Of a DNA stretch of 64,000 nucleotides, positions 1-64,000 are shown in pieces. The translations under genes were made by a program, and so were the position numbers. Position 1 is the first letter of the stretch. Every line of letters begins with the position of its first letter. Where the stretch lies: positions 3,431-67,430 of the forward strand of contig CALDTL010000021.1 of assembly GCA_937923965.1 (NCBI GenBank), given 5' to 3'. Source of the stretch: an uncultured Caulobacterales bacterium. Its GTDB lineage: Bacteria; Pseudomonadota; Alphaproteobacteria; Caulobacterales; Maricaulaceae. Below the pieces are notes generated by a model, which saw only the letters and a list, made by a program, of their open reading frames with translations, ran no database searches and was not told where the DNA came from.

Positions 1-387
1 ACAGATGATTGGGGCATGCCGTTACTGCATATTGATGCTTATGGGCGGGACAACGAGAAAAAAATGCTTGTTCAGGCCGCAAAAGATGCTGAGGATATTT
101 TAATCGCGGGCGGCTGTATAAACGTGAAAAGCTCGCATGTGAATCCCGAAAATCACATTGAGTTAGGCTCGCGCACCCATGAAATGGGCGGTGCCTGTAT
201 GGGATCAGACCCCAAAAACTCTGTGCTGAACAAATGGTGTCAGGCCCATGACGTGCCTAATCTTTTTGTCACCGACGGGGCCTCTATGTCGTCTTGTTCA
301 ACACAGAATCCATCACTGACTTACATGGCCTTGACAGCCCGAGCTACTGATCACGCTGCAAAATTGCTAAAAGAAGGGGTTTTATGA
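1..387 (+). CDS. GMC family oxidoreductase, C-terminal part (5' truncated by window edge)
   Basis: Frame is open from base 1 (TDDWGMP...). C-terminal GMC motifs HEMGGACMG, CQAHDVPNLFVTDGA and QNPSLTYMALTARA. Confidence 0.85.
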   Translation, partial: TDDWGMPLLHIDAYGRDNEKKMLVQAAKDAEDILIAGGCINVKSSHVNPENHIELGSRTHEMGGACMGSDPKNSVLNKWCQAHDVPNLFVTDGASMSSCSTQNPSLTYMALTARATDHAAKLLKEGVL

Positions 388-1712
388 TGCGTTCGCTATT
401 ACTTGTATTGGCCTTAGCGCTTGGCATTACGGCATGCTCAAATGGCAATGATGACACTCGTCGTTGGACCGAGCTATTTGACGGTGAAACACTTGATGGA
501 TGGTTTGTGCATCATGGGGATTTACCTTTTGAACTGCGAAATGGCGAAATTGTTGGGGCAACAGCGGAAGGTATCCCTACGCGCTATTTAACCAGCGTGG
601 ATCAATATGATGATTTCATTCTCAAACTAGAGATGAACAATGCGGATGGTGAAAATTCGGGTGTCCAATTCCGTTCTGTTACGGATGGGCTTACCTATAC
701 CGGTCTTACCGGTTATCAGTTGGAAGTTGACCCGTCAGAGCGCGGCTGGACGGGCGGAATATTCTTTGAGGGTGTCAGGACGTGGCAGCATCCGCCTATT
801 CATAATCCACAATGTAAAGCGGCTTGGCGCAAGGGCGAGTGGAACGATTTGCGCATTGAAGCTAAAGGTGAATTGCTTCGAACTTTTGTAAACGACGTTG
901 CCTGTGCTTACCTGTTTGATCAATATCTCGGTAAGGGTCACATTGGACTGCAAATCCATAGTATTGGCTCGCTCCCGGGCAAGGCCGGGGCGGAAACACG
1001 TTGGCGCAATATTCGTATATTAGCGAACCCAAATTCAGATGATTACACGCCTGCGGACATGACCGCCGACTCAAATAGCCATCTAATCGGCAGGCTCAGC
1101 CCGTTGGAAAAAATCAATGGGTGGACTTTGGTTCGCTCTCAGGCCGAGCCAGCGTCTGCGTGGACCAAGCAGCGTATTGAAAATCCAATTGACGGCACGG
1201 GCTGGACGGCGGATGTGGCCAAGATAAGTGCGGATGACGGGCCATCCAGCTTGCATATTCCCGTATCCGGAAAATCCTATCATTTAATTGCTGATGTCCA
1301 GATAACGCCTGGCACGTCAGGGGAAATATTGTATCCGCTATTTAGTGGTGGGCCAGACAATATGGTGGTTGAATGCATGGCCTCCTACCGGATATTTGAT
1401 GATCGTTCGCTTGAGAAACGTTCAAGATATGATCCCAATTTAATGGGGTCCCTGACGGGCCTGATTCCAGCCAAAAATTTATCCGAGCCAAATCGTGGAA
1501 AGCGAGTTTTAACGGATAACGCGTGGCGTAGAATTGAGTTAAAAATTCAACCCGAAAAGGTAGAGCATTGGCTAAACGCCGTTAAGTCGCTCGAGTATCA
1601 AGGCTGCCATTCCAGTATGAACACAAGTCAACAAGTCGAGCCAAAAATAAAAATATCTCTCGACACAGGGCAAGTGATACTACGAACTATAAAAATGAAG
1701 TCAGGAGTATGA
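384..1712 (+). CDS. DUF1080 (3-keto-disaccharide hydrolase-like) lipoprotein, two domains
   Basis: Lipobox LGITAC; DUF1080 motifs LFDGETLDGW, NSGVQFRS, GYQLEV, GEWNDLRI, GHIGLQIH. A second, degenerate copy follows (NAWRRIELKIQPEKVEHWLN). Overlaps the upstream stop codon. Confidence 0.8.
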   Translation: MMRSLLLVLALALGITACSNGNDDTRRWTELFDGETLDGWFVHHGDLPFELRNGEIVGATAEGIPTRYLTSVDQYDDFILKLEMNNADGENSGVQFRSVTDGLTYTGLTGYQLEVDPSERGWTGGIFFEGVRTWQHPPIHNPQCKAAWRKGEWNDLRIEAKGELLRTFVNDVACAYLFDQYLGKGHIGLQIHSIGSLPGKAGAETRWRNIRILANPNSDDYTPADMTADSNSHLIGRLSPLEKINGWTLVRSQAEPASAWTKQRIENPIDGTGWTADVAKISADDGPSSLHIPVSGKSYHLIADVQITPGTSGEILYPLFSGGPDNMVVECMASYRIFDDRSLEKRSRYDPNLMGSLTGLIPAKNLSEPNRGKRVLTDNAWRRIELKIQPEKVEHWLNAVKSLEYQGCHSSMNTSQQVEPKIKISLDTGQVILRTIKMKSGV

Positions 1713-1765
1713 GAAAATGGCTGAGCACCATGAAACCCGTTGCAAAATAAGGTAGGTAAATCTGA

Positions 1766-3529
1766 ATGAATTTACAAAATGGGCAAAAATTCTGCCAAAC
1801 AACGCGCAACCTTTTTTGGGGGCTTGCCTTAGTCATCTGTCTTATGATTGCGGCATGTATGGCCACAGAGAAAAACCCTGAAGTTATTAAAGAAGACGAT
1901 AGGCCGAATATCCTTTGGCTTGTTTTAGAAGATACAAGCCCAACTCTGGCGCCATATGGTGACACAACAATTGATACACCTAACATAAGTCGTCTAGCAG
2001 AGGAGGGCATAACCTATACCAATGTTTACTCCCCTTCCGGGGTTTGCTCCCCCAGCAGAGCCAGCCTCGCATTAGGTATGTATCCATCAGCGATTGGTGC
2101 CAATCACATGCGCACCACGTCCCATACCGACGTTACCGGGCTGCCCGCTTATGAAGCTGTCCCGCCGCCACAAGCCAAAATGTTGAGCCAGTATTTGCGG
2201 AGCGATGGTTATTACACAACGAATAACTATAAAACTGACTATCAATTTAAGGCTCCAAAAAATGCGTGGGACGAGAGTGGGGTGTTTGCGCATTGGCGTA
2301 ATCGCCCGCAGGGCAAGCCATTCTTTTCGGTGGTCAACTTTACGACCACGCATGAGTCCGGCTTGTTCGAGCCTTACGGTTTTCGCAAAATAGAGAGCCG
2401 CCACTATTTTTCAGATGATGCAGAGCGTATAGCGAAACTACCCACACATCCCATGGATAAAACAGCCGAATATAGTACGGCTATTCATGTTCCAAAGGAC
2501 GCAGATTTTCCAATTCCGCCATATCTGCCCGACACCCCTGTCGTTCGCAGGGATATGTGGAAAATGTATAATAATCTTGCGGAGGCAGACCGGCAGATTG
2601 GGGCCGTCCTTGCGCAATTGAGAGAAGACGGACTTCTCGAAAAAACTGTCATCTTTTTATATTCAGATCACGGCGGACCATTGCCTCGCCAAAAGCGCCT
2701 CATTTATGATAGTGGTTTGAAAGTCCCTCTCATTATTCGTTTTCCGAACGCTGAAAATACAGGTGATATGGACGACCAAAATGTGAGCTTTGTCGACTTC
2801 GCACCTGCGACGCTAAGCTTGGCAGGAATTGAGACACCAGACCACATGCATGGAAATGACTTTATTCTTAATGATAAAAATGCCCGTAGGTATATTCACG
2901 CCGCAGCCGATAGGTTCGATGGTTTTACGGATACGATACGGTCGGTGAAGGATAAGCAATATAAATACATTCGCAATTATCGCCCGAAACAGGGATATTA
3001 TTTGCCTGTAACTTACAGAGAGAAAATTCCGGCCATGCAAGAATTATTGCGTTTGCGAGACCAAAGCAATTTGACCCCCGAGCAAGCAAAATGGTTTAGA
3101 GAGTTAAAAGCCGTTGATGAACTCTACGACACCATAGCTGATCCTCATGAATTAAATAATCTTGCTGAAGATCCTGAGTATGCAGAGGTTTTGAGCAGGC
3201 TTAAAAAAGAGATGGATAGGTGGCTAAACTCCATTGGAGATGACCCCAAGCTGTCTGAGCGCACTATGATTGCGAAGCTTTGGGGCGGAGAAAAATCTAG
3301 GCCTGAAACGGCTATTCCCGAAGTTACAATTAAAGATGGGATGGCCGCACTCTCTAGCCCAACGCTCGGGGCTTCGATTAGCTATAAAATCATTCGGAAT
3401 AATTATGAACCTACCGCTTGGGGGCTTTATTCTGAACCGTTCAAAGTGACAGCTGGCGAGACTCTTCAGATTCAAGCCCATAGAATTGGTTACCATGAAA
3501 GCAGAATCAAACTGCATCCAATTCCTTGA
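1766..3529 (+). CDS. Cys-type (S1 family) sulfatase, probable lipoprotein
   Basis: RPNILWLVLED, signature CSPSRASL (CxPxR), YSDHG, DPHELNNLA; lipobox-like MIAAC; short C-terminal beta-sandwich-like extension. Confidence 0.9.
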   Translation: MNLQNGQKFCQTTRNLFWGLALVICLMIAACMATEKNPEVIKEDDRPNILWLVLEDTSPTLAPYGDTTIDTPNISRLAEEGITYTNVYSPSGVCSPSRASLALGMYPSAIGANHMRTTSHTDVTGLPAYEAVPPPQAKMLSQYLRSDGYYTTNNYKTDYQFKAPKNAWDESGVFAHWRNRPQGKPFFSVVNFTTTHESGLFEPYGFRKIESRHYFSDDAERIAKLPTHPMDKTAEYSTAIHVPKDADFPIPPYLPDTPVVRRDMWKMYNNLAEADRQIGAVLAQLREDGLLEKTVIFLYSDHGGPLPRQKRLIYDSGLKVPLIIRFPNAENTGDMDDQNVSFVDFAPATLSLAGIETPDHMHGNDFILNDKNARRYIHAAADRFDGFTDTIRSVKDKQYKYIRNYRPKQGYYLPVTYREKIPAMQELLRLRDQSNLTPEQAKWFRELKAVDELYDTIADPHELNNLAEDPEYAEVLSRLKKEMDRWLNSIGDDPKLSERTMIAKLWGGEKSRPETAIPEVTIKDGMAALSSPTLGASISYKIIRNNYEPTAWGLYSEPFKVTAGETLQIQAHRIGYHESRIKLHPIP

Positions 3530-3567
3530 TGTCTGAGGCAGAGACATTCGGCGTTATTGGCGCCGAA
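3529..3567. terminator. Paired hairpins between convergent genes, possible bidirectional terminator
   Basis: ATGTCT/AGACAT (3529-3547) and TTCGGCG/CGCCGAA (3547-3567); no clear U-tract. Confidence 0.3.
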
Positions 3568-3596
3568 CTCTGAGTCAGTGGCTAGCTGTTTTGAGA

Positions 3597-5033
3597 TCAC
3601 TGTTCGATATTACTGTCGAGATCCGTAAATATATTGTTTGCGCTGATTGTTATGTTGGACGAAGGGATGGATCTCGTAATACCATCATGACGTCCAATTG
3701 TAATGCCAACAGTTGTCGATGCGTCAGCGCGCCCGCCATCTACACCGATAATCTGATTATCTGACACCGTGCCATTCGTGGCGCCTTCAATGACAATGCC
3801 TTCGTAACGGGTGTACCGAACCGGATTATTTTGCATTGATACGCGGGAGCCATGGTTTCGAATGATATTATCGGAGATTGTCACGTTATTGGCAGATTCA
3901 ACCTGAATGCCGCGTTGGGTCCCATTTAAAACATTATTCGTAATCACGACAGGGTCGACAATCCGTTCGCTGGTTTGGTCGTTTGTGCTGCGCAGAGGAC
4001 CGGCAAGTGACTCCACCGCCAAAGCGCGGACAACATTGACAAAAACATTGCCATCCATAGTGATGCGTTGCGCGCCGCGCTTCGTGGCGATCCCGTCAAA
4101 CCCGCCATAGAAGAAATTATTCTTCATATTATAGTTTCCGCCCAAAGATGCGTCATAAGGGGCCGCTGACATATAAATGCTGGCATCACGAATGCCAAAG
4201 AATTTGGAATTTTCTATCAAAGCAGAGCCAGCACCCATAACAAATACGCCGCTATCGCCGCCCGCATTTCGCCATGTGTCGCTCTCACTGTCTATCGCAG
4301 GCGCCGTCTCCGGATTGGCCAGATAAGCGGTGCGGTTTCCTGGCGTGATCGGCGCGGCTACAATTGTGAGGTCTTTGATTGTGACGTTGTCGACCTTGGC
4401 TCGAGGGTTTGTGCCGCCCGTTGCCCCGCGAAAGGATAGTCCATCAGTCGTGCTGGCCGTTGGTGTGCCGACCGATGTGCCGCCGACAGAGCCGCCTTGA
4501 GGCACAGTGCCTGACAAATGCGTCTTTGAAATATCCAACTCCCCACCAGTCCAATCAATATTGACGAGTGTCTCGCCGCCGCAATAGTCACTAAAGCTCC
4601 CCGATGTTGCGTCAAAATCGATAATATCTGAATTGACATTGGGGCCCGCAAGGAAAACCGCTCCAGTTGCGACGATCGCGAAGTCTTTGTTTTGGATTGT
4701 GACGGATACGCCAGCCGGATCGTCGATATTATAGGTCCCCTCCGGGATTGTCAGCGTGTCACCCTTGGATGCAGCTTCTTGGAGTGATGTTGTAATGGCG
4801 GCCGTATCATCTAGGCCGTCGTTAGGAATGGCCTGCCAACCGGCGGTTCCGTCGCATAGACCGCCAGTTGCCGCAAATGTGACAGAAGATGGCGGTGGTG
4901 GTGGAGGCGGTGATGATGGTGCATTTACAAGCGCGCTTGAGCCGCTTCCACTATCGCCGCCGCAGGCCGCTAAAGCGAAAAACAGCCCTAAAGTGCCGAT
5001 AATATTAACGTAAGGCTGGTCTGAGAGCGTCAT
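3597..5033 (-). CDS. Right-handed parallel beta-helix lipoprotein (pectin-lyase fold), possible polysaccharide-active enzyme
   Basis: Lipobox LAACGG, Ser/Pro linker, IPNDGLDDTAAI start motif of beta-helix enzymes, repeated strands such as ITMDGNVF, VTISDNII, TVSDNQI. Confidence 0.7.
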   Translation of the reverse strand: MTLSDQPYVNIIGTLGLFFALAACGGDSGSGSSALVNAPSSPPPPPPPSSVTFAATGGLCDGTAGWQAIPNDGLDDTAAITTSLQEAASKGDTLTIPEGTYNIDDPAGVSVTIQNKDFAIVATGAVFLAGPNVNSDIIDFDATSGSFSDYCGGETLVNIDWTGGELDISKTHLSGTVPQGGSVGGTSVGTPTASTTDGLSFRGATGGTNPRAKVDNVTIKDLTIVAAPITPGNRTAYLANPETAPAIDSESDTWRNAGGDSGVFVMGAGSALIENSKFFGIRDASIYMSAAPYDASLGGNYNMKNNFFYGGFDGIATKRGAQRITMDGNVFVNVVRALAVESLAGPLRSTNDQTSERIVDPVVITNNVLNGTQRGIQVESANNVTISDNIIRNHGSRVSMQNNPVRYTRYEGIVIEGATNGTVSDNQIIGVDGGRADASTTVGITIGRHDGITRSIPSSNITISANNIFTDLDSNIEQ

Positions 5034-5373
5034 TAAGCTTTCCCTTTGGTGTGGTAGATAGGGGCAACCCTTATAAGCTCTACCTTCCAGACCTTATTGA
5101 GACCGACGCGTTTAATTGCAGTCATTTTCACACAACTACAATCAAAAATAATCAAATTACTGCGTAAAAGTCCGAGGACCCTCGGCCCCGGATCACTTCA
5201 AAACCAGCACGATTAGGTTCGAGCGGGTGACCATTGCGAGACGCATGAGCTATGGTTTAGCGATATTGCTTAGAAACTGGACTGCGCAAAGCTTCAGTGT
5301 GATCGCGGGTGCTGGGGATGAATGTGAGACTTTCCGATGAGCCTATTAAAGGGTTTCTTCATTCGAGATTTTT

Positions 5374-5388
5374 GCACTACTGTAGTGT
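5374..5388. promoter_or_regulatory. Candidate palindromic operator, site 1 (GCACTAC-T-GTAGTGT)
   Basis: Near-perfect 7-1-7 inverted repeat in the divergent intergenic region; matches sites at 24041, 25056 and 46356. Confidence 0.5.
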
Positions 5389-5546
5389 TTTTTTAATTTT
5401 ATATATTATTAATTGTTTCTGCATATCTAAAATCAAGATACGAAATCATCGAACTGATGAAGTCGTTTGGTGGGATCGCGGTTTCAGTGTCAATTAGACC
5501 TGCACTCAAACAATTTTAATGAGCCCAACATTCGCGATGAATAGAT

Positions 5547-5777
5547 ATGCCCATTCCGTGGAGCCCGAATATGGTTGGCTATAGAAAAATGCCAGATATT
5601 CTCACAACGCCACGGCGAGATGCGATTGGATTTGCGGCGACTCTGGCAATCCCATCGCCTTCGCATTCCGCTAACTATACCTATTCCAAGAAAAGCGCTG
5701 TCCGCACTGCGGCAGGAATGACGGTTGGGAACACCAATCATGATACAACTTCTTGTTATCCCGCGAGAAAACTATGA
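5547..5777 (+). CDS. Possible small ORF (76 aa) coupled to the downstream gene
   Basis: Stop TGA overlaps the downstream ATG (ATGA at 5774-5777); twin-arginine-like segment [14 protein letters not shown]. No recognisable family. Confidence 0.2.
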
Positions 5778-8700
5778 CTCTTAGCCGAGTCGTCGTGAAG
5801 TGCCGCGCAGTTCCCCGCATGGTTGCGGCGGCATCGGTCCTATTCTTATTCAGTGCGGAATTAGCGCTCGCGGCGACACTGACCGTAACCAATACGAATG
5901 ACACCGGGACAGGCTCGCTCCGACAGGCAATTCTGGATGCCAATGCGACGGTGGACGTCGACACGATTCAGTTTGGTATCAGCGGGGCCGGTCCGCATAC
6001 GATCAATCTAAGTTCTGTGCTTCCTGTTATCACGGATGACGGATTGACTATCGACGCGACCACCGAGGACGGCGCGAGCTGCGGCACCACGACCAACGCC
6101 AATGACGGCGTCAGCGACCGTGCGTTGAAAGTTTTTATAAATGGAACAAACTCGGGCAACCCAACGCTAGACACAATTACAGTGACCGCTAGAAATGTGA
6201 CCATCATGGGGATTGCGGTCGGGGATGGGCGCGATGATGTGATGCGTTTAAATGGCGCGGACGGCTTTACGCTACTTTGTTCGCATGTCGGTGTGCGGGC
6301 AGATGGGATTACGGCAGATCCTGGAAATGACGTCGGTATTCTGATAGAAAACTCAGACAGTATCGTTATCGGTGACGGTACGCTAGCTGGACTAAACGTA
6401 ATTTCCGCAAATATAGGCTCGGGGTTAGAGTTCACTGCAGGCACCTCTGCCAATCCTGTTATAAAGGGCAACTTCATCGGTCTCGCTATCGACGGTATTT
6501 CGGACCGAGGAAACGGGATGGATGGGGTGCGGCTTGACTCAGTGACCGGCGCAATCATCGGTGATGCCTTAGGGGGCGGGAACGTGATTTCGGGTAACAC
6601 GGGTGACGGTCTCAATGTCTCCAACGGCGCTACGGCAATGGTGCTCGGCAACTTCATCGGTTCGAACGCCAATGGCACCAGCGCGGTTCCCAATGGAGGT
6701 AACGCGGTGGAGGTCAATACCAACAATACTTCTGCAGATATTGGCGACGGGACGACGAACGGGCGTAACTATCTAACCTCAAACACCTTGTCAGCAGGTG
6801 TCCAACTGTCGAATTTCGCAAGCGCGATGATCGACGGCAACTGGTTTGGGGTCGGTTCGGACAGCAGCGCGATTGGGAATGGTGCGGGTATCCGCGTCTC
6901 TGGCAGCAGCACCGCCAAGATTACTAGAAACACGATCGCCAATTCCGATTTCAGTGGGGTTAGATTAGATGGCACTGCTGGTAACACGGCGATATACGCC
7001 AATTCTATACATACAAATGGCGGGCAGGGAGTGGATCTTGGCTTTGACGGTGTGACCACAAATGACAGCGGAGATGGCGACAGTGGGCCGAACGATCTAT
7101 TGAATTTTCCAGTCATTGATGCGATCATCGCTGATGGAACTAGTAGCGTCGAATACGCGGTCACCCTCGACGTGCCCGATAACAGTCCCGATAATTATCG
7201 CATCGAATTTTTTAAAAATACGGCTTTGGAAACCTACGGCGAAGGCGAGATATATCTTGGTAGCGTGGATGTATCCCATAATGGCGGAAGCCAGAGCTAC
7301 GCCGGAGTTTTTTTGGCCAATACCGCTGTATCTATTGGTGATTATATTTCCGCCACAACGACACGCGAGGCAAGTGACTCTTCCTATGATATCACATCTG
7401 AATTTTCCCAAACGGTAGAGGCGATCCGCACGCCTTTGATCGTTACGACTACAAGTGATAGCGGCGCGGGCACTCTGCGTGCCGCGATCGAATATGCGAA
7501 TGCTAACACAGATAAGGACGATATAACTTTCGCCGTCCCGGGCCCCGGTCCGCATGCGATTACGCTTTCATCTGCGCTTCCAGCCATATCAGACGAAGGT
7601 GTCAGCATTGACGGCACAACTCAGGACGGCACGACATGCGGGGATTTGTGGGCGGGTGTCCCGCGCACGCTTAAAGTGGAAGTCGACGCAAATGATGGTA
7701 TCTTCAACGCGTTTTCAATTTCAGGCGCCGACGTCGCGATAAGAGGAATTGCCATTCAGGGGGTAAATTGGGTGAGCGGGAATGGGGTGAATGCCGTTAA
7801 ATTCCTGTCAACGTCAGCAAATGGTCTATTACAATGTTCCTATCTTGGGCTTCACGCCGACGGGTCGGACGCAGGGGCCGCATCCGCAGGTTTTTCAGGT
7901 GTCTTTGTTCAGGGTGACTCTATTCAAATCGGCGGGAGCGCCGAAGGAGATGGCAATGTCATCGCAAATTCCCAGAGCGCCGGCATTCGCACAGAGGACG
8001 GCGCCTTTGATCTGATTGTCGAAGGTAATTTTATCGGAACCGATTCGACGGGCTCGGCGGCGCGGCCAAATGCCGGGGGCGTCCTCGCGGCTAGCGGGTC
8101 GGCGACCTACAGACATATTCGCAACAACCTAATCTCTGGCAATAGCTCGCACGCGATTTCTGCTGGTTCAGCAGGAACTCTGACCGGATCTTCAGGTGAT
8201 TTTGTCATCGCTGGAAATTACATTGGTGTGAACCGGCTTGGAAATACATTGATGACCAATATTGGCGATGGGATCCATTTCGCCTCTGGCTCGGTCTCAG
8301 GGGTGACCATTGGCGGGACGAACGCCGCCGACCGAAACATAATTTCAGGGAATACCAACTCTGGTGTTTCGCTGAATGGCGTCAGCGCCGTAGAAATCCT
8401 TGGTAACTATATCGGGATGGGTGCGGATGGAAGCACAGGCTTCGGGAATAGCGAGCACGGTATTTTTGCGTCTGGCGTAACCGGCTTGAACATCGGCAAC
8501 GGTACTGGCAACGGTCGCAATGTGATTGGATCCAATGTTCGAAGCGGCATTTATCAGACCAATGTAAATGATGGCGTCGTCATCGATGGTAATTACATTG
8601 GTATTGCGGCCGATGGTTTAACGGCCCGCGGAAATGGAGATGGGTATCGGGGCAGCGGAATTACATTCAATAGCGCAATTTCTGACGGGGATATTATCCG

Positions 8701-10243
8701 CGGAAATGTTATCTCTGCAAATGGTGATTCCGGGATAGATGAACGCGCCAGCACAATCAGTAATCTTACAATTCTAGGGAATTACATCGGCACGGATGCT
8801 GCAGGTCAGCTGGATCGAGGTAATGATTACTTCGGTATTGTTTGGTATGGCGGTGATGTGGTGAATACGATTATTGGTGCGTCGGGCGCGGGTAATATTA
8901 TCGCAAGTTCTAAATTCGGTAGCGGTCTGGAGTTCTACTCTGGATCTCACATTATTCGCGGAAATTCTATCGGTATTGGCGTCGATGGCACCACGGCGTT
9001 ACCGAATGCAACCTGGGGCGTACGTCTTTATCCAGGGCCGGTCTCACATATCGTGGGCGGGATGGGCGCTGGGGAAGAAAATATCATCTCAGGCGCAGCA
9101 GCCGGATACTCCAATATACTTATTCAGAATGGCGCAGAGGCCTTAGTGAGCGGAAACACGCTGCGTGGTAGTTTGGGCGATGGAATGGAGCTCTCGGGTA
9201 TCGGAACAGTCGTTACTTTTCACAATAATGACGTCTATGTTAATGCTGGTGCAGGACTTGATATCAGCAACCAAGCGCAGCTTATTGCCTTCGATAATAA
9301 CATCACCGCGAACGCAGGCAATGGTGTTCAGCTAACCCCCGATGCAGGAAAAGCCGCCATTTATGGGAATGTCATTTCCGGAAATGGAGAACTAAGCATT
9401 GACCTGAACGAAGACGGGATCACGGCAAATGATATCGGCGATGCTGATTTGGGTGCGAACGAATTACTAAATTTTCCGGTCATCAATGCCTTCACTGTGA
9501 ACGGAACGGAAAATGTTTCTTATGACATAGATCTCGACGTTCCGGCCCATACAAACGGATACCGGATAGATTTGTTTAAAAATGCAGCCGGGGATCCGTC
9601 TGGTCACGGAGAAGGCGACGTCTTCTTGGGGTTCGTTGAAACAGGAAATCATGCAGGTGGAAGTCTCAATTTTTCAGGGAGTTTTTCTGCGATTGAAACC
9701 GTCGAAATCAACGATGTAATCTCTGCGACGACGAGTCGTAAAACAGGGGAGCTGACTTACGATATTACATCTGAGTTTTCTGCGGCTGAGGCGGCCACAT
9801 CATCAGATCCCGCAAGTCTATCTGTCACAAAAACGGTCTCCAATCTTGTTTCCGGTGAATTTTCTATTCCAGGAAATGACATGATTTACACGTTCACAGT
9901 TGTGAACCAGGGCGCTGGTTCCGTGACAGCCGACACAATTGTTTTGATTGATGAGATGCCAGCGGAGATGAGTTTCTTCAATGGAGACTATGACGGACCG
10001 GGCCCGTCAACTGCGAAGATTGGGTTTGAAGAATCAGATACTTCACTAAGCTTCGATCCCGAGGTTGATGCCCTTTATTCTGACGGTAGCGCTAAACCCG
10101 CAGACTTGTCCGAATGTAATTACACACCAAGCGCTGGCTATGACTCGAACGTAAAATTCGTTTGCTTTAATCCGAAGGGCGAAATGTTGGGGGGTGACCC
10201 TGATCCAAATTTTAAAATTAGTTTTCGGGCAAAAATTAAATAG
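5774..10243 (+). CDS. Large secreted beta-helix repeat surface protein with two duplicated modules and a DUF11-like C-terminal domain
   Basis: Sec signal (...SAELALA); [16 protein letters not shown] and [16 protein letters not shown] module starts; many GNFIG/GNYIG coils; C-terminal LSVTKTV...[13 protein letters not shown] 5774 preferred over TTG 5753. Confidence 0.75.
5873..9785 (+). repeat. Intragenic tandem duplication: module A ~5873-7410, module B ~7432-9785
   Basis: Both modules start with the T.T.D.G.G.LR.AI..ANA motif and end with N.LLNFPVI...YRI..FKN...GEG...LG...SATT.R...YDITSEFS. Confidence 0.85.
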
Positions 10244-10272
10244 GACCTCAGACATCGAGGCCAGGCCTCTCG

Positions 10273-10644
10273 TTAGGCCGCGAAAGCCTGACAGAGCTTG
10301 ATCATTAGATTGCGATTGTCGCCGTTATCTATGTTTTTAAAAGCCAGCATGAGTTTTATATCTTGAGATGTTGCAACATTATTTGGGATAAGCTCACCTA
10401 ATGCATGGTTTTTATTTGAAGAGCTCAGGAGGCCTTCAAAGAGGAAATCCGGCGTGATTGAAAAAATATTGCACAATTGCCAAAGACGACTGACCGAAAT
10501 GCGGTTTAAGCCGGTCTCATATTTCTGGACTTGCTGATAGGTGATGTCCATGCGTTCGGCTAGATCTTTTTGTGACATTTTTTGAGCCATGCGAAGCATT
10601 TTTATTTGCTTACCTATGTGGCGCTCGATTTCGTCAAGTTCCAT
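10273..10644 (-). CDS. XRE-family HTH transcriptional regulator (left copy)
   Basis: IGKQIKMLR...SQKDLA...ITYQQVQKYETGLNRISVSRL, the alphaproteobacterial QKYE.G.NR.S subtype. Confidence 0.9.
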   Translation of the reverse strand: MELDEIERHIGKQIKMLRMAQKMSQKDLAERMDITYQQVQKYETGLNRISVSRLWQLCNIFSITPDFLFEGLLSSSNKNHALGELIPNNVATSQDIKLMLAFKNIDNGDNRNLMIKLCQAFAA

Positions 10645-10831
10645 AGATCCCCCTCAAATCAACACGCGATGATTCGGTTGCAATTGGCGTCGCGATAATT
10701 AGCTATAGATTCAACTTTCATCGCTGCAAAGAAGAAATAATACATCCTGCCTATGGGTATGTCATGAGGGTTCGATTTAAGGACTCCCAACGCCGTTCTA
10801 AGGCTGCGGGCGTTGCTGGAATTTCAATCTC

Positions 10832-11563
10832 TTAGTAATCGATAAGGCATTCGCCTATACCTCTAAGCGACGCTGTCGTCCTGTCTGACGTTCCAGTTTT
10901 CAGATATATTCGGCGTAGGTGGCCGTTTACGGTATGCTGTGAAATTCCTATAATATCGCCAATCACTGAGTTGCTCTTTCCATGAGCGACCCAAGTCAAA
11001 ATTTCTTTTTCTCGAATCGTAAGATCGATATTGTTGCTCCTAGATTTCGAATGGAGCTTACAAAAAATTTGGTGAGCGCTTTGGCTTGCCCAATGTAGAT
11101 GTCGAATTTGAGTTTTGGACAGACGGCAATCTGCGTCATTGAAGTGGAAAACCAGACAGCCATTTCTGCCACTCGCTTCAATCACCGGAACAATAATGCC
11201 GTTATGATGATCTCCGAGGTAGAATTTTTTCAACACATGGATTTGGTCTTCCGAAAGATCTAGCTGTGTCTCTGCTTTCGACCAAAAAACGGGGGTATTA
11301 ATCTGAGATGTTCGTTTCTCAAAAGGGCTTCTGAAAAACTTGTGCTGCCTTCGAAATTCAGTGACCTGATCTTGAGAGAAACCTCGAGCGAGAAATAATT
11401 TTTCATTAAAATCGGTCGCGCCTGGTGGGGGCAGATGATGATAACCCATCTTGTCGATGCCCAAGCTTTCAACATACCCGAAAAGGAGATCCCAGACGGA
11501 ATCAGGGGACGTCGTGCAATCGAGTTCATCCAGGAATTTATAAAGTTTAGCCCGTTCTGTCAT
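10832..11563 (-). CDS. LuxR-family regulator with N-terminal sensing-type domain (left copy)
   Basis: C-terminal HTH LTIREKEILTWVAHGKSNSVIGDIIGISQHTVNGHLRRIYLK; N-terminal autoinducer-binding-type fold (PVFW, G-x-IVPV). Confidence 0.9.
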   Translation of the reverse strand: MTERAKLYKFLDELDCTTSPDSVWDLLFGYVESLGIDKMGYHHLPPPGATDFNEKLFLARGFSQDQVTEFRRQHKFFRSPFEKRTSQINTPVFWSKAETQLDLSEDQIHVLKKFYLGDHHNGIIVPVIEASGRNGCLVFHFNDADCRLSKTQIRHLHWASQSAHQIFCKLHSKSRSNNIDLTIREKEILTWVAHGKSNSVIGDIIGISQHTVNGHLRRIYLKTGTSDRTTASLRGIGECLIDY

Positions 11564-11658
11564 TATTCAATCCCCAGTGATTGCCCGCGTCAGGGAGGAT
11601 GACGCGGTTTTAATCTCTCATATCACCTGAGGAATGCCCCCTGTGTGTGATTTGAGGT

Positions 11659-11674
11659 GTTAAAGAATTGTTAG
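11659..11674 (-). promoter_or_regulatory. CtrA-like box upstream of left luxR
   Basis: Minus strand CTAA-CAATTCT-TTAAC, one mismatch to TTAA-N7-TTAAC; GANTC site adjacent at 11675. Confidence 0.45.
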
Positions 11675-11856
11675 GAATCACTGGAAGTGAATACAAGCTA
11701 TAATTGTATCGAAATGTGCCAAAAAATGACTTTTTTTGAGTGATATAGGTTCTTTTCAGCTATTTTTCCCGAGTTGTTGATGTCTGAAGGGATTTTAAGT
11801 GTAATTTCTAAGGTGAATTAGAATCGAATCATCAGCCGTGGCTCTCAAAAAAATCT

Positions 11857-12411
11857 CTAGGGAGTCCCTTTCCGATACTTGGCATTTCGGCCGGAAATAA
11901 TGACGCTGATCGAGTAAGACTTTCGAGGGTCCATATTTGCCATGATTAAACCCGCATTTCCGCTTTCCATTTGACGCAAAAAACCGGCAGCAAAAGCTGG
12001 GTCCATCGAGTTGAAAATTTCTGCCGCTTGTTTGGGTTTCATTGTTTGATACATATCGACCAGATGCTTGATGTCTTCATTGGCAATGGACGTCATGCTT
12101 TTGATGTTAGTGTCTAAAACCGCATTCGCCGCTTCGATTGCCGTCATCTGAGTTTCAAGTTTGGCTTCAACTGCTGTCAAGGCTGTTTCGCGTTTCGCAA
12201 TTTCCTGTTTGCGCAAGTTCAGTCGAGTCATATCGGCTGTAATTGTTTCTAAAACGGCACCGGTTAGGCAGGTTTCATTCGGCTGGCTTGGAGACACGGT
12301 AGGAATGTCGGCGGGTTTTTCCTCAGGCGCGTCGGCCGAGAAGGCGACGGCTCGACTGATCAATAATACGGCGAAGGTAAATCCTATAACCGGAAGAATT
12401 CGTGTTCTCAT
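11857..12411 (-). CDS. motE: MotE-family flagellar protein
   Basis: Signal peptide, coiled coil, then LVDMYQTMKPKQAAEIFNSMDP..AAGFLRQM; flagellar context. Confidence 0.7.
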   Translation of the reverse strand: MRTRILPVIGFTFAVLLISRAVAFSADAPEEKPADIPTVSPSQPNETCLTGAVLETITADMTRLNLRKQEIAKRETALTAVEAKLETQMTAIEAANAVLDTNIKSMTSIANEDIKHLVDMYQTMKPKQAAEIFNSMDPAFAAGFLRQMESGNAGLIMANMDPRKSYSISVIISGRNAKYRKGTP

Positions 12412-12935
12412 GAGGCGGAGCGTTTCACATCTGAAAGATTAATAAGTGTGTCTTGTGACCAATATTCAATTGGTTTTGACGGCGGGTGCAGTTTCTTTTT
12501 GTAATCGTTTAAATCTGAGGCAACCTTCAACAATCCTGAGGCTGTAGCTTGTGCTCTTTCGACGGCGTCCGAAAGTTGCGTGTCTATTAGAGTGTCCAGC
12601 TGTCCACATTGAGCTTTGGCTCGGTCACTGGCCTGTTCTAATTCTGTCACAAGGGCCTCAACCTTTGGCCCCGCATTTTCGCATTTTTCTAGAAGATGAC
12701 GAAGCGTTTCCACAGTCTGCAAAGTGGAGTTCTGTGCCTCTTGCGTCGCGACATGAGTGTCCTCAATTGCCTGGGTAAGAGAAAGGATAGATGCACCCAC
12801 TCCTGTTTTGAGATTGTTCAGTTTTCTGAGGCGACGGCTTAACATCGCACAATATAGACAGGCTAATCCGGATATTAAAATCAATATCATATCTGGGATG
12901 TATGGCGCAATATCGTTCAAATTCGGGATTTGCAT
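12408..12935 (-). CDS. Flagellar-cluster hypothetical protein, single TM plus coiled coil (DUF6468-like)
   Basis: TM ending ...CLYCAMLSRRLRKL, then helical heptads; coupled between fliL and motE. Confidence 0.6.
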   Translation of the reverse strand: MQIPNLNDIAPYIPDMILILISGLACLYCAMLSRRLRKLNNLKTGVGASILSLTQAIEDTHVATQEAQNSTLQTVETLRHLLEKCENAGPKVEALVTELEQASDRAKAQCGQLDTLIDTQLSDAVERAQATASGLLKVASDLNDYKKKLHPPSKPIEYWSQDTLINLSDVKRSAS

Positions 12936-12937
12936 AA

Positions 12938-13459
12938 TTATCTTACCAAAAAGTCAGTTATTAGAATACCTCGAATATTTTCGGGGCCGAGAATAAGTTT
13001 AGCGCGGCGTAATAGCTGTGAGCGCATTTGTGCCATGAAAGCGGCATCTTCAATTTGCTCTAGACGTAGTGCGCGGAGGTAGCCCATGAATGCATCCCGA
13101 ATCCGGGGATCATTTGGATCTATATAGGCTTCCTCACCCGCGCGGGTCTCAAGCGTGATTCCGATTTTAAGAATGCGAGATTTTTCCTGTAGGGAAATCG
13201 TGAGCGGCGTAAGTTCTAAAAAACCGGTCTCTTCCGAAAAATCGATTTTCTCTTCCTCTGAAGCGTGCACGTTCGTCGCGTCTTTGACGATCAGTTCCGT
13301 TTGATGGCTAGGCAGCATAAAAACAGTCCCAAAGGAAGCGGCGGCCAAGACAACTAAAGTTACTAGCCCGCCAACGAAGCTACCCTTACTGGCAGTTTCG
13401 CCGTCGCCATCCGCTTGCACAGAGGGAGCCTTTTTTGCTTTTTTTGCTTTTCTAGCCAT
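12938..13459 (-). CDS. fliL: Flagellar basal body-associated protein FliL
   Basis: N-terminal TM; FLELTPLTISL, PRIRDAFMGYLRAL, ILITDFLVR. Confidence 0.85.
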   Translation of the reverse strand: MARKAKKAKKAPSVQADGDGETASKGSFVGGLVTLVVLAAASFGTVFMLPSHQTELIVKDATNVHASEEEKIDFSEETGFLELTPLTISLQEKSRILKIGITLETRAGEEAYIDPNDPRIRDAFMGYLRALRLEQIEDAAFMAQMRSQLLRRAKLILGPENIRGILITDFLVR

Positions 13460-13525
13460 GGAGCTTCTAGAGTCTTTCGTGATGTCTAAACAATCATATG
13501 GTGTTATTTAAGTAAAGCACTTATA

Positions 13526-13541
13526 GTAAACGTTCTATTAA
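13526..13541 (-). promoter_or_regulatory. CtrA-like box in fliL/fliF divergent region
   Basis: Minus strand TTAA-TAGAACG-TTTAC, one mismatch. Confidence 0.4.
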
Positions 13542-13607
13542 TGCTTTCAGCTCTAATTGATAGTCGCCTTATTGGTGTAAGATTCACTAAACAGAGATGG
13601 CTTCAGG

Positions 13608-15227
13608 ATGAATGTGATAAAAGTGTGGCTGGCCTTGTCGCCACAAAAAAGAATGATTTCGATTCTAAGCGTGGTCGCGACCGTCGCCGCACTTTTTTTC
13701 CTTATCAGCACGACTCTGAAACCTAAGATGGATCTCCTCTACGCAGGTTTAGAGCCCGCAGTTTCAGGTGAAATCATTTCAAAGCTCGAGACGATGGACG
13801 TTGCCTATGAAGTCAAAGGTGATGCGATTTATGCAGATGTAAAGCGCCGTGACTCTTTGAGGCTAGAGCTTGCGCGCGAGGGGCTCCCCAGACAAAGTGT
13901 TATTGGGTACGAACTCTTCGACAATATGAATAGTTTTGCGATGACGTCGGACATGTTTGATACGGCGTATTGGCGCGCAAAAGAAGGCGAGCTGGCCAGA
14001 ACCTTACTGGCCATGCCAAACATTCGCAGTGCGCGGGTTCATCTCGGAACACAAAAAACCAAAGGTTTCACAAACGGTCCTTCTGCGAACTCCGCATCTG
14101 TTACAATATCGGTCTCTGGTGGACTTTCCTCGCAGCAAGCTAAGGCTATTCAATATATGACGGCGTTAGCTGTCTCTGGTCTTGAACCTGATGATGTGGC
14201 CGTCATCGATACCGTTAGGGGTGTTGTTGCTGGTCCCGGTATAGATGGAGAAATGACCAAAGGCGGCATGGGGGAGCTTGAGCGAGCCGCTGAAATCAAA
14301 CAGAATTTGTTGAGTCTTTTGGAAGCCCGCGTTGGTCCTGGAAATGCGCGGGTCAATGTATCTCTTGAGATAGATCGTGAGCACATCAAGACGGCTGAGC
14401 GAAACTTTGATCCCGATTCTCGCGTTTTGAAATCTCAGACCACGAATGAGATGACAGATACGAGCGCAGGTACAACCGGGGCGGTGACGGTGGCAAGCAA
14501 CTTGCCAGAAGGCGACGCTGGGGGCGGAAATTCGACGTCCGACCGCAGCGAAACGACAGAAACAGTTACCTATGAAATCTCGGAAATAGTCCGAAACTCA
14601 GAGATATTACCGGGCGGTATTAAACGGATGACAGTGGCCGTGTTGGTCGGTGACGTGAATGTCACAAATGATGATGGAACAGTCTCGCGCACGCCGCGCT
14701 CCGAAGAAGAGCTTGTCGCTCTGCAAGAACTGGTCGCAACGGCGGCGGGACTTGATGACGCAAGAGGCGACAAATTAACGTTGAAAAGCCTGTCGTTCAA
14801 TCAACCTGATACGCCGGACCTCATAGAACGACCGGGTCTCATGCAGCAATTTATGGAACGCTATCTGTGGAGCACAATTCAGGCTGTCATTCTCGGAATT
14901 GTTATCCTGGGTTTGGGCGTGTTGGTGATCAAACCGCTCCTACTGCCTAGCGCCGTAGAACCCGTGCAGGGCTTGCTGCCGATGGACTTGAACTCAGGTG
15001 CCCTTGGCGGTCCGCAGGCCAATTTTGCGCTTGGTGGACCGGGCGAAAATCTTGGGCTTGAAGGCCCAAACACGCCTATGTTGATTGAGGCAACAGATGG
15101 GTTTCAAGGGGATACGCCATCAGATGATCCGATCGAACATTTGAAGTCTATAACCGCAACCCAGACGAATGATGCGGCCGACCTTTTGTCGAGTTGGCTT
15201 GAAGCGGACGCTCAAGCGACAAGCTGA
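13608..15227 (+). CDS. fliF: Flagellar MS-ring protein FliF
   Basis: Two TMs; GYELFD, AYWRAKEGELARTL, ARVHL, GGIKRMTVAVLV. Confidence 0.97.
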   Translation: MNVIKVWLALSPQKRMISILSVVATVAALFFLISTTLKPKMDLLYAGLEPAVSGEIISKLETMDVAYEVKGDAIYADVKRRDSLRLELAREGLPRQSVIGYELFDNMNSFAMTSDMFDTAYWRAKEGELARTLLAMPNIRSARVHLGTQKTKGFTNGPSANSASVTISVSGGLSSQQAKAIQYMTALAVSGLEPDDVAVIDTVRGVVAGPGIDGEMTKGGMGELERAAEIKQNLLSLLEARVGPGNARVNVSLEIDREHIKTAERNFDPDSRVLKSQTTNEMTDTSAGTTGAVTVASNLPEGDAGGGNSTSDRSETTETVTYEISEIVRNSEILPGGIKRMTVAVLVGDVNVTNDDGTVSRTPRSEEELVALQELVATAAGLDDARGDKLTLKSLSFNQPDTPDLIERPGLMQQFMERYLWSTIQAVILGIVILGLGVLVIKPLLLPSAVEPVQGLLPMDLNSGALGGPQANFALGGPGENLGLEGPNTPMLIEATDGFQGDTPSDDPIEHLKSITATQTNDAADLLSSWLEADAQATS

Positions 15228-15877
15228 TGGACCAAGCCCTTCGAAATAAGATACTGGTCTACGAGACCCCTGAAACGAAAGGTGACAGGCAGCCTTTAGC
15301 GGAAGGTGGACAGTCGACACTCATCGAAGCTGGCGTGGCTCTTTTTCATGCGATGCCCGAGGCGCCATTGGGCCTGGAAGAGATAGAAGATATCGTGATC
15401 TCCCAATATGATTTGGGGTTTCAAGAGGGCGAAGCGCGCGCGAATGCGCTTCATCATTCGGCTATCGAGGTTATGCAACAGGCTCTCGACAAAATTCACG
15501 CCGAGTCCAAAATTTTGGTTAAGCAAATTGAGCAAAGTCATCTGTCTGCTGTTGCGAAATGCCTACGTGTTGTCTTTCCAACACTCATGGACAGAGGAAT
15601 CGATTTGGAGCTTCAAACGGTTGTCAAGAACGCTTGCGGCTGGGCGCTCAACGGTCAGGTCGAGCTGATCGTTCATCCGGATGCCTTGCCGCATTGCGAA
15701 CGTCTTCGAGGCGAACAAGATATGCAAATTACGACTGACGAAACTCTTGAGCCAAAACAGATCCGGCTCAACTGGGTTGGCGGCGGAGCCGAAATCGACT
15801 GCCAAACGGTGGCGTCTCTTTGCCTTGATTGTCTCGATCCTGAGTCAAATAATTTAGTGGAGCCTAATGATGCCTGA
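15227..15877 (+). CDS. fliH: FliH-like export apparatus protein
   Basis: Follows fliF; YDLGFQEGEARA (GxxxG) segment, VELIVHPD, RLNWVGGGAEID. Confidence 0.65.
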   Translation: MDQALRNKILVYETPETKGDRQPLAEGGQSTLIEAGVALFHAMPEAPLGLEEIEDIVISQYDLGFQEGEARANALHHSAIEVMQQALDKIHAESKILVKQIEQSHLSAVAKCLRVVFPTLMDRGIDLELQTVVKNACGWALNGQVELIVHPDALPHCERLRGEQDMQITTDETLEPKQIRLNWVGGGAEIDCQTVASLCLDCLDPESNNLVEPNDA

Positions 15878-16220
15878 AGCAACATCGACATCAGATGCAA
15901 ATGATCCAGAATTTTCTGGTATCCCCTTATCAGAACGCCGGGATAGTGAGGAAGGGGCTGTCTATAAGCGCTCGATCTATGCGCTTCCAGTGGATGTTCA
16001 AGTCGTTATTGGAACAGCGCGTCCAACGATTGCTGAACTGCTGCAATTGAAACAAGACTCGTTGATTCAATTGGATAGCAAGATCGAAGATCCCGTAGAT
16101 CTTTGCATTAACAACCGTGTCATAGCGCGAGGAGAACTCATTGAAACAGATCCTGCAACCGGCAGCATCGGTGTCAAACTCACAGAGATTGTCGATATTT
16201 CCGAGGACTTACTTCAGTGA
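15867..16220 (+). CDS. fliN: Flagellar motor switch protein FliN
   Basis: SpoA domain LPVDVQVVIGTA...LDSKIEDPVDLCINNRVIARGEL...GVKLTEI. Confidence 0.9.
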   Translation: MMPEATSTSDANDPEFSGIPLSERRDSEEGAVYKRSIYALPVDVQVVIGTARPTIAELLQLKQDSLIQLDSKIEDPVDLCINNRVIARGELIETDPATGSIGVKLTEIVDISEDLLQ

Positions 16221-17035
16221 CGACGTCGCCATATTACGAACGAAAATCTGTATGGGTATGGGCATTTTTAATTTTGGGATACATGGCGTTATCCCTCGCT
16301 ATGGCGCCGTCTGCTTTTGCTCAGGTCGCGCCGGAAACATCTAACGCCTTACAGGACGTTTTAAATCTTGCGCAAACGACTGAAGATGCGGAAAGCGTTG
16401 GCCTCAACGCGCGCGTTATCCAATTATTTCTCATTGTGACGGTGCTCAGCCTTGCTCCCGGCCTGGCCATGATGATCACATGCTTACCTTTCATGGTCAT
16501 TGTTTTTTCGTTCTTGCGTCAGGCCATCGGCCTCCAGCAGTCGCCGCCCAATATGATGATTATGGGGTTGGCTATGTTTCTGACCTTTTTCGTGATGGAA
16601 CCGGTTTTCATGAAGTCTTATAATGAAGGATTGTCGCCCCTTATGAACGGATCTATCACAGAGGAACAGGCGATCGAACGTACGCTGGCACCGTTTGAAA
16701 CCTTTATGCAGAGCCGGGTTCAAAGGGATACGTTGGAGCGCTTGGCAGCGACCATGCCTAGTCGCAATTTTGATCTTGATAAAGACATTCCCTTTTCGCT
16801 TTTAACAACGTCGTTCATGCTGTCCGAAATCAAACAAGCCTTTCAGATTGGGTTTGTAATCTTCTTACCATTTTTGATCATAGACTTAATTGTCGCCTCT
16901 ATATTGATGGCGATGGGGATGATGATGGTGCCTCCGGCTGTCGTGTCTTTGCCGTTTAAACTAGCATTTTTTGTTATGGCGGACGGGTGGATAAAGATCA
17001 CTGAAGCGCTTTTGCGCGGATATGGTATGACCTGA
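16217..17035 (+). CDS. fliP: Flagellar export protein FliP
   Basis: LSLAPG, RQAIGLQQSPPN, AFQIGFVIFLPFLIID, MGMMMVPP, SLPFKLAFFVMADGW. Confidence 0.97.
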   Translation: MTTSPYYERKSVWVWAFLILGYMALSLAMAPSAFAQVAPETSNALQDVLNLAQTTEDAESVGLNARVIQLFLIVTVLSLAPGLAMMITCLPFMVIVFSFLRQAIGLQQSPPNMMIMGLAMFLTFFVMEPVFMKSYNEGLSPLMNGSITEEQAIERTLAPFETFMQSRVQRDTLERLAATMPSRNFDLDKDIPFSLLTTSFMLSEIKQAFQIGFVIFLPFLIIDLIVASILMAMGMMMVPPAVVSLPFKLAFFVMADGWIKITEALLRGYGMT

Positions 17036-18120
17036 TGGAACCTTTACCCATCTTGAATAACGCGCCGCCCGTGTTGGGAAATGGTGGACAACCTGCCTTA
17101 CTTAAAGCGCCGGAAAAGGCCGCGGTGATATTGGCTTTGTTGGGGCCTGAACATGCTGGACCTGTCGTTGAAAAAATCAAAGATGAGCATTTGCGGGCTT
17201 TCATGAATGCACTTGAGAATTTAAAGCTCATCCCGCGTGAGAGCATGTTAACGGTCGTCGCAGATTTTATTACAGAACTTCAGGCACGCCGAGGTGGACT
17301 TCGAGGCGGGGCAGCCGCGGCAAGAGAACTTGCGGAGAGTTTATTTGAGACGGAACGTGCGGCTCGGCTGTTTGGAAAAGCCCCAGCCGCGAATTTGGAG
17401 TATGCATCGTCAGAGACCATCTGGGCCGAGTTACGAATACGAAAAATCCCGGATATCGCCGCCTATTTGTCTCGCCAAAGAAGCGCCGTTATCAGCATTG
17501 TCCTATCGCAATTTTCTTCAGAGGTAGCGGGTGAAATATTATCCGAGCTTCCGGAAGAGCTTTCTGTTTTATGCGTTCGGCAAATGTCACGAGGTGAAAA
17601 GATAGACGACAGAACCTTAGCTGCGGTTGCCGAGCTAATCCAAACGGAATTTCTAGCCATCGTAGAGGCTGATGATGAAGTAGACTCAGTAGATTTCGTC
17701 AGTGAAATCCTGGGTATATTGCCCAAAGATCGACGAGATATGATGCTGGATAGTTTGGACGAAGCGGATCCCGAACAAGCTAAGCTCATTCGAAAGCGAA
17801 TGTTGACATTCGAAGATTTGCCAAAACGTCTTCCGACGACGGCTATTCCGATAATCTTTAAAGATATTGACACTGAGATCTTGTTGAAAGCTTTGAAAGC
17901 GGGACAGGGTCAAGCGCCAGACACAGTGGAATTTTTATATGCAAATATCTCCCAGCGTATGGCAGGGCAATATAAGGAGCAGGTCGAAGAATTGGCCGCT
18001 ATAAGCCAGAAAGAGGCTGATGCCGCCATTTCAACTCTGATGGGGTTCATAGGTAGGCTAGAAAAACAAGGCCGTGTAACGCTAATTAAGCTCGTCTCCG
18101 AGGACGCAGGAGACGCTTAG
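17035..18120 (+). CDS. fliG: Flagellar motor switch protein FliG
   Basis: EKAAVILALLG, RMLTFEDL, LLKALK, NISQRMA. Confidence 0.92.
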   Translation: MEPLPILNNAPPVLGNGGQPALLKAPEKAAVILALLGPEHAGPVVEKIKDEHLRAFMNALENLKLIPRESMLTVVADFITELQARRGGLRGGAAAARELAESLFETERAARLFGKAPAANLEYASSETIWAELRIRKIPDIAAYLSRQRSAVISIVLSQFSSEVAGEILSELPEELSVLCVRQMSRGEKIDDRTLAAVAELIQTEFLAIVEADDEVDSVDFVSEILGILPKDRRDMMLDSLDEADPEQAKLIRKRMLTFEDLPKRLPTTAIPIIFKDIDTEILLKALKAGQGQAPDTVEFLYANISQRMAGQYKEQVEELAAISQKEADAAISTLMGFIGRLEKQGRVTLIKLVSEDAGDA

Positions 18121-18122
18121 TT

Positions 18123-19235
18123 TTATTGTAGGATAAGTTCCGCATGAAGCGCGCCGGCGGTTTTCATCGTCTTAAGAATATCGATCATTTCTCTTGGCGA
18201 GACACCTAGAGCATTAAGGCCTGCCACTAAATCTGGCAGCGTGATGTTCTCATTGATTAAAGCGATGTTCCCGGGTTCTCCATCAACGACATCAATGTTC
18301 GTTCGAGGCAAGACAATGCTGTCCCCATATCCAAATGGGTTGGGTTGGCTCGCAACCGGAGCCTCCGCAATCGTGATTGAAAGATTTCCTTGCGCAATCG
18401 CGACGGATGACACTTTAACATCTCGTCCAAGGACAATTGTTCCTGATCTCTGATCAATCACGACCTTTGCTTTTTGGGCGGGTATAAGGTCATAATTTTC
18501 AATTTGGCTAAGTAGACGGGCAGGGGACAGACGAACGCTGCTTAGGTCTAGTTCAACGGTTCCTGAGTCAAGAAGCGTGGCTATTGGTTTGCCAAAACCC
18601 GTATTTATCTTCGCCTCAATTCGCTCCGCCGTCGTGAAATCTGGAGCGCGAAGGGCGAGTCGAATTCGTGACATATCCGAAAATCTAAAGGCAATTTCGC
18701 GCTCAATCCGCGCGCCGTTAGGAATGGTCCCCGAGGTTGGAACACCTTCAGTTATAGAGGCGCCGTCCCCTTCCGCCTTGAAACCACTTATGAGGACATT
18801 CCCTTGTGCTACGGCGTAGACTTCCCCATCAGCAGCATTGAGAGGCGTCATAATAAGTGTGCCGCCGGATAAGTCTTTCGCATCTCCGATTGAAGACACA
18901 TTAATATCTATGCGAGAACCGGTCCGTGCGAATGGCGGTAGCGAAGCGGTTACGATGACGGCCGCAACATTATTTGGACGAAAATCACTGCCCTGAATAT
19001 TTACCCCAAGGCGCTCAAGGAGATTTGAGAGCGCCTCTTCTGTGTAGGGCGAATTTCGAAGCGTATCACCGGTGCCGTCTAGACCAATGACTAAGCCATA
19101 TCCCACGAGATCGTTACCCCGAACACCTTCTACATCTACAATGTCTTTGATTTTGACAGTGGCATGCGCCGTTGTGTTGAAAATAGAAAGACTGAGGAGG
19201 AAACACATCCAGAGACGCGTCAAAAGAGCTGTCAT
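18123..19235 (-). CDS. flgI: Flagellar P-ring protein FlgI
   Basis: KIKDIVDVEGVRGNDLVGYGLVIGLDGTGD, DGEVYAVAQG, AGALHAEL. Confidence 0.97.
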   Translation of the reverse strand: MTALLTRLWMCFLLSLSIFNTTAHATVKIKDIVDVEGVRGNDLVGYGLVIGLDGTGDTLRNSPYTEEALSNLLERLGVNIQGSDFRPNNVAAVIVTASLPPFARTGSRIDINVSSIGDAKDLSGGTLIMTPLNAADGEVYAVAQGNVLISGFKAEGDGASITEGVPTSGTIPNGARIEREIAFRFSDMSRIRLALRAPDFTTAERIEAKINTGFGKPIATLLDSGTVELDLSSVRLSPARLLSQIENYDLIPAQKAKVVIDQRSGTIVLGRDVKVSSVAIAQGNLSITIAEAPVASQPNPFGYGDSIVLPRTNIDVVDGEPGNIALINENITLPDLVAGLNALGVSPREMIDILKTMKTAGALHAELILQ

Positions 19236-19237
19236 AT

Positions 19238-20248
19238 TTATCTCAAATAATTTGTAAGGCTCAGATCGGAAAGCCGTGAGGTGATGATGTAGGAGCTCTC
19301 AAGTTGAACCTCGAGTTGTTTCAACTCTGCAGCGGCTTCAAACTGGTCACGCCCGACGAGGGATTGATAAGCTGCGTTTAGAGATAAGGATTCAAATTGA
19401 TTTCGGCGACTCGATTTCTCCAAGACTTCGGAGAGTATTCCCATGTTGCCCTCCAGAGCGATAAAGCCGCTGGTGCCCTTGGTCGTGGCGGCGATGCCGT
19501 CTGAAAAAATTTCTCCAAACTCGGTCGAACCTATGGCATATCCTGACGTTTCTGCGGTCGCCATTACAGCCAGTCCTCGGAGTGTGTCTTTGATGGATTG
19601 ATTATCGCCGCGTATTTCCAAATTTATTGCTTCCCCATCACCGATTTGCATGGGCGGGGGATTACCTGTTCCGCCCGTGTAAAAATCAGTTTGGAATCCG
19701 CCATCAGGGGAGTTAAAATATGTATCTAAGGCGGCAGTGATATCGGCTGGGCCTCCAGAGGTTGTCATAATCGCGCGGACGTCGTCTAATAAGGTGTCAA
19801 CGCTCGCGAATGGCGGGGTGTCTGGGGCATTTCCTGAAAATAGATTGCGCGTCCCTTGTTTCGACTGGAGGGACGACAGGACGCTGTTGAGGTTTGCTTT
19901 TGCCGCTTCAGCAATGTTTTGTAACGCGGCGGTCCCCTCTGAATTGAGAGCCACGATCGCGCGGGTGTCAATTCCGTCCATCGCGTTTCTGGCCCCGCTA
20001 ATGCCCTGGCTGATCATATCAAGCCGGGAGGTGCTCATCGCGTTTATCCGCGAGCCTTGTTCTATATCATTAAGTGCTTTGCTGAGAAGATGCGCGTTTC
20101 CGGTTCGGCCGCCTGTGGCCTCGGTGAGGTCTGCTTTTAGGCCAGTGACCGCTTCTTGTGAAGCAATGTCCAGACGCGCCTTAATCGCTGCCGTTGTTCG
20201 ATTGCGGCGCGAATAACTCAATAGATCTGGGAAGCTTGTCAACTGCAC
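19238..20248 (-). CDS. flgL: Hook-associated protein 3 (flagellin-like) FlgL
   Basis: Directly after flgK; flagellin-like termini, RNLFSG, QLESSYIITSRLSDLSLTNYLR. Confidence 0.85.
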   Translation of the reverse strand: MQLTSFPDLLSYSRRNRTTAAIKARLDIASQEAVTGLKADLTEATGGRTGNAHLLSKALNDIEQGSRINAMSTSRLDMISQGISGARNAMDGIDTRAIVALNSEGTAALQNIAEAAKANLNSVLSSLQSKQGTRNLFSGNAPDTPPFASVDTLLDDVRAIMTTSGGPADITAALDTYFNSPDGGFQTDFYTGGTGNPPPMQIGDGEAINLEIRGDNQSIKDTLRGLAVMATAETSGYAIGSTEFGEIFSDGIAATTKGTSGFIALEGNMGILSEVLEKSSRRNQFESLSLNAAYQSLVGRDQFEAAAELKQLEVQLESSYIITSRLSDLSLTNYLR

Positions 20249-20256
20249 GGTAACCT

Positions 20257-21726
20257 CTAAATCTGGAGGAGGCGATCAAACATATCGCCTACCGTTTGGA
20301 TGACGCGTGCGTTTGCCGCATAAGATTGTTCGATTAAAAGAAGGGTTTGCATTTCGAGGTCGGTATCGACGCCTGATTGCGCAATTTCTGAGTCAAATAA
20401 TATATTACTCCGCGTCAAAGCGCTGGCGCTCAGGGCGTCATGCCGGACTCGGTTTTCTCCAATGACGGACGAAAAGCTGGCAACCAGCTCGACCGAAGAA
20501 AAGCTCCCTGTAAGGCCAGAACCCAAAGGAGCGGTGTTGGAAGCGTTTAAGGCGTCGAGATATCCATTGATCAACCCAGCTTCGCCAGTTGGACCGGCCG
20601 TGGTCGCGCCTACGCCATCCCGAAATCGGGCGATGTCGCCGCCTTGTGCAGGGTCGACCGCAGAATTTAATTCTAGGCGACCAGCGATGCCCGAAAGGTT
20701 TGCAGAGTCCAGAGACCCGCCAGCATCTGTGAAAATACCCGCGGCGCCAGGTGTTTTTGTTACGTCTAAATCGTCATCAGAAAATCGAGTTATCAGGTCC
20801 GCCGCCAAGCTGTCTAGCTGAGAGATAAAGTCAGGGACAACATTATCACGAACAGCGAATTGCCCGGCCAGCGTTCCAGAGCTTAATGCAAAGTTCCCGC
20901 CGGAACCCGGCGTTAGGTCCTGATCGCCTACGAATAGGCCAGATAGTCCGCCCGTGCCGTCAGCATAGGAGGCACCGGACGTGATCGCACCGACTTGTTG
21001 GAATGAGAGTTCTCTAACGTTGCCGGCAAGTAAAAAAGCACCAGAATCTGTTGTGATCTCAATTTGTCCACCCTCACGTTCGATGGAATTAATTGGAATT
21101 ATCTCTGCGATTGAGTCGATGAGTCTTTGACGCTCGTCCTCCAGCGCAGCCGCGTCGCCAGTAACTTGGTTCAATCCGCCGATATCATCGTTTAGTTTTT
21201 TGAGCTGATTAAGTGCAGAGTTTACGGTATCGACCGACCGCATGATATTAGCGTCTGCATCATTTCGTAGGGCATTGGCCATCGAAGAAAGACCGTTAAA
21301 CTGATAGACTAATTCCGTGCTAGCCGCGAGCACTGCATTTTGCAGAGCTGGAGACTCCGGCGTTGTCGCTAGATCCTTAAAGTTAGCTTCAAGCGACTCG
21401 AAGGAAGCGAATAGGCCGTAGTCGTCGCCTGGCGCGCCCAGCTCTCGGTTGAGCTCATTATAAGTGCTCGCTATGATGTTCGCGCGACCAAATGATGCGT
21501 CTGCATCTCGGCGTAGGGCCGAAAGCGCAAAGTCTTGTTGCCGCGCCACGCCTGCCACCCTGACGCCATTCCCTTGCCCGCCAACCCTGTGTTCGGTTGT
21601 GATGACTTCCCTGCGGACGTAGCCCGCCGTTGACGCATTTGCGACATTGCCTGCAGCAATATCTGCGCGAAACGCAGAGGCGGCCAATCCGGAATTAGCA
21701 TTAGAGAGTGCGCGCGTAAGTGACAT
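20257..21726 (-). CDS. flgK: Hook-associated protein FlgK
   Basis: ALSNANSGL, NVANASTAGYVRR, SGVDTDLEM..L..EQSYAANARVIQT. Confidence 0.95.
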   Translation of the reverse strand: MSLTRALSNANSGLAASAFRADIAAGNVANASTAGYVRREVITTEHRVGGQGNGVRVAGVARQQDFALSALRRDADASFGRANIIASTYNELNRELGAPGDDYGLFASFESLEANFKDLATTPESPALQNAVLAASTELVYQFNGLSSMANALRNDADANIMRSVDTVNSALNQLKKLNDDIGGLNQVTGDAAALEDERQRLIDSIAEIIPINSIEREGGQIEITTDSGAFLLAGNVRELSFQQVGAITSGASYADGTGGLSGLFVGDQDLTPGSGGNFALSSGTLAGQFAVRDNVVPDFISQLDSLAADLITRFSDDDLDVTKTPGAAGIFTDAGGSLDSANLSGIAGRLELNSAVDPAQGGDIARFRDGVGATTAGPTGEAGLINGYLDALNASNTAPLGSGLTGSFSSVELVASFSSVIGENRVRHDALSASALTRSNILFDSEIAQSGVDTDLEMQTLLLIEQSYAANARVIQTVGDMFDRLLQI

Positions 21727-21743
21727 TTGTGTGGCCTTAAATC

Positions 21744-23048
21744 CTAGCGTTTCAGGTTCGTGGTTTCTTGCAACATCTCATCAACTGTTTGAATGATTTT
21801 AGCGTTTGATGAGTAAGCGCGTTGCGTCTCAATGAGGCTCGTGAGCTCTGACGCGATATCTGTGCTTGATTCCATCAACGCATAGCCCGCGTAATCACCA
21901 ACCGGACCCGTACCGGCGTCCCAAAGGTAGAGATCCCCACTTTCAGCAGAAATCGAATAGGCTTGGTTGTTGCGCGCCGTGAGGCCGTTTGCATTTGGAA
22001 CATCAACCACAGGGATTTGATAGAGCGTCCTGCGGAAGCCAGAATTGAAGATAGCTTCGACCTCGCCTTGTTGATTGATTTCAATGCCTTGGATATCCCC
22101 GATAGGAGCGCCGTCTTTGGTGACATTGTAGGGAGAAAAAGGCGCTGCGAGTTGTGAAAGACCGTCGCTTTCACCGACTTTGCCGATAAATGAGGTCATA
22201 GGACCGCTCACTACATTAAATGACATTTCCCCTGTAGCGGCGTCATAGGTCGTACCGGCTCCTGGTGTTATCGAGCTTATTGAACCGCCATTTCCGTCGC
22301 TGTCATTAAACGAAACATCGAAAGACGCGATAGAAACCAAAGGGTCACCCGCTGAGTCAACGACATTCACGCTCCAACTATTGCTTGCTCCCGACGCGGG
22401 TACATTTGGCGAGAAAGTGTAAGTCAAAGTTTGAGGCGATCCCAGATTATCGTAATATTCGATAGGTAAATCAAAAGCTTCTCCGGTGCCGCCAGCGGTT
22501 GTGGACTCTGCCGGTAAATTCAAGCTGAGGCCAATATTTCTGGTTGGAGAGGCAGAGAATTGAGCGACATCTACGTTGACTGGGACGAGACCTGATGAAC
22601 TGTCTCGGCTACCGGTTAAAACGGCGCCTGCAGCGTCCGTTGGCCACCCTAGCAGGAATAACCCGCTTTGCGTGCGAAGATTTCCATTTTCATCTGGATA
22701 GAATCCGCCGGTCGGAACCATCTGAAAGTCTCTTTCTGTCGAGGACTGCTCCACGCCAAAAAGGTCCGTCACAGGGATCATTCCGCCGCCGTTAATGGCG
22801 ATGTCTAAAGCATTGCCAGTTGAAATAAGCGACCCAAGTGCGCCGACCTCCTTGAAGGTGTCAGCTCTAACTCCACCGGCGGAGTAGACGCCGCCCGATT
22901 GGCTAATAACCATGCTTGAGAAATCTGTTTCGCTACGCTTATATCCATTTGTGCTAGAGTTTGCGATATTGTCTGAAATGGTTGCCAATCTAGTGGCGTT
23001 GACGCTTAGGCCCATGACCCCAGCATTGAGGGCAGATGAAATTGTCAT
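21744..23048 (-). CDS. flgE: Flagellar hook protein FlgE
   Basis: ISDNIANSSTNGYKR, GNALDIAINGGG, ESSTDIASEL..LI.TQRAYSSNAKII. Confidence 0.95.
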   Translation of the reverse strand: MTISSALNAGVMGLSVNATRLATISDNIANSSTNGYKRSETDFSSMVISQSGGVYSAGGVRADTFKEVGALGSLISTGNALDIAINGGGMIPVTDLFGVEQSSTERDFQMVPTGGFYPDENGNLRTQSGLFLLGWPTDAAGAVLTGSRDSSSGLVPVNVDVAQFSASPTRNIGLSLNLPAESTTAGGTGEAFDLPIEYYDNLGSPQTLTYTFSPNVPASGASNSWSVNVVDSAGDPLVSIASFDVSFNDSDGNGGSISSITPGAGTTYDAATGEMSFNVVSGPMTSFIGKVGESDGLSQLAAPFSPYNVTKDGAPIGDIQGIEINQQGEVEAIFNSGFRRTLYQIPVVDVPNANGLTARNNQAYSISAESGDLYLWDAGTGPVGDYAGYALMESSTDIASELTSLIETQRAYSSNAKIIQTVDEMLQETTNLKR

Positions 23049-23148
23049 GATCAATCCTTGATAGTTAACATACTCAATTGAAGATTGTATTCTATCATCA
23101 TTAAATAAGTGTATATTTGCGCTTACAACACATTGGTGCTCTATGCCT

Positions 23149-23946
23149 TTATTGAAGAATTGTAATTGAAATGCGCCTGTTTTGGGCGGCAGAAGGATTG
23201 TCTGCGAGTGGTGCCGTGTAGGCCTTGCCTGACACTTCTGAGACCTTTTCGTAAGAGAATCCGTAACTCATCAGGAGGCGCCGCGCTGTATTGGCTCGAT
23301 CCGTTGAGAGTTCCCAATTTGAGTAACGACTGTCATTCACATAGCCGCTATTATCGGTATGGCCCACGATCTTTATGTTGTTTTCAACGTCGCCAAATGA
23401 CTTGGTTACAACCTTTAGGAGTTGCTTTAGCACTTCCGAGGGCTTCGCATCGCCGATTGAAAATAACGGCGCTGTGTCGGTGTCGGTGAGCTCAATGACC
23501 AGGCCATCTGGGCTCAATTTTAAGCTGATGTGTTGCATGAGCCCTTCATTCTCGGAAAGAAGGGCTGCGTTGAGAGCTTCGATTTGGGCTTCGGCCGACT
23601 CTCTCGCGGCGTCCTCTGTCTCCTCTTTCGACATCATATTACCTGTGTCGGATGCCACGCCTGTACCGGATTTGGCGAGGGTTTGCTCTGTAAAAATCGA
23701 GTCCCCTGCAAGCGCATCCGCGCCGCCGCCCGAGACAGCTGCAATAGGAATATTGGGACTGAAATAATCCGCAATCCCCTTGCGCTGGGCTTCAGTGGTC
23801 GCATTCAAAAGCCACATCAACAAAAAGAAGGCCATCATTGCTGTTACAAAATCGGCATAGGCGACTTTCCATGCGCCGCCATGATGACCGTCGGCGGCGT
23901 AAACTTTCTTTCGTCTCAAAATAATTGGGCGAACTTCTTCAGTCAT
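23149..23946 (-). CDS. motB: Flagellar stator protein MotB
   Basis: GAWKVAYADFVTAMMAFFLLMWL (conserved Asp), OmpA-like GHTD, NWELSTDRA, NRRI. Start set at ATG 23946. Confidence 0.95.
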   Translation of the reverse strand: MTEEVRPIILRRKKVYAADGHHGGAWKVAYADFVTAMMAFFLLMWLLNATTEAQRKGIADYFSPNIPIAAVSGGGADALAGDSIFTEQTLAKSGTGVASDTGNMMSKEETEDAARESAEAQIEALNAALLSENEGLMQHISLKLSPDGLVIELTDTDTAPLFSIGDAKPSEVLKQLLKVVTKSFGDVENNIKIVGHTDNSGYVNDSRYSNWELSTDRANTARRLLMSYGFSYEKVSEVSGKAYTAPLADNPSAAQNRRISITILQ

Positions 23947-24032
23947 AAACCTGTTCCGTAAAAACTTATAAATTAGACGCGGTGATTTCCGAGACATTAA
24001 TACATTTGCAAGAAGCTATGGGGTAGTCGGAA

Positions 24033-24047
24033 TTAAAATAACACTAA
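24033..24047 (+). promoter_or_regulatory. CtrA-like box in motB/fliM divergent region
   Basis: TTAA-AATAACA-CTAA, one mismatch; overlaps the palindromic site at 24041. Confidence 0.35.
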
Positions 24048-24055
24048 TATGGTGC
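24041..24055. promoter_or_regulatory. Candidate palindromic operator, site 2 (ACACTAA-T-ATGGTGC)
   Basis: Matches the 7-1-7 motif; lies just upstream of the fliM-like gene. Confidence 0.5.
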
Positions 24056-24058
24056 TTT

Positions 24059-25042
24059 GTGACAATTCTTAAAAAGAAACTTGAAATGAAGGCAGATCTT
24101 TCCGGCCGTGCAGTCAATGATGTTGAAGTTTGGAAGCCTCTACATAGCTCTGTGGCCGAGGCCTTCACTGATTTGCTTGGGTTGACTTGGGAGATAGAAA
24201 ATATCGAGTCGACTTCAGGGGTTTGGGATGAAATGCGTTCGTCCATAGCCAGGGACGGGCTCTATTATGGGATGGGGGAACCCGGAGTTCCCTGTCCAGT
24301 TTTAATTGGATTTGACGCTGATTTTGGAGCCTTGGTTTCAGAGAAAAGCTTAAGGTTCTTACCCGCAGCGGATGATGCTACCTATAAACCCAGCTCATTA
24401 GATCTTATCCTTTTCTCGCCAGTGGCAAAGACATTGGAAGCTGAGTTGAAAGAGTTGTTTTCAATTTTAGAGCCTTCAAGACCGGCAAGCTTCGCATTTC
24501 GGAATAAGGGCACAGCTCCAACAGACATTGATTTGCTGAAAGGAATTGAGATTTGGACCAAAGTCATTTTCTCAATTCGAGAGTCGGATGGGGACAGGTT
24601 CGGCGGCCATAGCGACGACGATAGCGAGGCCTCTGACCCGGATAAGGCAGTGCCACGTCGCCGGCTAAATTTCCAAATTATCTTACCTCCAAATTTAGTT
24701 CCTAAGCGTCGATTGCAAGATATAGACCTGGGCCGTCCTGTGGTGCTGAACCTTGATGACCCTTGGACCCAACATATGCGACGTTCGCTGGACGAAGCAC
24801 TCGTTCCGGTGCGGGCCGTGGTTGAGACATGCCGCATGAGTGTGGCCGATTGCACGCGTCTTCACATTGGTCAGATTATACAGCTTCCGGGGGTATCGCT
24901 CCAGTCGGTCAAGCTAGAGACAAAAATGAAAGCAAAATCGGTAGATTTTGGTGTGGGCGCCCTCGGAATCTATAAGTCACATCGCGCGATCAAATTGGCT
25001 GAAGATATATGTTATGAGTTCTCTCAGGAGGTAGATATTTAG
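24059..25042 (+). CDS. fliM: Divergent FliM-like motor switch protein
   Basis: C-terminal SpoA domain (VPVRAVVETCRMSVADCTRLHIGQIIQL...RAIKL); size and position between motB and motA; no other fliM in the window. Start GTG 24059 or ATG 24086. Confidence 0.6.
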   Translation: MTILKKKLEMKADLSGRAVNDVEVWKPLHSSVAEAFTDLLGLTWEIENIESTSGVWDEMRSSIARDGLYYGMGEPGVPCPVLIGFDADFGALVSEKSLRFLPAADDATYKPSSLDLILFSPVAKTLEAELKELFSILEPSRPASFAFRNKGTAPTDIDLLKGIEIWTKVIFSIRESDGDRFGGHSDDDSEASDPDKAVPRRRLNFQIILPPNLVPKRRLQDIDLGRPVVLNLDDPWTQHMRRSLDEALVPVRAVVETCRMSVADCTRLHIGQIIQLPGVSLQSVKLETKMKAKSVDFGVGALGIYKSHRAIKLAEDICYEFSQEVDI

Positions 25043-25055
25043 GTCAGCAATTATA

Positions 25056-25070
25056 ACACTATTATAGTGT
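25056..25070. promoter_or_regulatory. Candidate palindromic operator, site 3 (ACACTAT-T-ATAGTGT, perfect)
   Basis: Perfect 7-1-7 inverted repeat ~40 nt upstream of motA. Confidence 0.55.
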
Positions 25071-25073
25071 GTT

Positions 25074-25089
25074 TTAATATTTACGTAAC
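25074..25089 (+). promoter_or_regulatory. CtrA-like box upstream of motA
   Basis: TTAA-TATTTAC-GTAAC, one mismatch. Confidence 0.4.
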
Positions 25090-25111
25090 GCTATTATTCT
25101 ACGTTTGAGGC

Positions 25112-25978
25112 ATGAGCTCTATTGTTGGAATAATTATCACCTTTGTCTGTGTTTTCGGCGGGTACATCTTGGCCGGCGGGAAAATGGGCATCATTATGCA
25201 CTCCCTTCCGTTTGAAATGATGATGATAGGAGGCGCTGCTATCGGCGCTTTTGCCTGCGGCAATGACATGCACACAATCAAACATACGTTTAAAGATCTT
25301 GGCGCCGTTTTCAAAGGCGCAAAATGGAAAAAATCTGATTACAACGATCTGCTTTGCTTAATGCATGAGCTGGTCAGAATCGCGAAAGAAAGCCCTGTTG
25401 AGATTGAATCTCATATTGAGGCTCCTGAAGAGTCCTCGCTTTTTCAAAAATATCCAAAAATTCTGAAAGATGGGCCGTTCGTTGAGTTAATCTGCGACAC
25501 AATACGCTCAATGATTATGAACTTTGATGATGTTTATCAGGTTGAGGAGCTTCTAGAAAAACAACTGGATACAATGGTTGCTGAAAGCCTTCACGGGTCT
25601 CATGCGCTTCAGAATATGGCAGATGCGCTGCCAGCTTTGGGAATTGTTGCAGCGGTTCTGGGCGTTATCAAAACGATGGCATCAATTGACAAGCCGCCGG
25701 AGGTTCTTGGCGGTATGATTGGCGGTGCTTTGGTCGGGACTTTCCTTGGTGTTTTCTTGGCTTATGGATTGGTTGGCCCGATGGCAAATAAGGTCAAATC
25801 AATCCGTGAAGAAGAGCATTTCTTCTACTCTTTGATTCAAGGCGTTCTAGTATCCAGTCTACATAACAACCCAACTAATCTTTGCGTAGAGGTCGCGCGA
25901 AGAAGCGCGCCTAAGCATAATCGTCCAAGCTTCATGGATATTGAAGAGTCGCTTAAAGCCCTGAAACAGGCCGCTTAA
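25112..25978 (+). CDS. motA: Flagellar stator protein MotA
   Basis: VFGGYILAGG, PFEMMMIGGAAIG, ADALPALGIVAAVLG, GALVGTFLGVFLAYG. Confidence 0.97.
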   Translation: MSSIVGIIITFVCVFGGYILAGGKMGIIMHSLPFEMMMIGGAAIGAFACGNDMHTIKHTFKDLGAVFKGAKWKKSDYNDLLCLMHELVRIAKESPVEIESHIEAPEESSLFQKYPKILKDGPFVELICDTIRSMIMNFDDVYQVEELLEKQLDTMVAESLHGSHALQNMADALPALGIVAAVLGVIKTMASIDKPPEVLGGMIGGALVGTFLGVFLAYGLVGPMANKVKSIREEEHFFYSLIQGVLVSSLHNNPTNLCVEVARRSAPKHNRPSFMDIEESLKALKQAA

Positions 25979-25980
25979 TT

Positions 25981-27786
25981 ATGTTAGGTAGGAGAAATTT
26001 TTCAACTTTTCTTAAGGGGTCACTTGTAGCGGCGCTTCTGACAAGCGTAACTGCTATCGCAGAGGACGTGCCAGAGAAGTCTCCGCCCGGTGACCTTGCC
26101 GTTAAGTCTCTTCAGGATGTTCTCCAAAAAGCAGCCAGACAGGGTCTCGTTGACTATAAGGATGACGCTCAGCCCACGTCCGAAGACTCTACCGACACAC
26201 AGTTAAAAATGCCAGATACGAAGGTCCTCAATCAGAATTTTGTATTCACCTCTTCGTGTCAAGCATCCAAAGTCCTTGATCTGAACATGTATCAGACCGT
26301 CTCGTCATATGACGATATTTCTGCGGCCAAAGCGGGTATCGAGCCGGGTAATAATCGGGACCAGCTATTGCCGCTGTTGAAGACTTACATGGCCCTTGGA
26401 CTAGGCGCCGAAATGACGAGTGCTGTAAACGGGTTTAAAGACGCCGAGGCACGGCTTGTCGGGTCCATGGGCCGTACAATCGACGGGCAGCCGACGGAGG
26501 AAGATCAGAAGCTTATTGCGTCCTATGCTGACTGCAGTGAAAATATGAGTCTGCTGAATATATTCTCTCAGATCTCTTCTTCGTCAAGACTTGAGGAGGC
26601 CTATGAACTTAATTTCGGACGTGAAAACCTCGCGGCCTTAGAAGAACTGCCGTCTGAGTTACGGGACCTTATTAGTCTCAAAATTGGCACTGCCGCCGCA
26701 GAGCAAGAAAATGATGTTCTGGCTCAGCGGCTTTTGACGTTTATTGCGCCCGAAACCAAATATGGAGACCGGCCCGCTACAAATGATCCCGCCGTTCTGT
26801 ATTTTTATGCCCTTGTTAAAAATAATTCTGGTGACCCCGTTGGAACGGAAATTTTTCAACATCTGGCGCAGCATGATGGGATCTACCGGGTCCGATCCCT
26901 GCGGAAACTATCGGAAGAAAATTTTGACAACAATCTCGTTTTATATGACAATTTCACGCAGGATTTAGAGTCCGTAACCCAACAATATTCGGGGCAGGGG
27001 GAGAGCCTTGAGGCGTCCCTTCAAATCGTGTTGCAACGGTTGCAAAATGGAAAATTTGTCGAAGCAATTAGCAAAGCTAAGCAGGACCTGGGGCGAGATG
27101 ATTTGGAATTAGCGAAAGCTGTGAGGCTTATCGCGCAGAGACTTGAAACGCGCCTTGAAGATGTCGTCAAGAGCATTCGTCTAGACGCATTGGCGGCCTT
27201 TGTTTACGATCCAGTGTTTTTCAAATCTTACGAAAATCTAGATAGTCTGACGACTATGGCTGTGAGCACGGCCATTGATTTAAATTTGCCTGAGCTCGTG
27301 CCCACAATATTAGACGCCGGAGATCTTTCCTTTAAGGTTGATAAAACCACCCTCGATTTTGCAAAGGCGAGTATTGCCACCAAACATGGCGACTTTGATG
27401 CGGCACTTCAGATCGCGTCTTCTTACAAAGAGGATCCAAGATTTGAGCCGCTTTTTTTGGAGGCCGCAATCCAGTCAGAAAAACTAGATTTAGCAACGAA
27501 AATATTGGGCCAAAGACCCGCTGACAAAGACCGCTTCAGCCGAGAAGCGGACCTTGCGTGGGAGGGGGCGGATTGGACGGCCGTTCAAGTCGCTTTGAAA
27601 GCCAAAGCCAAGTCTGATCCCGAAGAATCTTACACGGATGAAATCTCACTTATGACCTTTCTCGGTCAAGAGAGCCAAAATTACGTTGATCGTGAGCCCC
27701 CCGTTTCTGCCGGAGATTTGGAGACCCTAAAAATGCAACTCGATAATGATATCTCACTCGTGAAGAGGCTTTTGTCGAATGGATAA
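25981..27786 (+). CDS. Uncharacterised exported alpha-helical (TPR-like) protein in the motA operon
   Basis: 601 aa; N-terminal GRRNF plus hydrophobic signal; 2 nt after motA and overlapping flgF. Confidence 0.75.
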   Translation: MLGRRNFSTFLKGSLVAALLTSVTAIAEDVPEKSPPGDLAVKSLQDVLQKAARQGLVDYKDDAQPTSEDSTDTQLKMPDTKVLNQNFVFTSSCQASKVLDLNMYQTVSSYDDISAAKAGIEPGNNRDQLLPLLKTYMALGLGAEMTSAVNGFKDAEARLVGSMGRTIDGQPTEEDQKLIASYADCSENMSLLNIFSQISSSSRLEEAYELNFGRENLAALEELPSELRDLISLKIGTAAAEQENDVLAQRLLTFIAPETKYGDRPATNDPAVLYFYALVKNNSGDPVGTEIFQHLAQHDGIYRVRSLRKLSEENFDNNLVLYDNFTQDLESVTQQYSGQGESLEASLQIVLQRLQNGKFVEAISKAKQDLGRDDLELAKAVRLIAQRLETRLEDVVKSIRLDALAAFVYDPVFFKSYENLDSLTTMAVSTAIDLNLPELVPTILDAGDLSFKVDKTTLDFAKASIATKHGDFDAALQIASSYKEDPRFEPLFLEAAIQSEKLDLATKILGQRPADKDRFSREADLAWEGADWTAVQVALKAKAKSDPEESYTDEISLMTFLGQESQNYVDREPPVSAGDLETLKMQLDNDISLVKRLLSNG

Positions 27787-28516
27787 TCCAATTTATATTG
27801 GTCTTTCCCGCCAGTCTGGGCTCCTTCGGGAGCTAAGCGTTATCGCCAATAATATGGCCAATGCAGATACAACAGGGTTTAAACGTGAGGGCGCGGTTTT
27901 TACAGAATTTATCGAGGCTATGGGAAGCGGCCGGCCGTCTCAAAATCCAAGAGAGTCGATTTCCATGGGGCGTCTGGGGGCTCATGTGAGTCACTTTGAA
28001 AGCGGGGGTCTAAGAAGCACCGGCGGTACATTTGATGTTGCCATAGAAGGAGACGGGTTTTTTCTTGTCGGCACCCCCAATGGCGAGCGACTGTCTCGCG
28101 CAGGCCATTTCATGACCGATCGTGAAGGCATGCTAATAAATGCGTCTGGTTTACCGATTTTAGATGACGCCGGAGGCCAGATTCAAATTCCGCAAGAGGT
28201 CAATGTGCTGGCTATCGCTGGCGATGGCACCATGAGCGCAGACGGCATTGAGGTCGGACGACTTGGAGTTGTCACAGCGGCCCCCGAAAATCTTAGGCGC
28301 GAAGGTAATAACCTTTGGGAGGCCGTTAACGGATACGTCCCTGTTGATGAGCCGCGGATCATTCAAGGGTTTTTAGAAGACTCAAATGTTCAGCCCGTCG
28401 CTGAAATGGCTCGCATGATAGAAGTTCAGCGAGCCTATGATGCAGGGCAAAAGCTTTTAGATATTGAAAACGACCGGATCAAATCGGTCATAACGACTGT
28501 TCGGCAGTTAACATAA
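27779..28516 (+). CDS. flgF: Proximal rod protein FlgF
   Basis: IANNMANADTTGFKR, TGGTFDVAIEGDGFF, QGFLEDSNV, MIEVQRAY. Confidence 0.93.
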   Translation: MDNPIYIGLSRQSGLLRELSVIANNMANADTTGFKREGAVFTEFIEAMGSGRPSQNPRESISMGRLGAHVSHFESGGLRSTGGTFDVAIEGDGFFLVGTPNGERLSRAGHFMTDREGMLINASGLPILDDAGGQIQIPQEVNVLAIAGDGTMSADGIEVGRLGVVTAAPENLRREGNNLWEAVNGYVPVDEPRIIQGFLEDSNVQPVAEMARMIEVQRAYDAGQKLLDIENDRIKSVITTVRQLT

Positions 28517-28563
28517 ACGACCAGAAATTGATTTCAGGTCCGTAGTAGAAAGGGAGGTTCAGG

Positions 28564-29349
28564 ATGAACGCTCTTAGAATTGCAGCCACGGGTATGGCCG
28601 CACAACAAACCCGAGTTGATGTCATATCAAATAACATCGCCAACATGAGCACAACCGCCTATCAGCCTAGGGTCGCCGAATTTGCTGATCTGCTCTATCT
28701 CCAAAAACTACCGCCCGGTGCCATATCCTCACAAACCGGAAACATTGTTCCAGCGGGCATTCAAATGGGAATGGGCGTGCGTCCTTCCACGGTGTCTATG
28801 GAGATTGTACAAGGGGGGTTAAGCCCGACGGGGGGAGATTTGGATCTCGCTCTAGAAGGGCGGGGGTATTTTGAGATCACATTGCCCAGCGGGGATTCCG
28901 CTTATACTCGCGATGGCAAATTTTTCAGAGACTCAGAAGGCTTAATTGTGAATTCCGACGGATTCGCACTCGCCGACAATATCACCATACCCAATGATAC
29001 ACGCAGTCTGACCATTAGTCAGGATGGAACCGTTACCGCCTATTTCGATAACGCGCCGGAAGGCCAGCAAATTGGCGTCATCACGATGACAGTCTTCGCC
29101 AATCCAAAAGGATTAGAGGCGGTGGGCGGGAACCTTTTTCGGGAAACCGCCGGTTCCGGCGCTCCCATTATTGGTGAGCCGGGAACGGAGGGGATCGGGA
29201 CGATGCGCCAAGGCTACCTTGAAGACTCCGGTGTAGATGTTGTGGAAGAAATTTCCGAGCTCATTGAGGCGCAGCGCGGCTATGAATTAAACTCTAAAGT
29301 CATCACGGCCGCTGATGAAATGTATGCTGCCACAACAAGGATTAGGTAG
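28564..29349 (+). CDS. flgG: Distal rod protein FlgG
   Basis: ISNNIANMSTTAY, AYTRDG, QGYLEDSGVDVVEE, AQRGYELNSKVI. Confidence 0.97.
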   Translation: MNALRIAATGMAAQQTRVDVISNNIANMSTTAYQPRVAEFADLLYLQKLPPGAISSQTGNIVPAGIQMGMGVRPSTVSMEIVQGGLSPTGGDLDLALEGRGYFEITLPSGDSAYTRDGKFFRDSEGLIVNSDGFALADNITIPNDTRSLTISQDGTVTAYFDNAPEGQQIGVITMTVFANPKGLEAVGGNLFRETAGSGAPIIGEPGTEGIGTMRQGYLEDSGVDVVEEISELIEAQRGYELNSKVITAADEMYAATTRIR

Positions 29350-29772
29350 ATGAAACTTTTAAGTCTTCTCCTACCATTTGTTTTTCTTTCCTCGCCGTGT
29401 TTTGCGGCCTCGGTTACGGCAAAACAAACACTGCAACGTGGGACGATAATTCAATCTGGAGATTTGACTGTTGAAGCAGACACCGAGGAAAATCGGCAAG
29501 ATGTGTTGGAAGGTTATTTAGGTAAGGAGATGAAGAGAACCGTTTATGCGGGGAAAAAAGTCAATCCCGCTTATGTCGGAAATCCAATCCTCGTCAAACG
29601 CAATAGTCTGATCAGCATGATTTATCGTTTCGGACGGCTTGAAATAACAGCGTCGGGCCGCGCGCTGGATGAAGGCGGGGAGGGGGATATTATCAGTATA
29701 ATGAATCTCGAGTCGCGCAAGCGCATTCATGGCATCATATTACCATCTGGCGTGGTTGAGGTTCGAACATGA
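29350..29772 (+). CDS. flgA: P-ring assembly chaperone FlgA
   Basis: Signal peptide, SAF-like domain, LVKRN, GRALDEGGEGDII..MNLES. Confidence 0.88.
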   Translation: MKLLSLLLPFVFLSSPCFAASVTAKQTLQRGTIIQSGDLTVEADTEENRQDVLEGYLGKEMKRTVYAGKKVNPAYVGNPILVKRNSLISMIYRFGRLEITASGRALDEGGEGDIISIMNLESRKRIHGIILPSGVVEVRT

Positions 29773-30518
29773 ATTACTTAAATTTGAACTCAAAGCTATT
29801 TTGTTTGTTAACCGGACTCGCGATTTCTGGGTGTTCCTCAACTCAAACTTTGGGTCCCCCAAATGCTTTACCTGAAAATTGGAAGACGCCGCGTAATTAT
29901 TCAAATACCCAACAGGTTGCGCCTCAAAGGCCATCGATGAGGGTTGCAGACAGTTCAAAAGCGACCTCATTGTGGAGTAGTAGCCCAAAGTCCCTTTTTG
30001 GGGATCGGCGCGCCAGTCAATTTGGTGACATTTTAACCGTAGTGATCGAAATCGACGATGAAGCTGAGATTACTAATTCCGTCGCGCAGACACGCCAGAT
30101 GGATCAGGATTTTTCAATAGGCGCTCTATTTGGTATCCCTGAACTTGTTGCGCCGGCTTTACCGGGAGGGGCGAGTTTATCCCCGGGGCTTGACATAAAC
30201 CGCGGAAGTAGCGTCAACGGAAATGGTAACATTAAGCGTCAGGAAAAGATGACCCTTCGGCTCGCCGCCCGCGTTATTGATGTTATGCCTAATGGATATC
30301 TCAGCTTGGCGGGACGTCAGGAAATAATGGTCAATAGTGAGGTCCGTTATCTCCAAGTGACGGGTTTGATTAGAACGCAAGACATATCTAGGCTTAATAC
30401 GATCACCTATGATAAAATTGCGGAAGCTCGGATATTCTACGGAGGGCAGGGGCAAATCACAGATAGTGTAAGGCCGCGTTCTGGAAATAAAATATTATCA
30501 AAAATTTTGCCTTTCTAA
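29769..30518 (+). CDS. flgH: L-ring lipoprotein FlgH
   Basis: Lipobox ISGC; LFGDRRA..GDILTV, V..VMPNG.L, ITYDKIAEARIFY.G.G. Confidence 0.95.
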   Translation: MNYLNLNSKLFCLLTGLAISGCSSTQTLGPPNALPENWKTPRNYSNTQQVAPQRPSMRVADSSKATSLWSSSPKSLFGDRRASQFGDILTVVIEIDDEAEITNSVAQTRQMDQDFSIGALFGIPELVAPALPGGASLSPGLDINRGSSVNGNGNIKRQEKMTLRLAARVIDVMPNGYLSLAGRQEIMVNSEVRYLQVTGLIRTQDISRLNTITYDKIAEARIFYGGQGQITDSVRPRSGNKILSKILPF

Positions 30519-30530
30519 CTAAGCGAGAAA

Positions 30531-31103
30531 ATGGCTGTGAAAAAAATCTTATTCCCAATTCTAATGATTATCTTTGTCGTCGGCGGCGCCGTGGCAGGTG
30601 ATTTTGTCAAAAATATGGGGGGGGATTCGTCGGCTACGGATGACGCGAAAGGGTCCAAGAAAAAGGCCGATAGCCACAGCAAGTCCAATAAAAAGAAGGA
30701 CGACGGTCATGGTAAGGAGAGTAACAAGAAGAAAAAATCTAAGGATTCTGATCATGGGGATGATACAAGCGCTTATGGCCAAACAACCTATTTGAAGTTT
30801 AATCGACAATTCGTTGTGCCGGTCATGTCAAATGGTAAAATTAGCGCGCTGGTTATCATGAATTTGAATTTAGAGCTCGACTCGAATGCACCAGACAATG
30901 CCTATACGTTTGAACCAAAATTACGGGACGCGATCACACGCGAGTTGTTGGCGCTATCTAATGATGGTGCGTTTGGAAAAAATTTAACGAGCGCGGAAAC
31001 TTACGAAAACATTCGCCGAACATTATTGTCCGCGAGTAAAGTCGTCATTCCAGATGGGGTCCACGATATCCTCATCCTAGATTTAGCGCGCCAAGAGCAA
31101 TAA
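30531..31103 (+). CDS. fliL: Second FliL-like protein with Lys/Asp/His-rich linker
   Basis: N-terminal TM; YLKFNRQFVVP, EPKLRDAI, DILILDLARQ. Confidence 0.7.
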   Translation: MAVKKILFPILMIIFVVGGAVAGDFVKNMGGDSSATDDAKGSKKKADSHSKSNKKKDDGHGKESNKKKKSKDSDHGDDTSAYGQTTYLKFNRQFVVPVMSNGKISALVIMNLNLELDSNAPDNAYTFEPKLRDAITRELLALSNDGAFGKNLTSAETYENIRRTLLSASKVVIPDGVHDILILDLARQEQ

Positions 31104-31128
31104 ATCCGGCGGGCTAAATTCATGTATT

Positions 31129-31491
31129 CTAGTCTTTGGATTCAGGTCCGACTTTGCTTTGAGTCTCCTGCGTCGTGGCATATGCAGATTGCGCTAATAA
31201 TGCGGCGATGTTTTCTAGCTCCGCGTTGCCTTTCGCTTGCAATTCCAAATTCGTAAAAGTGGCGAGCTGTTCGACGAATTGCGTGGAGTCCAAAGGCGCA
31301 AGAGGGTCTTGATTTCGAATTTGCGCCGTTAATAGGGTTAGAAACGTGGAGAACTCTTCGCCATTCGTATCCGTCGCACTTGCCAAAGATGGTGACGTGT
31401 CTGTTTCTGAAACCTCTGGGGCGTCTTTCAGGAATGAGGGTCGGCTTGAGTCTTGACCCGTTGTCAGGGCGACGAGGCTTTGAATATTCAT
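31129..31491 (-). CDS. flgD: Hook capping protein FlgD (short form)
   Basis: EFSTFLTLLTAQIRNQDPLAPLDSTQFVEQLATF. Confidence 0.92.
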   Translation of the reverse strand: MNIQSLVALTTGQDSSRPSFLKDAPEVSETDTSPSLASATDTNGEEFSTFLTLLTAQIRNQDPLAPLDSTQFVEQLATFTNLELQAKGNAELENIAALLAQSAYATTQETQSKVGPESKD

Positions 31492-31500
31492 TTTAGGCTC

Positions 31501-32856
31501 CTAGAGTTTCAAATCGATATTGGAATTTGAGAATGTTTGACGGCGATGCGTTATGTCTGGGGCGTTGCCGAGAGTTTCAGGGTCCGACGACGCAGACTGA
31601 TATAACATGGGTGACGTTTCTTCCTGATCAAAATTGAAACCCTTGTTTTTTGACTGATCATTTTGTTCAAAACTCAAGGTGACGGAGTTAAATCCGCTAT
31701 CCTTCAAAGCCTCAAGAAGAAAGTCCGCATTATGTTTCAATAAGGCCGCCGTTTCTGGGATTTCGGACCGGACAACAGCCGATACGCTGCGGTCGGTATT
31801 GAATTGGAAATCCAAAAACACGCGCCCCATCTCCGGTGGGTTCAACCGAATAGAGATACCAGATTGTGTTTCCCCGACTTGGGCCAATGTTGTCGCGACA
31901 GTTTGAACTGCAGGATGATGTATGTTGGATGGGGCAACAATGATCTGGGGTGAAACCGTTTTCGCTGCGTTAAGAGAGTTTGTTTGATTTGTGAGTCCCG
32001 CCATCGAACTGCGCTCCAGCGTAATTTTTTCTAAACTATCCATCAAATTTGCTGACCCTTCTATGCTTGGGATATCCGGCGTTAAAGTCGGGGGTTGCAC
32101 AGAGGGGTGCGATAGGGTGGTATTCCCCTGCGCTGTTACAAGAGCGCTTTTTGGGAGTTTCTCGAGAGGCGTTTCTAACTTAACTTCCCCAGATAATGGC
32201 CCGTCTCTCGGCGTAGTTTGCTGCGAGCCCGATTTATTTAATGGAACCTCAGCCGGCGTATCTTTTATTGTGAGTAGAGTCGAATTTTTGCCATCATAGT
32301 CGTGACGAGGCAGGGCTGGCTGTGAAGCTAGGTTTTCAGATTGTTTGATCCCGGTTGAATTTGTTATGTCGTCGCCTTCCGCGAGTCTCTGCATCAGAGG
32401 GGCTGGAATGATATGTTTTTTCGCCAAAGATTCGTTCAAGGGCAAATTTGTTTGGATAACCCCATGTTGCGCTATGTCCTGCGCCTTTACGTCAGTTATA
32501 TTGTGAGATTGCGCTGGAGCGTCCGTCACAAGTGTCGCGTCAGGCGGTGTGGACGTTTTCTGGCTCGAATTTGTTAGTTCCAAGGCCAAAGTCGTGGGAA
32601 TAGTCGCATGTTCCATAAGGATGGGGTTTGCCTCGCCTTCGATATTGACTGAAGTTTGTAGGCCAGCTGAATCATTAAATTGAAAGTCAAAAGAGCTGAC
32701 TCCATTTTGATGGTCTTCAATGGCGTTCTCGATGTTAAGAGGTGTGATGCCGTCGTCAGGACTTTCAGCATTTGATTGAAGTTTGCTAGTCGGAAACTCC
32801 GAATGAGCGCTGCGCGTGGGAAGCTGGGGAACAGAGGGTTTTGAAAAATTATTCAC
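31501..32856 (-). CDS. fliK: Hook-length control protein FliK
   Basis: Long Pro/Thr/Ser-rich region; C-terminal IRLNPPEMGRV...EALKDSGF; GTG start. Confidence 0.88.
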   Translation of the reverse strand: MNNFSKPSVPQLPTRSAHSEFPTSKLQSNAESPDDGITPLNIENAIEDHQNGVSSFDFQFNDSAGLQTSVNIEGEANPILMEHATIPTTLALELTNSSQKTSTPPDATLVTDAPAQSHNITDVKAQDIAQHGVIQTNLPLNESLAKKHIIPAPLMQRLAEGDDITNSTGIKQSENLASQPALPRHDYDGKNSTLLTIKDTPAEVPLNKSGSQQTTPRDGPLSGEVKLETPLEKLPKSALVTAQGNTTLSHPSVQPPTLTPDIPSIEGSANLMDSLEKITLERSSMAGLTNQTNSLNAAKTVSPQIIVAPSNIHHPAVQTVATTLAQVGETQSGISIRLNPPEMGRVFLDFQFNTDRSVSAVVRSEIPETAALLKHNADFLLEALKDSGFNSVTLSFEQNDQSKNKGFNFDQEETSPMLYQSASSDPETLGNAPDITHRRQTFSNSNIDLKL

Positions 32857-32881
32857 TGCAACCTGAAATAGTGAAAAATGG

Positions 32882-32897
32882 TTTACTAATCCTTTAC
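32882..32897 (+). promoter_or_regulatory. CtrA-like box in fliK/flgJ divergent region
   Basis: TTTA-CTAATCC-TTTAC, two mismatches. Confidence 0.3.
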
Positions 32898-32934
32898 GTG
32901 TAAAAAATAAAGTCTCTAAAAATAGGAGATTTTT

Positions 32935-33288
32935 ATGGTGCCTTCTTTAACTTTGTTGTCCGGCCTCGGTCTCCCATCTGGAACCGGTGTTATCGAAACG
33001 ACGACACCATCAGAGCCGGAAAAGGAAGCCGGTCTTCGTAAATCCGCCCAAGAGTTTGAAGCGGCTTTTATCGGACAGATGCTCACGTTTAGCGGATTAG
33101 ATAAAGCCCTAATGTCTGGTGGTGGCGAAGATGTATCTGCGTTTACCAGTTTCTATATAGAAAGCTTCTCCGAACAAATTGCGGAGAAGGGCGGTTTTGG
33201 CCTGGCTGAAAGTTTCTATGATCGTCTTTCAAAAATTGATCAACTTGAAAACAGTCAAAAAAATTTAAAAGAAACGGGGACATCGTAA
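32935..33288 (+). CDS. flgJ: FlgJ rod-binding domain protein (no muramidase domain)
   Basis: LRKSAQEFEAAFIGQML, GGFGLAE; 117 aa. Confidence 0.85.
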   Translation: MVPSLTLLSGLGLPSGTGVIETTTPSEPEKEAGLRKSAQEFEAAFIGQMLTFSGLDKALMSGGGEDVSAFTSFYIESFSEQIAEKGGFGLAESFYDRLSKIDQLENSQKNLKETGTS

Positions 33289-33675
33289 ATGTCGACTTTG
33301 GTAAATTGTAACGTCAAAATTTCTCAAATCATCTACATCTTGAAGACTGAAGCCAAACTCCTAAGCAAAGGACGATTAGAGGGACTCGAAGAAATTGTTC
33401 TTCAGAAAACTGAGCGTCTTGCTGAACTTGAGCGTCTCATGTCGGATTTGAAAGATAGAGAAGATATAAATCGTGTTGCTCCGCAAATCGATAAATTGAG
33501 ACGATTGGCAAATGAAAATGGAATTATATTGAAGAGCGTAATGAACGGTCTTCGGTCTGCGCGTCAACGTCTGCAAGCGCTTCAACACCTAGAGTCTAAT
33601 ATTGGCGCCTATGATAGAAAAGGTAGCACGTTGTTTCTATCGGGGAGTCACACGCGTGCCGAAAAAAAAGTGTGA
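33289..33675 (+). CDS. flgN: FlgN-like export chaperone
   Basis: Helical protein with LEEIVLQKTERLAEL, LRRLANENGIIL, AYDRKG; position between flgJ and flagellin. Confidence 0.7.
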   Translation: MSTLVNCNVKISQIIYILKTEAKLLSKGRLEGLEEIVLQKTERLAELERLMSDLKDREDINRVAPQIDKLRRLANENGIILKSVMNGLRSARQRLQALQHLESNIGAYDRKGSTLFLSGSHTRAEKKV

Positions 33676-33878
33676 TTTAACAGGTTATTATTATTTGGTG
33701 TGTATCAAGAGGTGCAATCCAGGAAGGGTTGCGCTTGCCGCGTTCGGTTTCATTCGATCAGCCGCAAGCAAAAATGTCAGGATGACTTAGTTTGTTGCAC
33801 TTTATTGAGGTGTGATGGTGTTGAGGTTCTTTCGATCTCATAATTTTTATAAGCGCAAAGCGCATACAGGAAAAACTT

Positions 33879-35078
33879 ATGTCTAGTATTCTAACAAATA
33901 GCAGTGCCATGGTGGCTCTTGATACTCTCCGCGGTATCAACAACAATCTTGAGTCTGTTCAATCTGAAATTTCAACCGGTAAGAAAGTCTCCACGGCTAA
34001 AGATAATGCAGCCATTTGGGCGATCTCTACTGTCATGTCGACAGATGTTGAAAGCTTCGATCAAATCTCTGACAGCTTGAACCTCGGTTCTGCAACAGTT
34101 GGTGTAGCGCGGGCCGCTTCAGAGCAAGTCACAGACCTTCTGCAAGATATGAAGAGCTTAATCGTTTCCGCTCAAGAGGAAAACGTTGACCGGACGAAAA
34201 TTCAAACAGACATCTCCGAGCTCACAGCTCAGATCGGATCTGTTGTAGGGGCCGCGCAGTTCAATGGTCAAAACCTGCTCAATTCAGCCGGTAGCATCAA
34301 CATCCTATCTTCTCTTGACCGAGCCGCCGATGGGACCGTCACAGCCTCACAAATCAATGTTAGTCGTGAGAATTTGACGACAAACGCAGCTGTTGCGGGA
34401 ACTGACGCTCTCGAAGCCGGTAACGGGGGTACAGCCACGATTACAGGTGGTGGTCCCGTTGCGGATGCTGGTACGGCGACCGTTGCGATTGCTGCCGGTG
34501 CAAATGGTGTTGTTGAGGGCACCACAACTTCATTTGACGTTGCCGGAACGACTGTATCTTACACGTCCGGAGCTGGCGATACCAACGAAGATGTCGCTGC
34601 GGGCTTAGCAGCCGCAGCAAACGCTTTGAATGACGGAGCTGGTATCACGGGTTTCACGATCTCAGCAGCGACAGACACGGTGAGCATTGTCAATAACACC
34701 GGTGCAGACGCAACCATTGATAATGCGACTGTGTTCCAAGGCGGGGAACAAGCTGGTGCATTAGCAGGTATTGATAGCATTGATGTCACGACCAATGAAG
34801 GTGCGTCCGAAGCGCTGACAAATATCGAAGGCTTCCTACAGTCTGCGATTGATGCAGCCGCTAATTTCGGTTCGAAGCAAACACGTATTGATAACCAAGT
34901 TGAATTTGTTTCCTCACTGACTGACTCTTTGAAGACAGGTATTGGCGCACTGACAGATGCTGATATGGAAGAGGCCTCCGCGCGTCTTCAGTCTTTGCAG
35001 GTTCAGCAGCAGCTCGGCGTGCAGGCCCTGTCGATTGCGAACTCCGGTCCGCAACAACTTCTCTCCCTCTTCCGATAG
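33879..35078 (+). CDS. fliC: Flagellin
   Basis: MSSILTNSSAMVAL, ISTGKKV..AKDNAAIWAI, AQFNGQNLL, DADMEEASARLQSLQVQQQLGVQALSIAN. Confidence 0.98.
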   Translation: MSSILTNSSAMVALDTLRGINNNLESVQSEISTGKKVSTAKDNAAIWAISTVMSTDVESFDQISDSLNLGSATVGVARAASEQVTDLLQDMKSLIVSAQEENVDRTKIQTDISELTAQIGSVVGAAQFNGQNLLNSAGSINILSSLDRAADGTVTASQINVSRENLTTNAAVAGTDALEAGNGGTATITGGGPVADAGTATVAIAAGANGVVEGTTTSFDVAGTTVSYTSGAGDTNEDVAAGLAAAANALNDGAGITGFTISAATDTVSIVNNTGADATIDNATVFQGGEQAGALAGIDSIDVTTNEGASEALTNIEGFLQSAIDAAANFGSKQTRIDNQVEFVSSLTDSLKTGIGALTDADMEEASARLQSLQVQQQLGVQALSIANSGPQQLLSLFR

Positions 35079-35096
35079 AACGGATTGAGTGAATTA

Positions 35097-35129
35097 GACG
35101 GGAGCGGACAACGCTCCCGTCGCCTTTTT
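35097..35129 (+). terminator. Intrinsic terminator after flagellin
   Basis: Perfect 10-bp stem GACGGGAGCG/CGCTCCCGTC, loop GACAA, then GCCTTTTT. Confidence 0.8.
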
Positions 35130-35161
35130 CAATACACGGTCAGTAACGTCAGGTCTTAAAA

Positions 35162-35584
35162 ATGAACAGCTATCATGCCCAACAGGGTTATAAAACTGTG
35201 CAACGCGAAATGAACTCAGACAAGGCGATCGAGCTTAAAGTTTTCATCTCTATTACATCATCATTGAGCCAAGTTGACCCCAAGGAAATCGGAGGCACGG
35301 CGGCTTTGGCTCAGGCCCTCGTTGAAAATGCCAAGCTTTGGAAAATTCTTTTTATTGATCTGGTGAACCCCAATAATCCGATGTCGATGGATTTAAAACA
35401 AAACCTAATTTCCCTCGCTGAGTTCACCCAACTCCATACGTTAAAAGTTTTGGCTGGCGAGGCTGACCACCAGATTTTGATTGACATAAATAAATCAGTG
35501 ATATCCGGATTGCGAGAAAGCTCACGATTGAGTTTAGCGCCTAAGTCAGCGGAAGCAGCTCCCATCATGCAAGAGGCAGTGTAG
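35162..35584 (+). CDS. flaF: Flagellar regulator FlaF
   Basis: LVENAKLWKILFIDLVNPNN...LKQNLISLAEF, LIDINKSVISGL. Confidence 0.88.
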   Translation: MNSYHAQQGYKTVQREMNSDKAIELKVFISITSSLSQVDPKEIGGTAALAQALVENAKLWKILFIDLVNPNNPMSMDLKQNLISLAEFTQLHTLKVLAGEADHQILIDINKSVISGLRESSRLSLAPKSAEAAPIMQEAV

Positions 35585-35587
35585 AAA

Positions 35588-36043
35588 ATGGCCGGATTAG
35601 TTTTAAGTTTAAAAGCGAATGAAAAATTCTTGGTCAACGGCGCTCTGTTGAGCAACGGTCCGAAGCGAGGGCAAATCTGTGTAGATGGTGACGGCGTGAA
35701 TGTCCTGCGAATGAGTGACGTTATTCATCCCAATGATGTCAACACACCTGTTCGGCGCGTTTATTACGCGACGCAAATTATTCTGTCTGGTGACGTCGGT
35801 TTCATCGAAATAGAATCTGAGATCAAAGAAGGCCTTGAGGGGCTTGCAATTGTTTTCGAAGGGACTGCCTTCGCGAAAAATATTGCCAAGGCCCAGAAGG
35901 CTGCGACGAATAATCGGTATTATTCGGTCTTATGTGCTTTGAAGCCGCTCCTAAAAGTTGAGGAAGACCTGCTAGAAAAAACGCGCTCTAAATTTGCCGC
36001 GTTGGAGGCAAACTCTCAGATAATACGAGCGATGGCGAGTTAG
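35588..36043 (+). CDS. flbT: Flagellin translational regulator FlbT
   Basis: GLVLSLKANEKFLVNGA.L.NG, VNTPVRRVYY..Q, YSVLCALKPLL. Confidence 0.9.
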   Translation: MAGLVLSLKANEKFLVNGALLSNGPKRGQICVDGDGVNVLRMSDVIHPNDVNTPVRRVYYATQIILSGDVGFIEIESEIKEGLEGLAIVFEGTAFAKNIAKAQKAATNNRYYSVLCALKPLLKVEEDLLEKTRSKFAALEANSQIIRAMAS

Positions 36044-36051
36044 CCCGCCAC

Positions 36052-36885
36052 ATGGCTTTCTCACCCATCATACCTGTGTCCGGACTTGCCGGTTGGAATT
36101 ATCTTAAAACGACGCTTGACTCGCAGTCAGAGATTTTCAACCGATCACCTGAAATTCAGAGGGATGTCGATTATTTTACAGAGAATATTGGTAATGTAGA
36201 AACCTTGGACGACCTAATGTCCGACCGACAACTCCTAAGAGTCGCGCTCGGCGCTTTTGGCCTGAGTGACGAAATTAATAAAGGCGCATTTGTCCGAAAA
36301 GTTCTCGAGGAGGGCACAGCAGATAGTTCGAGTTTCGCTGTCCGCCTAAATAATTCTGATTACCTAGATATGGCCAATATGTTTGCCGTTGGAGACGATG
36401 GTCAGCTGAGTATTTCCGCTGATCAAGCCGCAGAAATCACCAGAGGTTATCAAGATGAGGCTTTTGAGGTTGAATTAGGTGAAGTCGATAATTCAATGCG
36501 GCTGGCTCTTAATTTCACCCGCGAGATTGAAGAGCTTGCAAATGACGGATTATCCGAAAATGCCGGTTGGTTTAAAGCAATGGCCTCGGTCCCCATGCGG
36601 ACAGTTCTGGAGGGGGCGTTCAATTTACCTGAGAGCTTTTCCGCACTCGATGTCGACCGTCAGAAAGATATTTTATCAGATAAGGCGAATGATCTCTTTG
36701 GCGGTAAAACAATAGATGTTTTCAAGGACCCAGAAGTTATTGAGACGGCCGTGAGTCGTTACCTTTTAAGGGAGCAAATCGAGTCTGGACCGTCTGCACT
36801 GACACCTGGATTCGCTGCTCTCTCCCTTTTGGGCGGCGGCTTGGGAAGTGCTGGCATCACGAATTTATTGCTTTCAAACGCCTAA
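36052..36885 (+). CDS. DUF1217 family flagellar-associated protein
   Basis: SGLAGWNYL, RDVDYF.ENI, LRVALGAFGL, GEVDNSMRLALNF, VLEGAFNLP..F..LDVDRQ. Confidence 0.85.
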   Translation: MAFSPIIPVSGLAGWNYLKTTLDSQSEIFNRSPEIQRDVDYFTENIGNVETLDDLMSDRQLLRVALGAFGLSDEINKGAFVRKVLEEGTADSSSFAVRLNNSDYLDMANMFAVGDDGQLSISADQAAEITRGYQDEAFEVELGEVDNSMRLALNFTREIEELANDGLSENAGWFKAMASVPMRTVLEGAFNLPESFSALDVDRQKDILSDKANDLFGGKTIDVFKDPEVIETAVSRYLLREQIESGPSALTPGFAALSLLGGGLGSAGITNLLLSNA

Positions 36886-38261
36886 CTCCCCGCTGGCGCT
36901 TGGGTTGGTGCAGGTATATTCTCCGTGGACGGATTAAGTATTTTCTTAAGTTTAGTGAAATTTACCTCGATATTAGCGGGCTCAATTTCGCTGACAAATG
37001 CATCCAGGGCAGGATAAACGCTGATCGCTTTATCTAAGGCTGGGTCTGTTCCTGCAACATATAAGCCGGCCTGGATCATCGTCTGAGACTCCTCAAAAAG
37101 CCGAATAAACTTACGAGCCTGTTGCAGATCCTTGTTTTCATCTTCCGATGCAGCATCTGGTAATGAGCGAGAAATACTTCGAGGTATATTGATAGCAGGG
37201 TATCTGCCGCGCTCTGCAATTTCGCGGTCTAAAATAATGTGTCCATCAAGAATACCGCGCACCATGTCGGCAATCGGCTCTTCCATATTCGAGCCCGCGA
37301 CTAGAACGCTAAACACGCCAGTGATATCTCCTGTCGAATCAATACCGGGCCCCGCTCTTTCGCAAAGCGAAGCCAGCGCACCGAATGTGGAGGGAGGATA
37401 AGCGCGAAGCGAAGGAACTTCACCCGCGGTCAAAGCCACGTCGCGGTGAGCTTCTGCATACCGAGTAATGGAGTCAAAAAGGAAAAGAACTTGCTTACCT
37501 TGGTCGCGGAAATATTCTGCCGTCGCCATCGCGAGTAACGCCGTGCGAAGTTTCAAGGCTGATAACTCATCCGACGTCGCGACGAATAAAATGGTTTTTT
37601 TCATACCGTCAGGGCCAAGCGTTTTTTCAACAAAACTCCGAACCTCGCGCCCGCGCTCTCCGATGAGCGCAACAATATTTACATCTGCGTTGCTTCCCTT
37701 GGCTAATGATCCCAGCAGAGTGGATTTACCAACGCCAGATCCGGCAAAAAGTCCGACCCTTTGCCCCTGACAGAGCGGTAAAAAGGTATCAATGGCCGTG
37801 ACACCGGTTTGAAGTCTCTGCCCGAGCGCTTTGCGTAAAACCGCAGCCGGGGGCTTTGCGCGAAGTGGAGCGGGGCTTGATCCTGATAAGGGAAGCTGTC
37901 CTTCAATTGTTTGGCCAGCGTGATTTAAGACGTGGCCAATCCAATCCTCTGACGGGTGAGGCAGCACATCTTCGATGATGTGCGCGCGCTGGCCTATTCG
38001 AATGCCAAATGGGTTGCCGTGCATCATTGCGACACTGAATCCATCTTGTAACGAGATGATCTCGCCTTTCAGCTTTAAATCCTCACGAACCGTGACAGCG
38101 ATCAAATCACCGAGGCAAATTGAACCGGTTAAGCCAGCAATACGAATAGATTGCGCGTCGACCTGACACACTTTTCCCCAAACAGATTTCGCCGGACGCG
38201 GGGTTGCCTCAATTACATTTCTTTCAAACTCGGTTCTGAAAACGGTTGGGGAAGATTGCAT
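36882..38261 (-). CDS. fliI: Flagellar export ATPase FliI
   Basis: Walker A GSGVGKS, LIGERGREVR, FDSITRYA, LCERAG, DGHIILDR.IAERGRYPA. Confidence 0.97.
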   Translation of the reverse strand: MQSSPTVFRTEFERNVIEATPRPAKSVWGKVCQVDAQSIRIAGLTGSICLGDLIAVTVREDLKLKGEIISLQDGFSVAMMHGNPFGIRIGQRAHIIEDVLPHPSEDWIGHVLNHAGQTIEGQLPLSGSSPAPLRAKPPAAVLRKALGQRLQTGVTAIDTFLPLCQGQRVGLFAGSGVGKSTLLGSLAKGSNADVNIVALIGERGREVRSFVEKTLGPDGMKKTILFVATSDELSALKLRTALLAMATAEYFRDQGKQVLFLFDSITRYAEAHRDVALTAGEVPSLRAYPPSTFGALASLCERAGPGIDSTGDITGVFSVLVAGSNMEEPIADMVRGILDGHIILDREIAERGRYPAINIPRSISRSLPDAASEDENKDLQQARKFIRLFEESQTMIQAGLYVAGTDPALDKAISVYPALDAFVSEIEPANIEVNFTKLKKILNPSTENIPAPTQAPAGS

Positions 38262-38322
38262 CTGCTTTAACTATAAAAATTCTTGGTTCATTAATACTTC
38301 ATTCAACTATGTGGTGTATTTC

Positions 38323-38338
38323 TTAGTTAATCGTTAAC
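38323..38338 (+). promoter_or_regulatory. CtrA-like box in fliI/flgB divergent region
   Basis: TTAG-TTAATCG-TTAAC, one mismatch. Confidence 0.5.
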
Positions 38339-38362
38339 TATGATGACAAGGATTGTTTCATC

Positions 38363-38725
38363 ATGCTCAGTAATATGAAAATACTCGACACAATGTCGGC
38401 CATGGCAGGGCACGCTGCCGAACGTCACGCGGTCATTGCCAATAATGTTGCTAATGCAGACACGCCGAATTTCAAGGCCCAGGACCTTCAGCCATTTTCA
38501 GAAATTTTCCTAACCTCAGTTCTCCAGCCGGAAAACATAAAATCCATACAAGGTCGCCTAATCGAAATGGATGCAGGGGATATTTCGTCACCAAATGGGA
38601 ACACTGTTTCACTGGAGCAGCAGATGATGCTCTCCACTGAAAACAAGGCGAACCACGATATGGCTCTCGCGGTTTATAAGAAGTCGTTGAACATGATGAA
38701 GATGGCAATCGGCAAAAATATCTAA
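38363..38725 (+). CDS. flgB: Rod protein FlgB
   Basis: VIANNVANADTPNFKAQD, NGNTVSLEQQM. Confidence 0.95.
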   Translation: MLSNMKILDTMSAMAGHAAERHAVIANNVANADTPNFKAQDLQPFSEIFLTSVLQPENIKSIQGRLIEMDAGDISSPNGNTVSLEQQMMLSTENKANHDMALAVYKKSLNMMKMAIGKNI

Positions 38726-38788
38726 GACCCTTCGGCGCCCGTCAGGATGACGCGTGCCCCCATTCAACATTAAATGCGGGAGGCGTTT

Positions 38789-39187
38789 ATGGGACCAAAT
38801 TCTATTTCAAAAGCAATGTCAGCGGCCAGTAGCGGCATGGATGCACAAGCTTTTCGATTGCGTATAGTCAGCGAAAATCTATCAAATGCGGATACGCATG
38901 GATACCAGAGAAAGCTTGTGACTTTTGACAATCAAATGGAGCAACTTCGGGAGTCGGGCGGTGTTCGCATTGACGACGTCCTCTTAGATCGTAGTCTGGG
39001 CGAGATTTTATTTGATCCCACGCATCCACTTGCCGACGGCGAGGGCTATGTCGCATCATCAAACGTCGATATGATGATTGAGCTTGCGGACGCGCGCGAG
39101 GCTGGCCGGAGCTACGAAGCTAATCTTTCCACATTCAAGCAAGCCGCTCAGATGTATTCTGGCTTGATTGATCTATTGCGCCGGTAG
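38789..39187 (+). CDS. flgC: Rod protein FlgC
   Basis: RIVSENLSNADT, DPTHPLAD.EGYV..SNV, RSYEANL; GGAGG precedes ATG 38789. Confidence 0.95.
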   Translation: MGPNSISKAMSAASSGMDAQAFRLRIVSENLSNADTHGYQRKLVTFDNQMEQLRESGGVRIDDVLLDRSLGEILFDPTHPLADGEGYVASSNVDMMIELADAREAGRSYEANLSTFKQAAQMYSGLIDLLRR

Positions 39188-39196
39188 GAGATTTAC

Positions 39197-39511
39197 ATGG
39201 ACCCTGTCTCGTTAGGTGCTGCGCGTCAGTATCAAATCGCTAAACAAGCTCTCGGGCCAGAAAGCCTCAAGGGCGCCGCAAAAGCCGCAGGAAATGAGGC
39301 TGCGAAATCTCCGATGTCGCAAGGCATTCAGGAGTTTTCGCAGATATTCGAAAAAGTTGAGATTACAACTCAAGCCATGAGCGTGGGGCAGGGCGACGCC
39401 CATGCGGTCGTTGAGGCTATGGCCACTGCTGAGGTGGCATTGGAAACGGCCGTGACAATACGAAATCGGGTCGTTGAAGCGTATCAAGAGTTACTGAGAA
39501 TGCCGGTTTAA
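39197..39511 (+). CDS. fliE: Hook-basal body protein FliE
   Basis: AEVALETAVTIRNRVVEAYQELLRMPV. Confidence 0.93.
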   Translation: MDPVSLGAARQYQIAKQALGPESLKGAAKAAGNEAAKSPMSQGIQEFSQIFEKVEITTQAMSVGQGDAHAVVEAMATAEVALETAVTIRNRVVEAYQELLRMPV

Positions 39512-39777
39512 TGTCCGAAACAGACATCTTATCGGTTCTCCAGGAATTTTTGTGGGGCGCGGCATTGATGGCGTTGCCTCTGTTGGCGGCAGCCCTTATC
39601 GTGGGCTTGGTTGTTGGGTTATTGCAAGCACTGACGGGCATCCAAGAGATGACCCTTACCTTTGTTCCAAAACTCGCTGTCATGTTGCTCGTCTTCTTCA
39701 TTTCCGCCGGATATATGGCCCGTATTTGTGTCAGCCTTTTTGACAATCACGTCATTCCCGTGATCGCCGGAACTTAA
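39511..39777 (+). CDS. fliQ: Export protein FliQ
   Basis: VGLVVGLLQALTGIQEMTLTFVPK. Confidence 0.95.
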   Translation: MSETDILSVLQEFLWGAALMALPLLAAALIVGLVVGLLQALTGIQEMTLTFVPKLAVMLLVFFISAGYMARICVSLFDNHVIPVIAGT

Positions 39778-39788
39778 GCTCGCGCGAT

Positions 39789-41873
39789 ATGCCAAAGTTA
39801 ACATTATCGTCCTTTAACAACCCGACGGTTTTTCTCGCCATGGGGCTGATGATGATCATCATTATGATGGTCTTGCCGGTTCCATCATGGATCCTAGATG
39901 CCGGTCTCACCGTGTCTTTTGCTTTTGCAATCCTGATTTTTACAATTGTGTTATTTATTGAGCAGCCGCTGGACTTTTCCTCCTTTCCTGCCGTTCTCTT
40001 GGCGTCTTTGCTCTTGCGTTTATCGCTGAATATTTCGTCTACTAAATTGATAATTGGCGAAGGTCATACTGGGTCAGGCGCGGCCGGAGGCGTCATCGAA
40101 GGGTTCGCCATGTTTATAATGGGGGGCAACATCTTCATTGGCCTGATCGTGTTCTCGGTCCTCGTCATCGTGAATTTTATGGTCATTACGAAAGGCGCAG
40201 GCCGCATGGCGGAAGTCGGTGCGCGCTTCGCCTTAGATGCCATGCCTGGCAAGCAAATGGCGATTGATGCAGATCTGGCTGCTGGGGCAATCAGCCATGA
40301 GGAAGCCCGCCTTCGGCGGACAAGAGAGCAAGAGGAAACAGCCTTTCTCGGGTCTTTAGACGGCGTATCAAAATTCATGAAGGGCGACGCCATTGCGGGC
40401 ATACTGATCACTTTGCTGAATCTGATCGCGGGCATTGCCATTGGGGTCGGCGTTCACAAAGTTGGCTTTGGCGAGGCGATGAAAAATTACTCCATCCTGA
40501 CCGTAGGAGATGGGTTGGTTTCGCAGATTCCAGCCGTAATCATTTCCATTGCTGCGGGCTTGTTGCTCGCGAAAGGTAAAGGTGAGGGGACGGTTGATCT
40601 TTCGCTGTTTAAGCAATTTGCTCAATATCCTTCGGCTTTGATGGCGGTCTCGGGGATTATGCTGATTTTTGCATTCTTTCCGGGACTTCCCTTTATTCCA
40701 TTTATGATCGGTGCGCTTGTTCTCGGCTATGTCGCCTACCGATCGATTATGTCTTCAGAAGCTGAGAAGGAAAGTCAGGAACAGACTGAAAAAATCGAAC
40801 AAGACGCTCCGTCGGAACCGCTCTTGGGCGATGCTATGGATATTGATGAAGTACATGTTGAGTTGTCGAAAGAGCTTGTTCCTGTCGCCATGAGCGAAGA
40901 TTTTGGGTTCGATAAGAGAGTTGAAAAAATACGAAAATATGTTGCAACCGAATTTGGTTTCATTTTGCCATCCATCCGGTTGACCGATAACACACAGCTC
41001 GAAGCCAATACATATCGTATAAATATTCAGGGCTCTGAGGTCGCGAGTAATCTGCTGCATCCACGTCATATTCTCGCGTTGATGGAGACCGCAGACAATC
41101 CAGAAATCCCAGGTATAAATACCCGAGAGCCGGTCTATAATGCGCCGGCCCGCTGGGTCGGAAAAGAGCATCAGGACGAGTTAATGATGCTCGGTGTTCC
41201 CACAGTTGAGGTCACGGAAGTTCTGGCGACGCATCTGTTAGAAACAGTTCAGGCGAATTTCACGAAACTTCTGACACGCCGATCATTGCGCGAAACTTTG
41301 GACACATTCAAGGACGTCACAGATCCCGACCGCGCTGCCTCAAATAAGAAAATCCTAGAAGAGTTTCTACCGGATAAGGTTCCTATGGAAAGTCTTCAAG
41401 CCGTCTTGCGACTTCTTTTGGAGGAACGAATTTCCATTCGTAATATTCCGGTTATCTTGGAAACTATTGCCGAGGCCCGGGGTTCATTGACGGCGCCCGA
41501 TCAAATCGCTGATTTTGTGAGACGACGTCTCAGTTACCAATTTGTGACCAAATTACGTGATAGTCAGGGTCGGTTGCCTTTGGTGCAAATCGGGCCAGAT
41601 TGGGAGACACAATTTTCTTCACATGAAATCGCTGACGGGTCGGGCCGAACAGACATCGCTTTGCCGCCCGATGAGTTCAATCGCCTTGCGAACTCTGTTA
41701 AATCCCAATTGGATCAATCAGCCACCCAAGGTCATTTTGCTGCCGTTGCGACAAGTGCGAAACGGCGACGTTTTTTGAAGACAGTTTTATCTGCAAAGGG
41801 TATTCGAAATCCCGTCATATCTTATGAAGAGATCACGGCGACCGAACGTCCGGCGATTGTCGGCGTGGCCTAA
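39789..41873 (+). CDS. flhA: Export gate protein FlhA
   Basis: RLSLNISSTKLI, TKGAGRMAEVGARFALDAMPGKQMAIDADL, LTVGDGLVSQIPA. Confidence 0.98.
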   Translation: MPKLTLSSFNNPTVFLAMGLMMIIIMMVLPVPSWILDAGLTVSFAFAILIFTIVLFIEQPLDFSSFPAVLLASLLLRLSLNISSTKLIIGEGHTGSGAAGGVIEGFAMFIMGGNIFIGLIVFSVLVIVNFMVITKGAGRMAEVGARFALDAMPGKQMAIDADLAAGAISHEEARLRRTREQEETAFLGSLDGVSKFMKGDAIAGILITLLNLIAGIAIGVGVHKVGFGEAMKNYSILTVGDGLVSQIPAVIISIAAGLLLAKGKGEGTVDLSLFKQFAQYPSALMAVSGIMLIFAFFPGLPFIPFMIGALVLGYVAYRSIMSSEAEKESQEQTEKIEQDAPSEPLLGDAMDIDEVHVELSKELVPVAMSEDFGFDKRVEKIRKYVATEFGFILPSIRLTDNTQLEANTYRINIQGSEVASNLLHPRHILALMETADNPEIPGINTREPVYNAPARWVGKEHQDELMMLGVPTVEVTEVLATHLLETVQANFTKLLTRRSLRETLDTFKDVTDPDRAASNKKILEEFLPDKVPMESLQAVLRLLLEERISIRNIPVILETIAEARGSLTAPDQIADFVRRRLSYQFVTKLRDSQGRLPLVQIGPDWETQFSSHEIADGSGRTDIALPPDEFNRLANSVKSQLDQSATQGHFAAVATSAKRRRFLKTVLSAKGIRNPVISYEEITATERPAIVGVA

Positions 41874-42676
41874 TGGATTTCCTGACAAATTTCTCTGATG
41901 TCATATTGGAGAATATTCTTCTTCTCGTACCTGTCATTGCGATTTTCACTCGTCTGTCCATTTTTATCTATTTGCTTCCCGGCGTCGGCGAGACGGTCAT
42001 ACCGCAGCGCATAAGGCTTGGCATGGCCTTCCTTATTACATGGATTCTCGTGCCCCTTATATTGCCAAACCTGACGGTTCCAAATCTCACGCTGCAAGCG
42101 GGGGCTTTGTTAATTGTGAAGGAAGGGTTTTATGGATTTGTTCTGGGGTTCGCTTTCCGATTGATGGTTTTTACCTTGCAAATTCTAGGGAATATTGTGT
42201 CTCAGGCCTTGTCAATTTCTCAAGTTCTGGGCGAAGGCATAGCAACGGAGCCAAACACGACAATCAGCACACTGCTTATGATGGCTGGCGCGACATTACT
42301 CGTAACGATGGACCTACATATTGAGGCAATTGGTGTTTTTTACCGGAGCTATGAGGTTTTTCCGATCGGCAGCGCACCAAATTTGGATAATATTGCCTAT
42401 TGGATGACGCATAAAGCCATGGGAACGATCAGTTTTGCTGTGACTCTCGCGCTGCCTTTTATCATATTGAACTTTGTCTATAATTTGATGCTGGGATTCC
42501 TTAATCGCGCCATGCCTCAGCTTATGGTGTCTTTCGTTGGCATGCCTGCCATCACTGGAGCAGGCTTGTTCCTCATGGTTATCGCGACGGGGAGTATATT
42601 GCTGTTTTGGGCGCAGGAATATTGGACATCCTTTAATGGATTTCAGGACCTGTCCAATTATGGGTTTCCGCAATGA
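41873..42676 (+). CDS. fliR: Export protein FliR
   Basis: LPGVGE..IP.RIR, LNRAMPQLMVSFVGMP; multiple TMs. Confidence 0.92.
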   Translation: MDFLTNFSDVILENILLLVPVIAIFTRLSIFIYLLPGVGETVIPQRIRLGMAFLITWILVPLILPNLTVPNLTLQAGALLIVKEGFYGFVLGFAFRLMVFTLQILGNIVSQALSISQVLGEGIATEPNTTISTLLMMAGATLLVTMDLHIEAIGVFYRSYEVFPIGSAPNLDNIAYWMTHKAMGTISFAVTLALPFIILNFVYNLMLGFLNRAMPQLMVSFVGMPAITGAGLFLMVIATGSILLFWAQEYWTSFNGFQDLSNYGFPQ

Positions 42677-43755
42677 GTGGCGGGGGCGATAATGATGGTC
42701 AGGAAAAGTCCTTTGATGCATCTGAGTCAAAGATTAAAAAATCACGGGACAAAGGCGATACGCCGCAGTCAAAAGAAGCCAATACATTTATGCTCTATGC
42801 GAGCCTTATGGTTGTGATCGCCATGGTGGGCGGGAGTGTAACACAACAGTTATTTTCCTCTATGTCAGTTATGCTCTCTCGTCCTTCTGAGCTGGGCACC
42901 ATGTTACTCCAAGATCAGGACGCTGTTCCATTTAGAGGCCTATTAAGCGCGATTGTCGTTGCGATGGGACCCGTGTTCCTCATACCCATGGTTTTTATCC
43001 TGATTTCGCTCGTTATCCAGCAGGCTATCGTTGTTGCGCCAGAGAAAATTAAACCAAAACTGTCTCGCATTTCGCCAATCTCCAATGCCAAACAAAAATA
43101 CGGGCCCACGGGTATGGTTGAGTTTCTCAAGCAATTTGCGAAGCTATCTTTCATAGCGGCTATTGCGGGGTTGTTCTTTTACCAAGCCTTTTATGAACTC
43201 GCAGGGCTCAGCTCGACATCCCCTCATACGCTTTTGGGGGAGATGAAACGTGTGACGTTAAAATTGACGCTATATATTCTCGTCGCCACGGCTTTGATAA
43301 CTCTGGTGGATCTCCCCTATGCGCGATTTGCGCATATGAAAAAATTGCGGATGACGCTCCAGGAAGTGAAAGATGAGTCTAAAGAGAGCGAAGGTGATCC
43401 TCATATGAAACGAGCGCGCCGTATGCGCGCAGAAGAAATTTCCAAATCAAACATGCTGCGAGATGTCGCTCAAGCGGACGTGATTATTGTAAACCCAACG
43501 CATTACGCGGTTGCGCTCCAGTGGTCGCGTGACACAGGCACTGTGCCGCTTTGTGTTGCCAAAGGTACGGACGAACTCGCGATGCGTATTCGAGAGCGCG
43601 CAGCTTTACATGACATACCCATTCACTCTGACCCGCCCTGCGCCCGGTCTCTTCACGCTGTTGTGGAGATTGGAGAGGGGATTAAACCCGAACATTATGC
43701 GGCGGTCGCGGCGGCTATTCATTTTGCCGACTCGGTGCGTCCTAAGGATTATTAA
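42673..43755 (+). CDS. flhB: Export switch protein FlhB
   Basis: EKSFDASESK, EVKDESKESEGDP, autocleavage motif NPTHYAVAL. Confidence 0.97.
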   Translation: MSGGGDNDGQEKSFDASESKIKKSRDKGDTPQSKEANTFMLYASLMVVIAMVGGSVTQQLFSSMSVMLSRPSELGTMLLQDQDAVPFRGLLSAIVVAMGPVFLIPMVFILISLVIQQAIVVAPEKIKPKLSRISPISNAKQKYGPTGMVEFLKQFAKLSFIAAIAGLFFYQAFYELAGLSSTSPHTLLGEMKRVTLKLTLYILVATALITLVDLPYARFAHMKKLRMTLQEVKDESKESEGDPHMKRARRMRAEEISKSNMLRDVAQADVIIVNPTHYAVALQWSRDTGTVPLCVAKGTDELAMRIRERAALHDIPIHSDPPCARSLHAVVEIGEGIKPEHYAAVAAAIHFADSVRPKDY

Positions 43756-43762
43756 GGCCAGC

Positions 43763-44182
43763 ATGAGCAAGTTAACAAAGATCGCCAAAATTCTTACGCT
43801 TCAACGAACCATCTGCGAGAGAGAGATTGCCGCATTGCGGATGAAAATGGCGGGCCACAATATAGAAATCCTCAAAATCCAGACGGAAATTAATGTGAAA
43901 AGCGATATGTGTTTCTCTGGAATTTCGGCCGAGGGCCCTATCCGGGAGGCGAGACAATTTGCGACATGGAATGAGCTAATGCGTGAAAAATTATTAGAAT
44001 TATCTGCGCAGAATGCTGAGCTTTCCAATCTTCTAAACATGAGGAAGGCTGCTCTCAAAGCATTGATTGTAAAAGAAGACCTCATTACGTCTCAGTTGGC
44101 TCACCGAGACTTTGTTGCCTTGGAGACACGGCTTCAGGGGGAAGCAGATCTCCGCCTCGAGCATTGGGTAATGTCCCGGTAA
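43763..44182 (+). CDS. Coiled-coil protein after flhB, possible FliJ-like chaperone
   Basis: 139 aa from ATG 43763, fully helical heptads, 7 nt after flhB; no other fliJ candidate in the cluster. Confidence 0.5.
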   Translation: MSKLTKIAKILTLQRTICEREIAALRMKMAGHNIEILKIQTEINVKSDMCFSGISAEGPIREARQFATWNELMREKLLELSAQNAELSNLLNMRKAALKALIVKEDLITSQLAHRDFVALETRLQGEADLRLEHWVMSR

Positions 44183-44325
44183 ATAATTACACTGCCGCCC
44201 GCAAAAAAGGGGGAGGAAGGGGTTAGTTAATTTGTGCTAGTGTGCTTGACTGGGCTCGAATGCCCTGGGCTGGGTAAGTTCTGTTTGGCGTGATATTGAT
44301 TACTAAAGGTTGTGTCGCGGGCAAC

Positions 44326-44340
44326 TGAAAAATCCTTTAA
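44326..44340 (+). promoter_or_regulatory. CtrA-like box with adjacent TGTCGCG (SciP-type motif at 44313-44319)
   Basis: TGAA-AAATCCT-TTAA, one mismatch, upstream of ORF 44350. Confidence 0.25.
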
Positions 44341-44349
44341 GGGGGAAAT

Positions 44350-44739
44350 ATGAACACTTCATTGAAGATGGATTCTGATGTGAATTCTGATGTGAGTGCG
44401 GTAGATGTTGATCTTGTTATTACGCAAGACAATAGATCGATTAAGGACATCATTGATGAGTACAAGGCCATTACAATAAAGTTGAGTTTATTGGCTGATA
44501 ATGTTCCGGGCACGGAAGAAGAAAATGTAGAAGATCTTATCAAGAAGGAAATTTTCCTTTTAGATCGCCGTGCGGCGCTTCTCGAAACAGCACTTTCACG
44601 GCCTGTTACGAGCCATGATGGAGCCGTAGAAATTTTAGCACTCTGGCATCTTGAGGTTATCCAAAGTCAAACCGCCGACAGTCTTTCGGCCGCTGATGAA
44701 TTGGTCAAATCCGTGTACGATTACCTCAAAATCAACTGA
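44350..44739 (+). CDS. Hypothetical acidic helical protein
   Basis: 129 aa, purine-rich RBS, 29 nt before the XRE gene. Confidence 0.6.
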   Translation: MNTSLKMDSDVNSDVSAVDVDLVITQDNRSIKDIIDEYKAITIKLSLLADNVPGTEEENVEDLIKKEIFLLDRRAALLETALSRPVTSHDGAVEILALWHLEVIQSQTADSLSAADELVKSVYDYLKIN

Positions 44740-44768
44740 TACTGCATCTAGCTGCAAGGAGGGTTCAT

Positions 44769-45134
44769 ATGCCCACCAATAATTCTAATCGGACTGCCAC
44801 TATAATTGACGAATATGTTGGCAGTCGTTTGAAGTCACTGCGAATGGATAGGGGAGTCAGCTTGAATGAGCTGGGTGAATTAGTTGATGTTTCATATCAG
44901 CAAATCCAGAAATACGAAAATGGGTCAAATCGAATTAGTGTCGGTCGCTTATGGGACTTTTGTAAAGTTTTTGAGGTCGTGCCAAATTACTTTTTCTTGG
45001 GGTTATGGGATAAAAATGAAGGCCGGTTCCATGATACTGACTTTATCAGAGCTCGGCACTCATTTAGGCAAGCCAGGACGGCCCATGCCGCGTTAAATGT
45101 CGGGTCTGGAACGAGCCGGGTGCTCTCTCGCTAA
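44769..45134 (+). CDS. XRE-family HTH transcriptional regulator (right copy)
   Basis: VGSRLKSLR...VSYQQIQKYENGSNRISVGRL. Confidence 0.9.
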   Translation: MPTNNSNRTATIIDEYVGSRLKSLRMDRGVSLNELGELVDVSYQQIQKYENGSNRISVGRLWDFCKVFEVVPNYFFLGLWDKNEGRFHDTDFIRARHSFRQARTAHAALNVGSGTSRVLSR

Positions 45135-45254
45135 CGAGGTTTCCCAGCTCAATAACATTGATCTAATCAGCGCGCCCGGGGGACAACGAGAGGCCTATCA
45201 AAATAGTCGATAAAAATTAACCAAATTAACCCTCTATTAGTTCTTTAAACAATA

Positions 45255-45374
45255 TACACCAAATACGGGAGTTTACAGCCGCTCTCGTATCCCGAATAAA
45301 TCCCATTGAATTGGGTGATATTCATCCCTCGATCGGCCTGACAGCCTTCCCAAAGGGGCTTGTCAGGCCTTTTT
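45255..45374 (+). ncRNA. Candidate small RNA with three stem-loops
   Basis: Stems ATACGGGAG/CTCTCGTAT, GAATA..CCCA/TGGG..TATTC, then a terminator hairpin. 5' end is a guess. Confidence 0.35.
45335..45374 (+). terminator. Intrinsic terminator
   Basis: GGCCTGACA/TGTCAGGCC stem extended by GCCTT/GGGGC, followed by TTTTT. Confidence 0.8.
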
Positions 45375-45580
45375 CGTGTGACGTTAACGCCCTTTGTCTC
45401 GAAAACAAACTGCCCCCAATGGCGCGACGCGATTAGCCCTTTATTCTTTCGCTCTCTGCGAGTAGCTATTTTTGGGTAGTCTTGATTCGATACCTGTTAG
45501 CCATGGGTGATTGACACGGGATTGACCGAGGCTGCTCAAACAACATCCCGGACTTTAATCGACGTTGCAAAGGGGAGGAT

Positions 45581-46282
45581 ATGGGTATTATTTCCGCTTT
45601 AGATGATCCAGACTTTCCCGCTGAGGTATTCTGTACACTAGGGAAAAATCCTGTGACGCCAAACAGCAGCGCCTTAGCGTTAGCGACGCTTTGGGAATAT
45701 CTCAGGTGCAATAATTTTAATGGATTCGGGTATTACCTATTCGACGTGACGACAGGTCAGCGAATAGCGCGGCAGGCACGATATAAAAGGTTAAATGAGT
45801 CCCAAGCTTTCAGCGTTTTTGACACGGTCCTGGAGGAGGTATTTTCTGCCGACCTGTCACAAGAGTCTGAGATCAAAACCAATGACGGCGCCGGGGCATT
45901 GTTGATTTATCCCGTTTATGGCCCGCATTACCAAAATGCAGTTTTTATTGTTGAAATGGAGTCCTTACCTAACTTGAGTATAGGAGATCTGCGTTGGAAT
46001 TTGGGCGCGGTTCTCCAGCAAGTTCATGTTACCATTGCGAAATCGGACTCATTGGCGCGACAGGCGGAATATTCACTTTCCCCCCGAGAGACAGAGGTTT
46101 TGACGTTGATGTCCCGGGGGCAGAGCAATCGTTCGATCGCCGAGAGTTTGGGGTTATCTGTTTACACGATAAATGCTCATGTTCGAAATCTCATGTTGAA
46201 GCTGGGTGAAACCGATCGGGTGAGTGCTTGTATCAGGGGATTGACGGTGCTCAGCGGATCAAGCGGGAATAATGCGCAGTAA
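45581..46282 (+). CDS. LuxR-family regulator (right copy), divergent N-terminal domain
   Basis: LSPRETEVLTLMSRGQSNRSIAESLGLSVYTINAHVRNLMLKLG; GGAGG RBS. Confidence 0.88.
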   Translation: MGIISALDDPDFPAEVFCTLGKNPVTPNSSALALATLWEYLRCNNFNGFGYYLFDVTTGQRIARQARYKRLNESQAFSVFDTVLEEVFSADLSQESEIKTNDGAGALLIYPVYGPHYQNAVFIVEMESLPNLSIGDLRWNLGAVLQQVHVTIAKSDSLARQAEYSLSPRETEVLTLMSRGQSNRSIAESLGLSVYTINAHVRNLMLKLGETDRVSACIRGLTVLSGSSGNNAQ

Positions 46283-46355
46283 CCAGATGGTTTCCGCAAA
46301 GAGAGATCATTAGATAATTCGCCTACATTCACAGGGCGTTTACTTTTTTGTTGAT

Positions 46356-46370
46356 ACACCATTATAGTGT
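46356..46370. promoter_or_regulatory. Candidate palindromic operator, site 4 (ACACCAT-T-ATAGTGT)
   Basis: 14/15 identical to the motA site; 17 nt upstream of ATG 46388. Confidence 0.55.
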
Positions 46371-46387
46371 TTAAACGACGTCAGCAT

Positions 46388-46807
46388 ATGAATAGATTTG
46401 CGAAGTTTGTAAGGATTTCTGTCCTCGCTGCACTGCTAGCTTTCACTGGATTATTCAACTCTACCTTCGCGGCGAATAATTCAAAAAAACCGGGGCAAAA
46501 TGAAAAAATTGAGGCGCCTGCGGCCTCCCTTTATAAGGCGCAACTTTTGGCCGCTTGCAACGCATTCGAGCCCAATTCTGAGGAAACGGCAAAGAGAGCG
46601 AATGAGGCAAAGCGGCTAAAGAACATGTTTGGCGCGTCTGAGACAGTTTTGACTTTCAAAGTTCACGGCGAAACCCGCGCAATGCTATTGCCCGACATTG
46701 AAGTTATAGACTCACGGCGGATAGGGGCCGCAGATAAAACCCAAACAAGTCTCGGCCGTAAAGCGTCGCCGAGTAAATCCACCCTGGCCCCATCAGAGTG
46801 CCCGTGA
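46388..46807 (+). CDS. Hypothetical exported protein
   Basis: Sec signal MNRFAKFVRISVLAALLAFTGLFNSTFA; two Cys. Confidence 0.65.
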   Translation: MNRFAKFVRISVLAALLAFTGLFNSTFAANNSKKPGQNEKIEAPAASLYKAQLLAACNAFEPNSEETAKRANEAKRLKNMFGASETVLTFKVHGETRAMLLPDIEVIDSRRIGAADKTQTSLGRKASPSKSTLAPSECP

Positions 46808-46858
46808 CCGAGGGTGATTTCAGGCGTCGGAATTATGGGTGTCGGCTTGATTTGAGGT

Positions 46859-47920
46859 ATGACTTACCGCGGCTTTTACCTGCTATCGCGCCGTAAAATG
46901 ATCCGCTTAGGCAAGTTGGAAAATCTAACGCAAGTTGGTGGAGTTTTTTATGTCAAGCTTTTATCTGCGGTGATCCTAGTTTGTATGGCGTGGGCAAACC
47001 CTGCATTTGCTCAGACGCCTTGTGAAGCTGTTAACTCGCTCCTCACAACAATTTCGACGGTCCGGGACATTGAAGCGGACATTCAAAATGAGCAATTTGA
47101 CGCCAATCTGACCAAATTAGAGGGCCAGGTAGGTAACATGTTTCTGCCAGCCCTTTTTCCTGAAATCGACTCAAAACAATTTGCAGCCGAGCAGATGATA
47201 GTCAGGGAATATATAGATGCCATCCAATTGTCATCTGAATTGCGAGGCGCTGGTCATTTGGGCGGGACTGGGCGCGAGGTAGAGATTAAATTAGCCTTAG
47301 GAGAGGCCGTTTCGACCCAATTCAAACTCGCCCTTGCGTCAATTGATAATTATTGGGGATGCGGAATGGTCTACGCCCCTGGTGGTGAGGTGGAAGACCA
47401 ATCTTCAAATCTCTCTACGCAATTCGGTCAAGAGCGTTCGAGATCAAACCTTGCGTTGGATAGGCAGAGTTCCATCCCGCGACTTTCAAATGCGTCAAAC
47501 CGGAGTTCTGGTGTCGGTAATGCGAGTCAGGTGACGCTCAATGCAATGATTTTAGACGGCGCCAGTAGCCTTTTTCTCGTCATCTCCCTTATCGCGGCGT
47601 TCGCGGCCACTGTTTTTCTATACCTGAGGCATCAGGCTGTCCAAACCGTACGGGAGGCTAGGCATCTTTTGTATCTACCGCTCATCTCCAAAATCGGCAG
47701 CGTTAAGCACCCTATGGTGCTAGTGGATATATCAATGAACGGCGGGAAGTTGAAACATGATCAATCCATAGAGGGTAAGCCGCAGATTAAACTCTATGTG
47801 GGGAGACGCTGGCTCTCGGGTCAGGTCAAATGGAGTAATTCATCCTATGCGGGCGTCTTGTTTAAATCACCCCTGACCGCTGATTTTTTATATGATGTGA
47901 TCCATCGGGAGAGCCCGTGA
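46859..47920 (+). CDS. Membrane-anchored PilZ-domain protein with periplasmic N-terminal domain
   Basis: Signal-like ...MAWANPAFA, TM near aa 235-255, then VREARH...VDISMNGGKL and YAGVLF (PilZ fold). Start uncertain. Confidence 0.75.
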   Translation: MTYRGFYLLSRRKMIRLGKLENLTQVGGVFYVKLLSAVILVCMAWANPAFAQTPCEAVNSLLTTISTVRDIEADIQNEQFDANLTKLEGQVGNMFLPALFPEIDSKQFAAEQMIVREYIDAIQLSSELRGAGHLGGTGREVEIKLALGEAVSTQFKLALASIDNYWGCGMVYAPGGEVEDQSSNLSTQFGQERSRSNLALDRQSSIPRLSNASNRSSGVGNASQVTLNAMILDGASSLFLVISLIAAFAATVFLYLRHQAVQTVREARHLLYLPLISKIGSVKHPMVLVDISMNGGKLKHDQSIEGKPQIKLYVGRRWLSGQVKWSNSSYAGVLFKSPLTADFLYDVIHRESP

Positions 47921-48101
47921 AATATGAGGCCATGATTTCGTAGCCTCAGACATTCAACTCACTGCATTCAGTTTACACGCATTTTCGCTTAACAAACGTG
48001 TTAATTGCAGGTAAGCAACGTGTATTGGTCTGGGGAAGATAGCATAATATTGTAGTGAACCCTACGGCGTTAGTGTCTTTAAAGCCGCGTGGGAGCGAAT
48101 T

Positions 48102-51100
48102 ATGGATAGCCTTGTCGACGATTTTTCAAACGATACCAGTACGACGGGTGTCCTCGAAATTGACGGTACGGCCACAGGCACGATTGAGGTTGAAAACGAC
48201 TCGGACTGGTTTGCAATCGAGCTCACTGCGGGTGAAGTTATTCGTATTGCGGCAGATGACGCCCAAACCTACTTATATTTGAGGGACGCTGCTGGGAATT
48301 TCATTTTTAGTGGTGGCAATGACTTTGCTGCAAATGAGGCGTATATCTATGTGGAGGTGCAGGAGAGCGGAACCTATTATCTGGACGTAACAAGCTACGC
48401 TGCGAACACAGATTACACATTGACGGCTACGGTTGTTGAGGATGACTTCGCTAGCGGACCGATTACAACCGGCGTTCTTGAGGTTGGCGGGACGGCGACA
48501 GGCACCACCCATTTCGAGACTGATCAGGATTGGTTTGCAGTTGAGCTGACTGCCGGCGAAACTGCTCATTTTTTCTCTGATACACCGGATGTCTCTTTGT
48601 TCCTTTTTGATGGATCAGGTAATTTTCTGACGTCTCCCGGTTATGACTACGACACGGGTCAAGAAGTCCTCCTCGCGCAACCTACCGAGAGCGGAACCTT
48701 CTACGTTGTCGCTTACGGCCTCAACGCCGATACTGATTACACTATCTCGAGTACGGTGCTCGAAGATGACTATGCGGTTGGCACAACAACAACGGGCGTT
48801 CTCGAAATTGGTGGGACAGCCACGGGTGTAATTGATTTTACGAATGACTCGGATTGGTTTGCGATTGAGCTAACGGCGGGTGAAGTTGTCCGTATCGCCT
48901 CTGATGGGTTTTTTGATACAAATTTGAACCTACTCGATGAATTTGGAAATCATGTGTCTTTTGGTGACATCGATTATGACACAAGCGAAAGCTTTGTCAT
49001 TGCCCAAGTCGCGGAAAGCGGAACATTTTATGTTGATGTTAATAGTTCCAATGCGGGCTTGAACTACACACTGTCCACAACGGTGTTGGAAGATGACTTC
49101 GCAAGTAACGCTGATACAACCGGTGTTCTCGCTGTGGGCGACACGCTATCCGGAACAATCGATTTTAGGCATGACTCGGATTGGTTTGCGATGACCTTGA
49201 CCGCAGGGGATACAATTCGTGTCGCTATTGATGGGTTTGACGCAAATTTAGATGTAAGGGACGCGTCCGGGAATTTCCTTAGCACTGATTACATTGATGA
49301 GTTCGGCAATTATATCTCTTTTGATTACAGAGATTATGAGACGAATGAGACCGTCATCATAGTGCAGGTCCAAGAGAGCGGGACGTTCTATATCGATGTG
49401 AATGACTATAACTCGCCTGTTGATTACACGCTCACGGCCACAGCTTTGGAAGACGACTTTGCCGGAGATACGAGCTCAACTGGCGTTCTGGCGGTTGGCG
49501 GAACGGCAACAGGCGCAATCGATTTTAGGAATGATTCCGATTTGTTTGCGATTGAGCTGACAGCCGGCGAAATTGTGAGTATCGCGTCTAATTTGCTCGA
49601 TACAAATTTAAGCTTGCGAGATGCGGCCGGAAATTACTTCACATTAGGGTATGGTAATTATGACTCTAATGAGACCGTTCTCATAGCTGAGGTGCTGGAA
49701 AGCGGCACATATTATCTTAGCGTCAATGGTTACGACTCTCCCTTGGATTATACATTGACGGCAACGGTTGTTGAGGACGATTTCACCGCGAACACAACCA
49801 CAACCGGCGTGCTGGAGGTTGGCGGTACAGCCACGGGCTCAACTAATTATCAATATGATAGCGATTGGTTTGCGATTGAGCTGACAGCTGGCGACATTGT
49901 ACGTATAGCAACGGATGGGACTGACTCATATTTTTACCTGCGCGATGACTCCGAGAATATCCTGAACTTCAGTGACGTTGACTATAACTTGAATGAAACG
50001 GCGTTGACGGCAGTCGTGCAGGTAAGCGGAACCTATTACGTTGATTATACTAGCTATAACGCGAGCGGGAATTACACAATTTCAGCGACCGTTATAGAAG
50101 ACGACTTCGCCGGTGATTCCAGCACCACCGGCATTCTCGACATTGGCGGAACGATCACCGGCGCGATTGATTATGCGAGTGACTCGGATTGGATCGCAAT
50201 TTCACTTACGGCAGGCGAGACTGTCCGCATAGCGTCAGATGGACTGGATGCAAATTTTATTCTGCTAGATACATCTGGAAATTACATAGACTCCAATCGT
50301 ACTGACTACAGCGCCGACCAGAATTATATCATCGCGCAAGTAGAAACGAGCGGCGTCTATTATATCGATGTTACGAGTTATAATCCAACAGCGGATTATA
50401 CGCTGAGCGCCATTGCAATCGCGGATGACTTCGCAAGCGACACAAGTACAAGCGGCGTTCTTGAGGTTGGCGGGGCGATCACGGGCGCAATCAATTATCG
50501 TGATGATGTGGATTGGGTTGCGATTGAGCTGACGGCAGGCGAGACTGTTCGAATAGCGGTTGATAGCTCGTCCACATATTTGACCTTGCGAAATGCACTT
50601 GGACAATATGAGGTTTTCACGGATCAATATGACCATGCGACGGGTGAACAATTTATCATATTCGAGGCGGAGGAAAGCGGGACATTTTATGCTGAAGTTT
50701 CCAGTCACCTCGCCGAGTTAGATTACACCCTGACAGCCACGGCGCTTGAAGATGATTTCGCGGGTAATGCGAGCACCACAGGCATTCTCGAGGTTGGCGG
50801 GACGGCCATGGGCACAATTAACTTCAACGACGATGAAGATTGGTTTGCGATTACCCTCACGGCGGGAGAAGTTGTTCGTATCGCTTCTCAGGCAGATTTG
50901 ATCCTGAGAGATGAATTTGGGAATTTTGTCTCACAGGATAGCTACAGTTTTGACGCGGAGGCGAACATCCTCATAGCACAGGTCGAAGAGAGCGGGACAT
51001 TCTACATCGAGGTTAGCGACCATAACTCGACCTTGGATTACGCACTTACGGCCACAATTCTTGAGGATGACTTCGCAATTGGTACAAGCACAACCGGCCT

Positions 51101-53354
51101 TCTCGAAGTTGGCGGGACCGCCACAGGCACAATCAACTTTCGAGATGACTCGGATTGGTTTGCGATAACAATTTCTGACATAAGTTCGGGTCTGCGTTTG
51201 GTGGTGGATGACAGTCTTGTTGATTTAAATATTTTTGACGCGAATGGAAATTTGGTCGCAAGCTCATATGAACTCGAGAATAATTCAATATACTTCTCTG
51301 AAGTCGGTACATATTTTGTGGCCGCAGATTCATATTATTCTTTGGGTACCAACTATACCATATTGTCGATTGTTACGGAAAAATTTGAGGCAACGCACGT
51401 TGTTGCGGACACCAATATTGTCGACACTGTTGCAGATGAAATAAATGATATAACCTATTCGCTAACGCGCGACGGGACGCTCATTCGCTATTCCAATGAG
51501 ACGGAAATTTTATTGCCAGGCCTTGAGCTGGGCGTCGCCACAAGTGCGCTGTCCCTCAGTCAAGATGGCCGCTATTTATTCGCCGCTCAAGCTGAATTAG
51601 TAGATATTGGGAACTATAATGCCGAAGCCACGATTTTTCGTATAGACACAGAAACATTAGAGATGGAGTCATTCACGTTTGAATTGAGTGCTGATGGATA
51701 TGACCTCGCCCGCATTTCAGACATACAAATGGCTGCCGATGGCAGGCTCTTTGTTGCATTGGATTTCGCCGGTTCAGGTTCTGTGCCTTTCTATAGCTTC
51801 TCAGGATTTGACACCACGCCTTCAGCTGATTTAGTTGAAGATCCCGAGTTCTTTCGTGGCGACGAAATTGGGCAACGAACAAGTTTAGACATATCTCGCG
51901 ACGGGCAGTTTATGTTTCTGGCTGCAGGTAATAGCTCCTCCCACACGATTCAAATTTTCTCGGTGGAGGCCGACGCGGTTATTGCCTCGACCAGGCACCC
52001 TGGATTTAATTCCGCTGAAAACGCCATAAGCGGCGAGGCTGGTCTGGTCGCTGTGGCCGCATATAATGATGTTATAGTATATGACTTCGACCTAAACCCA
52101 GTTGCGGACTTAACAGGTATTTTTGGTCGTGCGGAACGCGTCGATCCAGTTTTCTCACAAAACGGGGAGTTCTTATTATTGGTTAACGATTCACGTTTTG
52201 ACGAATCCGGCGTTGCTATTGTTGATACCTCTAATTTCGAGATTGTGGCGTTTGTCGATATCCCCCAAAACATTTCAGATATTGTTGAAGTCGATATTAG
52301 CCCAGATGGCCTAAGTCTTATGATCACAGATGGGTCCGGCGTGCATTACGTGGATCTTTCTGAAATATTAGATGCGCCTGTGGAGGGGACCCCAAGCGCT
52401 GACACACTTGTCGGAACGGACGAAGATGATGTCATCATAGGCTTGGCGGGGAATGACACACTCGAAGGCGGCGGCGGCCATGACATTTTGGACGGCGGCG
52501 CAGGGCGCGATCATCTCCTCGGCGGCGACGGCAATGATATGCTTGAGGGCGGCGGCGGAGCTGGTGACACGCTTGATGGCGGTGCCGGCATAGATACGGC
52601 TGTCTACGAAAATTCGACAAACCGTGTGGATGTCAATTTACTCTCCGGCAACGGCAGCGGCGCGCAAGCCACTGGCGATGAGCTGATTGATATTGAAAAT
52701 CTGATTGGGTCTGATTTTGGTGATACCCTGCGCGGTGATAACGCCAGAAACCGCGTTGATGGCGGAGAGGGCAATGATGTCCTAATCGGGTTTGGCGGGA
52801 ATGATATTCTTATCGGCGCAGAGGGCCGAGATATTCTCAATGGCGGTGATGGCGGCGATTTCCTCCAGGGCGGCGCCGGCGTCGACCAGGCGCGCTACAA
52901 TGGTTCCTCGGAAGCTGTCCATATTAATCTTTTAGACGGCACGGCATCAGGTGGTCAGGCCGAAGGCGACAGGCTTCTCAACATCGAGAACTTATTCGGC
53001 TCCAATCATGACGACAGCCTGTTCGGCGACGGTCAAAATAATCAACTCTTCGGTCATAACGGTGATGACGTCCTAGCTGGGAATGGCGGGATCAATAAGC
53101 TCTTCGGAGGCTCAGGTGCAGATACATTCGTCCTCTCCGATGGATTTTCATTTGTCATGGACTTTGTTGATGATGTCGATCAGCTAGATGTGTCCGATTA
53201 CGGATTTACCTCGCTGGAGGCAGCCTTGGAAAATCTCGATCAGTTTGGCGCGCATGCTCGCTTCCGTGTGGGCGATGATGTCTTGCTCGTTCTAAACACT
53301 GACATGAATGACCTCATCGATGATATTGTCTACACAGATGACACTATGGCCTAG
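48102..53354 (+). CDS. RTX (Ca-binding nonapeptide) secreted protein, probable adhesin: 10 PPC-like repeats, beta-propeller, RTX tail
   Basis: No Sec signal; GGxGxDxL repeats near the C-terminus; 10 DDF..TTG.L.VGG...G.I....DSDWFAI.LTAG units; propeller motifs (LSLSQDGRYLF, DISRDGQFMF, FSQNGEFLL, DISPDGLSL). Confidence 0.85.
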   Translation: MDSLVDDFSNDTSTTGVLEIDGTATGTIEVENDSDWFAIELTAGEVIRIAADDAQTYLYLRDAAGNFIFSGGNDFAANEAYIYVEVQESGTYYLDVTSYAANTDYTLTATVVEDDFASGPITTGVLEVGGTATGTTHFETDQDWFAVELTAGETAHFFSDTPDVSLFLFDGSGNFLTSPGYDYDTGQEVLLAQPTESGTFYVVAYGLNADTDYTISSTVLEDDYAVGTTTTGVLEIGGTATGVIDFTNDSDWFAIELTAGEVVRIASDGFFDTNLNLLDEFGNHVSFGDIDYDTSESFVIAQVAESGTFYVDVNSSNAGLNYTLSTTVLEDDFASNADTTGVLAVGDTLSGTIDFRHDSDWFAMTLTAGDTIRVAIDGFDANLDVRDASGNFLSTDYIDEFGNYISFDYRDYETNETVIIVQVQESGTFYIDVNDYNSPVDYTLTATALEDDFAGDTSSTGVLAVGGTATGAIDFRNDSDLFAIELTAGEIVSIASNLLDTNLSLRDAAGNYFTLGYGNYDSNETVLIAEVLESGTYYLSVNGYDSPLDYTLTATVVEDDFTANTTTTGVLEVGGTATGSTNYQYDSDWFAIELTAGDIVRIATDGTDSYFYLRDDSENILNFSDVDYNLNETALTAVVQVSGTYYVDYTSYNASGNYTISATVIEDDFAGDSSTTGILDIGGTITGAIDYASDSDWIAISLTAGETVRIASDGLDANFILLDTSGNYIDSNRTDYSADQNYIIAQVETSGVYYIDVTSYNPTADYTLSAIAIADDFASDTSTSGVLEVGGAITGAINYRDDVDWVAIELTAGETVRIAVDSSSTYLTLRNALGQYEVFTDQYDHATGEQFIIFEAEESGTFYAEVSSHLAELDYTLTATALEDDFAGNASTTGILEVGGTAMGTINFNDDEDWFAITLTAGEVVRIASQADLILRDEFGNFVSQDSYSFDAEANILIAQVEESGTFYIEVSDHNSTLDYALTATILEDDFAIGTSTTGLLEVGGTATGTINFRDDSDWFAITISDISSGLRLVVDDSLVDLNIFDANGNLVASSYELENNSIYFSEVGTYFVAADSYYSLGTNYTILSIVTEKFEATHVVADTNIVDTVADEINDITYSLTRDGTLIRYSNETEILLPGLELGVATSALSLSQDGRYLFAAQAELVDIGNYNAEATIFRIDTETLEMESFTFELSADGYDLARISDIQMAADGRLFVALDFAGSGSVPFYSFSGFDTTPSADLVEDPEFFRGDEIGQRTSLDISRDGQFMFLAAGNSSSHTIQIFSVEADAVIASTRHPGFNSAENAISGEAGLVAVAAYNDVIVYDFDLNPVADLTGIFGRAERVDPVFSQNGEFLLLVNDSRFDESGVAIVDTSNFEIVAFVDIPQNISDIVEVDISPDGLSLMITDGSGVHYVDLSEILDAPVEGTPSADTLVGTDEDDVIIGLAGNDTLEGGGGHDILDGGAGRDHLLGGDGNDMLEGGGGAGDTLDGGAGIDTAVYENSTNRVDVNLLSGNGSGAQATGDELIDIENLIGSDFGDTLRGDNARNRVDGGEGNDVLIGFGGNDILIGAEGRDILNGGDGGDFLQGGAGVDQARYNGSSEAVHINLLDGTASGGQAEGDRLLNIENLFGSNHDDSLFGDGQNNQLFGHNGDDVLAGNGGINKLFGGSGADTFVLSDGFSFVMDFVDDVDQLDVSDYGFTSLEAALENLDQFGAHARFRVGDDVLLVLNTDMNDLIDDIVYTDDTMA
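48114..51370 (+). repeat. Ten diverged intragenic repeats of roughly 105-115 aa
   Basis: Counted from the recurring DD[FY] and D.DW[FIV]A motifs in the translation. Confidence 0.9.
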
Positions 53355-53536
53355 GCACAGTCTCGGCAAGCAGTCGAAAACACTTCTTTCGGGATGTTTG
53401 CGCGCTTGATGGCTGGGCAATGAGCCGGGTTACACCGATCTTTGCCCATTCGGGAACAGGCTGCTTATAGCTAAAAACCCAGCGAGACATTTTTCCAGAG
53501 CTTGCTTCTGGGACAAAGGCGAGAGGGTATTCGGTT

Positions 53537-53752
53537 TTAAAACGCCCTTGCGCCTGCGCGGACGCGGACGGCTTGCGGGGCAGGCGGGATGAGGGTTTCA
53601 AACGCGTCTTTGGCTTGCAAGAAGGCCGTGACATTCCCGTAGGGCGCATCTGGGTGGAAGAATTTCGCCTTTTTGCGCCACGCCGCGCGGATATCGCCTT
53701 CGCGCGCGCTCATAGACAAGCCGAGCGTCAATAATGCCTGTTGTCGTGTCAT
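53537..53752 (-). CDS. Stand-alone J-domain (DnaJ-like) protein
   Basis: ALLTLGL...DIRAAWRKKAKFFHPD; 71 aa. Confidence 0.85.
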   Translation of the reverse strand: MTRQQALLTLGLSMSAREGDIRAAWRKKAKFFHPDAPYGNVTAFLQAKDAFETLIPPAPQAVRVRAGARAF

Positions 53753-53880
53753 GTAAGAGTCCCGCTATCACCTTAAATTAAGACAAGATTGAAGTTCATG
53801 CTTAATTTTCCCTAATCAAACAGCTAGGCCTTAATAGCTTCCCAAGAAGCATGGTTAATTTTCGATTATTTGTAGGATTT

Positions 53881-54540
53881 ATGACGGATAAGATTATTCC
53901 CCCCACGCCGAGCCGGGCTGAATATATGGATAATGGCCCGCGCGAGATGGGCTGGCTCGAGGCAGATGAGCCGATTGCGCTTTTTGAAAAATGGTTGGCC
54001 AAGGCGGGCGATACAGAGCCAAATGATCCTAACGCGATGAGCCTTGCCACAATGGGCGCAGATGGGCAGCCCGATGTTCGGATTGTCTTGCTTAAGGGCT
54101 TGAGCCGCGATGGTTTTGTCTTTTACTCAAATGCGCAGAGTCAAAAAGGTGAGCAATTAAACGCCAGCGGTAAGGCGGCGCTGTGTTTCCATTGGAAAAG
54201 CTGGCATCGTCAGGTCCGGATTAGAGGGGTCGTGCAACCCGTTTCGGAAGCGGCCTCTGATGCTTATTTCGCGCAGCGCGCGCGCGGCTCTCGTATTGGG
54301 GCGTGGGCGTCTGATCAATCCCGCCCAGTTTCCTCGCGGGACGCAATGGTAGACCGCGTTGAGGAGATAGAGGCGCGTTTCGCCGACAAAGAGGTGCCTC
54401 GGCCCAAGCACTGGCATGGCTGGTGCGTCTCGCCCAGCGAGATTGAGTTTTGGCAGGACGGCGCGTTCCGCCTGCATGACCGTGTGTTGTTTTCAAAATC
54501 AAGCGCGGGTGACTGGACGAAAGCCCGTCTATACCCTTAA
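53881..54540 (+). CDS. pdxH: Pyridoxamine 5'-phosphate oxidase
   Basis: EPNDPNAMSLAT, RIVLLKG, RQVRIRG, IGAWASDQS, EFWQDGAFRLHDR; AGGA precedes ATG 53881. Confidence 0.95.
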   Translation: MTDKIIPPTPSRAEYMDNGPREMGWLEADEPIALFEKWLAKAGDTEPNDPNAMSLATMGADGQPDVRIVLLKGLSRDGFVFYSNAQSQKGEQLNASGKAALCFHWKSWHRQVRIRGVVQPVSEAASDAYFAQRARGSRIGAWASDQSRPVSSRDAMVDRVEEIEARFADKEVPRPKHWHGWCVSPSEIEFWQDGAFRLHDRVLFSKSSAGDWTKARLYP

Positions 54541-54569
54541 AAGAGAGGACCTTTCGAGAGAGCGAAATT

Positions 54570-55424
54570 ATGGCAGACCTAACCCCCGCAAATGATATTG
54601 GACCCGCAGTGAAAGTGCCGGGCGCGAAGCGGCGTAATTTAAGACGCTGGATTAATCGGATAACGTGGGCGCTGATTATTTTGGCGCCTATCGTGTTTGC
54701 GTTCGCCGCGATTGGCTACAAGCTAGGGCTTATCGACCTTTCTTTTGCCTTTGGTCAGCTTAATCAAAAACTCGGGCCGCTTATCCTCATTCTCTGCGGC
54801 GTATTCGGACTTATTAGCTTGATTTTGGCATTTGTTATCAAACCTAGAAAAGGTCTTATTGCGGGCATAATCGGGGTCTTGGTAGCAGTATTTGCGATGG
54901 GTAAATTGGCGGCAACAAAGACTGCGGTTTATGTGAAATATCCCTTCATTCATGATGTCACCACAGATACGCAAAACCCGCCCGTTTTCGGCGAAACCGT
55001 GATGGCTGAACGCCTTGCAATCGAGGGGGTCAACACAACGGATTATGCGGGGAAAACAGCGCCTATTTTCGAGGACGAAAAACCTGTTGGGGAAAAGCTT
55101 GTTTCAGTTCTGCAAACAAATGCGTTTCCTGAAATTCGGCCCTTAGTTCTAGGGGAGCCGCAAGATGTTATCTTCGGCAAAGCCTTGGCAACGGCTCAGG
55201 CTATGGGCTGGGACATCAAAGAAGAAGACATGGAAGTTGGCCGTATTGATGCGACGGATACGACGTTCTGGTATGGCTTTGAAGATGATGTCACCATTCG
55301 GTTGCGGCCTTCTGAAGGCGGCGGGACGATTGTGGATGTGCGCTCGCTCTCGCGGGTTGGCGGGTCTGACTTAGGAAAGAACGCCGCGCGGGTTGGAGAG
55401 TTTCTCGAACGCCTCGGAGAGTAA
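54570..55424 (+). CDS. DUF1499 domain membrane protein
   Basis: Three N-terminal TMs; PFIHDVTTD, TTFWYGFEDDVTIR, VDVRSLSRVGGSDLGKNAARV. Confidence 0.85.
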   Translation: MADLTPANDIGPAVKVPGAKRRNLRRWINRITWALIILAPIVFAFAAIGYKLGLIDLSFAFGQLNQKLGPLILILCGVFGLISLILAFVIKPRKGLIAGIIGVLVAVFAMGKLAATKTAVYVKYPFIHDVTTDTQNPPVFGETVMAERLAIEGVNTTDYAGKTAPIFEDEKPVGEKLVSVLQTNAFPEIRPLVLGEPQDVIFGKALATAQAMGWDIKEEDMEVGRIDATDTTFWYGFEDDVTIRLRPSEGGGTIVDVRSLSRVGGSDLGKNAARVGEFLERLGE

Positions 55425-55427
55425 CGC

Positions 55428-56324
55428 CTAGGCCAGCGCGTAGCTCTGGCGCAGGCTATCCGCTCCGTCTGCGGTCACGCGGCCTGTCTCGCGCAGATGT
55501 ATCATGTGCGAGAGAACGGAATGGGCCGCGGCCGGGTGCAGGCGTTTATCTACATCCTTATAGAGTAGGGCGACAATATCCCCGATGGCCGAAAGTCCAG
55601 ATTGAAGCGCGCCTAAGATCTGCGTCTCGCGCGCGAGGCGGTGGTCGATATAGGCCTGCACGAAGGGCCGCACGTCTGTGATGGCGGGACCATGTGTGGG
55701 GCGAATAATATCAAAATCACGATCTAAAACGGTCTTTAGGCTGGCCAGATAATCTCCCATATGTCCATCCGGCGGCGAGACGACAGAGGTCGACCACCCC
55801 ATAATATGATCGCCGGAAAATAGCGTGTTTTCTTCTTGCAAGGCATAGCAAAGATGATTGGATGTGTGTCCGGGCGTATGAATGGCTTCCAATGTCCAGC
55901 CTTCGCCGCGGACGACATGTCCGTTCCGAATCTCGACATCAGGCTTGAAGGTTAAATCATCCCCAGCTTCGAGGCGAACCTCGCCGCCTTGCGGCGGCTC
56001 AGGTTGTAATCCAAAACCATAAACTTTGCAGCCATGTTTCGCCGCGAGTGGTTTCGCCAGAGGGCTATGGTCGACATGATGATGTGTCACGAGAACATGA
56101 GAGACGGACCGCCCCTTCAAGGCTTTATCCATGGCTGCAATGTGATCAGCGCTTGTCGGGCCGGGATCTATTACGCAAACATTTTTCTCGCCGATGATAA
56201 AGACGCCCGTTCCCGTATAGGTAAAGGGACCGGGATTATTAGCCGTGACGCGCTGCACCAGCGGGCTGAGCCGGGCCAACACGCCATATTCAAAATCGAA
56301 ATTTCTAACAAAAGGTATCGACAT
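55428..56324 (-). CDS. Metallo-beta-lactamase-fold hydrolase (LACTB2-like) with C-terminal winged helix
   Basis: NPGPFTYTGT, THHHVDH, TPGHTSNH, SGDHIMGWS, PTHG. Confidence 0.9.
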   Translation of the reverse strand: MSIPFVRNFDFEYGVLARLSPLVQRVTANNPGPFTYTGTGVFIIGEKNVCVIDPGPTSADHIAAMDKALKGRSVSHVLVTHHHVDHSPLAKPLAAKHGCKVYGFGLQPEPPQGGEVRLEAGDDLTFKPDVEIRNGHVVRGEGWTLEAIHTPGHTSNHLCYALQEENTLFSGDHIMGWSTSVVSPPDGHMGDYLASLKTVLDRDFDIIRPTHGPAITDVRPFVQAYIDHRLARETQILGALQSGLSAIGDIVALLYKDVDKRLHPAAAHSVLSHMIHLRETGRVTADGADSLRQSYALA

Positions 56325-57226
56325 TACGGCCCGCTCTCTAGCGCGTCTCTGAGGGCGAGGCCAAGTGTTTTGACGGCGGATAACTTATCTTTGATAGGCA
56401 GGGCGAGCGGCGGGCCCATGTCTGTTTTATTGACGTCGACAATGTATATTTTTCCGTCCCCCGCATGTCGCAAGATATCAAGTCCGCCCCAGTCCAGCTG
56501 CATGGCGGCGCAAAATACCTTGATGTCGGAGAGTTCTTTTTCGCTGAAATAATCTGCAGGCCGCGCCAGCCGGACACGGGTGTTTAAATTGGCGAAGCGC
56601 TTTTCGATGGGACGCTCTTTGAGGAAAAGCAGGGGTATGGTCCCGAAAACCGTGGGACAGCGTAGGTCTAAGACTGTTCCGTCTGCGGTCTTATTGTCCA
56701 GCAGTTTTTGGTAGGCCCGTCCCGGCCGCGGCGGCGTGGGGGCCGCGCGGATTTGCGCGTCATGCACGCCGTTCTCTTCGCCCTTTTCTAGATAGGGCTC
56801 CTCCGCCGTGCTGGGGTCTAAGGACAGATCATATCCAAAAGTGGCGGCGAAAACCTTTGCGACATTAGATTTAGATATGTCGGTGCAATGACCGTTGAGG
56901 GTGCGTCCTGTGGGCGGCGGCTCATTTATGAGCGTTTGGTCGACAAAGTGGATGGTGAGCGCCGCTGCGTCTGGGGTATGGTGTGTTGGCCGCAGTCCGG
57001 CCTGCCGCAGCGCGCCCCATAACAGATACCAAGGCCTTGGCGGCTTCGGCGCATAGGCAATTTTTAAGGGCAGGGGCGCGGGACGACGGCGTAGCGTCTC
57101 TCGTAATATATAGTAAGACCCGCGCCATACGTCCCAAGCAAAGCCTTTCGAAAAAGCGATCTCAGCCCCAGTCTCGCGAACACGCAAACCACGCCACGAC
57201 CATTCAAAATCGGAAAAGACGGACAT
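56324..57226 (-). CDS. ATP-grasp-like hypothetical protein
   Basis: EKGEENGVHD, YQKLLDN, DWGGLDILR...KIYIVDVN resemble the RimK-type ATP-grasp C-terminus. Confidence 0.55.
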   Translation of the reverse strand: MSVFSDFEWSWRGLRVRETGAEIAFSKGFAWDVWRGSYYILRETLRRRPAPLPLKIAYAPKPPRPWYLLWGALRQAGLRPTHHTPDAAALTIHFVDQTLINEPPPTGRTLNGHCTDISKSNVAKVFAATFGYDLSLDPSTAEEPYLEKGEENGVHDAQIRAAPTPPRPGRAYQKLLDNKTADGTVLDLRCPTVFGTIPLLFLKERPIEKRFANLNTRVRLARPADYFSEKELSDIKVFCAAMQLDWGGLDILRHAGDGKIYIVDVNKTDMGPPLALPIKDKLSAVKTLGLALRDALESGP

Positions 57227-57263
57227 TTAAGGTTCAATGACGATGCGTCGATACCGAATGACT

Positions 57264-57893
57264 CTAGCGGACTCGGCGGACCTTAATGGCTCGGCTTTTG
57301 CCGTTCACGCGCAGAAAATGGCTGCCCATCGAGGCTTTGGTGATTTTTGCGAACGGTGTTCTGCTTTTCGAAATTCTCGGCGGGGTGATTTGAACAGAGT
57401 CGGTCTGTTCCCAGACTTGGCCGTTCTTCAAATAAACTCTCAGCTTTTTATAACCAAATGTATCGGCTCTAATGATTTCCGATGAGACGGATTTTACTCT
57501 GTCTTTCGATGCGCTTTGCGCTTTCGTTTGTTCAAAATCCTCTACTGATTGATTGAGAGGATTGATGTCTTTCGGCGGCGTTGGTTTTACGGTGACTGGA
57601 CTCGGCGTAACATTTTGTGGCGTTTGCGGCGGCGGCGCGATCACAGGCGCTTCGGGGACCGGCGCAGAAGGGGTGGAGAGAGGAGCGTTCGGCGCGCCGC
57701 CTACCGGCGCTGTCCCAAGTAGTCTGTCGTAACACTCTAATCTAAGGGACGGGTCGCTAAGGGCTCTGCAACTATCTAAGCTGGAGCCAGAGGCGCTGTT
57801 TTGGGCCAAGGCCGAAGATGAGGTCAGGGCCAAGCCAAAAATTGCGGCGCAGGGCAGGACATAGTTTCCGATTTTCGATAGACGAGACTTCAT
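57264..57893 (-). CDS. Hypothetical exported protein with Pro-rich linker
   Basis: Start ATG 57893; signal peptide; C-x10-C domain (CRALSDPSLRLEC); C-terminal VYLKNGQVWEQTD domain. Confidence 0.7.
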   Translation of the reverse strand: MKSRLSKIGNYVLPCAAIFGLALTSSSALAQNSASGSSLDSCRALSDPSLRLECYDRLLGTAPVGGAPNAPLSTPSAPVPEAPVIAPPPQTPQNVTPSPVTVKPTPPKDINPLNQSVEDFEQTKAQSASKDRVKSVSSEIIRADTFGYKKLRVYLKNGQVWEQTDSVQITPPRISKSRTPFAKITKASMGSHFLRVNGKSRAIKVRRVR

Positions 57894-57903
57894 TTTTTCG
57901 CTC

Positions 57904-59664
57904 CTACTTAATTTCTGGGATGTCCGCAGCCATTTCTTGGCCGAATCGGGCGTTGTTGCGCGCGCGGATGGCGGCTTGCACTTCGGGTAGGGCCGCGATT
58001 TCTTGCAGGGCTTGAACGTCCTGCGCCAGCTGGGCTGAGCCTGTGAAGAGGTCATTGATCTGTTCCTCGAATGTTTTTTGACGCGGGAAGACTTTAATCC
58101 GTACGTCCTCATCCTCGTCAATATCGGCCAATCGTTTTGCCGCTTGAATCGCTGTCATAATCCCGCCGAGCTCATCGACGAGGCCGATGTCTTTGGCTTG
58201 CGCGCCTGTCCAAACACGGCCTTTTGCGATGTCCTGAACACGTTCAAGCGGTAAGTCGCGGCCATTGGCAACGCGGGTTGTGAAGTCATCATATATATCT
58301 TGCAACTGACCGCGATAGGCTTCGGCTTGGGTCGGCGAAAACGGGGCGTCCGGAGAATAAGCCCCCGCAAATTCACCGCCAATCGTAATGCCCTCTATAT
58401 TATATCCGACTTTCGCAAAGGTCCCTTCCAGAGCAACTTTTCCGCCGAACACGCCAATCGAGCCCGTAATTGTCTGCGGTAGGGCGACAATATGATCTGC
58501 ATGGGCTGAGACATAATATCCGCCCGACGCTGCATATTGCCCCATAGAGATAACGACGGGCTTGCCAGCATCTCGCGCTCTATCTGCGGCGGCGAGAATT
58601 TGATCCGAAGCGGCGGGGCTGCCGCCGGGGGATGAAACGCGAAAGACGATCGCTTTGACTTTCTTATCCTTCAAGGCCTTATCAAAGCCTTCAGACACCG
58701 TGTCGCCGCCCATTGTAATGGTCGGCGAGAAAAGTGAGCCGCCGGAGGATCGCCCGGGGAGAACGGCGCCCTGGCCACCGATGAAGGCGATTGTGCTGGC
58801 CCCAGTTGTTGTACCTGGGCCGTAACTGCTAATAGAGGTGAAGGCGATTTTGTCATCGCCCAGTTTCTTGCGGACATAATCTTTGGCTTCTTCGAGCTGG
58901 CCGAGTTTGTCGATCATTCCGGCTTCCAGTGCATCCTCCGCGCTATGCGGTGAGGCTTGTAAAATCTGCGAGATGCCGGGCGCCGTCATGCCGCGATCCG
59001 CCGCGATTTGCGCAACCGCATTGTCATAAATCGAGGTGAGGTAGCTCGTCGTGGCTTCGCGGTGAGCGTCTGTGAATCCTTTTTCAGTATAACTGTTTAC
59101 GGCACTCTTATATTCATGGAATTGGAAGAACTCTGGATCGGCATCGAATTTTTCCATCACGCCGCCGTAAAATTCTGTCTCCGAACGCAGTCCCGAGACC
59201 GCGAAACCTGTTGTGTCCTGCATCCAAATTTCGTCTGCGGCTGAAACGGCTTGGTAAGACATTAAAGATGTCCCCTCAAAGCCTTGAGCGTGGGCAATCA
59301 CGAATTTGCCGGAGGTTTTAAAATCAAGGAGAGCGAGTCGGAGTTCCTCTGCGCTGGCAGGGGCCATGCCAAAATTCTCTGCGCGGATGAAAACACCTTT
59401 GACCGCGTCGTCAGTCTTTGCGCGGTTCAGGGCATAAACCGTATCCACGATGGAATTTGGCGATTCGCCGAACAGGCTCTCTCCGACGGAATGATCGATG
59501 AAAGGTATGCGTAGGTCGAGGGTCAAAACCTTATCCGGTGTTTTTTCGCCCACAGACGAAAGTGCGCCAAGTAATCCAAAAAACATGATGAGGATAAAGA
59601 GGAGAACGAAAAAGCCAAAAATACCGGCGATCGTTCCGGCCATCGTGATAAAAAACTGGCGCAT
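57904..59664 (-). CDS. sppA: Signal peptide peptidase SppA (long, S49 family)
   Basis: Two S49 domains; HEYKSA, RVSSPGGS, VVISMGQYAASGGY, TITGSIGV, GRVWTG.QA. Confidence 0.93.
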   Translation of the reverse strand: MRQFFITMAGTIAGIFGFFVLLFILIMFFGLLGALSSVGEKTPDKVLTLDLRIPFIDHSVGESLFGESPNSIVDTVYALNRAKTDDAVKGVFIRAENFGMAPASAEELRLALLDFKTSGKFVIAHAQGFEGTSLMSYQAVSAADEIWMQDTTGFAVSGLRSETEFYGGVMEKFDADPEFFQFHEYKSAVNSYTEKGFTDAHREATTSYLTSIYDNAVAQIAADRGMTAPGISQILQASPHSAEDALEAGMIDKLGQLEEAKDYVRKKLGDDKIAFTSISSYGPGTTTGASTIAFIGGQGAVLPGRSSGGSLFSPTITMGGDTVSEGFDKALKDKKVKAIVFRVSSPGGSPAASDQILAAADRARDAGKPVVISMGQYAASGGYYVSAHADHIVALPQTITGSIGVFGGKVALEGTFAKVGYNIEGITIGGEFAGAYSPDAPFSPTQAEAYRGQLQDIYDDFTTRVANGRDLPLERVQDIAKGRVWTGAQAKDIGLVDELGGIMTAIQAAKRLADIDEDEDVRIKVFPRQKTFEEQINDLFTGSAQLAQDVQALQEIAALPEVQAAIRARNNARFGQEMAADIPEIK

Positions 59665-59859
59665 GTAAATCAGTCCATTCATTTATATCTGCGGCGGCAC
59701 GGTTTTAAATCCCTGTCGCGCGGGCAGAATAGGTTGGTTATTTGTTGTTAAACGATAAATGTTTTCCTGCAAGGGCGGATTTCGCCCTTTTTACAGTTAT
59801 AAAGTCGCTGTGGTCTTGCGCCGCGGGTGTCTTCTCTGACATTTTTTTGGTATAATGCG

Positions 59860-59888
59860 TTGCCATCATGCGGCGTGCCTATTATGAG
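59860..59888 (+). promoter_or_regulatory. Possible housekeeping promoter of tRNA-Gln
   Basis: TTGCCA-N17-TATGAG followed by a GC-rich stretch. Confidence 0.3.
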
Positions 59889-59918
59889 GCCGCTCACGTC
59901 TGACGCGAGATGTCATAT

Positions 59919-59992
59919 TGGGGCGTAGCCAAGCGGTAAGGCATCGGGTTTTGATCCCGTGATCGTTGGTTCGAATCCAGCCGCCCCAACCA
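59919..59992 (+). tRNA. tRNA-Gln (anticodon TTG)
   Basis: Acceptor TGGGGCG/CGCCCCA, D arm AGCCAAGCGGTAAGGC, anticodon loop TTTTGAT, T arm GTTGG-TTCGAAT-CCAGC, encoded CCA. Confidence 0.95.
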
Positions 59993-60295
59993 GTCGTTAC
60001 GTGTAAAATTAAGTTTTACACCGTGGGTACTGATCATTTCGTAACCTCTCTAAGCTACTGAAATGAAAATAAATTTCAGGGGGCGCGCGAAAAAAGCACC
60101 TAAACATTCCTGCAGTTCTGGACATTGCGCGCTTTAAGTGTTACTCTGTAACATAAATAAGTTAAATAAGATGAGTTTTTTTTAGGAATATTCCTTGAAC
60201 TCTTCTCGTCGTAATGTTTGATTAATAAAAAAAGACCCGCTAAGGGTCTGTCAGTTACGCGCCGATAAGTGCGCGAACTTATTTGGAGGACGTGA

Positions 60296-61120
60296 GTGGT
60301 GAATTTAAAATCCGCCCGAATTGCGCTTTACGTTGGCTTGCTTGCCAGCGCTCAATTTGCCGGAGCGCAGCTCGGGCTTATGTCGAATGCGCATGGACAA
60401 GCTGCTGATGCGGCCGTTGAGGAATATTCGGCAATTCTTGAGCAAATTCAAAATGTGAAACTTGCCACCCAGCAGCGCCGAGTCATGCTGGAGACCCAAG
60501 ATGCCAACGCCGAGAACCTGCGGGCACAAATCAGTCAGGTGCCGGCTACAAAGGCAGCCGTGAAAGGCATCGTCACTGAGATGGTGGCGGAGATTGCGAA
60601 AGTCATCGAATCGGATCTACCGTTCAGGAAAGATGAACGGGATGCGCGTTTAGGGAAAATGCAAAGCGATCTCGCCGATCCAACAACCCCGCCAGCGGAA
60701 CTTCTCCGCCGTGCGATGAACCTCTACGATATTGAGGCAAACTACGGATATAGTATTTCGGCCTATACGGGCGATCACCCGAAGGCCCCAGGTCGCCGCC
60801 TTGCGGCTTGCTTGGACGACCCGTATTCGAAGGTCTGTAATCTGTCGACTGAGCAGAAAAAACTCGTCGATGCAGGGGCTTCAATTGAAAGTATTTCAAA
60901 CTCCATCAAGGACGGAAATTACGTTCATTTCGGACGCCTGTCATTCATCTACCTCGATCTCGATAGCCGCGAAGGTTTTCGTTGGAGCAAAGAGGCGGGT
61001 GATTGGGAGCCTTTGAAGTCCGGAGATATTTTGAATGCTCGACGGTCCGTGCGTATTGCGCGCGGCGAGAGTGCCCCCGGTGTCGTAACGGCGCCAGTAA
61101 GAGTGCAAGCGGCGCAATAA
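60296..61120 (+). CDS. DUF3450 family protein (copy 1)
   Basis: Signal peptide, coiled coil, DLPFRKDERDARL, EANYGYSISAYTG, HFGRLSFIY, VRIARGESAP. Confidence 0.8.
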   Translation: MVNLKSARIALYVGLLASAQFAGAQLGLMSNAHGQAADAAVEEYSAILEQIQNVKLATQQRRVMLETQDANAENLRAQISQVPATKAAVKGIVTEMVAEIAKVIESDLPFRKDERDARLGKMQSDLADPTTPPAELLRRAMNLYDIEANYGYSISAYTGDHPKAPGRRLAACLDDPYSKVCNLSTEQKKLVDAGASIESISNSIKDGNYVHFGRLSFIYLDLDSREGFRWSKEAGDWEPLKSGDILNARRSVRIARGESAPGVVTAPVRVQAAQ

Positions 61121-61210
61121 CGCCGATTCAACAAAGTCTTTCTGGGTGTGGTTGGGTCAGATGTCGCAGCCCCGTCCCGAAAGAAAAATACAGTAGCCTG
61201 GAAGGAAACC

Positions 61211-61972
61211 ATGTTAAAATCTTCAATCGCCAAGCGCCTTATGCTAGCGACCGTTGCAGTCGGACTGCTCGCCGCCCCAGCTCAGGCCCAGCTTGATACC
61301 GCGCTTAGTATCGCGAAGTCATCGACCGCTTCAGCCGCTTCCTCTCAGCAGCGGGTTGAACAATTAGACGATCAAGCAGACAATGCTGTGCGGGAATATC
61401 GGGCTGTTCTTCAACAGAAAGACAATATCGAGCTCTTCGTTGCGCAGCAGGATATTTTCCGCGCGTCGCAAGAAAGCGAGATCGCATCTTTGCGTCGTCA
61501 GCTTGGTACGGTTGAGCAAATTAAGCAGGGCATGAGCCCAATGATGCTGAAAATGGCGTATAAGCTAGAAGACAGCATTCGGGCGGATCTACCGTTCAGG
61601 CTCAATGAGCGTCTTGCGCGGATTGATAATGTGAAGTCGGTTTTGGGTAACCCCAACGTGTCTCCGGCTGAGCAATATCGCCTTGTGCTAAATGCGTATA
61701 AAAATGAAGTGAGCTACGGCTTAGGTATCGATTCATATGAGGGCGCGCATCCGACACGCCCAGGTAATGTGGTCAACTTTGTCCAATTTGGACGCACGGC
61801 CTTCGTCTACATCACCAAGGATGAAAGTGAAATTGCCATCTATAATCTCGGTTCAAAGAGCTGGGACACATTGGAAGGTGCGGATGCCATTCAGCTCCGT
61901 CAGGCAATCCGAATTGCTAAGGGCGAATCTGCGCCCGGTCTGGTCTTCGCGCCAGTTCTGGCCAGTCAATAG
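61211..61972 (+). CDS. DUF3450 family protein (copy 2)
   Basis: Signal peptide, DLPFRLNERLARI, SPAEQYR, EVSYG, QFGRTAFVY, IRIAKGESAP; ATG 61211. Confidence 0.85.
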   Translation: MLKSSIAKRLMLATVAVGLLAAPAQAQLDTALSIAKSSTASAASSQQRVEQLDDQADNAVREYRAVLQQKDNIELFVAQQDIFRASQESEIASLRRQLGTVEQIKQGMSPMMLKMAYKLEDSIRADLPFRLNERLARIDNVKSVLGNPNVSPAEQYRLVLNAYKNEVSYGLGIDSYEGAHPTRPGNVVNFVQFGRTAFVYITKDESEIAIYNLGSKSWDTLEGADAIQLRQAIRIAKGESAPGLVFAPVLASQ

Positions 61973-61990
61973 AATATAGGAATCAGTAAC

Positions 61991-63430
61991 ATGAGCGTCA
62001 AAATGAAATTCATATCAAAAGCGACAGCGGCCGTGTTCGGCTCCGCTTTGCTATTCTCCGCGGGTTCGGCATCTGCACAAATCGGCTCCGTTGATGGTCT
62101 TCTTCAAGACATCCGCCAAAATGCGGCTAAGGTTGAGGCGGAAAATCAACAGCGTATTCAGCAGTTCCAAGCCCGTGCTAATCAGCAATCAAGCTTGTTG
62201 AGCTCAGCGCAAAGCGAGTTGCGGACCTTAGAAAGCCGCGCCGCAAATGTTGAGAGATCATTTGCATCGAACCGCAATCAAATCTCGCGTCTCGAAGATG
62301 AGTTGCGCGCCGCGCAAGGTGACTTTGGTGAAGTTTTTGGTCTCGCCCGCTCTAAAGCCGGTGAGTTTAAAGCGCTTCTCGATAGCTCGCTGATTACGGC
62401 GCAATATCCAACGCGGACAAATGTTCTGGGCCGTATTGCAGAGTCAAAAGCCCTGCCATCTGCTGAAGATTTGGACAATATCTGGAAATCCATGTTGGTC
62501 GAAATCGAAGCCCAGCGCGAAGTGACTGAGTTCCCTGCGTCAGTGGCTAATATCAACGATGGCGAAGAGCAGCTTGTGACCCGTGTCGGTCCATTCTCGG
62601 TCTTCACATCTGACAATGCTGAGTTCCTAAGCTACAATCAGCCAAATGCAGAATCCGAAGGCGATGCACCTCTGCTTGCATTGCTGCCACGCCAACCCGG
62701 CGGTCAGATTTCTGCTGCGGCTGAAACAGTTGCCTCTGCGTCTGCGGGCGAGCTTGTTTACGCACCGCTTGATCCAACGCGCGGGACTTTGCTTAAGTCC
62801 TTTGAGCGCGTTCCAACATTTGTTGAGCGATTTGGTAATCCGCTGAAGTTCAAGACGGGTTATGGTAAAGTTGTTGGTCTGATAATTGAGTGGATCTTGA
62901 TCCTCGGTGTTGTCTTCGGTCTCCTCAACCTCATCCGGTTGTTCTTCGCAAAAATGGCGATTAACGGGCAGAAGCGTAAGGCGCAGCCGTCCAAGTCAAA
63001 CGCTTTGGGCCGCATCATGATGGCGTATGAAAATGCGCAGAATAAGGATGCTGACACGGTTGAGCTTAAGCTTGACGAAGCGATCTTGCGGGAATCACCG
63101 AAGTTCGAATTTGGTCTAAGTATTCTGAAACTTATGGCCGGTGTGGCGCCGCTTCTCGGCCTTCTCGGTACGGTTACAGGTATGATCCAGACCTTCCAAG
63201 CTATGATGATTTACGGAACTGGCGATCCACAGCTGATGGCTGGTGGTATCTCCGAAGCGCTTATCACAACAATGCTTGGCCTAGTTGCGGCTATCCCGCT
63301 TCTTATCATCCATAGTTTCTGTGCGTCACTTGCGCGCTCTATTCAGGGAACTTTGGAAGAGCAGTCAGCTGGTATCGTTGCCCGTCACGTGGAATCACGC
63401 GGCTTGGGTACGGGTTCAGGCATCGCGTAA
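61991..63430 (+). CDS. MotA/TolQ/ExbB proton channel protein with large periplasmic N-terminus (TtpC-like)
   Basis: Signal, coiled coil, RVGPF, LDPTRG, APLLGLLGTVTGMI.TF, MAGGISEALITT.LGL. Confidence 0.88.
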   Translation: MSVKMKFISKATAAVFGSALLFSAGSASAQIGSVDGLLQDIRQNAAKVEAENQQRIQQFQARANQQSSLLSSAQSELRTLESRAANVERSFASNRNQISRLEDELRAAQGDFGEVFGLARSKAGEFKALLDSSLITAQYPTRTNVLGRIAESKALPSAEDLDNIWKSMLVEIEAQREVTEFPASVANINDGEEQLVTRVGPFSVFTSDNAEFLSYNQPNAESEGDAPLLALLPRQPGGQISAAAETVASASAGELVYAPLDPTRGTLLKSFERVPTFVERFGNPLKFKTGYGKVVGLIIEWILILGVVFGLLNLIRLFFAKMAINGQKRKAQPSKSNALGRIMMAYENAQNKDADTVELKLDEAILRESPKFEFGLSILKLMAGVAPLLGLLGTVTGMIQTFQAMMIYGTGDPQLMAGGISEALITTMLGLVAAIPLLIIHSFCASLARSIQGTLEEQSAGIVARHVESRGLGTGSGIA

Positions 63431-63466
63431 GGGTGCCGGACCAAAAGACGACGAAAGGTTGTTGAG

Positions 63467-64000
63467 ATGGAAAATGTTTATAACGGATTGCAAGAATTTC
63501 TTGCAATCGGCGGGAACATCTTATTCTGGATCATGTTGCTCACATTTTTTATGTGGACGTTCATTCTAGAGCGATTTGCCTATTATCTCTTCGCGCACAA
63601 ACCCCTTAAGTCTCGGCTTAAGGCGGAGTGGGATACCCGGTCAGACAAGACATCGTGGAGAGCCATGGCTGTGAGGGATGAGCTTGTGAGTCAGGTCAAG
63701 CAATCTACGACAGCCAATGTTGGGATCATTAAAACGCTCGTGTCTTTGGCACCTCTTTTGGGGCTGCTCGGAACGGTGACAGGTATGATTCAAGTGTTTG
63801 ACGTGATGGCGTTCTCTGGATCTTCCAATGCGCGCCTCATGGCGGGCGGTGTTTTCCGTGCCACGATCCCGACGATGGCGGGAATGGTCGCGGCGCTTTC
63901 CGGACTTCTCTTTGCGACAATTTTTCCGCGCATGAGTGCGAGAGAAACAGCGCGCTTTGCCAATGAACTCGACGAGTCATCAGCTCGTGTTGCGGCCTAA
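63467..64000 (+). CDS. exbB: ExbB-type proton channel protein
   Basis: LAPLLGLLGTVTGMIQVF, MAGGVFRATIPTMAG; stop at window end. Confidence 0.85.
   Translation: MENVYNGLQEFLAIGGNILFWIMLLTFFMWTFILERFAYYLFAHKPLKSRLKAEWDTRSDKTSWRAMAVRDELVSQVKQSTTANVGIIKTLVSLAPLLGLLGTVTGMIQVFDVMAFSGSSNARLMAGGVFRATIPTMAGMVAALSGLLFATIFPRMSARETARFANELDESSARVAA

Follow-up and report, generated by a model that had tools for sequence, protein, structure and literature searches.

The question raised by this locus is whether a short palindrome that recurs between its genes is a regulatory element and, if so, which protein binds it and which genes it controls. The window, i.e., the whole 64-kb stretch of DNA that was analysed, is the flagellar cluster of a Hellea/Maricaulaceae-like member of the Caulobacterales. 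To our knowledge, flagellar regulation is unstudied in the stalked marine Caulobacterales (Hellea, Maricaulaceae and Robiginitomaculum-like genera), for which the present work supplies a testable cis-element, a candidate regulator and a predicted regulon. The first-pass annotation of this DNA had described four inverted repeats of 7-1-7 layout; all four are present as given, and all four lie in intergenic DNA, which makes up about 8% of the window. They are listed here with their scores against a weight matrix derived from relatives only:

5374-5388, no strand: site 1, GCACTACTGTAGTGT, in the 737 nt that separate two divergently oriented genes for beta-helix proteins, with a T7 run after it; 15.1 bits
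24041-24055, no strand: site 2, ACACTAATATGGTGC, between motB (minus strand) and fliM (plus strand); 19.1 bits
25056-25070, no strand: site 3, ACACTATTATAGTGT, a perfect palindrome, 41 nt upstream of the motA ATG; 23.4 bits
46356-46370, no strand: site 4, ACACCATTATAGTGT, 17 nt upstream of the orf139 ATG (46388); 22.8 bits

The consensus is ACACYA-N3-TRGTGT, a 15-base, odd-centred sequence with a 13-bp CACYA-N3-TRGTG span. The consensus given in the earlier annotation has four matches in the window for 0.01 expected, a comparison which is circular. The matrix used above was built from 14 sites of related genomes, none of them from the window, and it places the four palindromes at ranks 1 to 4 in the window (15.1-23.4 bits), the next match scoring 12.3 bits. 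The shuffled control that the annotation had proposed gave a clear answer: when the intergenic DNA was subjected to 2000 dinucleotide shuffles, four matches of at least 14 bits never occurred (mean 0.02). A second matrix, constructed from the four window sites alone and applied with a threshold of at least 15 bits, finds matches in the close relatives L001, L002, L004 and L086-88, and none in about 1.4 Mb of other flagellar loci of Hyphomonadaceae and Rhodobacterales; over more than 1.5 Mb in all, only close relatives are hit. A separate matrix scan covered 643 kb in the surroundings of other XRE genes, the rbfA/infB-linked loci L082-85 among them, and returned nothing above 13.6 bits. Altogether, no comparable match occurs in more distant loci, flagellar or XRE, that amount to about 2 Mb, and a literature search for the motif string found no papers.

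Palindromes of this kind could lack a regulatory role and be AT-rich inverted repeats that arose by chance, hairpins of an RNA or remnants of terminators; the sites are indeed short, their centre is AT-rich and site 1 precedes a run of T. However, the outer ACAC/GTGT is nearly invariant (positions 2-4 and 12-14 are constant in 17-18 of 18 sites), while complementarity of the inner pairs is limited to 6/18 sites for 5/11, 11/18 for 6/10 and 9/18 for 7/9. Constant outer bases with uncompensated inner variation fit protein half-sites and do not fit a hairpin. The folding of the palindromes as RNA is weak (-2.6 to -4.6 kcal/mol, z-scores from -0.5 to -2.2), they have no match in Rfam, and they fail the criteria for an intrinsic terminator or a structured hairpin. 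The confinement of matches to close relatives, their orthologous positions and the shuffle control effectively refute this explanation, which we regard as extremely improbable. The palindrome is a cis-element under selection, specific to this clade and placed at flagellar promoters that are orthologous. The annotation had predicted the operator of a dimeric regulator, and the invariant half-sites, the uncompensated centre and the orthologous promoter positions bear this out: the palindrome is a real conserved element and the putative binding site of such a regulator, a new motif for a familiar type of switch. None of the RNA runs carries the locus sequence; the DNA runs that carry it come from strains more than 99% identical, which therefore give no footprinting information.

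The best conserved sites are those of the stator and switch genes, where the fliM and motA sites have positional counterparts in four to five relatives. The features concerned are the following:

24059-25042, plus strand: fliM (Pfam FliMN_C), with the start revised to the GTG at 24059
25074-25089, plus strand: CtrA-like box TTAATATTTACGTAAC, 3 nt downstream of site 3
25112-25978, plus strand: motA (Pfam MotA_N and MotA_ExbB)

The product of motA is 89% identical to a protein from a Maricaulaceae MAG and 88% identical to one from Hellea sp. The conservation upstream of motA orthologues, a check which the annotation had called for, is found: sites lie 41-43 nt from the ATG in L001, L002, L008, L086 and the window. 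The consensus of the CtrA box is TTAA-N7-TTAA(C). The CtrA-like box said to abut the motA site is present 3 nt away and is kept as TTAA-N7-GTAAC in L001, L002, L004, L008 and L086 (ATAAAC in L008), at a fixed spacing of 38-39 nt from the ATG in five genomes.

Site 2 ends 3 nt before the GTG start codon of fliM. This start was chosen because the N-terminus VTILKKKL aligns with MSILRKKL in L002 and MSILQKKL in L001. The site lies 3 nt before the start codon in L001 (8921) and L002 (8890) as well, and 24 nt upstream in L086. The annotation had also reported that a CtrA-like box overlaps the fliM site. The overlap exists in the window, but L001 and L002 have no such box, and it was rejected as a conserved feature.

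Weaker sites with an intact right half had been proposed near fliL (13490), flgE (23125), fliI/flgB (38303) and an RTX gene (48044), and they fared unequally:

13490-13504, no strand: weak site ACAATCATATGGTGT, between the divergent fliL and fliF; the relatives-only matrix gives it 12.3 bits
23098-23139, no strand: two degenerate sites upstream of flgE, with the good halves facing inward (AAGTGT ... ACAC)
38303-38317, no strand: variant site TCAACTATGTGGTGT, in the promoter region shared by the divergent fliI and flgB, with a left half CAAC as in the PraR operator
38323-38338, plus strand: CtrA-like box TTAGTTAATCGTTAAC, 5 nt downstream of the variant site, conserved in L081 and L174

The fliI/flgB site is backed by orthology: L086 has a full site, ACACTTATATGGTGT, at the equivalent place (3306), and the variant is conserved as TCAACTAT.TGGTGT in L081 (170) and L174. 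Upstream of flgE, the site at 23125 belongs to a conserved everted pair of half-sites seen in five genomes (GTGT-N12-ACAC in L001, L002 and L004, with a spacer of N14-15 in the window and L008). The site at 13490 is below the 14-bit cut-off; a further isolated half-site is seen in the same region at 13572. The site at 48044 scores about 6 bits and is unsupported.

The intergenic DNA of the window contains three near-consensus CtrA boxes, all of which touch a palindrome (by overlap at fliM, and at a distance of 3-5 nt at motA and flgB). Together with the operator and the predicted regulon, this composite layout suggests how one set of promoters may receive input both from a master regulator of the cell cycle and from a local XRE switch.

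The strong sites are all intergenic, and the sites at orf139, motA and flgB overlap or abut predicted core promoter elements. The palindrome could itself be mainly such an element, its centre and right half (TATAGT, TAATAT, CTATAT-like) being the -10 and its conserved flanks being recognised by RNA polymerase or by some alternative sigma factor instead of a separate repressor or activator. At site 4, the -10-like TATAGT which the palindrome overlaps is paired with a -35-like hexamer 18 nt away (a sigma-70-like TTTACT-18-TATAGT at 46339-46368). A -10 inside the fliM site would yield a leaderless mRNA from the GTG 3 nt downstream, and the 41-56 nt that separate the other sites from the start codons would make normal 5' UTRs. 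However, conservation is strongest in the symmetric outer ACAC/GTGT, whereas the AT-rich centre, where a -10 would lie, varies freely, and sigma-factor elements are not expected to have twofold symmetry. Moreover, the CtrA-type box of motA and flgB would fall downstream of the transcription start, which does not agree with its fixed distance of 38-39 nt from the ATG, and the matches of a sigma-70 promoter scan do not exceed the shuffle expectation. A core-promoter role is thus very unlikely. The view of the annotation that the motif is neither a lux box, a CtrA box nor a sigma-54 element holds, since it is a 15-bp, odd-centred CAC-N7-GTG sequence without TTAA halves and is unlike the sigma-54 consensus. 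Sites for sigma-28, LexA, Fur and CRP were rejected along with that for sigma-54, the palindrome being unlike their established consensus sequences.

As to the protein that would bind the palindrome, the local genes to consider are the following:

10273-10644, minus strand: XRE1, a 123-aa HTH_3 paralogue adjoining LuxR1, the alternative candidate binder
10832-11563, minus strand: LuxR1, with an autoinducer-binding domain and a GerE domain
44350-44739, plus strand: orf129, a conserved partner gene upstream of XRE2, encoding a predicted four-helix protein
44769-45134, plus strand: XRE2, a 121-aa HTH_3 protein, the best candidate binder
45581-46282, plus strand: LuxR2, with a GerE domain only, between an sRNA candidate and site 4

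The annotation had predicted that one of the two local XRE proteins binds the palindrome, and the comparison with relatives favours XRE2. A site is present upstream of the homologous orf129-XRE operon in L004, L086-88, L170 and L172 (35-73 nt upstream of the first gene in L004, L086, L170 and L172), and among regulator genes only this operon was seen to recur in the flagellar clusters of all the relatives covered. However, the region upstream of orf129 has no site in the window and its closest subclade (L081 and L174); only a weak or degenerate one is found downstream of the XRE gene. The predicted autoregulation is therefore not universal. A metagenome scan with XRE2 returned homologues of at most 54% identity, without the motif nearby, and served as a negative control.

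The operator could be real and be bound by XRE1, by the housekeeping PraR/CdxA-like XRE linked to rbfA/infB, by a LuxR-type protein or by a factor encoded outside the window. The lack of a site before orf129 in the window, L081 and L174 speaks for this, as do the recognition helices. XRE1 is 35% identical to XRE2 and has the helix TYQQVQKYE, and the helix F/Y-QQIQKYE is nearly identical in XRE2 and the rbfA/infB-linked group, so the helix sequence cannot explain a preference for ACAC over CAAC and another XRE may bind. Yet the 643 kb around the other XRE homologues, the rbfA/infB-linked ones included, do not contain the motif. In the window, L169 and L174, LuxR genes are found next to the XRE module, and site 4 comes directly after LuxR2. 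On the other hand, lux and tra boxes are 18-20 bp long, even in length and of the CTG...CAG or GTG...CAC type, unlike this odd-centred CAC...GTG palindrome, and in L004 and L086 the flagellar cluster combines sites with the XRE operon, while 20 kb of sequence, which in L086 contain five sites, have no LuxR gene. Some other binder is possible, and on the unlikely side. SciP was rejected as a binder: it is not encoded here and is of another family, which we take to be the DUF1153 type and not HTH_3.

With XRE2 as the preferred binder, known proteins offer several comparisons. Among solved structures, the one nearest to XRE2 in sequence is C.BclI (E = 2.4e-4), the controller protein of a restriction-modification system. 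C proteins bind as dimers to short palindromes of the GACT-N3-AGTC type (C-boxes), and both activate and repress. In contrast to such systems, no restriction-modification genes are present here, and the half-site and spacing are ACT-N5-AGT instead of ACT-N3-AGT.

The small HTH_3 proteins PraR, PhrR and CdxA of Rhizobium leguminosarum, Azorhizobium caulinodans and Caulobacter (about 95-140 aa) resemble XRE2. PraR-type proteins bind CAAC-N5-GTTG, a 13-bp odd-centred palindrome (PMC5527310), which is like the present one in its odd centre, its 13-bp span and its outer CA...TG. The SELEX consensus itself is not matched, position 3 being C instead of A (CACYA); the CAAC half occurs in the flgB variant only. 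These proteins repress promoters, among them those of their own genes, and regulate both attachment to surfaces and secreted adhesins (PMC5527310; PMC4149787; PMC10688885). The recognition helix QQIQKYE is common to the PraR/CdxA family and the rbfA/infB-linked homologues found here, and the P0007-type proteins may be true PraR/CdxA orthologues. The PraR group has a conserved housekeeping neighbourhood, whereas XRE2 is found in a flagellar cluster with a dedicated partner, orf129, and the conserved targets of its system would be flagellar promoters beside CtrA boxes. If XRE2 is the binder, it would add a member of altered specificity (CACYA versus CAAC) to the PraR/CdxA group, and inform the divergence of paralogous XRE factors.

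The control of motility and adhesion by XRE proteins has precedents in XrpA (PMC11999139) and in CdxA, RtrA and PraR (PMC10688885). XrpA, an XRE protein of 120 aa from Cereibacter sphaeroides, represses the Fla2 flagellar system and lowers the expression of CtrA-dependent flagellar genes (PMC11999139). By description, it is like XRE2 in its N-terminal HTH and short helical C-terminus. However, XrpA acts indirectly, via the ctrA and chpT control regions, while the sites described here are on the flagellar promoters themselves; its operator sequence is undefined and its gene is RpoN3-dependent.

The arrangement of XRE2 and orf129 is like that of the SinR/SinI and CinS/PraR pairs, in which an XRE protein stands beside a small helical partner at a motility-attachment decision point (PMC10688885). 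Neither in sequence nor in fold is the product of orf129 detectably similar to SinI, CinS, or Pfam or PDB entries: no Pfam family is matched, and the four-helix AlphaFold model (pLDDT 68) finds nothing below E = 0.4 with Foldseek against the PDB. Only 59 representative clusters of this protein exist among 1.84 billion proteins, and its gene is always paired with an XRE gene. Purely by analogy with the pairs above, orf129 might be an antagonist of XRE2.

The mechanism which we consider moderately probable, judging from sequence, is that the palindrome is the operator of a dimeric XRE-family (Cro/CI-type HTH) regulator, most likely XRE2, which would modulate CtrA-dependent flagellar promoters. 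Dimers of the XRE2 type would bind ACACYA-N3-TRGTGT. Dimers bound a few nucleotides before the CtrA box, in the -35 region, would modulate CtrA-dependent transcription of motA and flgB/fliI. Initiation would be occluded at orf139, where the site covers the -10-like hexamer, and at fliM, where it ends 3 nt before the start codon, so that the net effect is probably repression. The sign of regulation is a guess, since the positions are mixed: motA and flgB have the site upstream of the -35, and fliM has it at the start codon. In relatives, the regulator may also control its own operon, the neighbouring sRNA candidate and a response-regulator gene. The distribution of sites thus suggests a conserved regulon predicted to comprise motA, fliM/motB, flgB/fliI, the XRE operon, the candidate sRNA and the response regulator. 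The motif is new, and the type of mechanism is already known, an ordinary kind of gene switch.

A more elaborate proposal is that orf129 and XRE2 (with orf141 in relatives) and the sRNA candidate form a clade-specific checkpoint of flagellar assembly acting on composite XRE-CtrA promoters, that orf129 is an anti-repressor which reports the state of assembly, as in FlgM/sigma-28 or FliX/FlbD, and that the system replaces the sigma-54/FlbD tier of Caulobacter and couples motor and switch expression with that of adhesins. Taken as a whole, this proposal is improbable.

The annotation had also proposed that the palindrome ties motor genes to surface proteins. The motor-gene side is conserved, but the surface side consists of sites 1 and 4 and is seen in this genome only. 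If both are functional, they would add the beta-helix protein genes and the secreted-protein/RTX operon to the same control. The link is weak, because site 4 precedes the orphan orf139, which has no homologue among 5.8 billion proteins, and site 1 lies 340 nt and 382 nt from the flanking start codons.

One more element lies between XRE2 and LuxR2:

45229-45378, plus strand: the sRNA candidate, in which a degenerate site (ACCCTCTATTAGTTC) precedes about 130 nt of structured sequence that include a terminator

It folds at -47.5 kcal/mol (z = -5.1). The candidate has no match in Rfam, and RNAalifold predicted no pairs from a poor alignment. The same arrangement, in which a site is followed after about 100 nt by a terminator, is also found in L081, L087, L171, L173, L174 and L004.

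The window covers a flagellar cluster from a Caulobacterales bacterium of the Hellea/Maricaulaceae type; its MotA shares 89% identity with a Maricaulaceae MAG protein and 88% with a Hellea sp. protein. The four 15-bp palindromes (ACACYA-N3-TRGTGT) located in the first-pass annotation are all present, and ORF listing and Pfam scans give their gene setting:

5374-5388, site 1, GCACTACTGTAGTGT, within the 737 nt that separate two divergent genes for beta-helix proteins
24041-24055, site 2, ACACTAATATGGTGC, between motB (-) and fliM (+)
25056-25070, site 3, ACACTATTATAGTGT, 41 nt 5' of motA
46356-46370, site 4, ACACCATTATAGTGT, with a GerE-type LuxR gene on one side and orf139, a small orphan gene for a secreted protein, on the other

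Site 1 lies 340-380 nt from either flanking gene. An ORF of 353 aa and an RTX/PPC protein of 1750 aa come after orf139. The starts of fliM (24059) and motB (23946/23997) probably differ from the longest-ORF calls: N-terminal homology (VTILKKKL vs MSILRKKL) places that of fliM at GTG 24059 and not at ATG 24086, and motB probably starts at an internal Met (MTEEVRP..., about 23946), because the alignment with relatives begins only there. A tRNA gene (59919-59989, +) is the sole Rfam match in the window.

Pooling the sites found here and in loci fetched from other genomes (L-numbers below) gives 18 sites. CAC at positions 2-4 and GTG at 12-14 vary little or not at all; 17 sites begin with A, position 15 holds T or C, Y stands at position 5 and R at 11, and the centre is made of three A/T bases. 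This is the signature expected of a dimeric DNA-binding protein that would read two ACACYA half-sites. It is not what a hairpin would show: the inner pairs are complementary in only some sites (5/11 in 6, 6/10 in 11 and 7/9 in 9 of the 18), without compensation, and the sites fold weakly as RNA (-2.6 to -4.6 kcal/mol). Comparison with known elements agrees with the earlier view that lux boxes, CtrA boxes and sigma-54 elements do not account for the motif, and a terminator is likewise rejected. The element would work like a Cro/CI-type operator and is very probably a functional protein-binding site.

The palindrome exceeds what chance would produce. The consensus of the first-pass annotation gives 4 matches vs 0.01 expected, a test which is circular. 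A symmetrised weight matrix was therefore built from 14 sites of other genomes, none from the window; over the 64 kb its four best matches are the four palindromes (23.4 bits for site 3, 22.8 for site 4, 19.1 for site 2 and 15.1 for site 1), the next match reaching 12.3. Four matches of at least 14 bits occur in 0/2000 dinucleotide-preserving shuffles of the 5.4 kb of window intergenic DNA (mean 0.02). Every strong match is intergenic, and intergenic DNA makes up about 8% of the window; there, the 7-nt half-site WTRGTGY is observed 16 times vs 4.0 +/- 2.0 in shuffles. Conversely, a matrix made from the four window sites, scanned over 1.56 Mb around motA homologues, scores at least 15 bits solely in the closest relatives (L001, L002, L004, L086-88); the best score beyond them is 14.3 bits, and another 643 kb, fetched around distant homologues of the XRE proteins, stays at or below 13.6 bits throughout.

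Upstream of motA orthologues, the site is conserved 41-43 nt from the ATG in L001, L002, L008 and L086, while L004 has a variant with changed spacing. The fliM site stops exactly 3 nt short of the start codon in L001 and L002, and lies 24 nt 5' of fliM in L086. The weak fliI/flgB site noticed earlier at 38303 (TCAACTATGTGGTGT) is kept in L081 and L174, and a full site, ACACTTATATGGTGT, stands in its place in L086; the weak site at 48044 finds no support. The flgE 5' region contains an everted half-site pair, GTGT-N12-ACAC, in 3/5 genomes, the spacer being N14-15 in the window and L008. An isolated half-site, TTATTTGGTGT(G/A)TA (33691-33706), just past the stop codon of the gene before flagellin and about 190 nt 5' of the flagellin ATG, is kept at the equivalent place in L001, L002 and L008.

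The search for a binder leads to a two- or three-gene XRE operon, in which an orf129 homologue (44350-44739 in the window) precedes a homologue of XRE2 (44769-45134, +), a 121-aa HTH_3 protein. This orf129-XRE pair is always within the flagellar cluster, most often behind flhB. In L004, L086-88, L170 and L172 the operon is preceded by the motif at a distance of 35-73 nt. A 20-kb stretch of L086 has five sites (flgB/fliI, the XRE operon, a 475-aa response regulator, motA and fliM) and no LuxR gene, whereas an XRE gene is present there. The proposal of a local XRE protein as binder thus gains from the relatives, but no site precedes orf129 in the window or in the nearest subclade (L081, L174). 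On balance, XRE2-type proteins are somewhat favoured as the ones that bind the palindrome. Alternatively, the paralogue XRE1 (10273-10644, -) or a housekeeping XRE could bind it, since the recognition helix of the flagellar-cluster XREs is common to the rbfA/infB-linked group. The flagellar-cluster proteins form their own group (pattern VS[FY]QQIQKYE.G.NRISVGRLW), distinct from the rbfA/infB-linked one (VTFQQIQKYERGTNRIGASRLW).

XRE regulators of the PraR/PhrR/CdxA group bind the palindrome CAAC-N5-GTTG (SELEX, PMC5527310). This operator and the present motif are both odd-centred, with a 13-bp span and outer CA...TG, but differ mainly at position 3. The motif fails the exact consensus and is therefore not to be classed as a PraR box, even if the architecture is the same. 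As an operator motif it is new, and it points to a candidate new regulon for a family of regulators already known, here in a clade that is unstudied. The sequence CAACATGGATTGG, 5' of the rbfA/infB-linked XRE gene in L082-L085 (about 4610 in L082), departs from the PraR consensus by a single mismatch, which fits a paralogue with putative classical PraR specificity.

Several observations concern the operon itself. In L169 a run of N (about 9455-9555) falls exactly where a site 5' of orf128-XRE is expected, and the sister contig L170 has ACACTATTAGCGTGT at that place. The third gene (orf141 family: L086 10299-10724, L004 16382-16831 (-), L171 610-1008, L173 664-1095) is without a Pfam match, carries a conserved LSAPLxGxCPGRPP motif and is absent from the window, L081 and L174. 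The product of orf129 belongs to no Pfam family; it is predicted to be a four-helix protein (pLDDT 68) whose model has no fold match in the PDB, and in 1.84 billion proteins its family amounts to only 59 representative clusters.

The conserved regulon consists of flagellar genes, the XRE operon, the response regulator and a candidate sRNA. The link between motor and surface-protein genes drawn at first would depend on sites 1 and 4. These reach scores as high as those at flagellar genes and are therefore probably functional in the window genome, but the conserved part is flagellar and orf139 has no homologue in 5.8 billion proteins. PraR represses secreted Rap adhesins, and the parallel with surface-protein control is suggestive only.

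Near the palindromes, a CtrA-type box (TTAA-N7-GTAAC) follows the motA site by 3-4 nt and keeps a constant distance of 38-39 nt to the ATG across five genomes, and TTAG-N7-TTAAC follows the flgB site by 5 nt. The window has no perfect TTAA-N7-TTAA; its intergenic one-mismatch CtrA-like boxes are:

24033-24047
25074-25089
38323-38338

Each of these three near-consensus boxes either overlaps a palindromic site or is at most 5 nt away from it. The CtrA-like boxes claimed for motA and fliM fare differently: that of motA is kept in five genomes, but that of fliM is not kept in relatives. The fliM palindrome abuts the start codon, and site 4 overlaps a -10-like TATAGT of orf139, paired with TTTACT at 18-nt spacing (the scan alone is not significant). 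In the most economical model, an XRE dimer would occlude initiation at fliM and orf139, and would interfere with CtrA/RNAP just 5' of the -35 region at motA and flgB. The effect would then be repression, which we propose tentatively and for which CdxA/RtrA (PMC10688885) and XrpA, from the Fla2 system of Cereibacter sphaeroides (PMC11999139), are precedents beside PraR. As lambda cI does, the bound regulator may instead activate from a position near -45.

A recurring arrangement is found 3' of the XRE operon, in which a palindromic site precedes a structured stretch of about 100-130 nt and a terminator. The candidate sRNA elements are:

45229-45378 (+), window, palindromic site degenerate, sRNA candidate proper at 45244-45378
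L081 7042-7195
L174 about 11766-11960
L087 1927-2050
L171 1033-1155
L173 1105-1225
L004 16262-16368 (-)

The window copy (-47.5 kcal/mol, z = -5.1) has no match in Rfam. The predicted fold comprises three hairpins, with a strong terminator at the end, and sequence conservation is loose.

Two copies of the 11-mer GTCAGGATGAC are present in the window, one about 100 nt 5' of the flagellin ATG (33776-33786) and the other between flgB and flgC (38741-38751). It forms a 4-3-4 hairpin or palindrome with a GGA loop and resembles RNA sites of the CsrA type; searching the window with a crude pattern gave no CsrA-like ORF. Both places are kept in relatives (L001 19190, L002 19127, L008 18530 as a variant, L081 607).

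Follow-up and report, generated by a model that had tools for sequence, protein, structure and literature searches.

The window analysed here, a 64,000-nucleotide stretch of DNA, carries a flagellar gene cluster bounded by regulatory genes and by two giant genes, one encoding a secreted beta-helix protein and the other an RTX protein. The question raised by this layout is whether positions 5774-53354 form one self-contained ~48-kb unit that coordinates swimming with attachment through its own regulators, as the original prediction proposed. Our analysis favors a different reading, to which, jointly with the mechanism proposed below, we assign a probability of about 0.6: a conserved flagellar and regulatory core plus two unrelated, lineage-specific neighbors. 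The regulators that belong to this core are LuxR1 and LuxR2, XRE1 and the paralogous XRE2, a putative small transcript that ends in a terminator, and a membrane protein of PilZ-like type. Outside Caulobacter and the Rhizobiaceae, little is charted of how dimorphic marine alphaproteobacteria, common epiphytes on kelp and red algae, regulate their flagella.

The flagellar cluster and its regulators

Gene content was assigned by Pfam, and the regulators were also scored against the NCBIfam VisN and VisR families. As judged from the sequence, the region from ~10.3 to 47.9 kb is a complete flagellar cluster of a Hellea/Algimonas-like (Robiginitomaculaceae) dimorphic, stalked marine alphaproteobacterium. 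The flagellar set (11857-43755) is complete. It includes the whole export apparatus (FlhA, FlhB, FliP, FliQ, FliR, and FliI, with Pfam matches to FHIPEP, Bac_export_1/2/3, FliP, and ATP-synt_ab plus T3SS_ATPase_C), the rod, ring and hook genes (FlgB, C, F, G, H, I, A, E, K, L, and D; FliE, F, G, N, K, and L), a FliM-like gene, MotA, MotB, flagellin, and the FlaF and FlbT genes of the alphaproteobacterial FlaF/FlbT type.

Reading from the left, a 184-aa MgtE_N-like gene, orf175 and fliL (11857..13459, minus strand) are kept in all relatives and are followed by fliF, orf216, fliN, fliP, and fliG (13608..18120, plus strand) and by flgI, flgL, flgK, flgE, and motB (18123..23997, minus strand; the true motB start is probably ~17 codons 3' of the ORF start). 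The fliM-like switch gene (24059..25042, plus strand, GTG start) precedes motA, orf601, flgF, flgG, flgA, flgH, and orf190 (25112..31103, plus strand), flgD and fliK (31129..32856, minus strand), and a group consisting of a rod-binding (flgJ-like) gene, a flgN-like gene, flagellin, flaF, flbT, and a DUF1217 gene (32935..36885, plus strand). The fliI ATPase gene (36882..38261, minus strand) and flgB, flgC, fliE, fliQ, flhA, fliR, and flhB (38363..43755, plus strand) complete the set. Relatives were compared at genus-level distance, and the flagellar gene order was identical in five of them (L007, L008, L010, L011, and L013). The structural proteins were mostly ~77-97% identical to those of the closest relative, L011, with a few accessory ones at 59-68%; the fliM-like gene is fast-evolving (51% identity).

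On the left, the cluster is bordered by the LuxR-type regulator LuxR1 (10832..11563, minus strand) and the HTH_3 regulator XRE1 (10273..10644, minus strand; Pfam). LuxR1 contains an Autoind_bind domain (PF03472, E = 3e-12) and a GerE domain (PF00196), the HTH being strongly conserved across genera. As no LuxI autoinducer synthase was found among the window genes, LuxR1 would be a solo receptor. Of the regulators here, XRE1 is conserved best: 82 homologues were found at 59-89% identity, the range in relatives being 64-89%, and it adjoined the flagellar cluster in every genomic context that we read. On the right are orf129, whose acidic product belongs to no known family, and the XRE1 paralogue XRE2 (48% identity to XRE1 over 67 aa); the pair spans 44350..45134 (plus strand; XRE2, 44769-45134), and both genes are kept in L011. 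LuxR2 (45581..46282, plus strand) has a GerE HTH and an N-terminal domain without assignment, and only two homologues were found (61% and 42% identity). In the closest relative, identities were 89% for XRE1, 78% for LuxR1, 53% for XRE2, 43% for the PilZ-like protein, and 42% for LuxR2, so that most regulators (LuxR2, PilZ, and XRE2) are much less conserved there than the structural proteins.

The small-RNA candidate (~115 nt, ~45260-45376, plus strand, ends approximate) is structured, terminator-ended and non-coding. A -10-like AATATA (45251-45256) lies just ahead of it; within it are two hairpins and a 14-bp terminator (45335-45369) with a U run behind it. Its fold z-score was -4.1. In L011, both the terminator, including its loop UUCCCAAAG, and the block TATATACAC are kept. 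A search of Rfam gave no match for this candidate, even at E up to 1.

Further to the right, orf146 (46367..46807, plus strand) encodes a small secreted protein without known family, distinct from the PilZ-like membrane protein encoded at 46859..47920 (plus strand). The layout of the latter, as read from its sequence, is a signal or TM segment, a periplasmic helical domain, a TM segment and a C-terminal PilZ-like barrel. The barrel scored 14.3 bits against a Pfam cut-off of 22.5, aligned over profile positions 4-89 of 102; the Hellea orthologue clears the cut-off at 27.2 bits. The DxSxxG motif is present and DISMNG is invariant. The first PilZ motif reads REARH, not RxxxR, in the window, L011, and L012, and RKREERR in Hellea sp. 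A single-sequence AlphaFold model (pLDDT 37) was too poor for use.

Every item of the predicted layout (giant surface protein, XRE, LuxR, flagellum, XRE, small RNA, LuxR, PilZ, and giant RTX protein) was found in the window by Pfam and sequence inspection, and the claim that the locus has regulators of its own is borne out: they are carried by the locus and kept with the flagellar cluster across related genomes. The proposed symmetry stands only in that XRE, LuxR and giant genes occur at both ends. It is not a mirror image, as the left side reads outward LuxR-XRE-giant, with the giant convergent, and the right side XRE-LuxR-PilZ-giant. Since the LuxR, XRE and PilZ genes are grouped on one side in other relatives, the left/right arrangement of regulators is a local rearrangement. 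The adjacency is LuxR2-LuxR1-orf99-XRE1 in L020, LuxR1-XRE1-(REC)-LuxR2 in Algimonas, and LuxR1-orf120-XRE1-PilZ in Hellea sp. LuxR2-type genes (GerE HTH, 248-265 aa) adjoin LuxR1 in L003, L004, and L020. For none of these three is a significant match to LuxR2 of the window on record. A 773-aa Trans_reg_C protein adjoins LuxR2 in L020.

The giant genes at the two ends

Giant 1 (5774..10243, plus strand; ORF 5753-10243 with an ATG at 5774) encodes a secreted beta-helix protein of ~1490 aa with a signal peptide, two internal ~790-aa repeats carrying beta-helix/NosD domains, and a DUF11-like C-terminus; its two halves share 37% identity. Divergent from it is a gene for a 478-aa beta-helix lipoprotein (3597..5033, minus strand; Pfam Beta_helix and NosD; lipobox LAAC), which is a neighbor and not a conserved part of the locus. 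At the other end, the 1750-aa RTX protein (48102..53354, plus strand) contains four stretches of HemolysinCabind, eight GGxGxD repeats and about ten 108-aa PPC-type repeats (nine or ten, of 324 nt each), with which its N-terminus begins directly.

As in RTX adhesins of the LapA, SiiE and MpIBP type, a long array of ~108-aa tandem repeats is combined with C-terminal RTX nonapeptide repeats in a very acidic protein that has neither cysteine nor a signal peptide. Unlike those adhesins, its repeats are of the PPC type, no LapA-type N-terminal retention module was recognised on inspection, and the window contains no T1SS or LapD/LapG genes; a role in adhesion is putative.

The single-unit prediction did not survive comparison with relatives. 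Both giants are missing at these positions in the closest relative, in which no giant 1 homologue follows XRE1 and an aldehyde dehydrogenase, with no RTX gene, follows PilZ; this is the one relative in which the RTX end of the locus was visible. No giant 1 homologue was found in the searched loci of relatives, and in two more no giant gene was called beside XRE1. In other relatives that position held PilZ together with an integrative element, a gene like GltB, a peptidase gene, or others. In two public DNA runs (X3 and X5), about half of the population apparently lacks the 34-kb flagellar core, lost to an IS element, and these variants keep both giant genes. In relatives, and apparently in the deletion variants, the putative adhesins vary independently of the cluster, which is the first half of what the original prediction had named as speaking against it. 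The apparent flagellum-less variant is also a natural resource in public data. Among public runs, none of RNA was found to contain the locus.

Could the whole 48 kb still be one co-inherited unit, its local regulators switching the flagellum and the two flanking adhesins in opposite directions? Regulators and the shared palindrome described below are present at each end as well as at the motor genes, and inverse control has a precedent in VisN/VisR: in Agrobacterium, a LuxR pair within the flagellar regulon activates motility and inversely controls attachment (PMC4018554). In addition, the full arrangement is retained in same-species strains, both giants being kept in all four public runs with such strains, so that recent co-inheritance within the species is possible. 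Against this stand the absence of both giants from the closest relative and of giant 1 from the neighborhood of XRE1 in the other relatives examined, the grouping of regulators on one side in other genera, the variant that apparently drops the core and retains the giants, and the absence of T1SS or LapD/LapG genes near giants whose adhesin role is putative. The shared putative operator also predicts the wrong direction of control, as discussed below. We consider the single unit very unlikely. On this comparison of sequences, giant 1 and the RTX gene are recent lineage-specific neighbors and not part of an inherited unit; an apparent design in one genome, with a symmetric layout and putative adhesins at both ends, can dissolve when relatives are compared.

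Marks of a mobile island were also sought around the span. No integrase and no repeats flanking its borders were found, the only tRNA (59919) is 6.5 kb outside it, and GC content varies from 0.44 to 0.53 without a step at the borders.

It could be speculated that the giants have no role in attachment. Giant 1 and the lipoprotein would then belong with algal-polysaccharide genes of the left flank, the RTX protein would be a secreted calcium-binding or S-layer-type protein, and the position of the giants beside the flagellar cluster would be incidental. This is possible, though we lean against it. The left flank encodes a GMC oxidoreductase, a 3-keto-disaccharide hydrolase and a sulfatase, both giant 1 and the lipoprotein have Beta_helix/NosD domains, the relatives are macroalgal epiphytes, and the missing LapA-type module and the lack of nearby secretion or LapD/LapG genes are consistent with it. 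On the other hand, tandem-repeat RTX proteins are often adhesins, and a statistically strong copy of the palindrome near giant 1 suggests a regulatory linkage to the flagellar locus.

A palindrome at the motor genes and at giant 1

The palindrome is 15 bp long with the consensus ACACYAWTWTRGTGY. Allowing up to three mismatches, ACACTATTATAGTGT has 7 matches in the window compared to 0.63 expected, and none of 100 shuffles reached 7. The fliM and motA sites of four genomes, together with the window site at 46356, were then used to build a scoring matrix, from which the site at 5374 was left out. Four window sites, all intergenic, scored 18 or more (24041, 25056, 46356, and 5374), against 0.007 expected by chance in the window, or 0.0013 when only its intergenic DNA is counted.

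At the fliM-like gene, the palindrome ACACTAATATGGTGC (24041..24055) ends 3 nt before the start codon, and it has the same position in L007, L008, and L010. The perfect palindrome (25056..25070) lies 42 nt before motA, is kept in the same three relatives, and has a conserved TTAA-N7-GTAA element behind it at 25074-25088. The third site, ACACCATTATAGTGT (46356..46370), precedes orf146-PilZ and overlaps a -10-like TATAGT. The fourth, GCACTACTGTAGTGT (5374..5388), is in the divergent promoter region of the lipoprotein and giant 1, 341 nt from the lipoprotein start and ~386 nt upstream of the giant 1 ATG. It scored 18.3 with the matrix built without it, and the AT-rich tail that comes after it is also found behind the motA site. 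Weak copies occur upstream of flgE (23125) and between fliL and fliF. The original prediction had placed the palindrome near the motor genes and near both surface-protein genes; it is real at the motor genes and in the giant 1 promoter region, but the RTX gene has only a weak match (score 6.3) 44 nt upstream of its start, the nearest strong site being the one in front of orf146-PilZ, 1.7 kb upstream. These data support the view that the palindrome links motor and switch genes, PilZ genes and the giant 1 promoter region as one putative cis element.

Among relatives, the palindrome adjoins XRE1 in six (L003, L004, L006, L016, L017, and L020). In L011 and L012 it is found upstream of the units of PilZ, orf175 and the small RNA, the copy before the small-RNA candidate of L011 being strong, and it is also found upstream of LuxR2 in L004 and of REC-LuxR2 genes in L003. 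Copies ahead of XRE1 itself and of a receiver-domain gene are among those seen in relatives. No site lies directly upstream of XRE1 in the window or in the closest relative. A matrix match of 17.2 inside a hutU gene of L006 indicates that single sites can be chance.

The palindrome is most likely the operator of an XRE repressor, and its position and its co-occurrence with XRE1 make XRE1 the best candidate for the protein that binds it. A repressing role is suggested because the palindrome lies over -10-like hexamers and, at fliM, stops only 3 nt short of the start codon, where an activator site would have no room.

Another possibility is a lux-box-like site for LuxR1 and LuxR2, acting as an activator pair in the fashion of VisN/VisR. 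With its conserved flanks (AACAC...GTGTT) the element measures 17-19 bp, near the size of lux and tra boxes. The HTH of LuxR1 is highly conserved, the class I flagellar regulators of Rhizobiaceae are LuxR pairs, and the LuxR2-proximal sites of L004 and L003 fit as well. We nevertheless regard this as unlikely. A class II activator box is expected to be centered near -42, but these sites overlap -10-like hexamers and abut the fliM and motA starts at 3 and 42 nt. LuxR2 is poorly conserved (42-61%, two homologues) whereas the motif is invariant across genera, and the motif tracks XRE1 wherever XRE1 has a divergent neighbor.

It is far less probable, to the point of being nearly negligible, that the palindrome is a mere shared promoter element or a 5'-leader RNA hairpin with no dedicated DNA-binding regulator. 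Its center does resemble a -10 hexamer (TATTAT, TAATAT, TATAGT), and a leaderless mRNA would result at fliM. However, conserved outer arms with two-fold symmetry (ACAC...GTGT) are unexpected for a sigma-factor site, and a 7-1-7 palindrome makes a poor RNA hairpin. Compensatory changes are absent from the arms: position 5 changes without a matching change at position 11, its partner, and the C/A pair is common, which speaks against a hairpin and for a protein operator in which one half-site is degenerate.

Proposed regulation and known systems

With the palindrome as an XRE operator, one or both XRE proteins would repress from sites that coincide with the core promoters of fliM, motA, and orf146-PilZ or immediately precede them. 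LuxR1 and LuxR2 would act as a VisN/VisR-like activator pair, and the PilZ-like protein is predicted to couple c-di-GMP to the motor. Giant 1 may have been recruited into the regulon through the site at 5374, and the RTX gene would be reachable only through read-through from orf146-PilZ. Because the same operator precedes the motor genes and giant 1, they would be switched in the same direction and not inversely, as a swim-or-stick switch needs.

A broader proposal is tentative, and we think it rather doubtful as a whole. The XRE repressor and its 15-bp operator might constitute a previously undescribed layer over motA, fliM, and fliF/fliL in Robiginitomaculaceae/Maricaulales, wired with the VisN/VisR-like LuxR pair, the PilZ-like receptor and the small RNA. 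The XRE-adjacent position would then serve as a docking site that puts varied cargo genes under one operator: the giant surface protein in this genome, and PilZ, a GltB-like gene, or REC-LuxR2 elsewhere. If this is correct, the swim-or-stick link is real but modular and lineage-specific. The locus offers a compact, testable regulon, with one conserved putative operator and a few candidate regulators beside it.

The closest parallel for the LuxR genes is VisN/VisR of Sinorhizobium meliloti and Agrobacterium tumefaciens, which are likewise two LuxR paralogues in or beside a flagellar cluster of the FlaF plus FlbT type; in L020, L003, and L004 the LuxR genes are adjacent, as visN-visR are. In contrast, the window's proteins score far under the equivalog cut-offs (39.4 bits for LuxR1 with VisN, where 250 is required; 28.4 bits for LuxR2 with VisR, where 300 is required), its LuxR genes stand apart, one at each end of the cluster, and it has no Rem-type OmpR regulator, as no Trans_reg_C protein was found in the window. 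The locus further differs in adding a conserved XRE, a palindromic putative operator, a PilZ-like protein and a candidate small RNA.

In Caulobacter, the XRE paralogues RtrA, RtrB, CdxA, and CdxB, which have overlapping binding sites, control the decision between motile and attached states (PMC10688885). Compared with XRE1 and XRE2 at the level of the shared HTH family, they too are small paralogous HTH_3 proteins, from a related order of dimorphic bacteria. They differ in acting on the holdfast inhibitor hfiA and not on flagellar motor genes, in a motif with one strong and one weak half-site as opposed to the symmetric 15-mer here, and in not being reported as linked to a flagellar cluster.

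The PilZ-like protein differs from YcgR and from Caulobacter DgrA/DgrB in its membrane anchor, large periplasmic helical domain, sub-threshold Pfam score and REARH motif. What it has in common with them is a plausible, predicted coupling of c-di-GMP to the motor and the association of a PilZ-type protein with flagellar genes; here its gene shares a putative control site with motA and fliM.

Gene content and regulators of the flagellar cluster

We built a gene map of the window from the ORF listing and Pfam scans, and all the genes of the originally predicted layout were found. A complete flagellar set occupies 11857-43755. Its first block holds fliL, fliF, fliN, fliP and fliG with flgI, flgL, flgK and flgE; next come motB, a fliM-like gene, motA, flgF, flgG, flgA, flgH, flgD and fliK, and then genes for a rod-binding protein, a flgN-like gene, flagellin, flaF, flbT and a DUF1217 gene. 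The last block consists of fliI, flgB, flgC, fliE, fliQ, flhA, fliR and flhB. To the left lie LuxR1 (10832-11563, minus strand, Autoind_bind and GerE domains), XRE1 (10273-10644, minus strand) and giant 1, a 1496-aa ORF (5753-10243) whose likely ATG at 5774 is the start proposed originally. Fragments of a GMC oxidoreductase, a 3-keto-disaccharide hydrolase and a sulfatase lie in the left flank (16-5033) together with a 478-aa beta-helix lipoprotein (3597-5033, minus strand). To the right, orf129, a small acidic protein (44350-44739), stands 5' of XRE2 (44769-45134), followed by a gap of 446 nt, LuxR2 (45581-46282), orf146, a 353-aa membrane protein with a PilZ-like C-terminus (46859-47920) and a 1750-aa RTX protein (48102-53354). 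Housekeeping genes, pdxH among them, form the right flank, and the sole tRNA of the window (Rfam at gathering threshold) lies at 59919. No integrase, LuxI or type I secretion gene occurs anywhere in the window. The motB ORF (23149-23997) has 282 aa as compared to 265 aa in all relatives; its true start probably lies ~17 codons further into the ORF, and the intergenic region between motB and fliM is then wider.

The only genomes of the collection picked up by a LuxR1 scan were Hellea sp., at 56% identity, and four Algimonas MAGs, at 39-42%, and searches with the fliM-like protein and XRE1 returned the same circle of relatives plus one "Maricaulaceae bacterium". Hellea belongs to the Robiginitomaculaceae (order Maricaulales); these relatives are dimorphic, prosthecate and marine, with macroalgae a frequent habitat. 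An enterobacterial Flag-2 locus was ruled out, as megablast against E. coli genomes gave no match. The closest relative available is one metagenome series (L007, L011, L013-L015). Its structural proteins are mostly ~77-97% identical to those of the window, its LuxR1 78% and XRE1 89%, and the accessory proteins orf216, orf601, FlgA and orf190 59-68%. The fliM-like protein (51%), XRE2 (53%), PilZ (43%) and LuxR2 (42%) have diverged much further than the flagellar structural proteins. In the public DNA run X3, a third, related organism contributes flagellar contigs that match 11885-14000 at only 81-87% nucleotide identity and have higher depth.

The gene order is LuxR2-LuxR1-orf99-XRE1 in the relative L020, as an insertion next to flgD, LuxR1-XRE1-(REC)-LuxR2 in Algimonas (L003, L004), and LuxR1-orf120-XRE1-PilZ in Hellea sp. 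(L002). These orders indicate that the regulators belong with the flagellar cluster, and the prediction that the locus has regulators of its own is thereby upheld. The two LuxR genes are neighbors in other genera, which we infer is probably the ancestral arrangement; their split to both cluster ends, found in the window and the closest relative, looks like a local rearrangement. In most relatives an acidic ~100-aa protein of no known family is conserved between LuxR1 and XRE1 (L002 10866-11228; L004 10850-11188; L016 2659-2967; L017 2215-2523; L020 9260-9559). The window and the closest relative lack this protein next to XRE1; there a different small acidic protein, orf129, precedes XRE2. In Hellea sp., an integrative element has inserted beside PilZ, at the border of the flagellar locus: an integrase fragment, an ABC-3C defence system and genes for conjugative transfer (TrbI, CagX) come after PilZ at 12907-20503.

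The locus belongs to a known type, the flagellar regulon of Alphaproteobacteria that includes a LuxR pair. It may work like visN-visR of Rhizobiaceae, a LuxR pair with a flagellar cluster that activates motility and inversely controls attachment (PMC4018554). This would be a likeness of working and not of membership: both LuxR proteins fall well short of the NCBIfam cut-offs for VisN and VisR, and, unlike in VisN/VisR systems, a Rem-type regulator is absent here. Here such a regulon is extended by a proposed layer of XRE regulator and operator, conserved among relatives, and also by a PilZ-like protein and a candidate small RNA.

A conserved palindrome and its likely binder

On reading the intergenic regions we spotted the 15-bp palindrome ACACTATTATAGTGT before motA; a general repeat search had returned internal repeats of the giant genes only and missed it. 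With three or fewer mismatches there are seven matches in the window compared to 0.63 expected, a number attained by none of 100 shuffles. Sites lie at 25056 (42 nt 5' of motA), 24041 (ending 3 nt 5' of the fliM-like start), 46356 (before orf146-PilZ, overlapping a -10-like TATAGT) and 5374 (between the lipoprotein gene and giant 1), and weaker copies precede flgE (23125) or lie in the fliL-fliF interval (13490). For our first scan the four strongest window sites themselves supplied the matrix; its six top window matches were all intergenic, and intergenic DNA makes up only 8.4% of the window. At fliM and motA the palindrome is kept at the same positions in the closest relative (L007) and the Hellea-like loci L008 and L010, where the surrounding DNA has diverged. 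The shared palindrome noticed originally is thus real.

We then rebuilt the matrix from the conserved fliM and motA sites and site 46356, leaving out 5374. Site 5374 scored 18.3 with this matrix, and a score of 18 or more is expected by chance 0.007 times per window and 0.0013 times in its intergenic DNA. False positives do occur, though rarely: across ~288 kb of related loci, one comparable match (17.2) lay within a hutU gene.

Among the relatives, the palindrome also occurs between fliF and fliL in Algimonas, before REC-LuxR2 or LuxR2 divergent from XRE1 (L003, L004, L006), between XRE1 and its divergent neighbor (L016, L017, L018), in two copies upstream of XRE1 (L020), before PilZ or orf175 (L011, L012) and, in weaker form, between fliI and flgB (L020).

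In its outer arms (ACAC...GTGT) the palindrome is symmetric and does not vary. Position 5 and its partner position 11 vary independently, and C is frequently paired with A. Given this lack of co-variation we rejected the reading as an RNA hairpin and favor a DNA-binding dimer whose second half-site is degenerate. The center of the palindrome resembles a -10 hexamer, and the fliM-like start codon 3 nt beyond it opens an N-terminus conserved in relatives. A protein bound at the palindrome would occupy the core promoter or transcription start, and the simplest reading is therefore a repressor. XRE-family proteins are typically repressors of this kind. XRE1 is better conserved than any other regulator here, with 59-89% identity across 82 homologues, and the palindrome accompanies it in many genomes. 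We put the probability that XRE1 or XRE2 would bind the palindrome at about 0.5; the LuxR pair is a less likely candidate, and the remaining probability falls to some other protein.

The fliM-like gene (24059-25042) starts with GTG here and with ATG in relatives, so close to the palindrome (24041-24061) that a normal ribosome-binding site has no room; its transcript may be leaderless.

Control by CtrA is not evident in the window, as the exact box TTAA-N7-TTAA is absent and the 24 one-mismatch boxes are at chance level (28 expected). Perfect boxes occur between motB and fliM in L008 and L010. A TTAA-N7-GTAA element, one mismatch off the CtrA box, lies directly 3' of the motA palindrome in all four genomes (window 25074-25088; about 9918-9932 in both L008 and L010).

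The flanking giant genes

The original prediction described 5774-53354 as a roughly symmetric ~48-kb swim-or-stick unit flanked by giant surface-protein genes. The layout is no mirror image, and its symmetry is incidental. Outward from the core, the left side runs LuxR-XRE-giant with the giant convergent, and the right side XRE-LuxR-PilZ-giant, all in one direction.

Giant 1 has a signal peptide, two ~790-aa internal repeats (37% identical) and Beta_helix/NosD domains, and its end is DUF11-like. In the RTX protein we found PPC-type repeats and eight GGxGxD motifs, and neither a signal peptide nor a recognizable LapA-type retention module. Adhesin is a candidate role for both proteins. The left flank of giant 1 consists of polysaccharide-utilization genes, a flavor that fits an algal epiphyte; giant 1 may belong functionally with these genes, and the left flank would then be its true context.

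In the window, the stop codons of giant 1 and XRE1 are 30 nt apart. In three assemblies of the closest relative (L013-L015), XRE1 is followed by 260-640 nt of non-coding sequence and the contig end, and no giant 1 homologue was found in them. That these independent assemblies (L013 at 10373-11015, and the ends of L014 and L015) all break there suggests a repeat or strain-variable region exactly at the position of giant 1 in the window. Beside XRE1, other relatives carry PilZ and a mobile element, a GltB-like gene, a 543-aa gene, a peptidase or, in a further one, LuxR2 and then a TonB-dependent receptor. The LuxR2 search found only two relatives, which limits comparison of the right end accordingly; in the closest relative PilZ is followed by an aldehyde-dehydrogenase-like gene, and nothing beyond PilZ matches any window protein. 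Four DNA runs of the same species contain near-identical copies with both giants in place. The different genes beside XRE1 and PilZ in relatives argue that the giants are recent, lineage-specific neighbors, and a co-inherited 48-kb unit is not supported in the relatives examined.

X3 and X5, two runs from one study, suggest a natural variant. In both, contigs over 4464-12051 and 46099-53681 are ~2x as deep as those over the flagellar core between them. At both borders we recovered 60-nt junction contigs of 30 nt flank and 30 nt unrelated sequence, the right junction (46099) in both runs and the left (12051) in X3 only. The two unrelated ends are inverted repeats of each other, with agreement at 16 of their first 19 nt (P about 1e-7), as is typical of an IS element in several copies. 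From these assembler depths and short junctions, the simplest reading is IS-associated loss of the ~34 kb core in about half of the X3 population and in more of X5. The lost stretch would run from inside the gene at 11857-12411 to codon 173 of LuxR2, and giant 1, XRE1, LuxR1, orf146, PilZ and the RTX gene would be kept. If true, the core and the flanking giants are separable in nature.

The conserved element does reach the giant 1 promoter region; 44 nt 5' of the RTX start there is only a weak match (6.3). If motor genes and giant 1 share an operator, they should rise and fall together, whereas swim-or-stick requires inverse regulation. Own regulators and an element reaching one giant are what survives of the overall interpretation; co-inheritance and symmetry do not. 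The sequence TTAATTGCAG, common to the upstream regions of both giant genes, was dismissed as within chance for a 10-mer.

The PilZ-like protein and a candidate small RNA

The 353-aa PilZ-like protein has an invariant DISMNG motif, and its first motif is REARH, not RxxxR. It scores 14.3 bits against Pfam PilZ, below threshold, while its Hellea orthologue scores 27.2 bits, above it. A profile search against PDB sequences returned nothing, and a single-sequence AlphaFold model (pLDDT 37) was too poor for a fold search.

The XRE2-LuxR2 gap, which a 14-bp terminator (45335-45369) closes, has a fold z-score of -4.1. The region had no match in Rfam (E up to 1), and the locus was in none of the RNA sequencing runs. 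In L011 the terminator, its loop UUCCCAAAG and the upstream block TATATACAC are conserved, preceded by a strong palindrome in the same gap. A small transcript of ~115 nt from this gap is plausible on the strength of these sequence features. The window counterpart of the L011 palindrome is degenerate.

Follow-up and report, generated by a model that had tools for sequence, protein, structure and literature searches.

The window, by which we mean the whole stretch of 64,000 nucleotides that was analysed, carries the host's flagellum genes in a block of 32 kb that is bounded on either side by one LuxR-type and one XRE-type gene (Table 1). This is the only alpha-type flagellar cluster of a marine Hellea-like bacterium (Maricaulales, Robiginitomaculaceae), and the set between the regulator pairs is complete from fliL to flhB, flaF and flbT included. 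Its core comprises fliF, fliN, fliP, fliG, flgI, flgL, flgK, flgE, motB, a fliM-like gene, motA, flgF, flgG, flgA, flgH, flgD, fliK, flgJ-like and flgN-like genes, flagellin, flaF, flbT, a DUF1217 gene, fliI, flgB, flgC, fliE, fliQ, flhA, fliR, and flhB, of which fliE, fliQ, and fliR were named through synteny with locus L003; in the fliL operon, orf184 gave a weak FlbB/MgtE_N match in a profile search. The ORFs scanned, all but five at 57.3–64.0 kb, contained no further gene for a transcription factor. The four regulator genes have the coordinates, strands, and outward reading given in the earlier note, with the left pair on the minus and the right pair on the plus strand. Their order is XRE-LuxR...XRE-LuxR, and therefore the cluster-proximal gene is the LuxR on the left and the XRE on the right. 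Since a close relative shows the entire arrangement again on a single scaffold of 38.6 kb, it is not due to chance.

Table 1. Regulator genes, flagellar genes, and non-coding features (positions in the window)
Feature	Position	Strand	Description
XRE_L	10273..10644	-	123 aa; HTH_3 E 2.9e-14 (Pfam)
LuxR_L	10832..11563	-	243 aa; Autoind_bind E 3e-12 and GerE E 1.7e-13 (Pfam)
LuxR_L upstream region, 293 nt	11564..11856	-	CtrA-like box CTAAC-N6-TTAAC, minus strand, 11660-11674, one mismatch
fliL-orf175-orf184 operon	11857..13459	-	FliL (Pfam)
fliL/fliF divergent promoter spacer	13460..13607		CtrA-like direct repeat TTAA-N7-TTTAC, 13527-13541
Two ACACCA motifs in fliL/fliF spacer	13499-13504, 13573-13578
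Core flagellar cluster	13608..43755		NCBIfam and Pfam
orf138	43766..44182	+	directly 3' of flhB; conserved ORF
orf129	44350..44739	+	small helical protein, upstream partner of XRE_R
XRE_R	44769..45134	+	121 aa; HTH_3 E 1.4e-10 (Pfam); HTH only
XRE_R/LuxR_R spacer motifs	45226..45264	+	CtrA-like TTAA-N7-TTAG, 45226-45240; ACACCAAAT, 45256-45264
Intrinsic terminator hairpin and T-run	45335..45374	+	between XRE_R and LuxR_R
LuxR_R	45581..46282	+	233 aa; GerE E 5e-16 and divergent ligand-binding-like domain
orf146	46367..46807	+	small ORF, N-terminus signal-peptide-like
orf353	46859..47920	+	membrane protein, C-terminus PilZ-like

Of the CtrA control proposed earlier, the presence of CtrA-like boxes in promoter spacers is borne out. 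The 64 kb contain no perfect TTAA-N7-TTAA box, but near-consensus boxes are enriched in the promoter spacers: these total 2,246 nt and have nine one-mismatch boxes where 2.9 would be expected (P ~0.002), and one of the boxes is conserved; TTAACCAT showed no enrichment in the window. The CtrA-like repeat and the ACACCA blocks between fliL and fliF are invariant across six lineages. Upstream of LuxR_L, the half-sites are kept and the spacer is changed in the close relative L004, and in more distant lineages they are not conserved; between XRE_R and LuxR_R, the half-sites are conserved in L003, where the spacer differs (TTAACACTAATTTAG). The conserved boxes could also reflect CtrA alone driving the cluster.

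From its sequence, LuxR_L is classified as a LuxR solo of the quorum-sensing type whose AHL pocket has degenerated. Its family profile aligns full length to RhlR and LasR (E 1e-17 to 1e-16), its AHL-contact positions are degenerate, and among 17 orthologues the tryptophan at the LasR W60 position and the aspartate at the LasR D73 position are each found once. There is no cognate AHL synthase near the LuxR genes, and no lux-box-like operator was identified. LuxR_L and XRE_L adjoin fliL-orf175-orf184 in all nine lineages with a LuxR_L at least 41% identical (the window, L004/5/6, L001, L002, L014, L026, L029, L030, and L031), whereas none of the about 80 LuxR homologues that are at most 39% identical (77 of 80 metagenome loci, plus L025, L027, and L028) has either neighbour. 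LuxR_L comes after the fliL operon in every lineage, and the order is kept in L001, L002, L004, L014, L026, and L031. The outer neighbours of the pair vary by lineage (Glu_synthase, peptidase S58, PilZ plus integrase, response regulator plus GerE, or a giant protein) while the fliL operon is constant, which upholds the idea of a LuxR-type regulator tied to the flagellar cluster. Equivalence with VisN/VisR is not supported: LuxR_L scored 39 and 19 bits and LuxR_R 19 and 28 bits against NCBIfam cut-offs of 250 and 300. The genes visN and visR are adjacent; the LuxR genes here are not, and both were rejected as VisN/VisR equivalogs.

Sequence identity of LuxR_L across lineages (41–78%) is below the conservation of XRE_L, which always adjoins LuxR_L, is 62–89% identical over its full length and 73–93% in the HTH core (76–89% over the full length in eight other lineages), and is under strong purifying selection. 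The AlphaFold model of XRE_L (pLDDT 87.5) places helices at residues 3–68, disorder at 77–84, and helices at 93–103 and 108–122, a layout of HTH domain, flexible linker, and C-terminal two-helix hairpin. Matched over two domains, it resembles SinR/SinI and the phi106 repressor/AimX, among others, at the level of architecture. XRE_L is convergent with LuxR_L in seven of the nine lineages; its outward orientation in the window is derived. The ancestral left order was LuxR_L, a short ORF for a helical protein of about 100 aa (conserved in L001, L002, L014, L026, and L029), and a convergent XRE_L, with the small ORF lost and XRE_L inverted in the lineage of the window. No operator upstream of XRE_L is conserved across lineages, and no RNA run was found to contain the locus. 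The left pair as a whole is an old, lineage-specific module fixed to the fliL operon.

The right end is younger and fluid. In three lineages only, both cluster ends were seen within one genome. Homologues of orf138, which has no family match, follow flhB in L007, L008, L009, and L109. The next gene, orf129, ends 29 nt before XRE_R, with which it probably forms an operon; it has homologues 50–58% identical in L003, L007, and L008, and its place directly upstream of XRE_R is taken in L109 by a 122-aa ORF matched by position alone. The orf129 protein, for which a three-helix model was obtained with low confidence (pLDDT 62), has no match in Pfam or NCBIfam and no detectable homology to the ~100-aa ORF of the left end, and no known fold was found for either. 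Orthologues of XRE_R are 54–62% identical in the HTH core, and their tails are unalignable and not conserved. The orf129-XRE_R pair is present in five Hellea-like lineages, with flhB-orf138-orf129 as the constant neighbourhood of XRE_R. In the more distant relatives sampled (Maricaulaceae, Litorimonas), the right ends lack XRE_R; only a Hellea subclade has the operon in common.

Within the 446 nt that separate XRE_R from LuxR_R, the terminator hairpin has a dG of -25.5 kcal/mol (z -3.6; none of 200 shuffles folds equally well) and is near-identical in L003. The right pair is not a cassette: its genes belong to separate transcription units, with a conserved terminator between them. LuxR_R is 31% identical to LuxR_L over 118 aa and aligns with the LuxR_L family in hhalign at 99.6% probability over 202 columns, covering both domains. 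It has two homologues among 5.8 billion clusters (61% and 42% identity), occurs in two or three lineages only, and is fast-evolving: its copies in the window and scaffold_690 share 42% identity, those of LuxR_L 78%. Hellea sp. AM-377-K14 has kept LuxR_L, XRE_L, and XRE_R and lacks LuxR_R at its right end, and L008 has another LuxR paralogue at another position in its place. Downstream, orf146 has no family match and no homologue in any locus compared. The PilZ-like part of orf353, which has no Pfam match in the window, contains DxSxxG and a degenerate RxxxR; a homologue 43% identical lies 3' of LuxR_R in L003. LuxR_R, orf146, and the PilZ-like gene make up a separate, fast-evolving unit behind the terminator, found in no more than two or three lineages.

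The stretch YQQ.QKYE.G.NRISV.RL, which the earlier note saw in both XREs, is indeed carried by both (as YQQ.QKYE.G.NRISV.RLW), but it is a family signature: the family comprises 25,685 representative clusters, and 110 of its 150 best representatives contain [YF]QQ.QKYE.G.NR[IVL]. The XREs do belong to the broad family of Alphaproteobacteria in which the adhesion regulators of Caulobacter are also found. XRE_L forms its own tight clade among the XREs compared. It matches phage XREs grouped with cdxA (PMC10688885) at 31–40% identity (E ~1e-13), namely those of Atu_ph08, PBC5, and Caulobacter and Brevundimonas phages. XRE_L and XRE_R are 48% identical over 67 aa, and the family comparison rejected them as sister paralogues. 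Non-flagellar XREs with 55–61% core identity to XRE_R are located in a translation-factor operon, between rbfA and infB; because XRE_R resembles them about as closely as it does its flagellar orthologues, family membership is silent on targets. With no DNA inverted repeat linking the two cluster ends, no sister relationship of the XREs, and two transcription units on the right, the term "mirror" cassettes is not warranted.

The reading we prefer, at a probability of roughly 0.55, is that a module of LuxR solo and XRE, specific to the lineage, serves the flagellar cluster alone, with later accretions at the cluster ends. It is unlikely, though the best of the alternatives, that the regulators mainly control adjoining surface-attachment genes (giant secreted repeat proteins, PilZ-like) and that the motility and adhesion loci are merely neighbours. 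A gene for a 1,496-aa beta-helix repeat protein terminates 30 nt from XRE_L, one for a 1,750-aa RTX-type protein lies 3' of the right-hand unit, the PilZ-like gene always follows LuxR_R, a homologue (31% identical, with a weak precomputed PilZ match) sits directly upstream of XRE_L at the left end in Hellea sp. AM-377-K14, and in Caulobacter and Rhizobium adhesins are controlled by this XRE family. Against this, the outer neighbours of LuxR_L and XRE_L change in every lineage beside a constant fliL operon, and XRE_R keeps company with flhB-orf138-orf129.

More doubtful still is the four-regulator local circuit of the earlier note, in which LuxR_L/LuxR_R and XRE_L/XRE_R heterodimers of a VisN/VisR-like kind would act over CtrA. 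In the window and in scaffold_690 the cluster is indeed flanked by all four genes, the homology of the two LuxRs spans both domains, and paralogous XREs of the family are heteromeric in Caulobacter two-hybrid assays (PMC10688885). The complete bracket is, however, limited to the window and this one close relative. LuxR_R, with its two homologues, is missing or replaced where LuxR_L is kept, XRE_R is absent in the more distant relatives sampled, and the XREs are not sisters; both LuxRs fall below the VisN/VisR cut-offs, and their unequal divergence is unlike that of a co-constrained obligate pair. As the conserved partners work without the variable ones, obligate heterodimers are disfavoured, and an obligate heteromeric circuit of four regulators seems unlikely from these comparisons. 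Least probable is neutral accretion at recombination or insertion hot spots, with the right-hand genes especially as passengers without a motility role: it would fit the relaxase and HigBA genes that immediately follow orf138 in L009, the transposase and HipBA genes close to L001, the integrase and conjugation genes of L014, the fall in GC to 0.44–0.46 at both cluster ends, and the poor conservation of LuxR_R and orf146, but not the retention of the left pair by nine lineages and the strong purifying selection that acts on XRE_L, orf129-XRE_R kept in five, or the conserved terminator and CtrA-like box of the right spacer.

Under the dedicated-module reading, LuxR_L would be a solo that no longer reads AHLs and serves as a cluster-dedicated transcription factor at flagellar promoters, probably jointly with CtrA at the near-consensus boxes, in a role akin to that of VisN/VisR or VjbR without orthology. 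XRE_L would be a SinR-like repressor of the CdxA/PraR family, with its HTH and C-terminal helical hairpin, that probably couples motility to the sessile programme and may be countered in relatives by the small helical product of the ~100-aa ORF; orf129 is a possible antagonist of XRE_R. Small anti-repressors acting on such XREs have precedents in PraR/CinS and SinR/SinI (PMC10688885). LuxR_R and XRE_R may be accessory modulators with no obligate partnership. Only the left pair is a conserved and apparently undescribed flagellar companion, and the right pair is a recent, fast-changing addition; the arrangement therefore amounts to a modest variation on a known theme and not to a four-part mirror circuit.

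Among known systems, the CtrA-dependent fla2 cluster of Rhodobacter sphaeroides (PMC6180460) shares divergent fliF/fliL and fliI/flgB genes with CtrA-like boxes in short spacers, and the fliF/fliL layout here is the divergent-promoter layout of its fliF2/fliL2; every box here has one mismatch (e.g., TTAA-N7-TTTAC), and CtrA itself was not seen. VisN/VisR of Sinorhizobium meliloti are LuxR-type class IA flagellar regulators according to Sourjik et al. (2000), as cited in PMC6180460. The LuxRs of the window resemble them in combining a ligand-binding-like domain with a GerE HTH, in having no AHL synthase nearby, and in being encoded in or beside an alpha-type flagellar cluster with flaF and flbT; unlike them, they form no adjacent pair, only one is conserved, their scores lie far below the VisN and VisR cut-offs of NCBIfam, and the cluster has no Rem/OmpR-type intermediate regulator. 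VjbR and BlxR of Brucella, cited in PMC10134790 as LuxR-type regulators of flagellar and T4SS genes, are likewise alphaproteobacterial LuxR solos linked to flagellar expression, a likeness drawn from their description; in Brucella FtcR acts downstream, whereas an FtcR-type gene is absent here. CdxA, PraR, PhrR, RtrA, RtrB, and phage TgrL (PMC10688885) have the HTH signature [YF]QQxQKYExGxNR in common with the XREs here, as well as a length of ~125–135 aa with a C-terminal extension. XRE_L differs in standing in a flagellar context and not in the conserved cdxA neighbourhood, and XRE_R has no conserved C-terminal part.

SinR/SinI of Bacillus subtilis and PraR/CinS of Rhizobium leguminosarum are motility/biofilm switches made of an XRE repressor and a small anti-repressor. 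XRE_L resembles SinR in its layout of HTH, linker, and helical hairpin, a likeness of architecture only (rmsd 8–9 A over both domains). The small ORFs here have no sequence similarity to SinI or CinS, but as in those systems a small helical ORF stands beside each XRE (the ~100-aa ORF in relatives, orf129 in the window), and in Rhizobium the small protein is itself part of a LuxR-type quorum-sensing locus.

The window contains a complete alpha-type flagellar cluster with regulator genes at both of its ends, and the positions, strands and domains of these four genes, namely a LuxR-type and an XRE-type gene on the left (LuxR_L and XRE_L) and a second such set on the right (XRE_R and LuxR_R), are as the earlier note had described them. 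FlhB identity places the window nearest, among named relatives, to Hellea sp. (83% and 78%; Maricaulales, Robiginitomaculaceae), a Maricaulaceae MAG (74%) and Litorimonas (57–58%). No RNA runs containing the locus were found, and the DNA matching the window (GC ~48%) comes from marine metagenomes only. A close relative has the same four genes around its cluster, on one scaffold of 38.6 kb (scaffold_690), so that the arrangement was inherited and did not arise by chance. The regulator-flanked flagellar cluster is a real feature; a literature search returned no paper describing this arrangement, and both cluster ends could be read in one genome for three lineages only (the window, scaffold_690 and Hellea sp. 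AM-377-K14). The mirror image that had been read into the two ends fails, as the cluster-proximal gene is a LuxR on the left but an XRE on the right, and a search for an inverted duplication at the DNA level found no repeat joining the ends. In reading outward, the regulators simply continue the direction of the terminal flagellar operons. XRE_L and LuxR_L converge in seven of nine lineages, with XRE_L inverted in the window and its closest relative, which have also lost a small ORF of ~100 aa, so that the outward orientation of both ends is a derived state.

Synteny of the regulators with flagellar clusters in relatives differs between the ends: it was found for the left LuxR/XRE pair in nine lineages, for XRE_R in five and for LuxR_R in 2–3. 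All LuxR_L homologues of at least 41% identity with a readable context follow fliL-orf175-orf184 and lie beside an XRE_L orthologue (78% identity to the window protein in L004/5/6, 56% in L001 and in L014, i.e., Hellea sp. AM-377-K14, 52% in L029, 51% in L002, 44% in L030, and 41% in L026 and L031), and a LuxR-type regulator therefore does belong to the flagellar cluster. A conserved small helical ORF of 100–107 aa separates LuxR_L from XRE_L in five lineages (L001, L002, L014, L026 and L029), and the outer neighbors vary from one lineage to the next. The synteny establishes a lineage-specific, conserved LuxR-solo/XRE module attached to the fliL end. Neither neighbor occurs with LuxR homologues of at most 39% identity, a set made up of 77 out of 80 metagenome loci together with Hellea balneolensis, Amaricoccus and one other; those of at most 38% (Hellea balneolensis, Amaricoccus and others) were rejected as further examples for their non-flagellar context. 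L026, the most distant of the lineages that have the left module, encodes two further proteins after XRE_L at the left end, one a stand-alone receiver domain of 143 aa and the other a second GerE protein of 256 aa, and L008 has a different LuxR paralogue, placed between orf138 and orf129; such differing extras indicate that LuxR-type genes were recruited repeatedly, at differing positions. A fragment resembling the LuxR_L HTH (38% over 70 aa) just upstream of the full gene in L001 may be the remnant of a tandem duplication.

The right XRE/LuxR pair is not one unit, as a terminator lies in between. XRE_R starts 29 nt past orf129 and is followed by a spacer of 446 nt to LuxR_R, which contains, ~200 nt past the XRE_R stop, a 35-nt hairpin with a T-run (ΔG −25.5 kcal/mol, z −3.6) that is near-identical in L003. 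The orf129-XRE_R operon at the flhB end is younger and belongs to a Hellea subclade: it comes after flhB-orf138 in the window and in L003, L007, L008 and L109, and both genes are absent after flhB, at this locus, in the Maricaulaceae MAG (which has mobile-element genes there) and in four Litorimonas-type genomes. No relatives of orf129 were found in JGI metagenomes, and its single-sequence AlphaFold model, three helices at pLDDT 62, was too weak for a fold search; the idea that orf129 and the ~100-aa ORF are homologous partners in a duplicated two-gene module was rejected (hhalign probability 0.2%). Beyond the terminator, the LuxR_R/PilZ-like unit is rare and fast-evolving. The whole protein collection holds two LuxR_R homologues (61% and 42% identity), and LuxR_R was seen near the cluster, with copies elsewhere in the genome possible, in 2–3 of at least nine lineages having LuxR_L; in Hellea sp. 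AM-377-K14, chemotaxis genes come after XRE_R in its place. Identity between the window and scaffold_690 is 89% for both FlhB and XRE_L, 78% for LuxR_L, 53–59% for XRE_R, 43% for orf353 and 42% for LuxR_R. The membrane protein encoded by orf353, which has a PilZ-like C-terminus (DISMNG motif, RxxxR degenerate), accompanies the regulators but changes ends.

Coordinates of the flagellar cluster, its regulators and the surrounding features, in the window unless a relative's locus is named
Feature	Position	Strand	Remarks
Third beta-helix protein	3597–5033
1,496-aa protein	5753–10243		beta-helix-type repeats; ends 30 nt from XRE_L
XRE_L	10273–10644	−
LuxR_L	10832–11563	−
Leader hairpin of LuxR_L	11585–11607	−	22–44 nt upstream of start codon
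Flagellar cluster	11857–44182		complete, alpha-type
fliL-orf175-orf184		−	left end of cluster
fliF, fliN, fliP, fliG, flgI, flgL, flgK, flgE, motB, FliM-like ORF, motA			in cluster
flgF, flgG, flgA, flgH, flgD, fliK, flgJ-like and flgN-like ORFs			in cluster
flagellin, flaF, flbT, DUF1217 gene			in cluster
fliI, flgB, flgC, (fliE, fliQ), flhA, fliR, flhB, orf138			in cluster
orf138	43766–44182	+	directly after flhB
CtrA-like box upstream of orf129	44326–44340
orf129	44350–44739	+
XRE_R	44769–45134	+
CtrA-like box in XRE_R/LuxR_R spacer	45226–45240
ACACCAAAT	45256–45264
Terminator hairpin and T-run	45335–45374
LuxR_R	45581–46282	+
orf353	46859–47920	+	after LuxR_R, right end
1,750-aa protein	48102–53354		~15 tandem modules of ~75 aa; C-terminal RTX-type GGxGxD repeats
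ACACCA (often ATACACCAWWT)	13499–13504, 13573–13578, 33696–33701, 33816–33821, 38312–38317, 45256–45261, 46356–46361
orf353 homologue, L003	10895–11989		after LuxR_R, right end
orf353 homologue, L014	9933–10877		directly upstream of XRE_L, left end
Mobile flank, L009	11678–17562		relaxase and HigB/HigA directly after orf138
Mobile flank, L001	14178–17350		HipBA and IS transposase
Mobile flank, L014	11036–16846		integrase and conjugation genes (TrbI, DUF2274)
LuxR_L-like HTH fragment, L001	9755–9964
Receiver-domain and second GerE genes, L026	9029–10264
~94-aa XRE, L015	4707–4991

The DNA just outside the cluster is often mobile, and the ends look like insertion hot spots. GC dips to 0.436 (10001–12000) and 0.457 (44001–46000) at the regulator-bearing ends, compared to 0.48–0.53 in most of the cluster. 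Giant secreted repeat proteins, which may be adhesins, are encoded on both flanks.

Both LuxR proteins carry a C-terminal GerE/LuxR HTH (PF00196, E 1.7e-13 for LuxR_L and 5e-16 for LuxR_R). LuxR_L has an N-terminal domain of the autoinducer-binding type (PF03472, E 3e-12), and RhlR and LasR align over their full length with its family profile (E 1e-17 to 1e-16). The N-terminal domain of LuxR_R has no Pfam match and aligns with the LuxR_L family with an hhalign probability of 99.6% over 202 columns; the two proteins share 31% identity over 118 residues and are homologous across both domains by profile comparison. The conserved AHL-contact residues (W57, Y61, D70, P71, W85 and G113 in TraR; W60, Y64, D73, P74 and W88 in LasR) are largely lost in LuxR_L, where the positions from W57/W60 on read Q66, F70, S79, P80, W94 and G122 (LasR Y56, W60, Y64 and D73 correspond to F62, Q66, F70 and S79) and the structural P, W and G alone are retained. 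The W60 column holds W in one of 17 LuxR_L orthologues, as the D73 column holds D in one of 17, and no LuxI-type synthase (Autoind_synth) was detected among the window ORFs scanned or the called genes of L001, L002, L014 and L026. The lost contact positions together with the lack of a LuxI nearby mark LuxR_L, by sequence-based prediction, as a non-AHL LuxR solo. The analogy with VisN/VisR that had been drawn for the two LuxR proteins does not extend to descent, since both fall below the NCBIfam equivalog cut-offs of 250 bits for VisN and 300 bits for VisR (39.4 and 19.2 bits for LuxR_L, 18.7 and 28.4 for LuxR_R), with matches mostly in the HTH. A comparison of LuxR_L with plasmids, meant to find annotated vis genes, gave only generic LuxR proteins (~25% identity). 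In the minus-strand leader of LuxR_L, an 8-bp GC-rich hairpin with CCUCC in its loop, weakly conserved in L004, may sequester the GGGGA ribosome-binding site.

The two XREs have an HTH_3 domain (PF01381, E 2.9e-14 for XRE_L and 1.4e-10 for XRE_R) and are 48% identical across 67 residues, a stretch that contains the motif quoted in the earlier note. This motif is indeed present in both but is a family signature and not special to the pair: its core, [YF]QQ.QKYE.G.NR[IVL], was found in 110 of the 150 top XRE_L family representatives and in 26 of 30 XRE_R homologues. Identity between the two in the HTH core (45%) is no higher than that of either with unrelated members of the family, in which XRE_L matches 25,685 representative clusters at E ≤0.001 and 2,258 at ≤1e-10. 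In a neighbor-joining tree of the HTH core, the XRE_L orthologues (73–93% identity) form a tight separate clade, and the XRE_R orthologues (54–62%) are interleaved with non-flagellar XREs. Among ten marine metagenome contigs (L015–L024), XREs of ~94 aa are about as close to XRE_R in the HTH core (55–61%) as its flagellar orthologues; they were rejected as further right-end examples, being located between rbfA and infB (region nusA-infB-rbfA-truB-rpsO) with no flagellar tie. The rbfA/infB interval is an unusual home for a transcription factor.

The AlphaFold model of XRE_L (39 family sequences, pLDDT 87.5) comprises an HTH, a disordered linker (77–84) and a C-terminal two-helix hairpin. The HTH superimposes on those of C.BclI, SinR and ClgR with an rmsd of 1–2 Å. 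Fold matches are mainly to the HTH, and the two-domain matches, including the phi106 repressor/AimX complex, SinR/SinI and DdrO, all have a high rmsd (1b0n_A, SinR: 98 columns aligned, but 8.2 Å). The XREs probably fall in the family of the Caulobacter adhesion regulators, as the earlier note had proposed, judged by phage homologues: XRE_L matches XREs of phages Atu_ph08 and PBC5 and of Caulobacter and Brevundimonas phages (31–40% identity, E 1e-13 to 1e-6), which have been grouped with cdxA (PMC10688885). DNA-binding domains within the Caulobacter group are 64–80% identical to one another, heteromers form among its XRE paralogues, and PraR/CinS and SinR/SinI provide anti-repressor precedents (PMC10688885). 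Hints of an adhesin or holdfast link of the window XREs come from their neighborhood, i.e., the giant secreted proteins and the PilZ-like gene.

No perfect CtrA box (TTAA-N7-TTAA) occurs in the 64 kb, and TTAACCAT is found once in the window, outside the cluster. One-mismatch boxes are not enriched in the whole window (24 vs 28 expected), whereas nine lie in spacers within or beside the cluster (2,246 nt in all), vs 2.9 in dinucleotide shuffles (P ~0.002). These nine include the divergent fliL/fliF and fliI/flgB spacers and regions upstream of LuxR_L, orf129 and LuxR_R; the same two gene pairs bear CtrA sites in R. sphaeroides fla2 (PMC6180460). Six lineages share an unchanged TTAA-N7-TTTAC between fliL and fliF. 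In the close relative, the box that precedes LuxR_L and the one between XRE_R and LuxR_R have the same half-sites as in the window but altered spacers. The box preceding orf129 was rejected as a conserved element, not being conserved in relatives. The motif ACACCA(A/T)(A/T)T, chosen post hoc, occurs seven times in the cluster spacers (2.2 kb) vs 0.9 expected, usually beside CtrA-like boxes, with both fliL/fliF copies invariant in six lineages, which makes it a candidate for an operator or a promoter element. An operator common to the XRE_L upstream regions across lineages was not found; the promoter changed with the inversion. Within 45217–45374 of the XRE_R/LuxR_R spacer, a CtrA-like box is followed by ACACCAAAT and, ~70 nt later, by the terminator, all conserved in L003 (the box with a changed spacer). 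This segment may give rise to a short transcript of its own (sRNA) or act as a LuxR_R leader/attenuator, and not be merely the XRE_R 3′ end; Rfam gave no match for the spacer and no relevant match on 10–48.2 kb.

In our favored reading, held at slightly better than even odds, LuxR_L would be an activator dedicated to the cluster, VisNR-like by role and not by descent, with CtrA probably contributing via the near-consensus boxes, and XRE_L would be a SinR/PraR-like repressor joining motility to attachment, which small helical proteins may counter. A bolder reading, which we hold at roughly one chance in four, is that in Robiginitomaculaceae-type Maricaulales a LuxR solo, a small helical protein and an XRE repressor make up a class-I flagellar switch. 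LuxR_L would then sense a non-AHL cue and act on flagellar promoters beside CtrA, and titration of the XRE by the small protein, as in SinI/SinR and CinS/PraR, would switch cells from swimming to attachment and back. At the other end of the cluster, this logic would have been duplicated in the Hellea subclade, with orf129-XRE_R and then LuxR_R and a PilZ-like receptor. Facultative heteromers among these regulators are possible. Obligate LuxR_L/LuxR_R or XRE_L/XRE_R heterodimers appear unlikely from gene content, since the conserved left partners occur without the variable right ones in most lineages. The symmetric four-regulator circuit of the earlier note does not hold, and the symmetry of the bracket is accidental, a lineage-specific result of accretion and no design that has been conserved.

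To our knowledge, flagellar master regulation in Alphaproteobacteria has been worked out in few models only, and we know of no study of flagellar control in Maricaulales. Caulobacter and Rhodobacter rely on CtrA, rhizobia on VisNR-Rem and Brucella on VjbR-FtcR. Among the window ORFs scanned (all but five ORFs, at 57.3–64.0 kb), there was no rem, ftcR, ctrA, flbD, rpoN or other further transcription factor gene. Marine Maricaulales, which are prosthecate, are often found on algae and particles, a setting in which the choice to swim or stick matters, and the conserved LuxR-solo/XRE pair at the cluster is a concrete, testable candidate for their flagellar control; LuxR_L would also add one more LuxR solo with a lost AHL pocket. 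Small ORFs adjoin the XREs, orf129 beside XRE_R and the ~100-aa ORF beside XRE_L in relatives; no homology to SinI was found. A VisN/VisR-type pair would be expected as two co-inherited LuxR genes adjacent in one operon; here the two LuxR genes lie 34 kb apart and LuxR_R accompanies LuxR_L in 2–3 of at least nine LuxR_L lineages.
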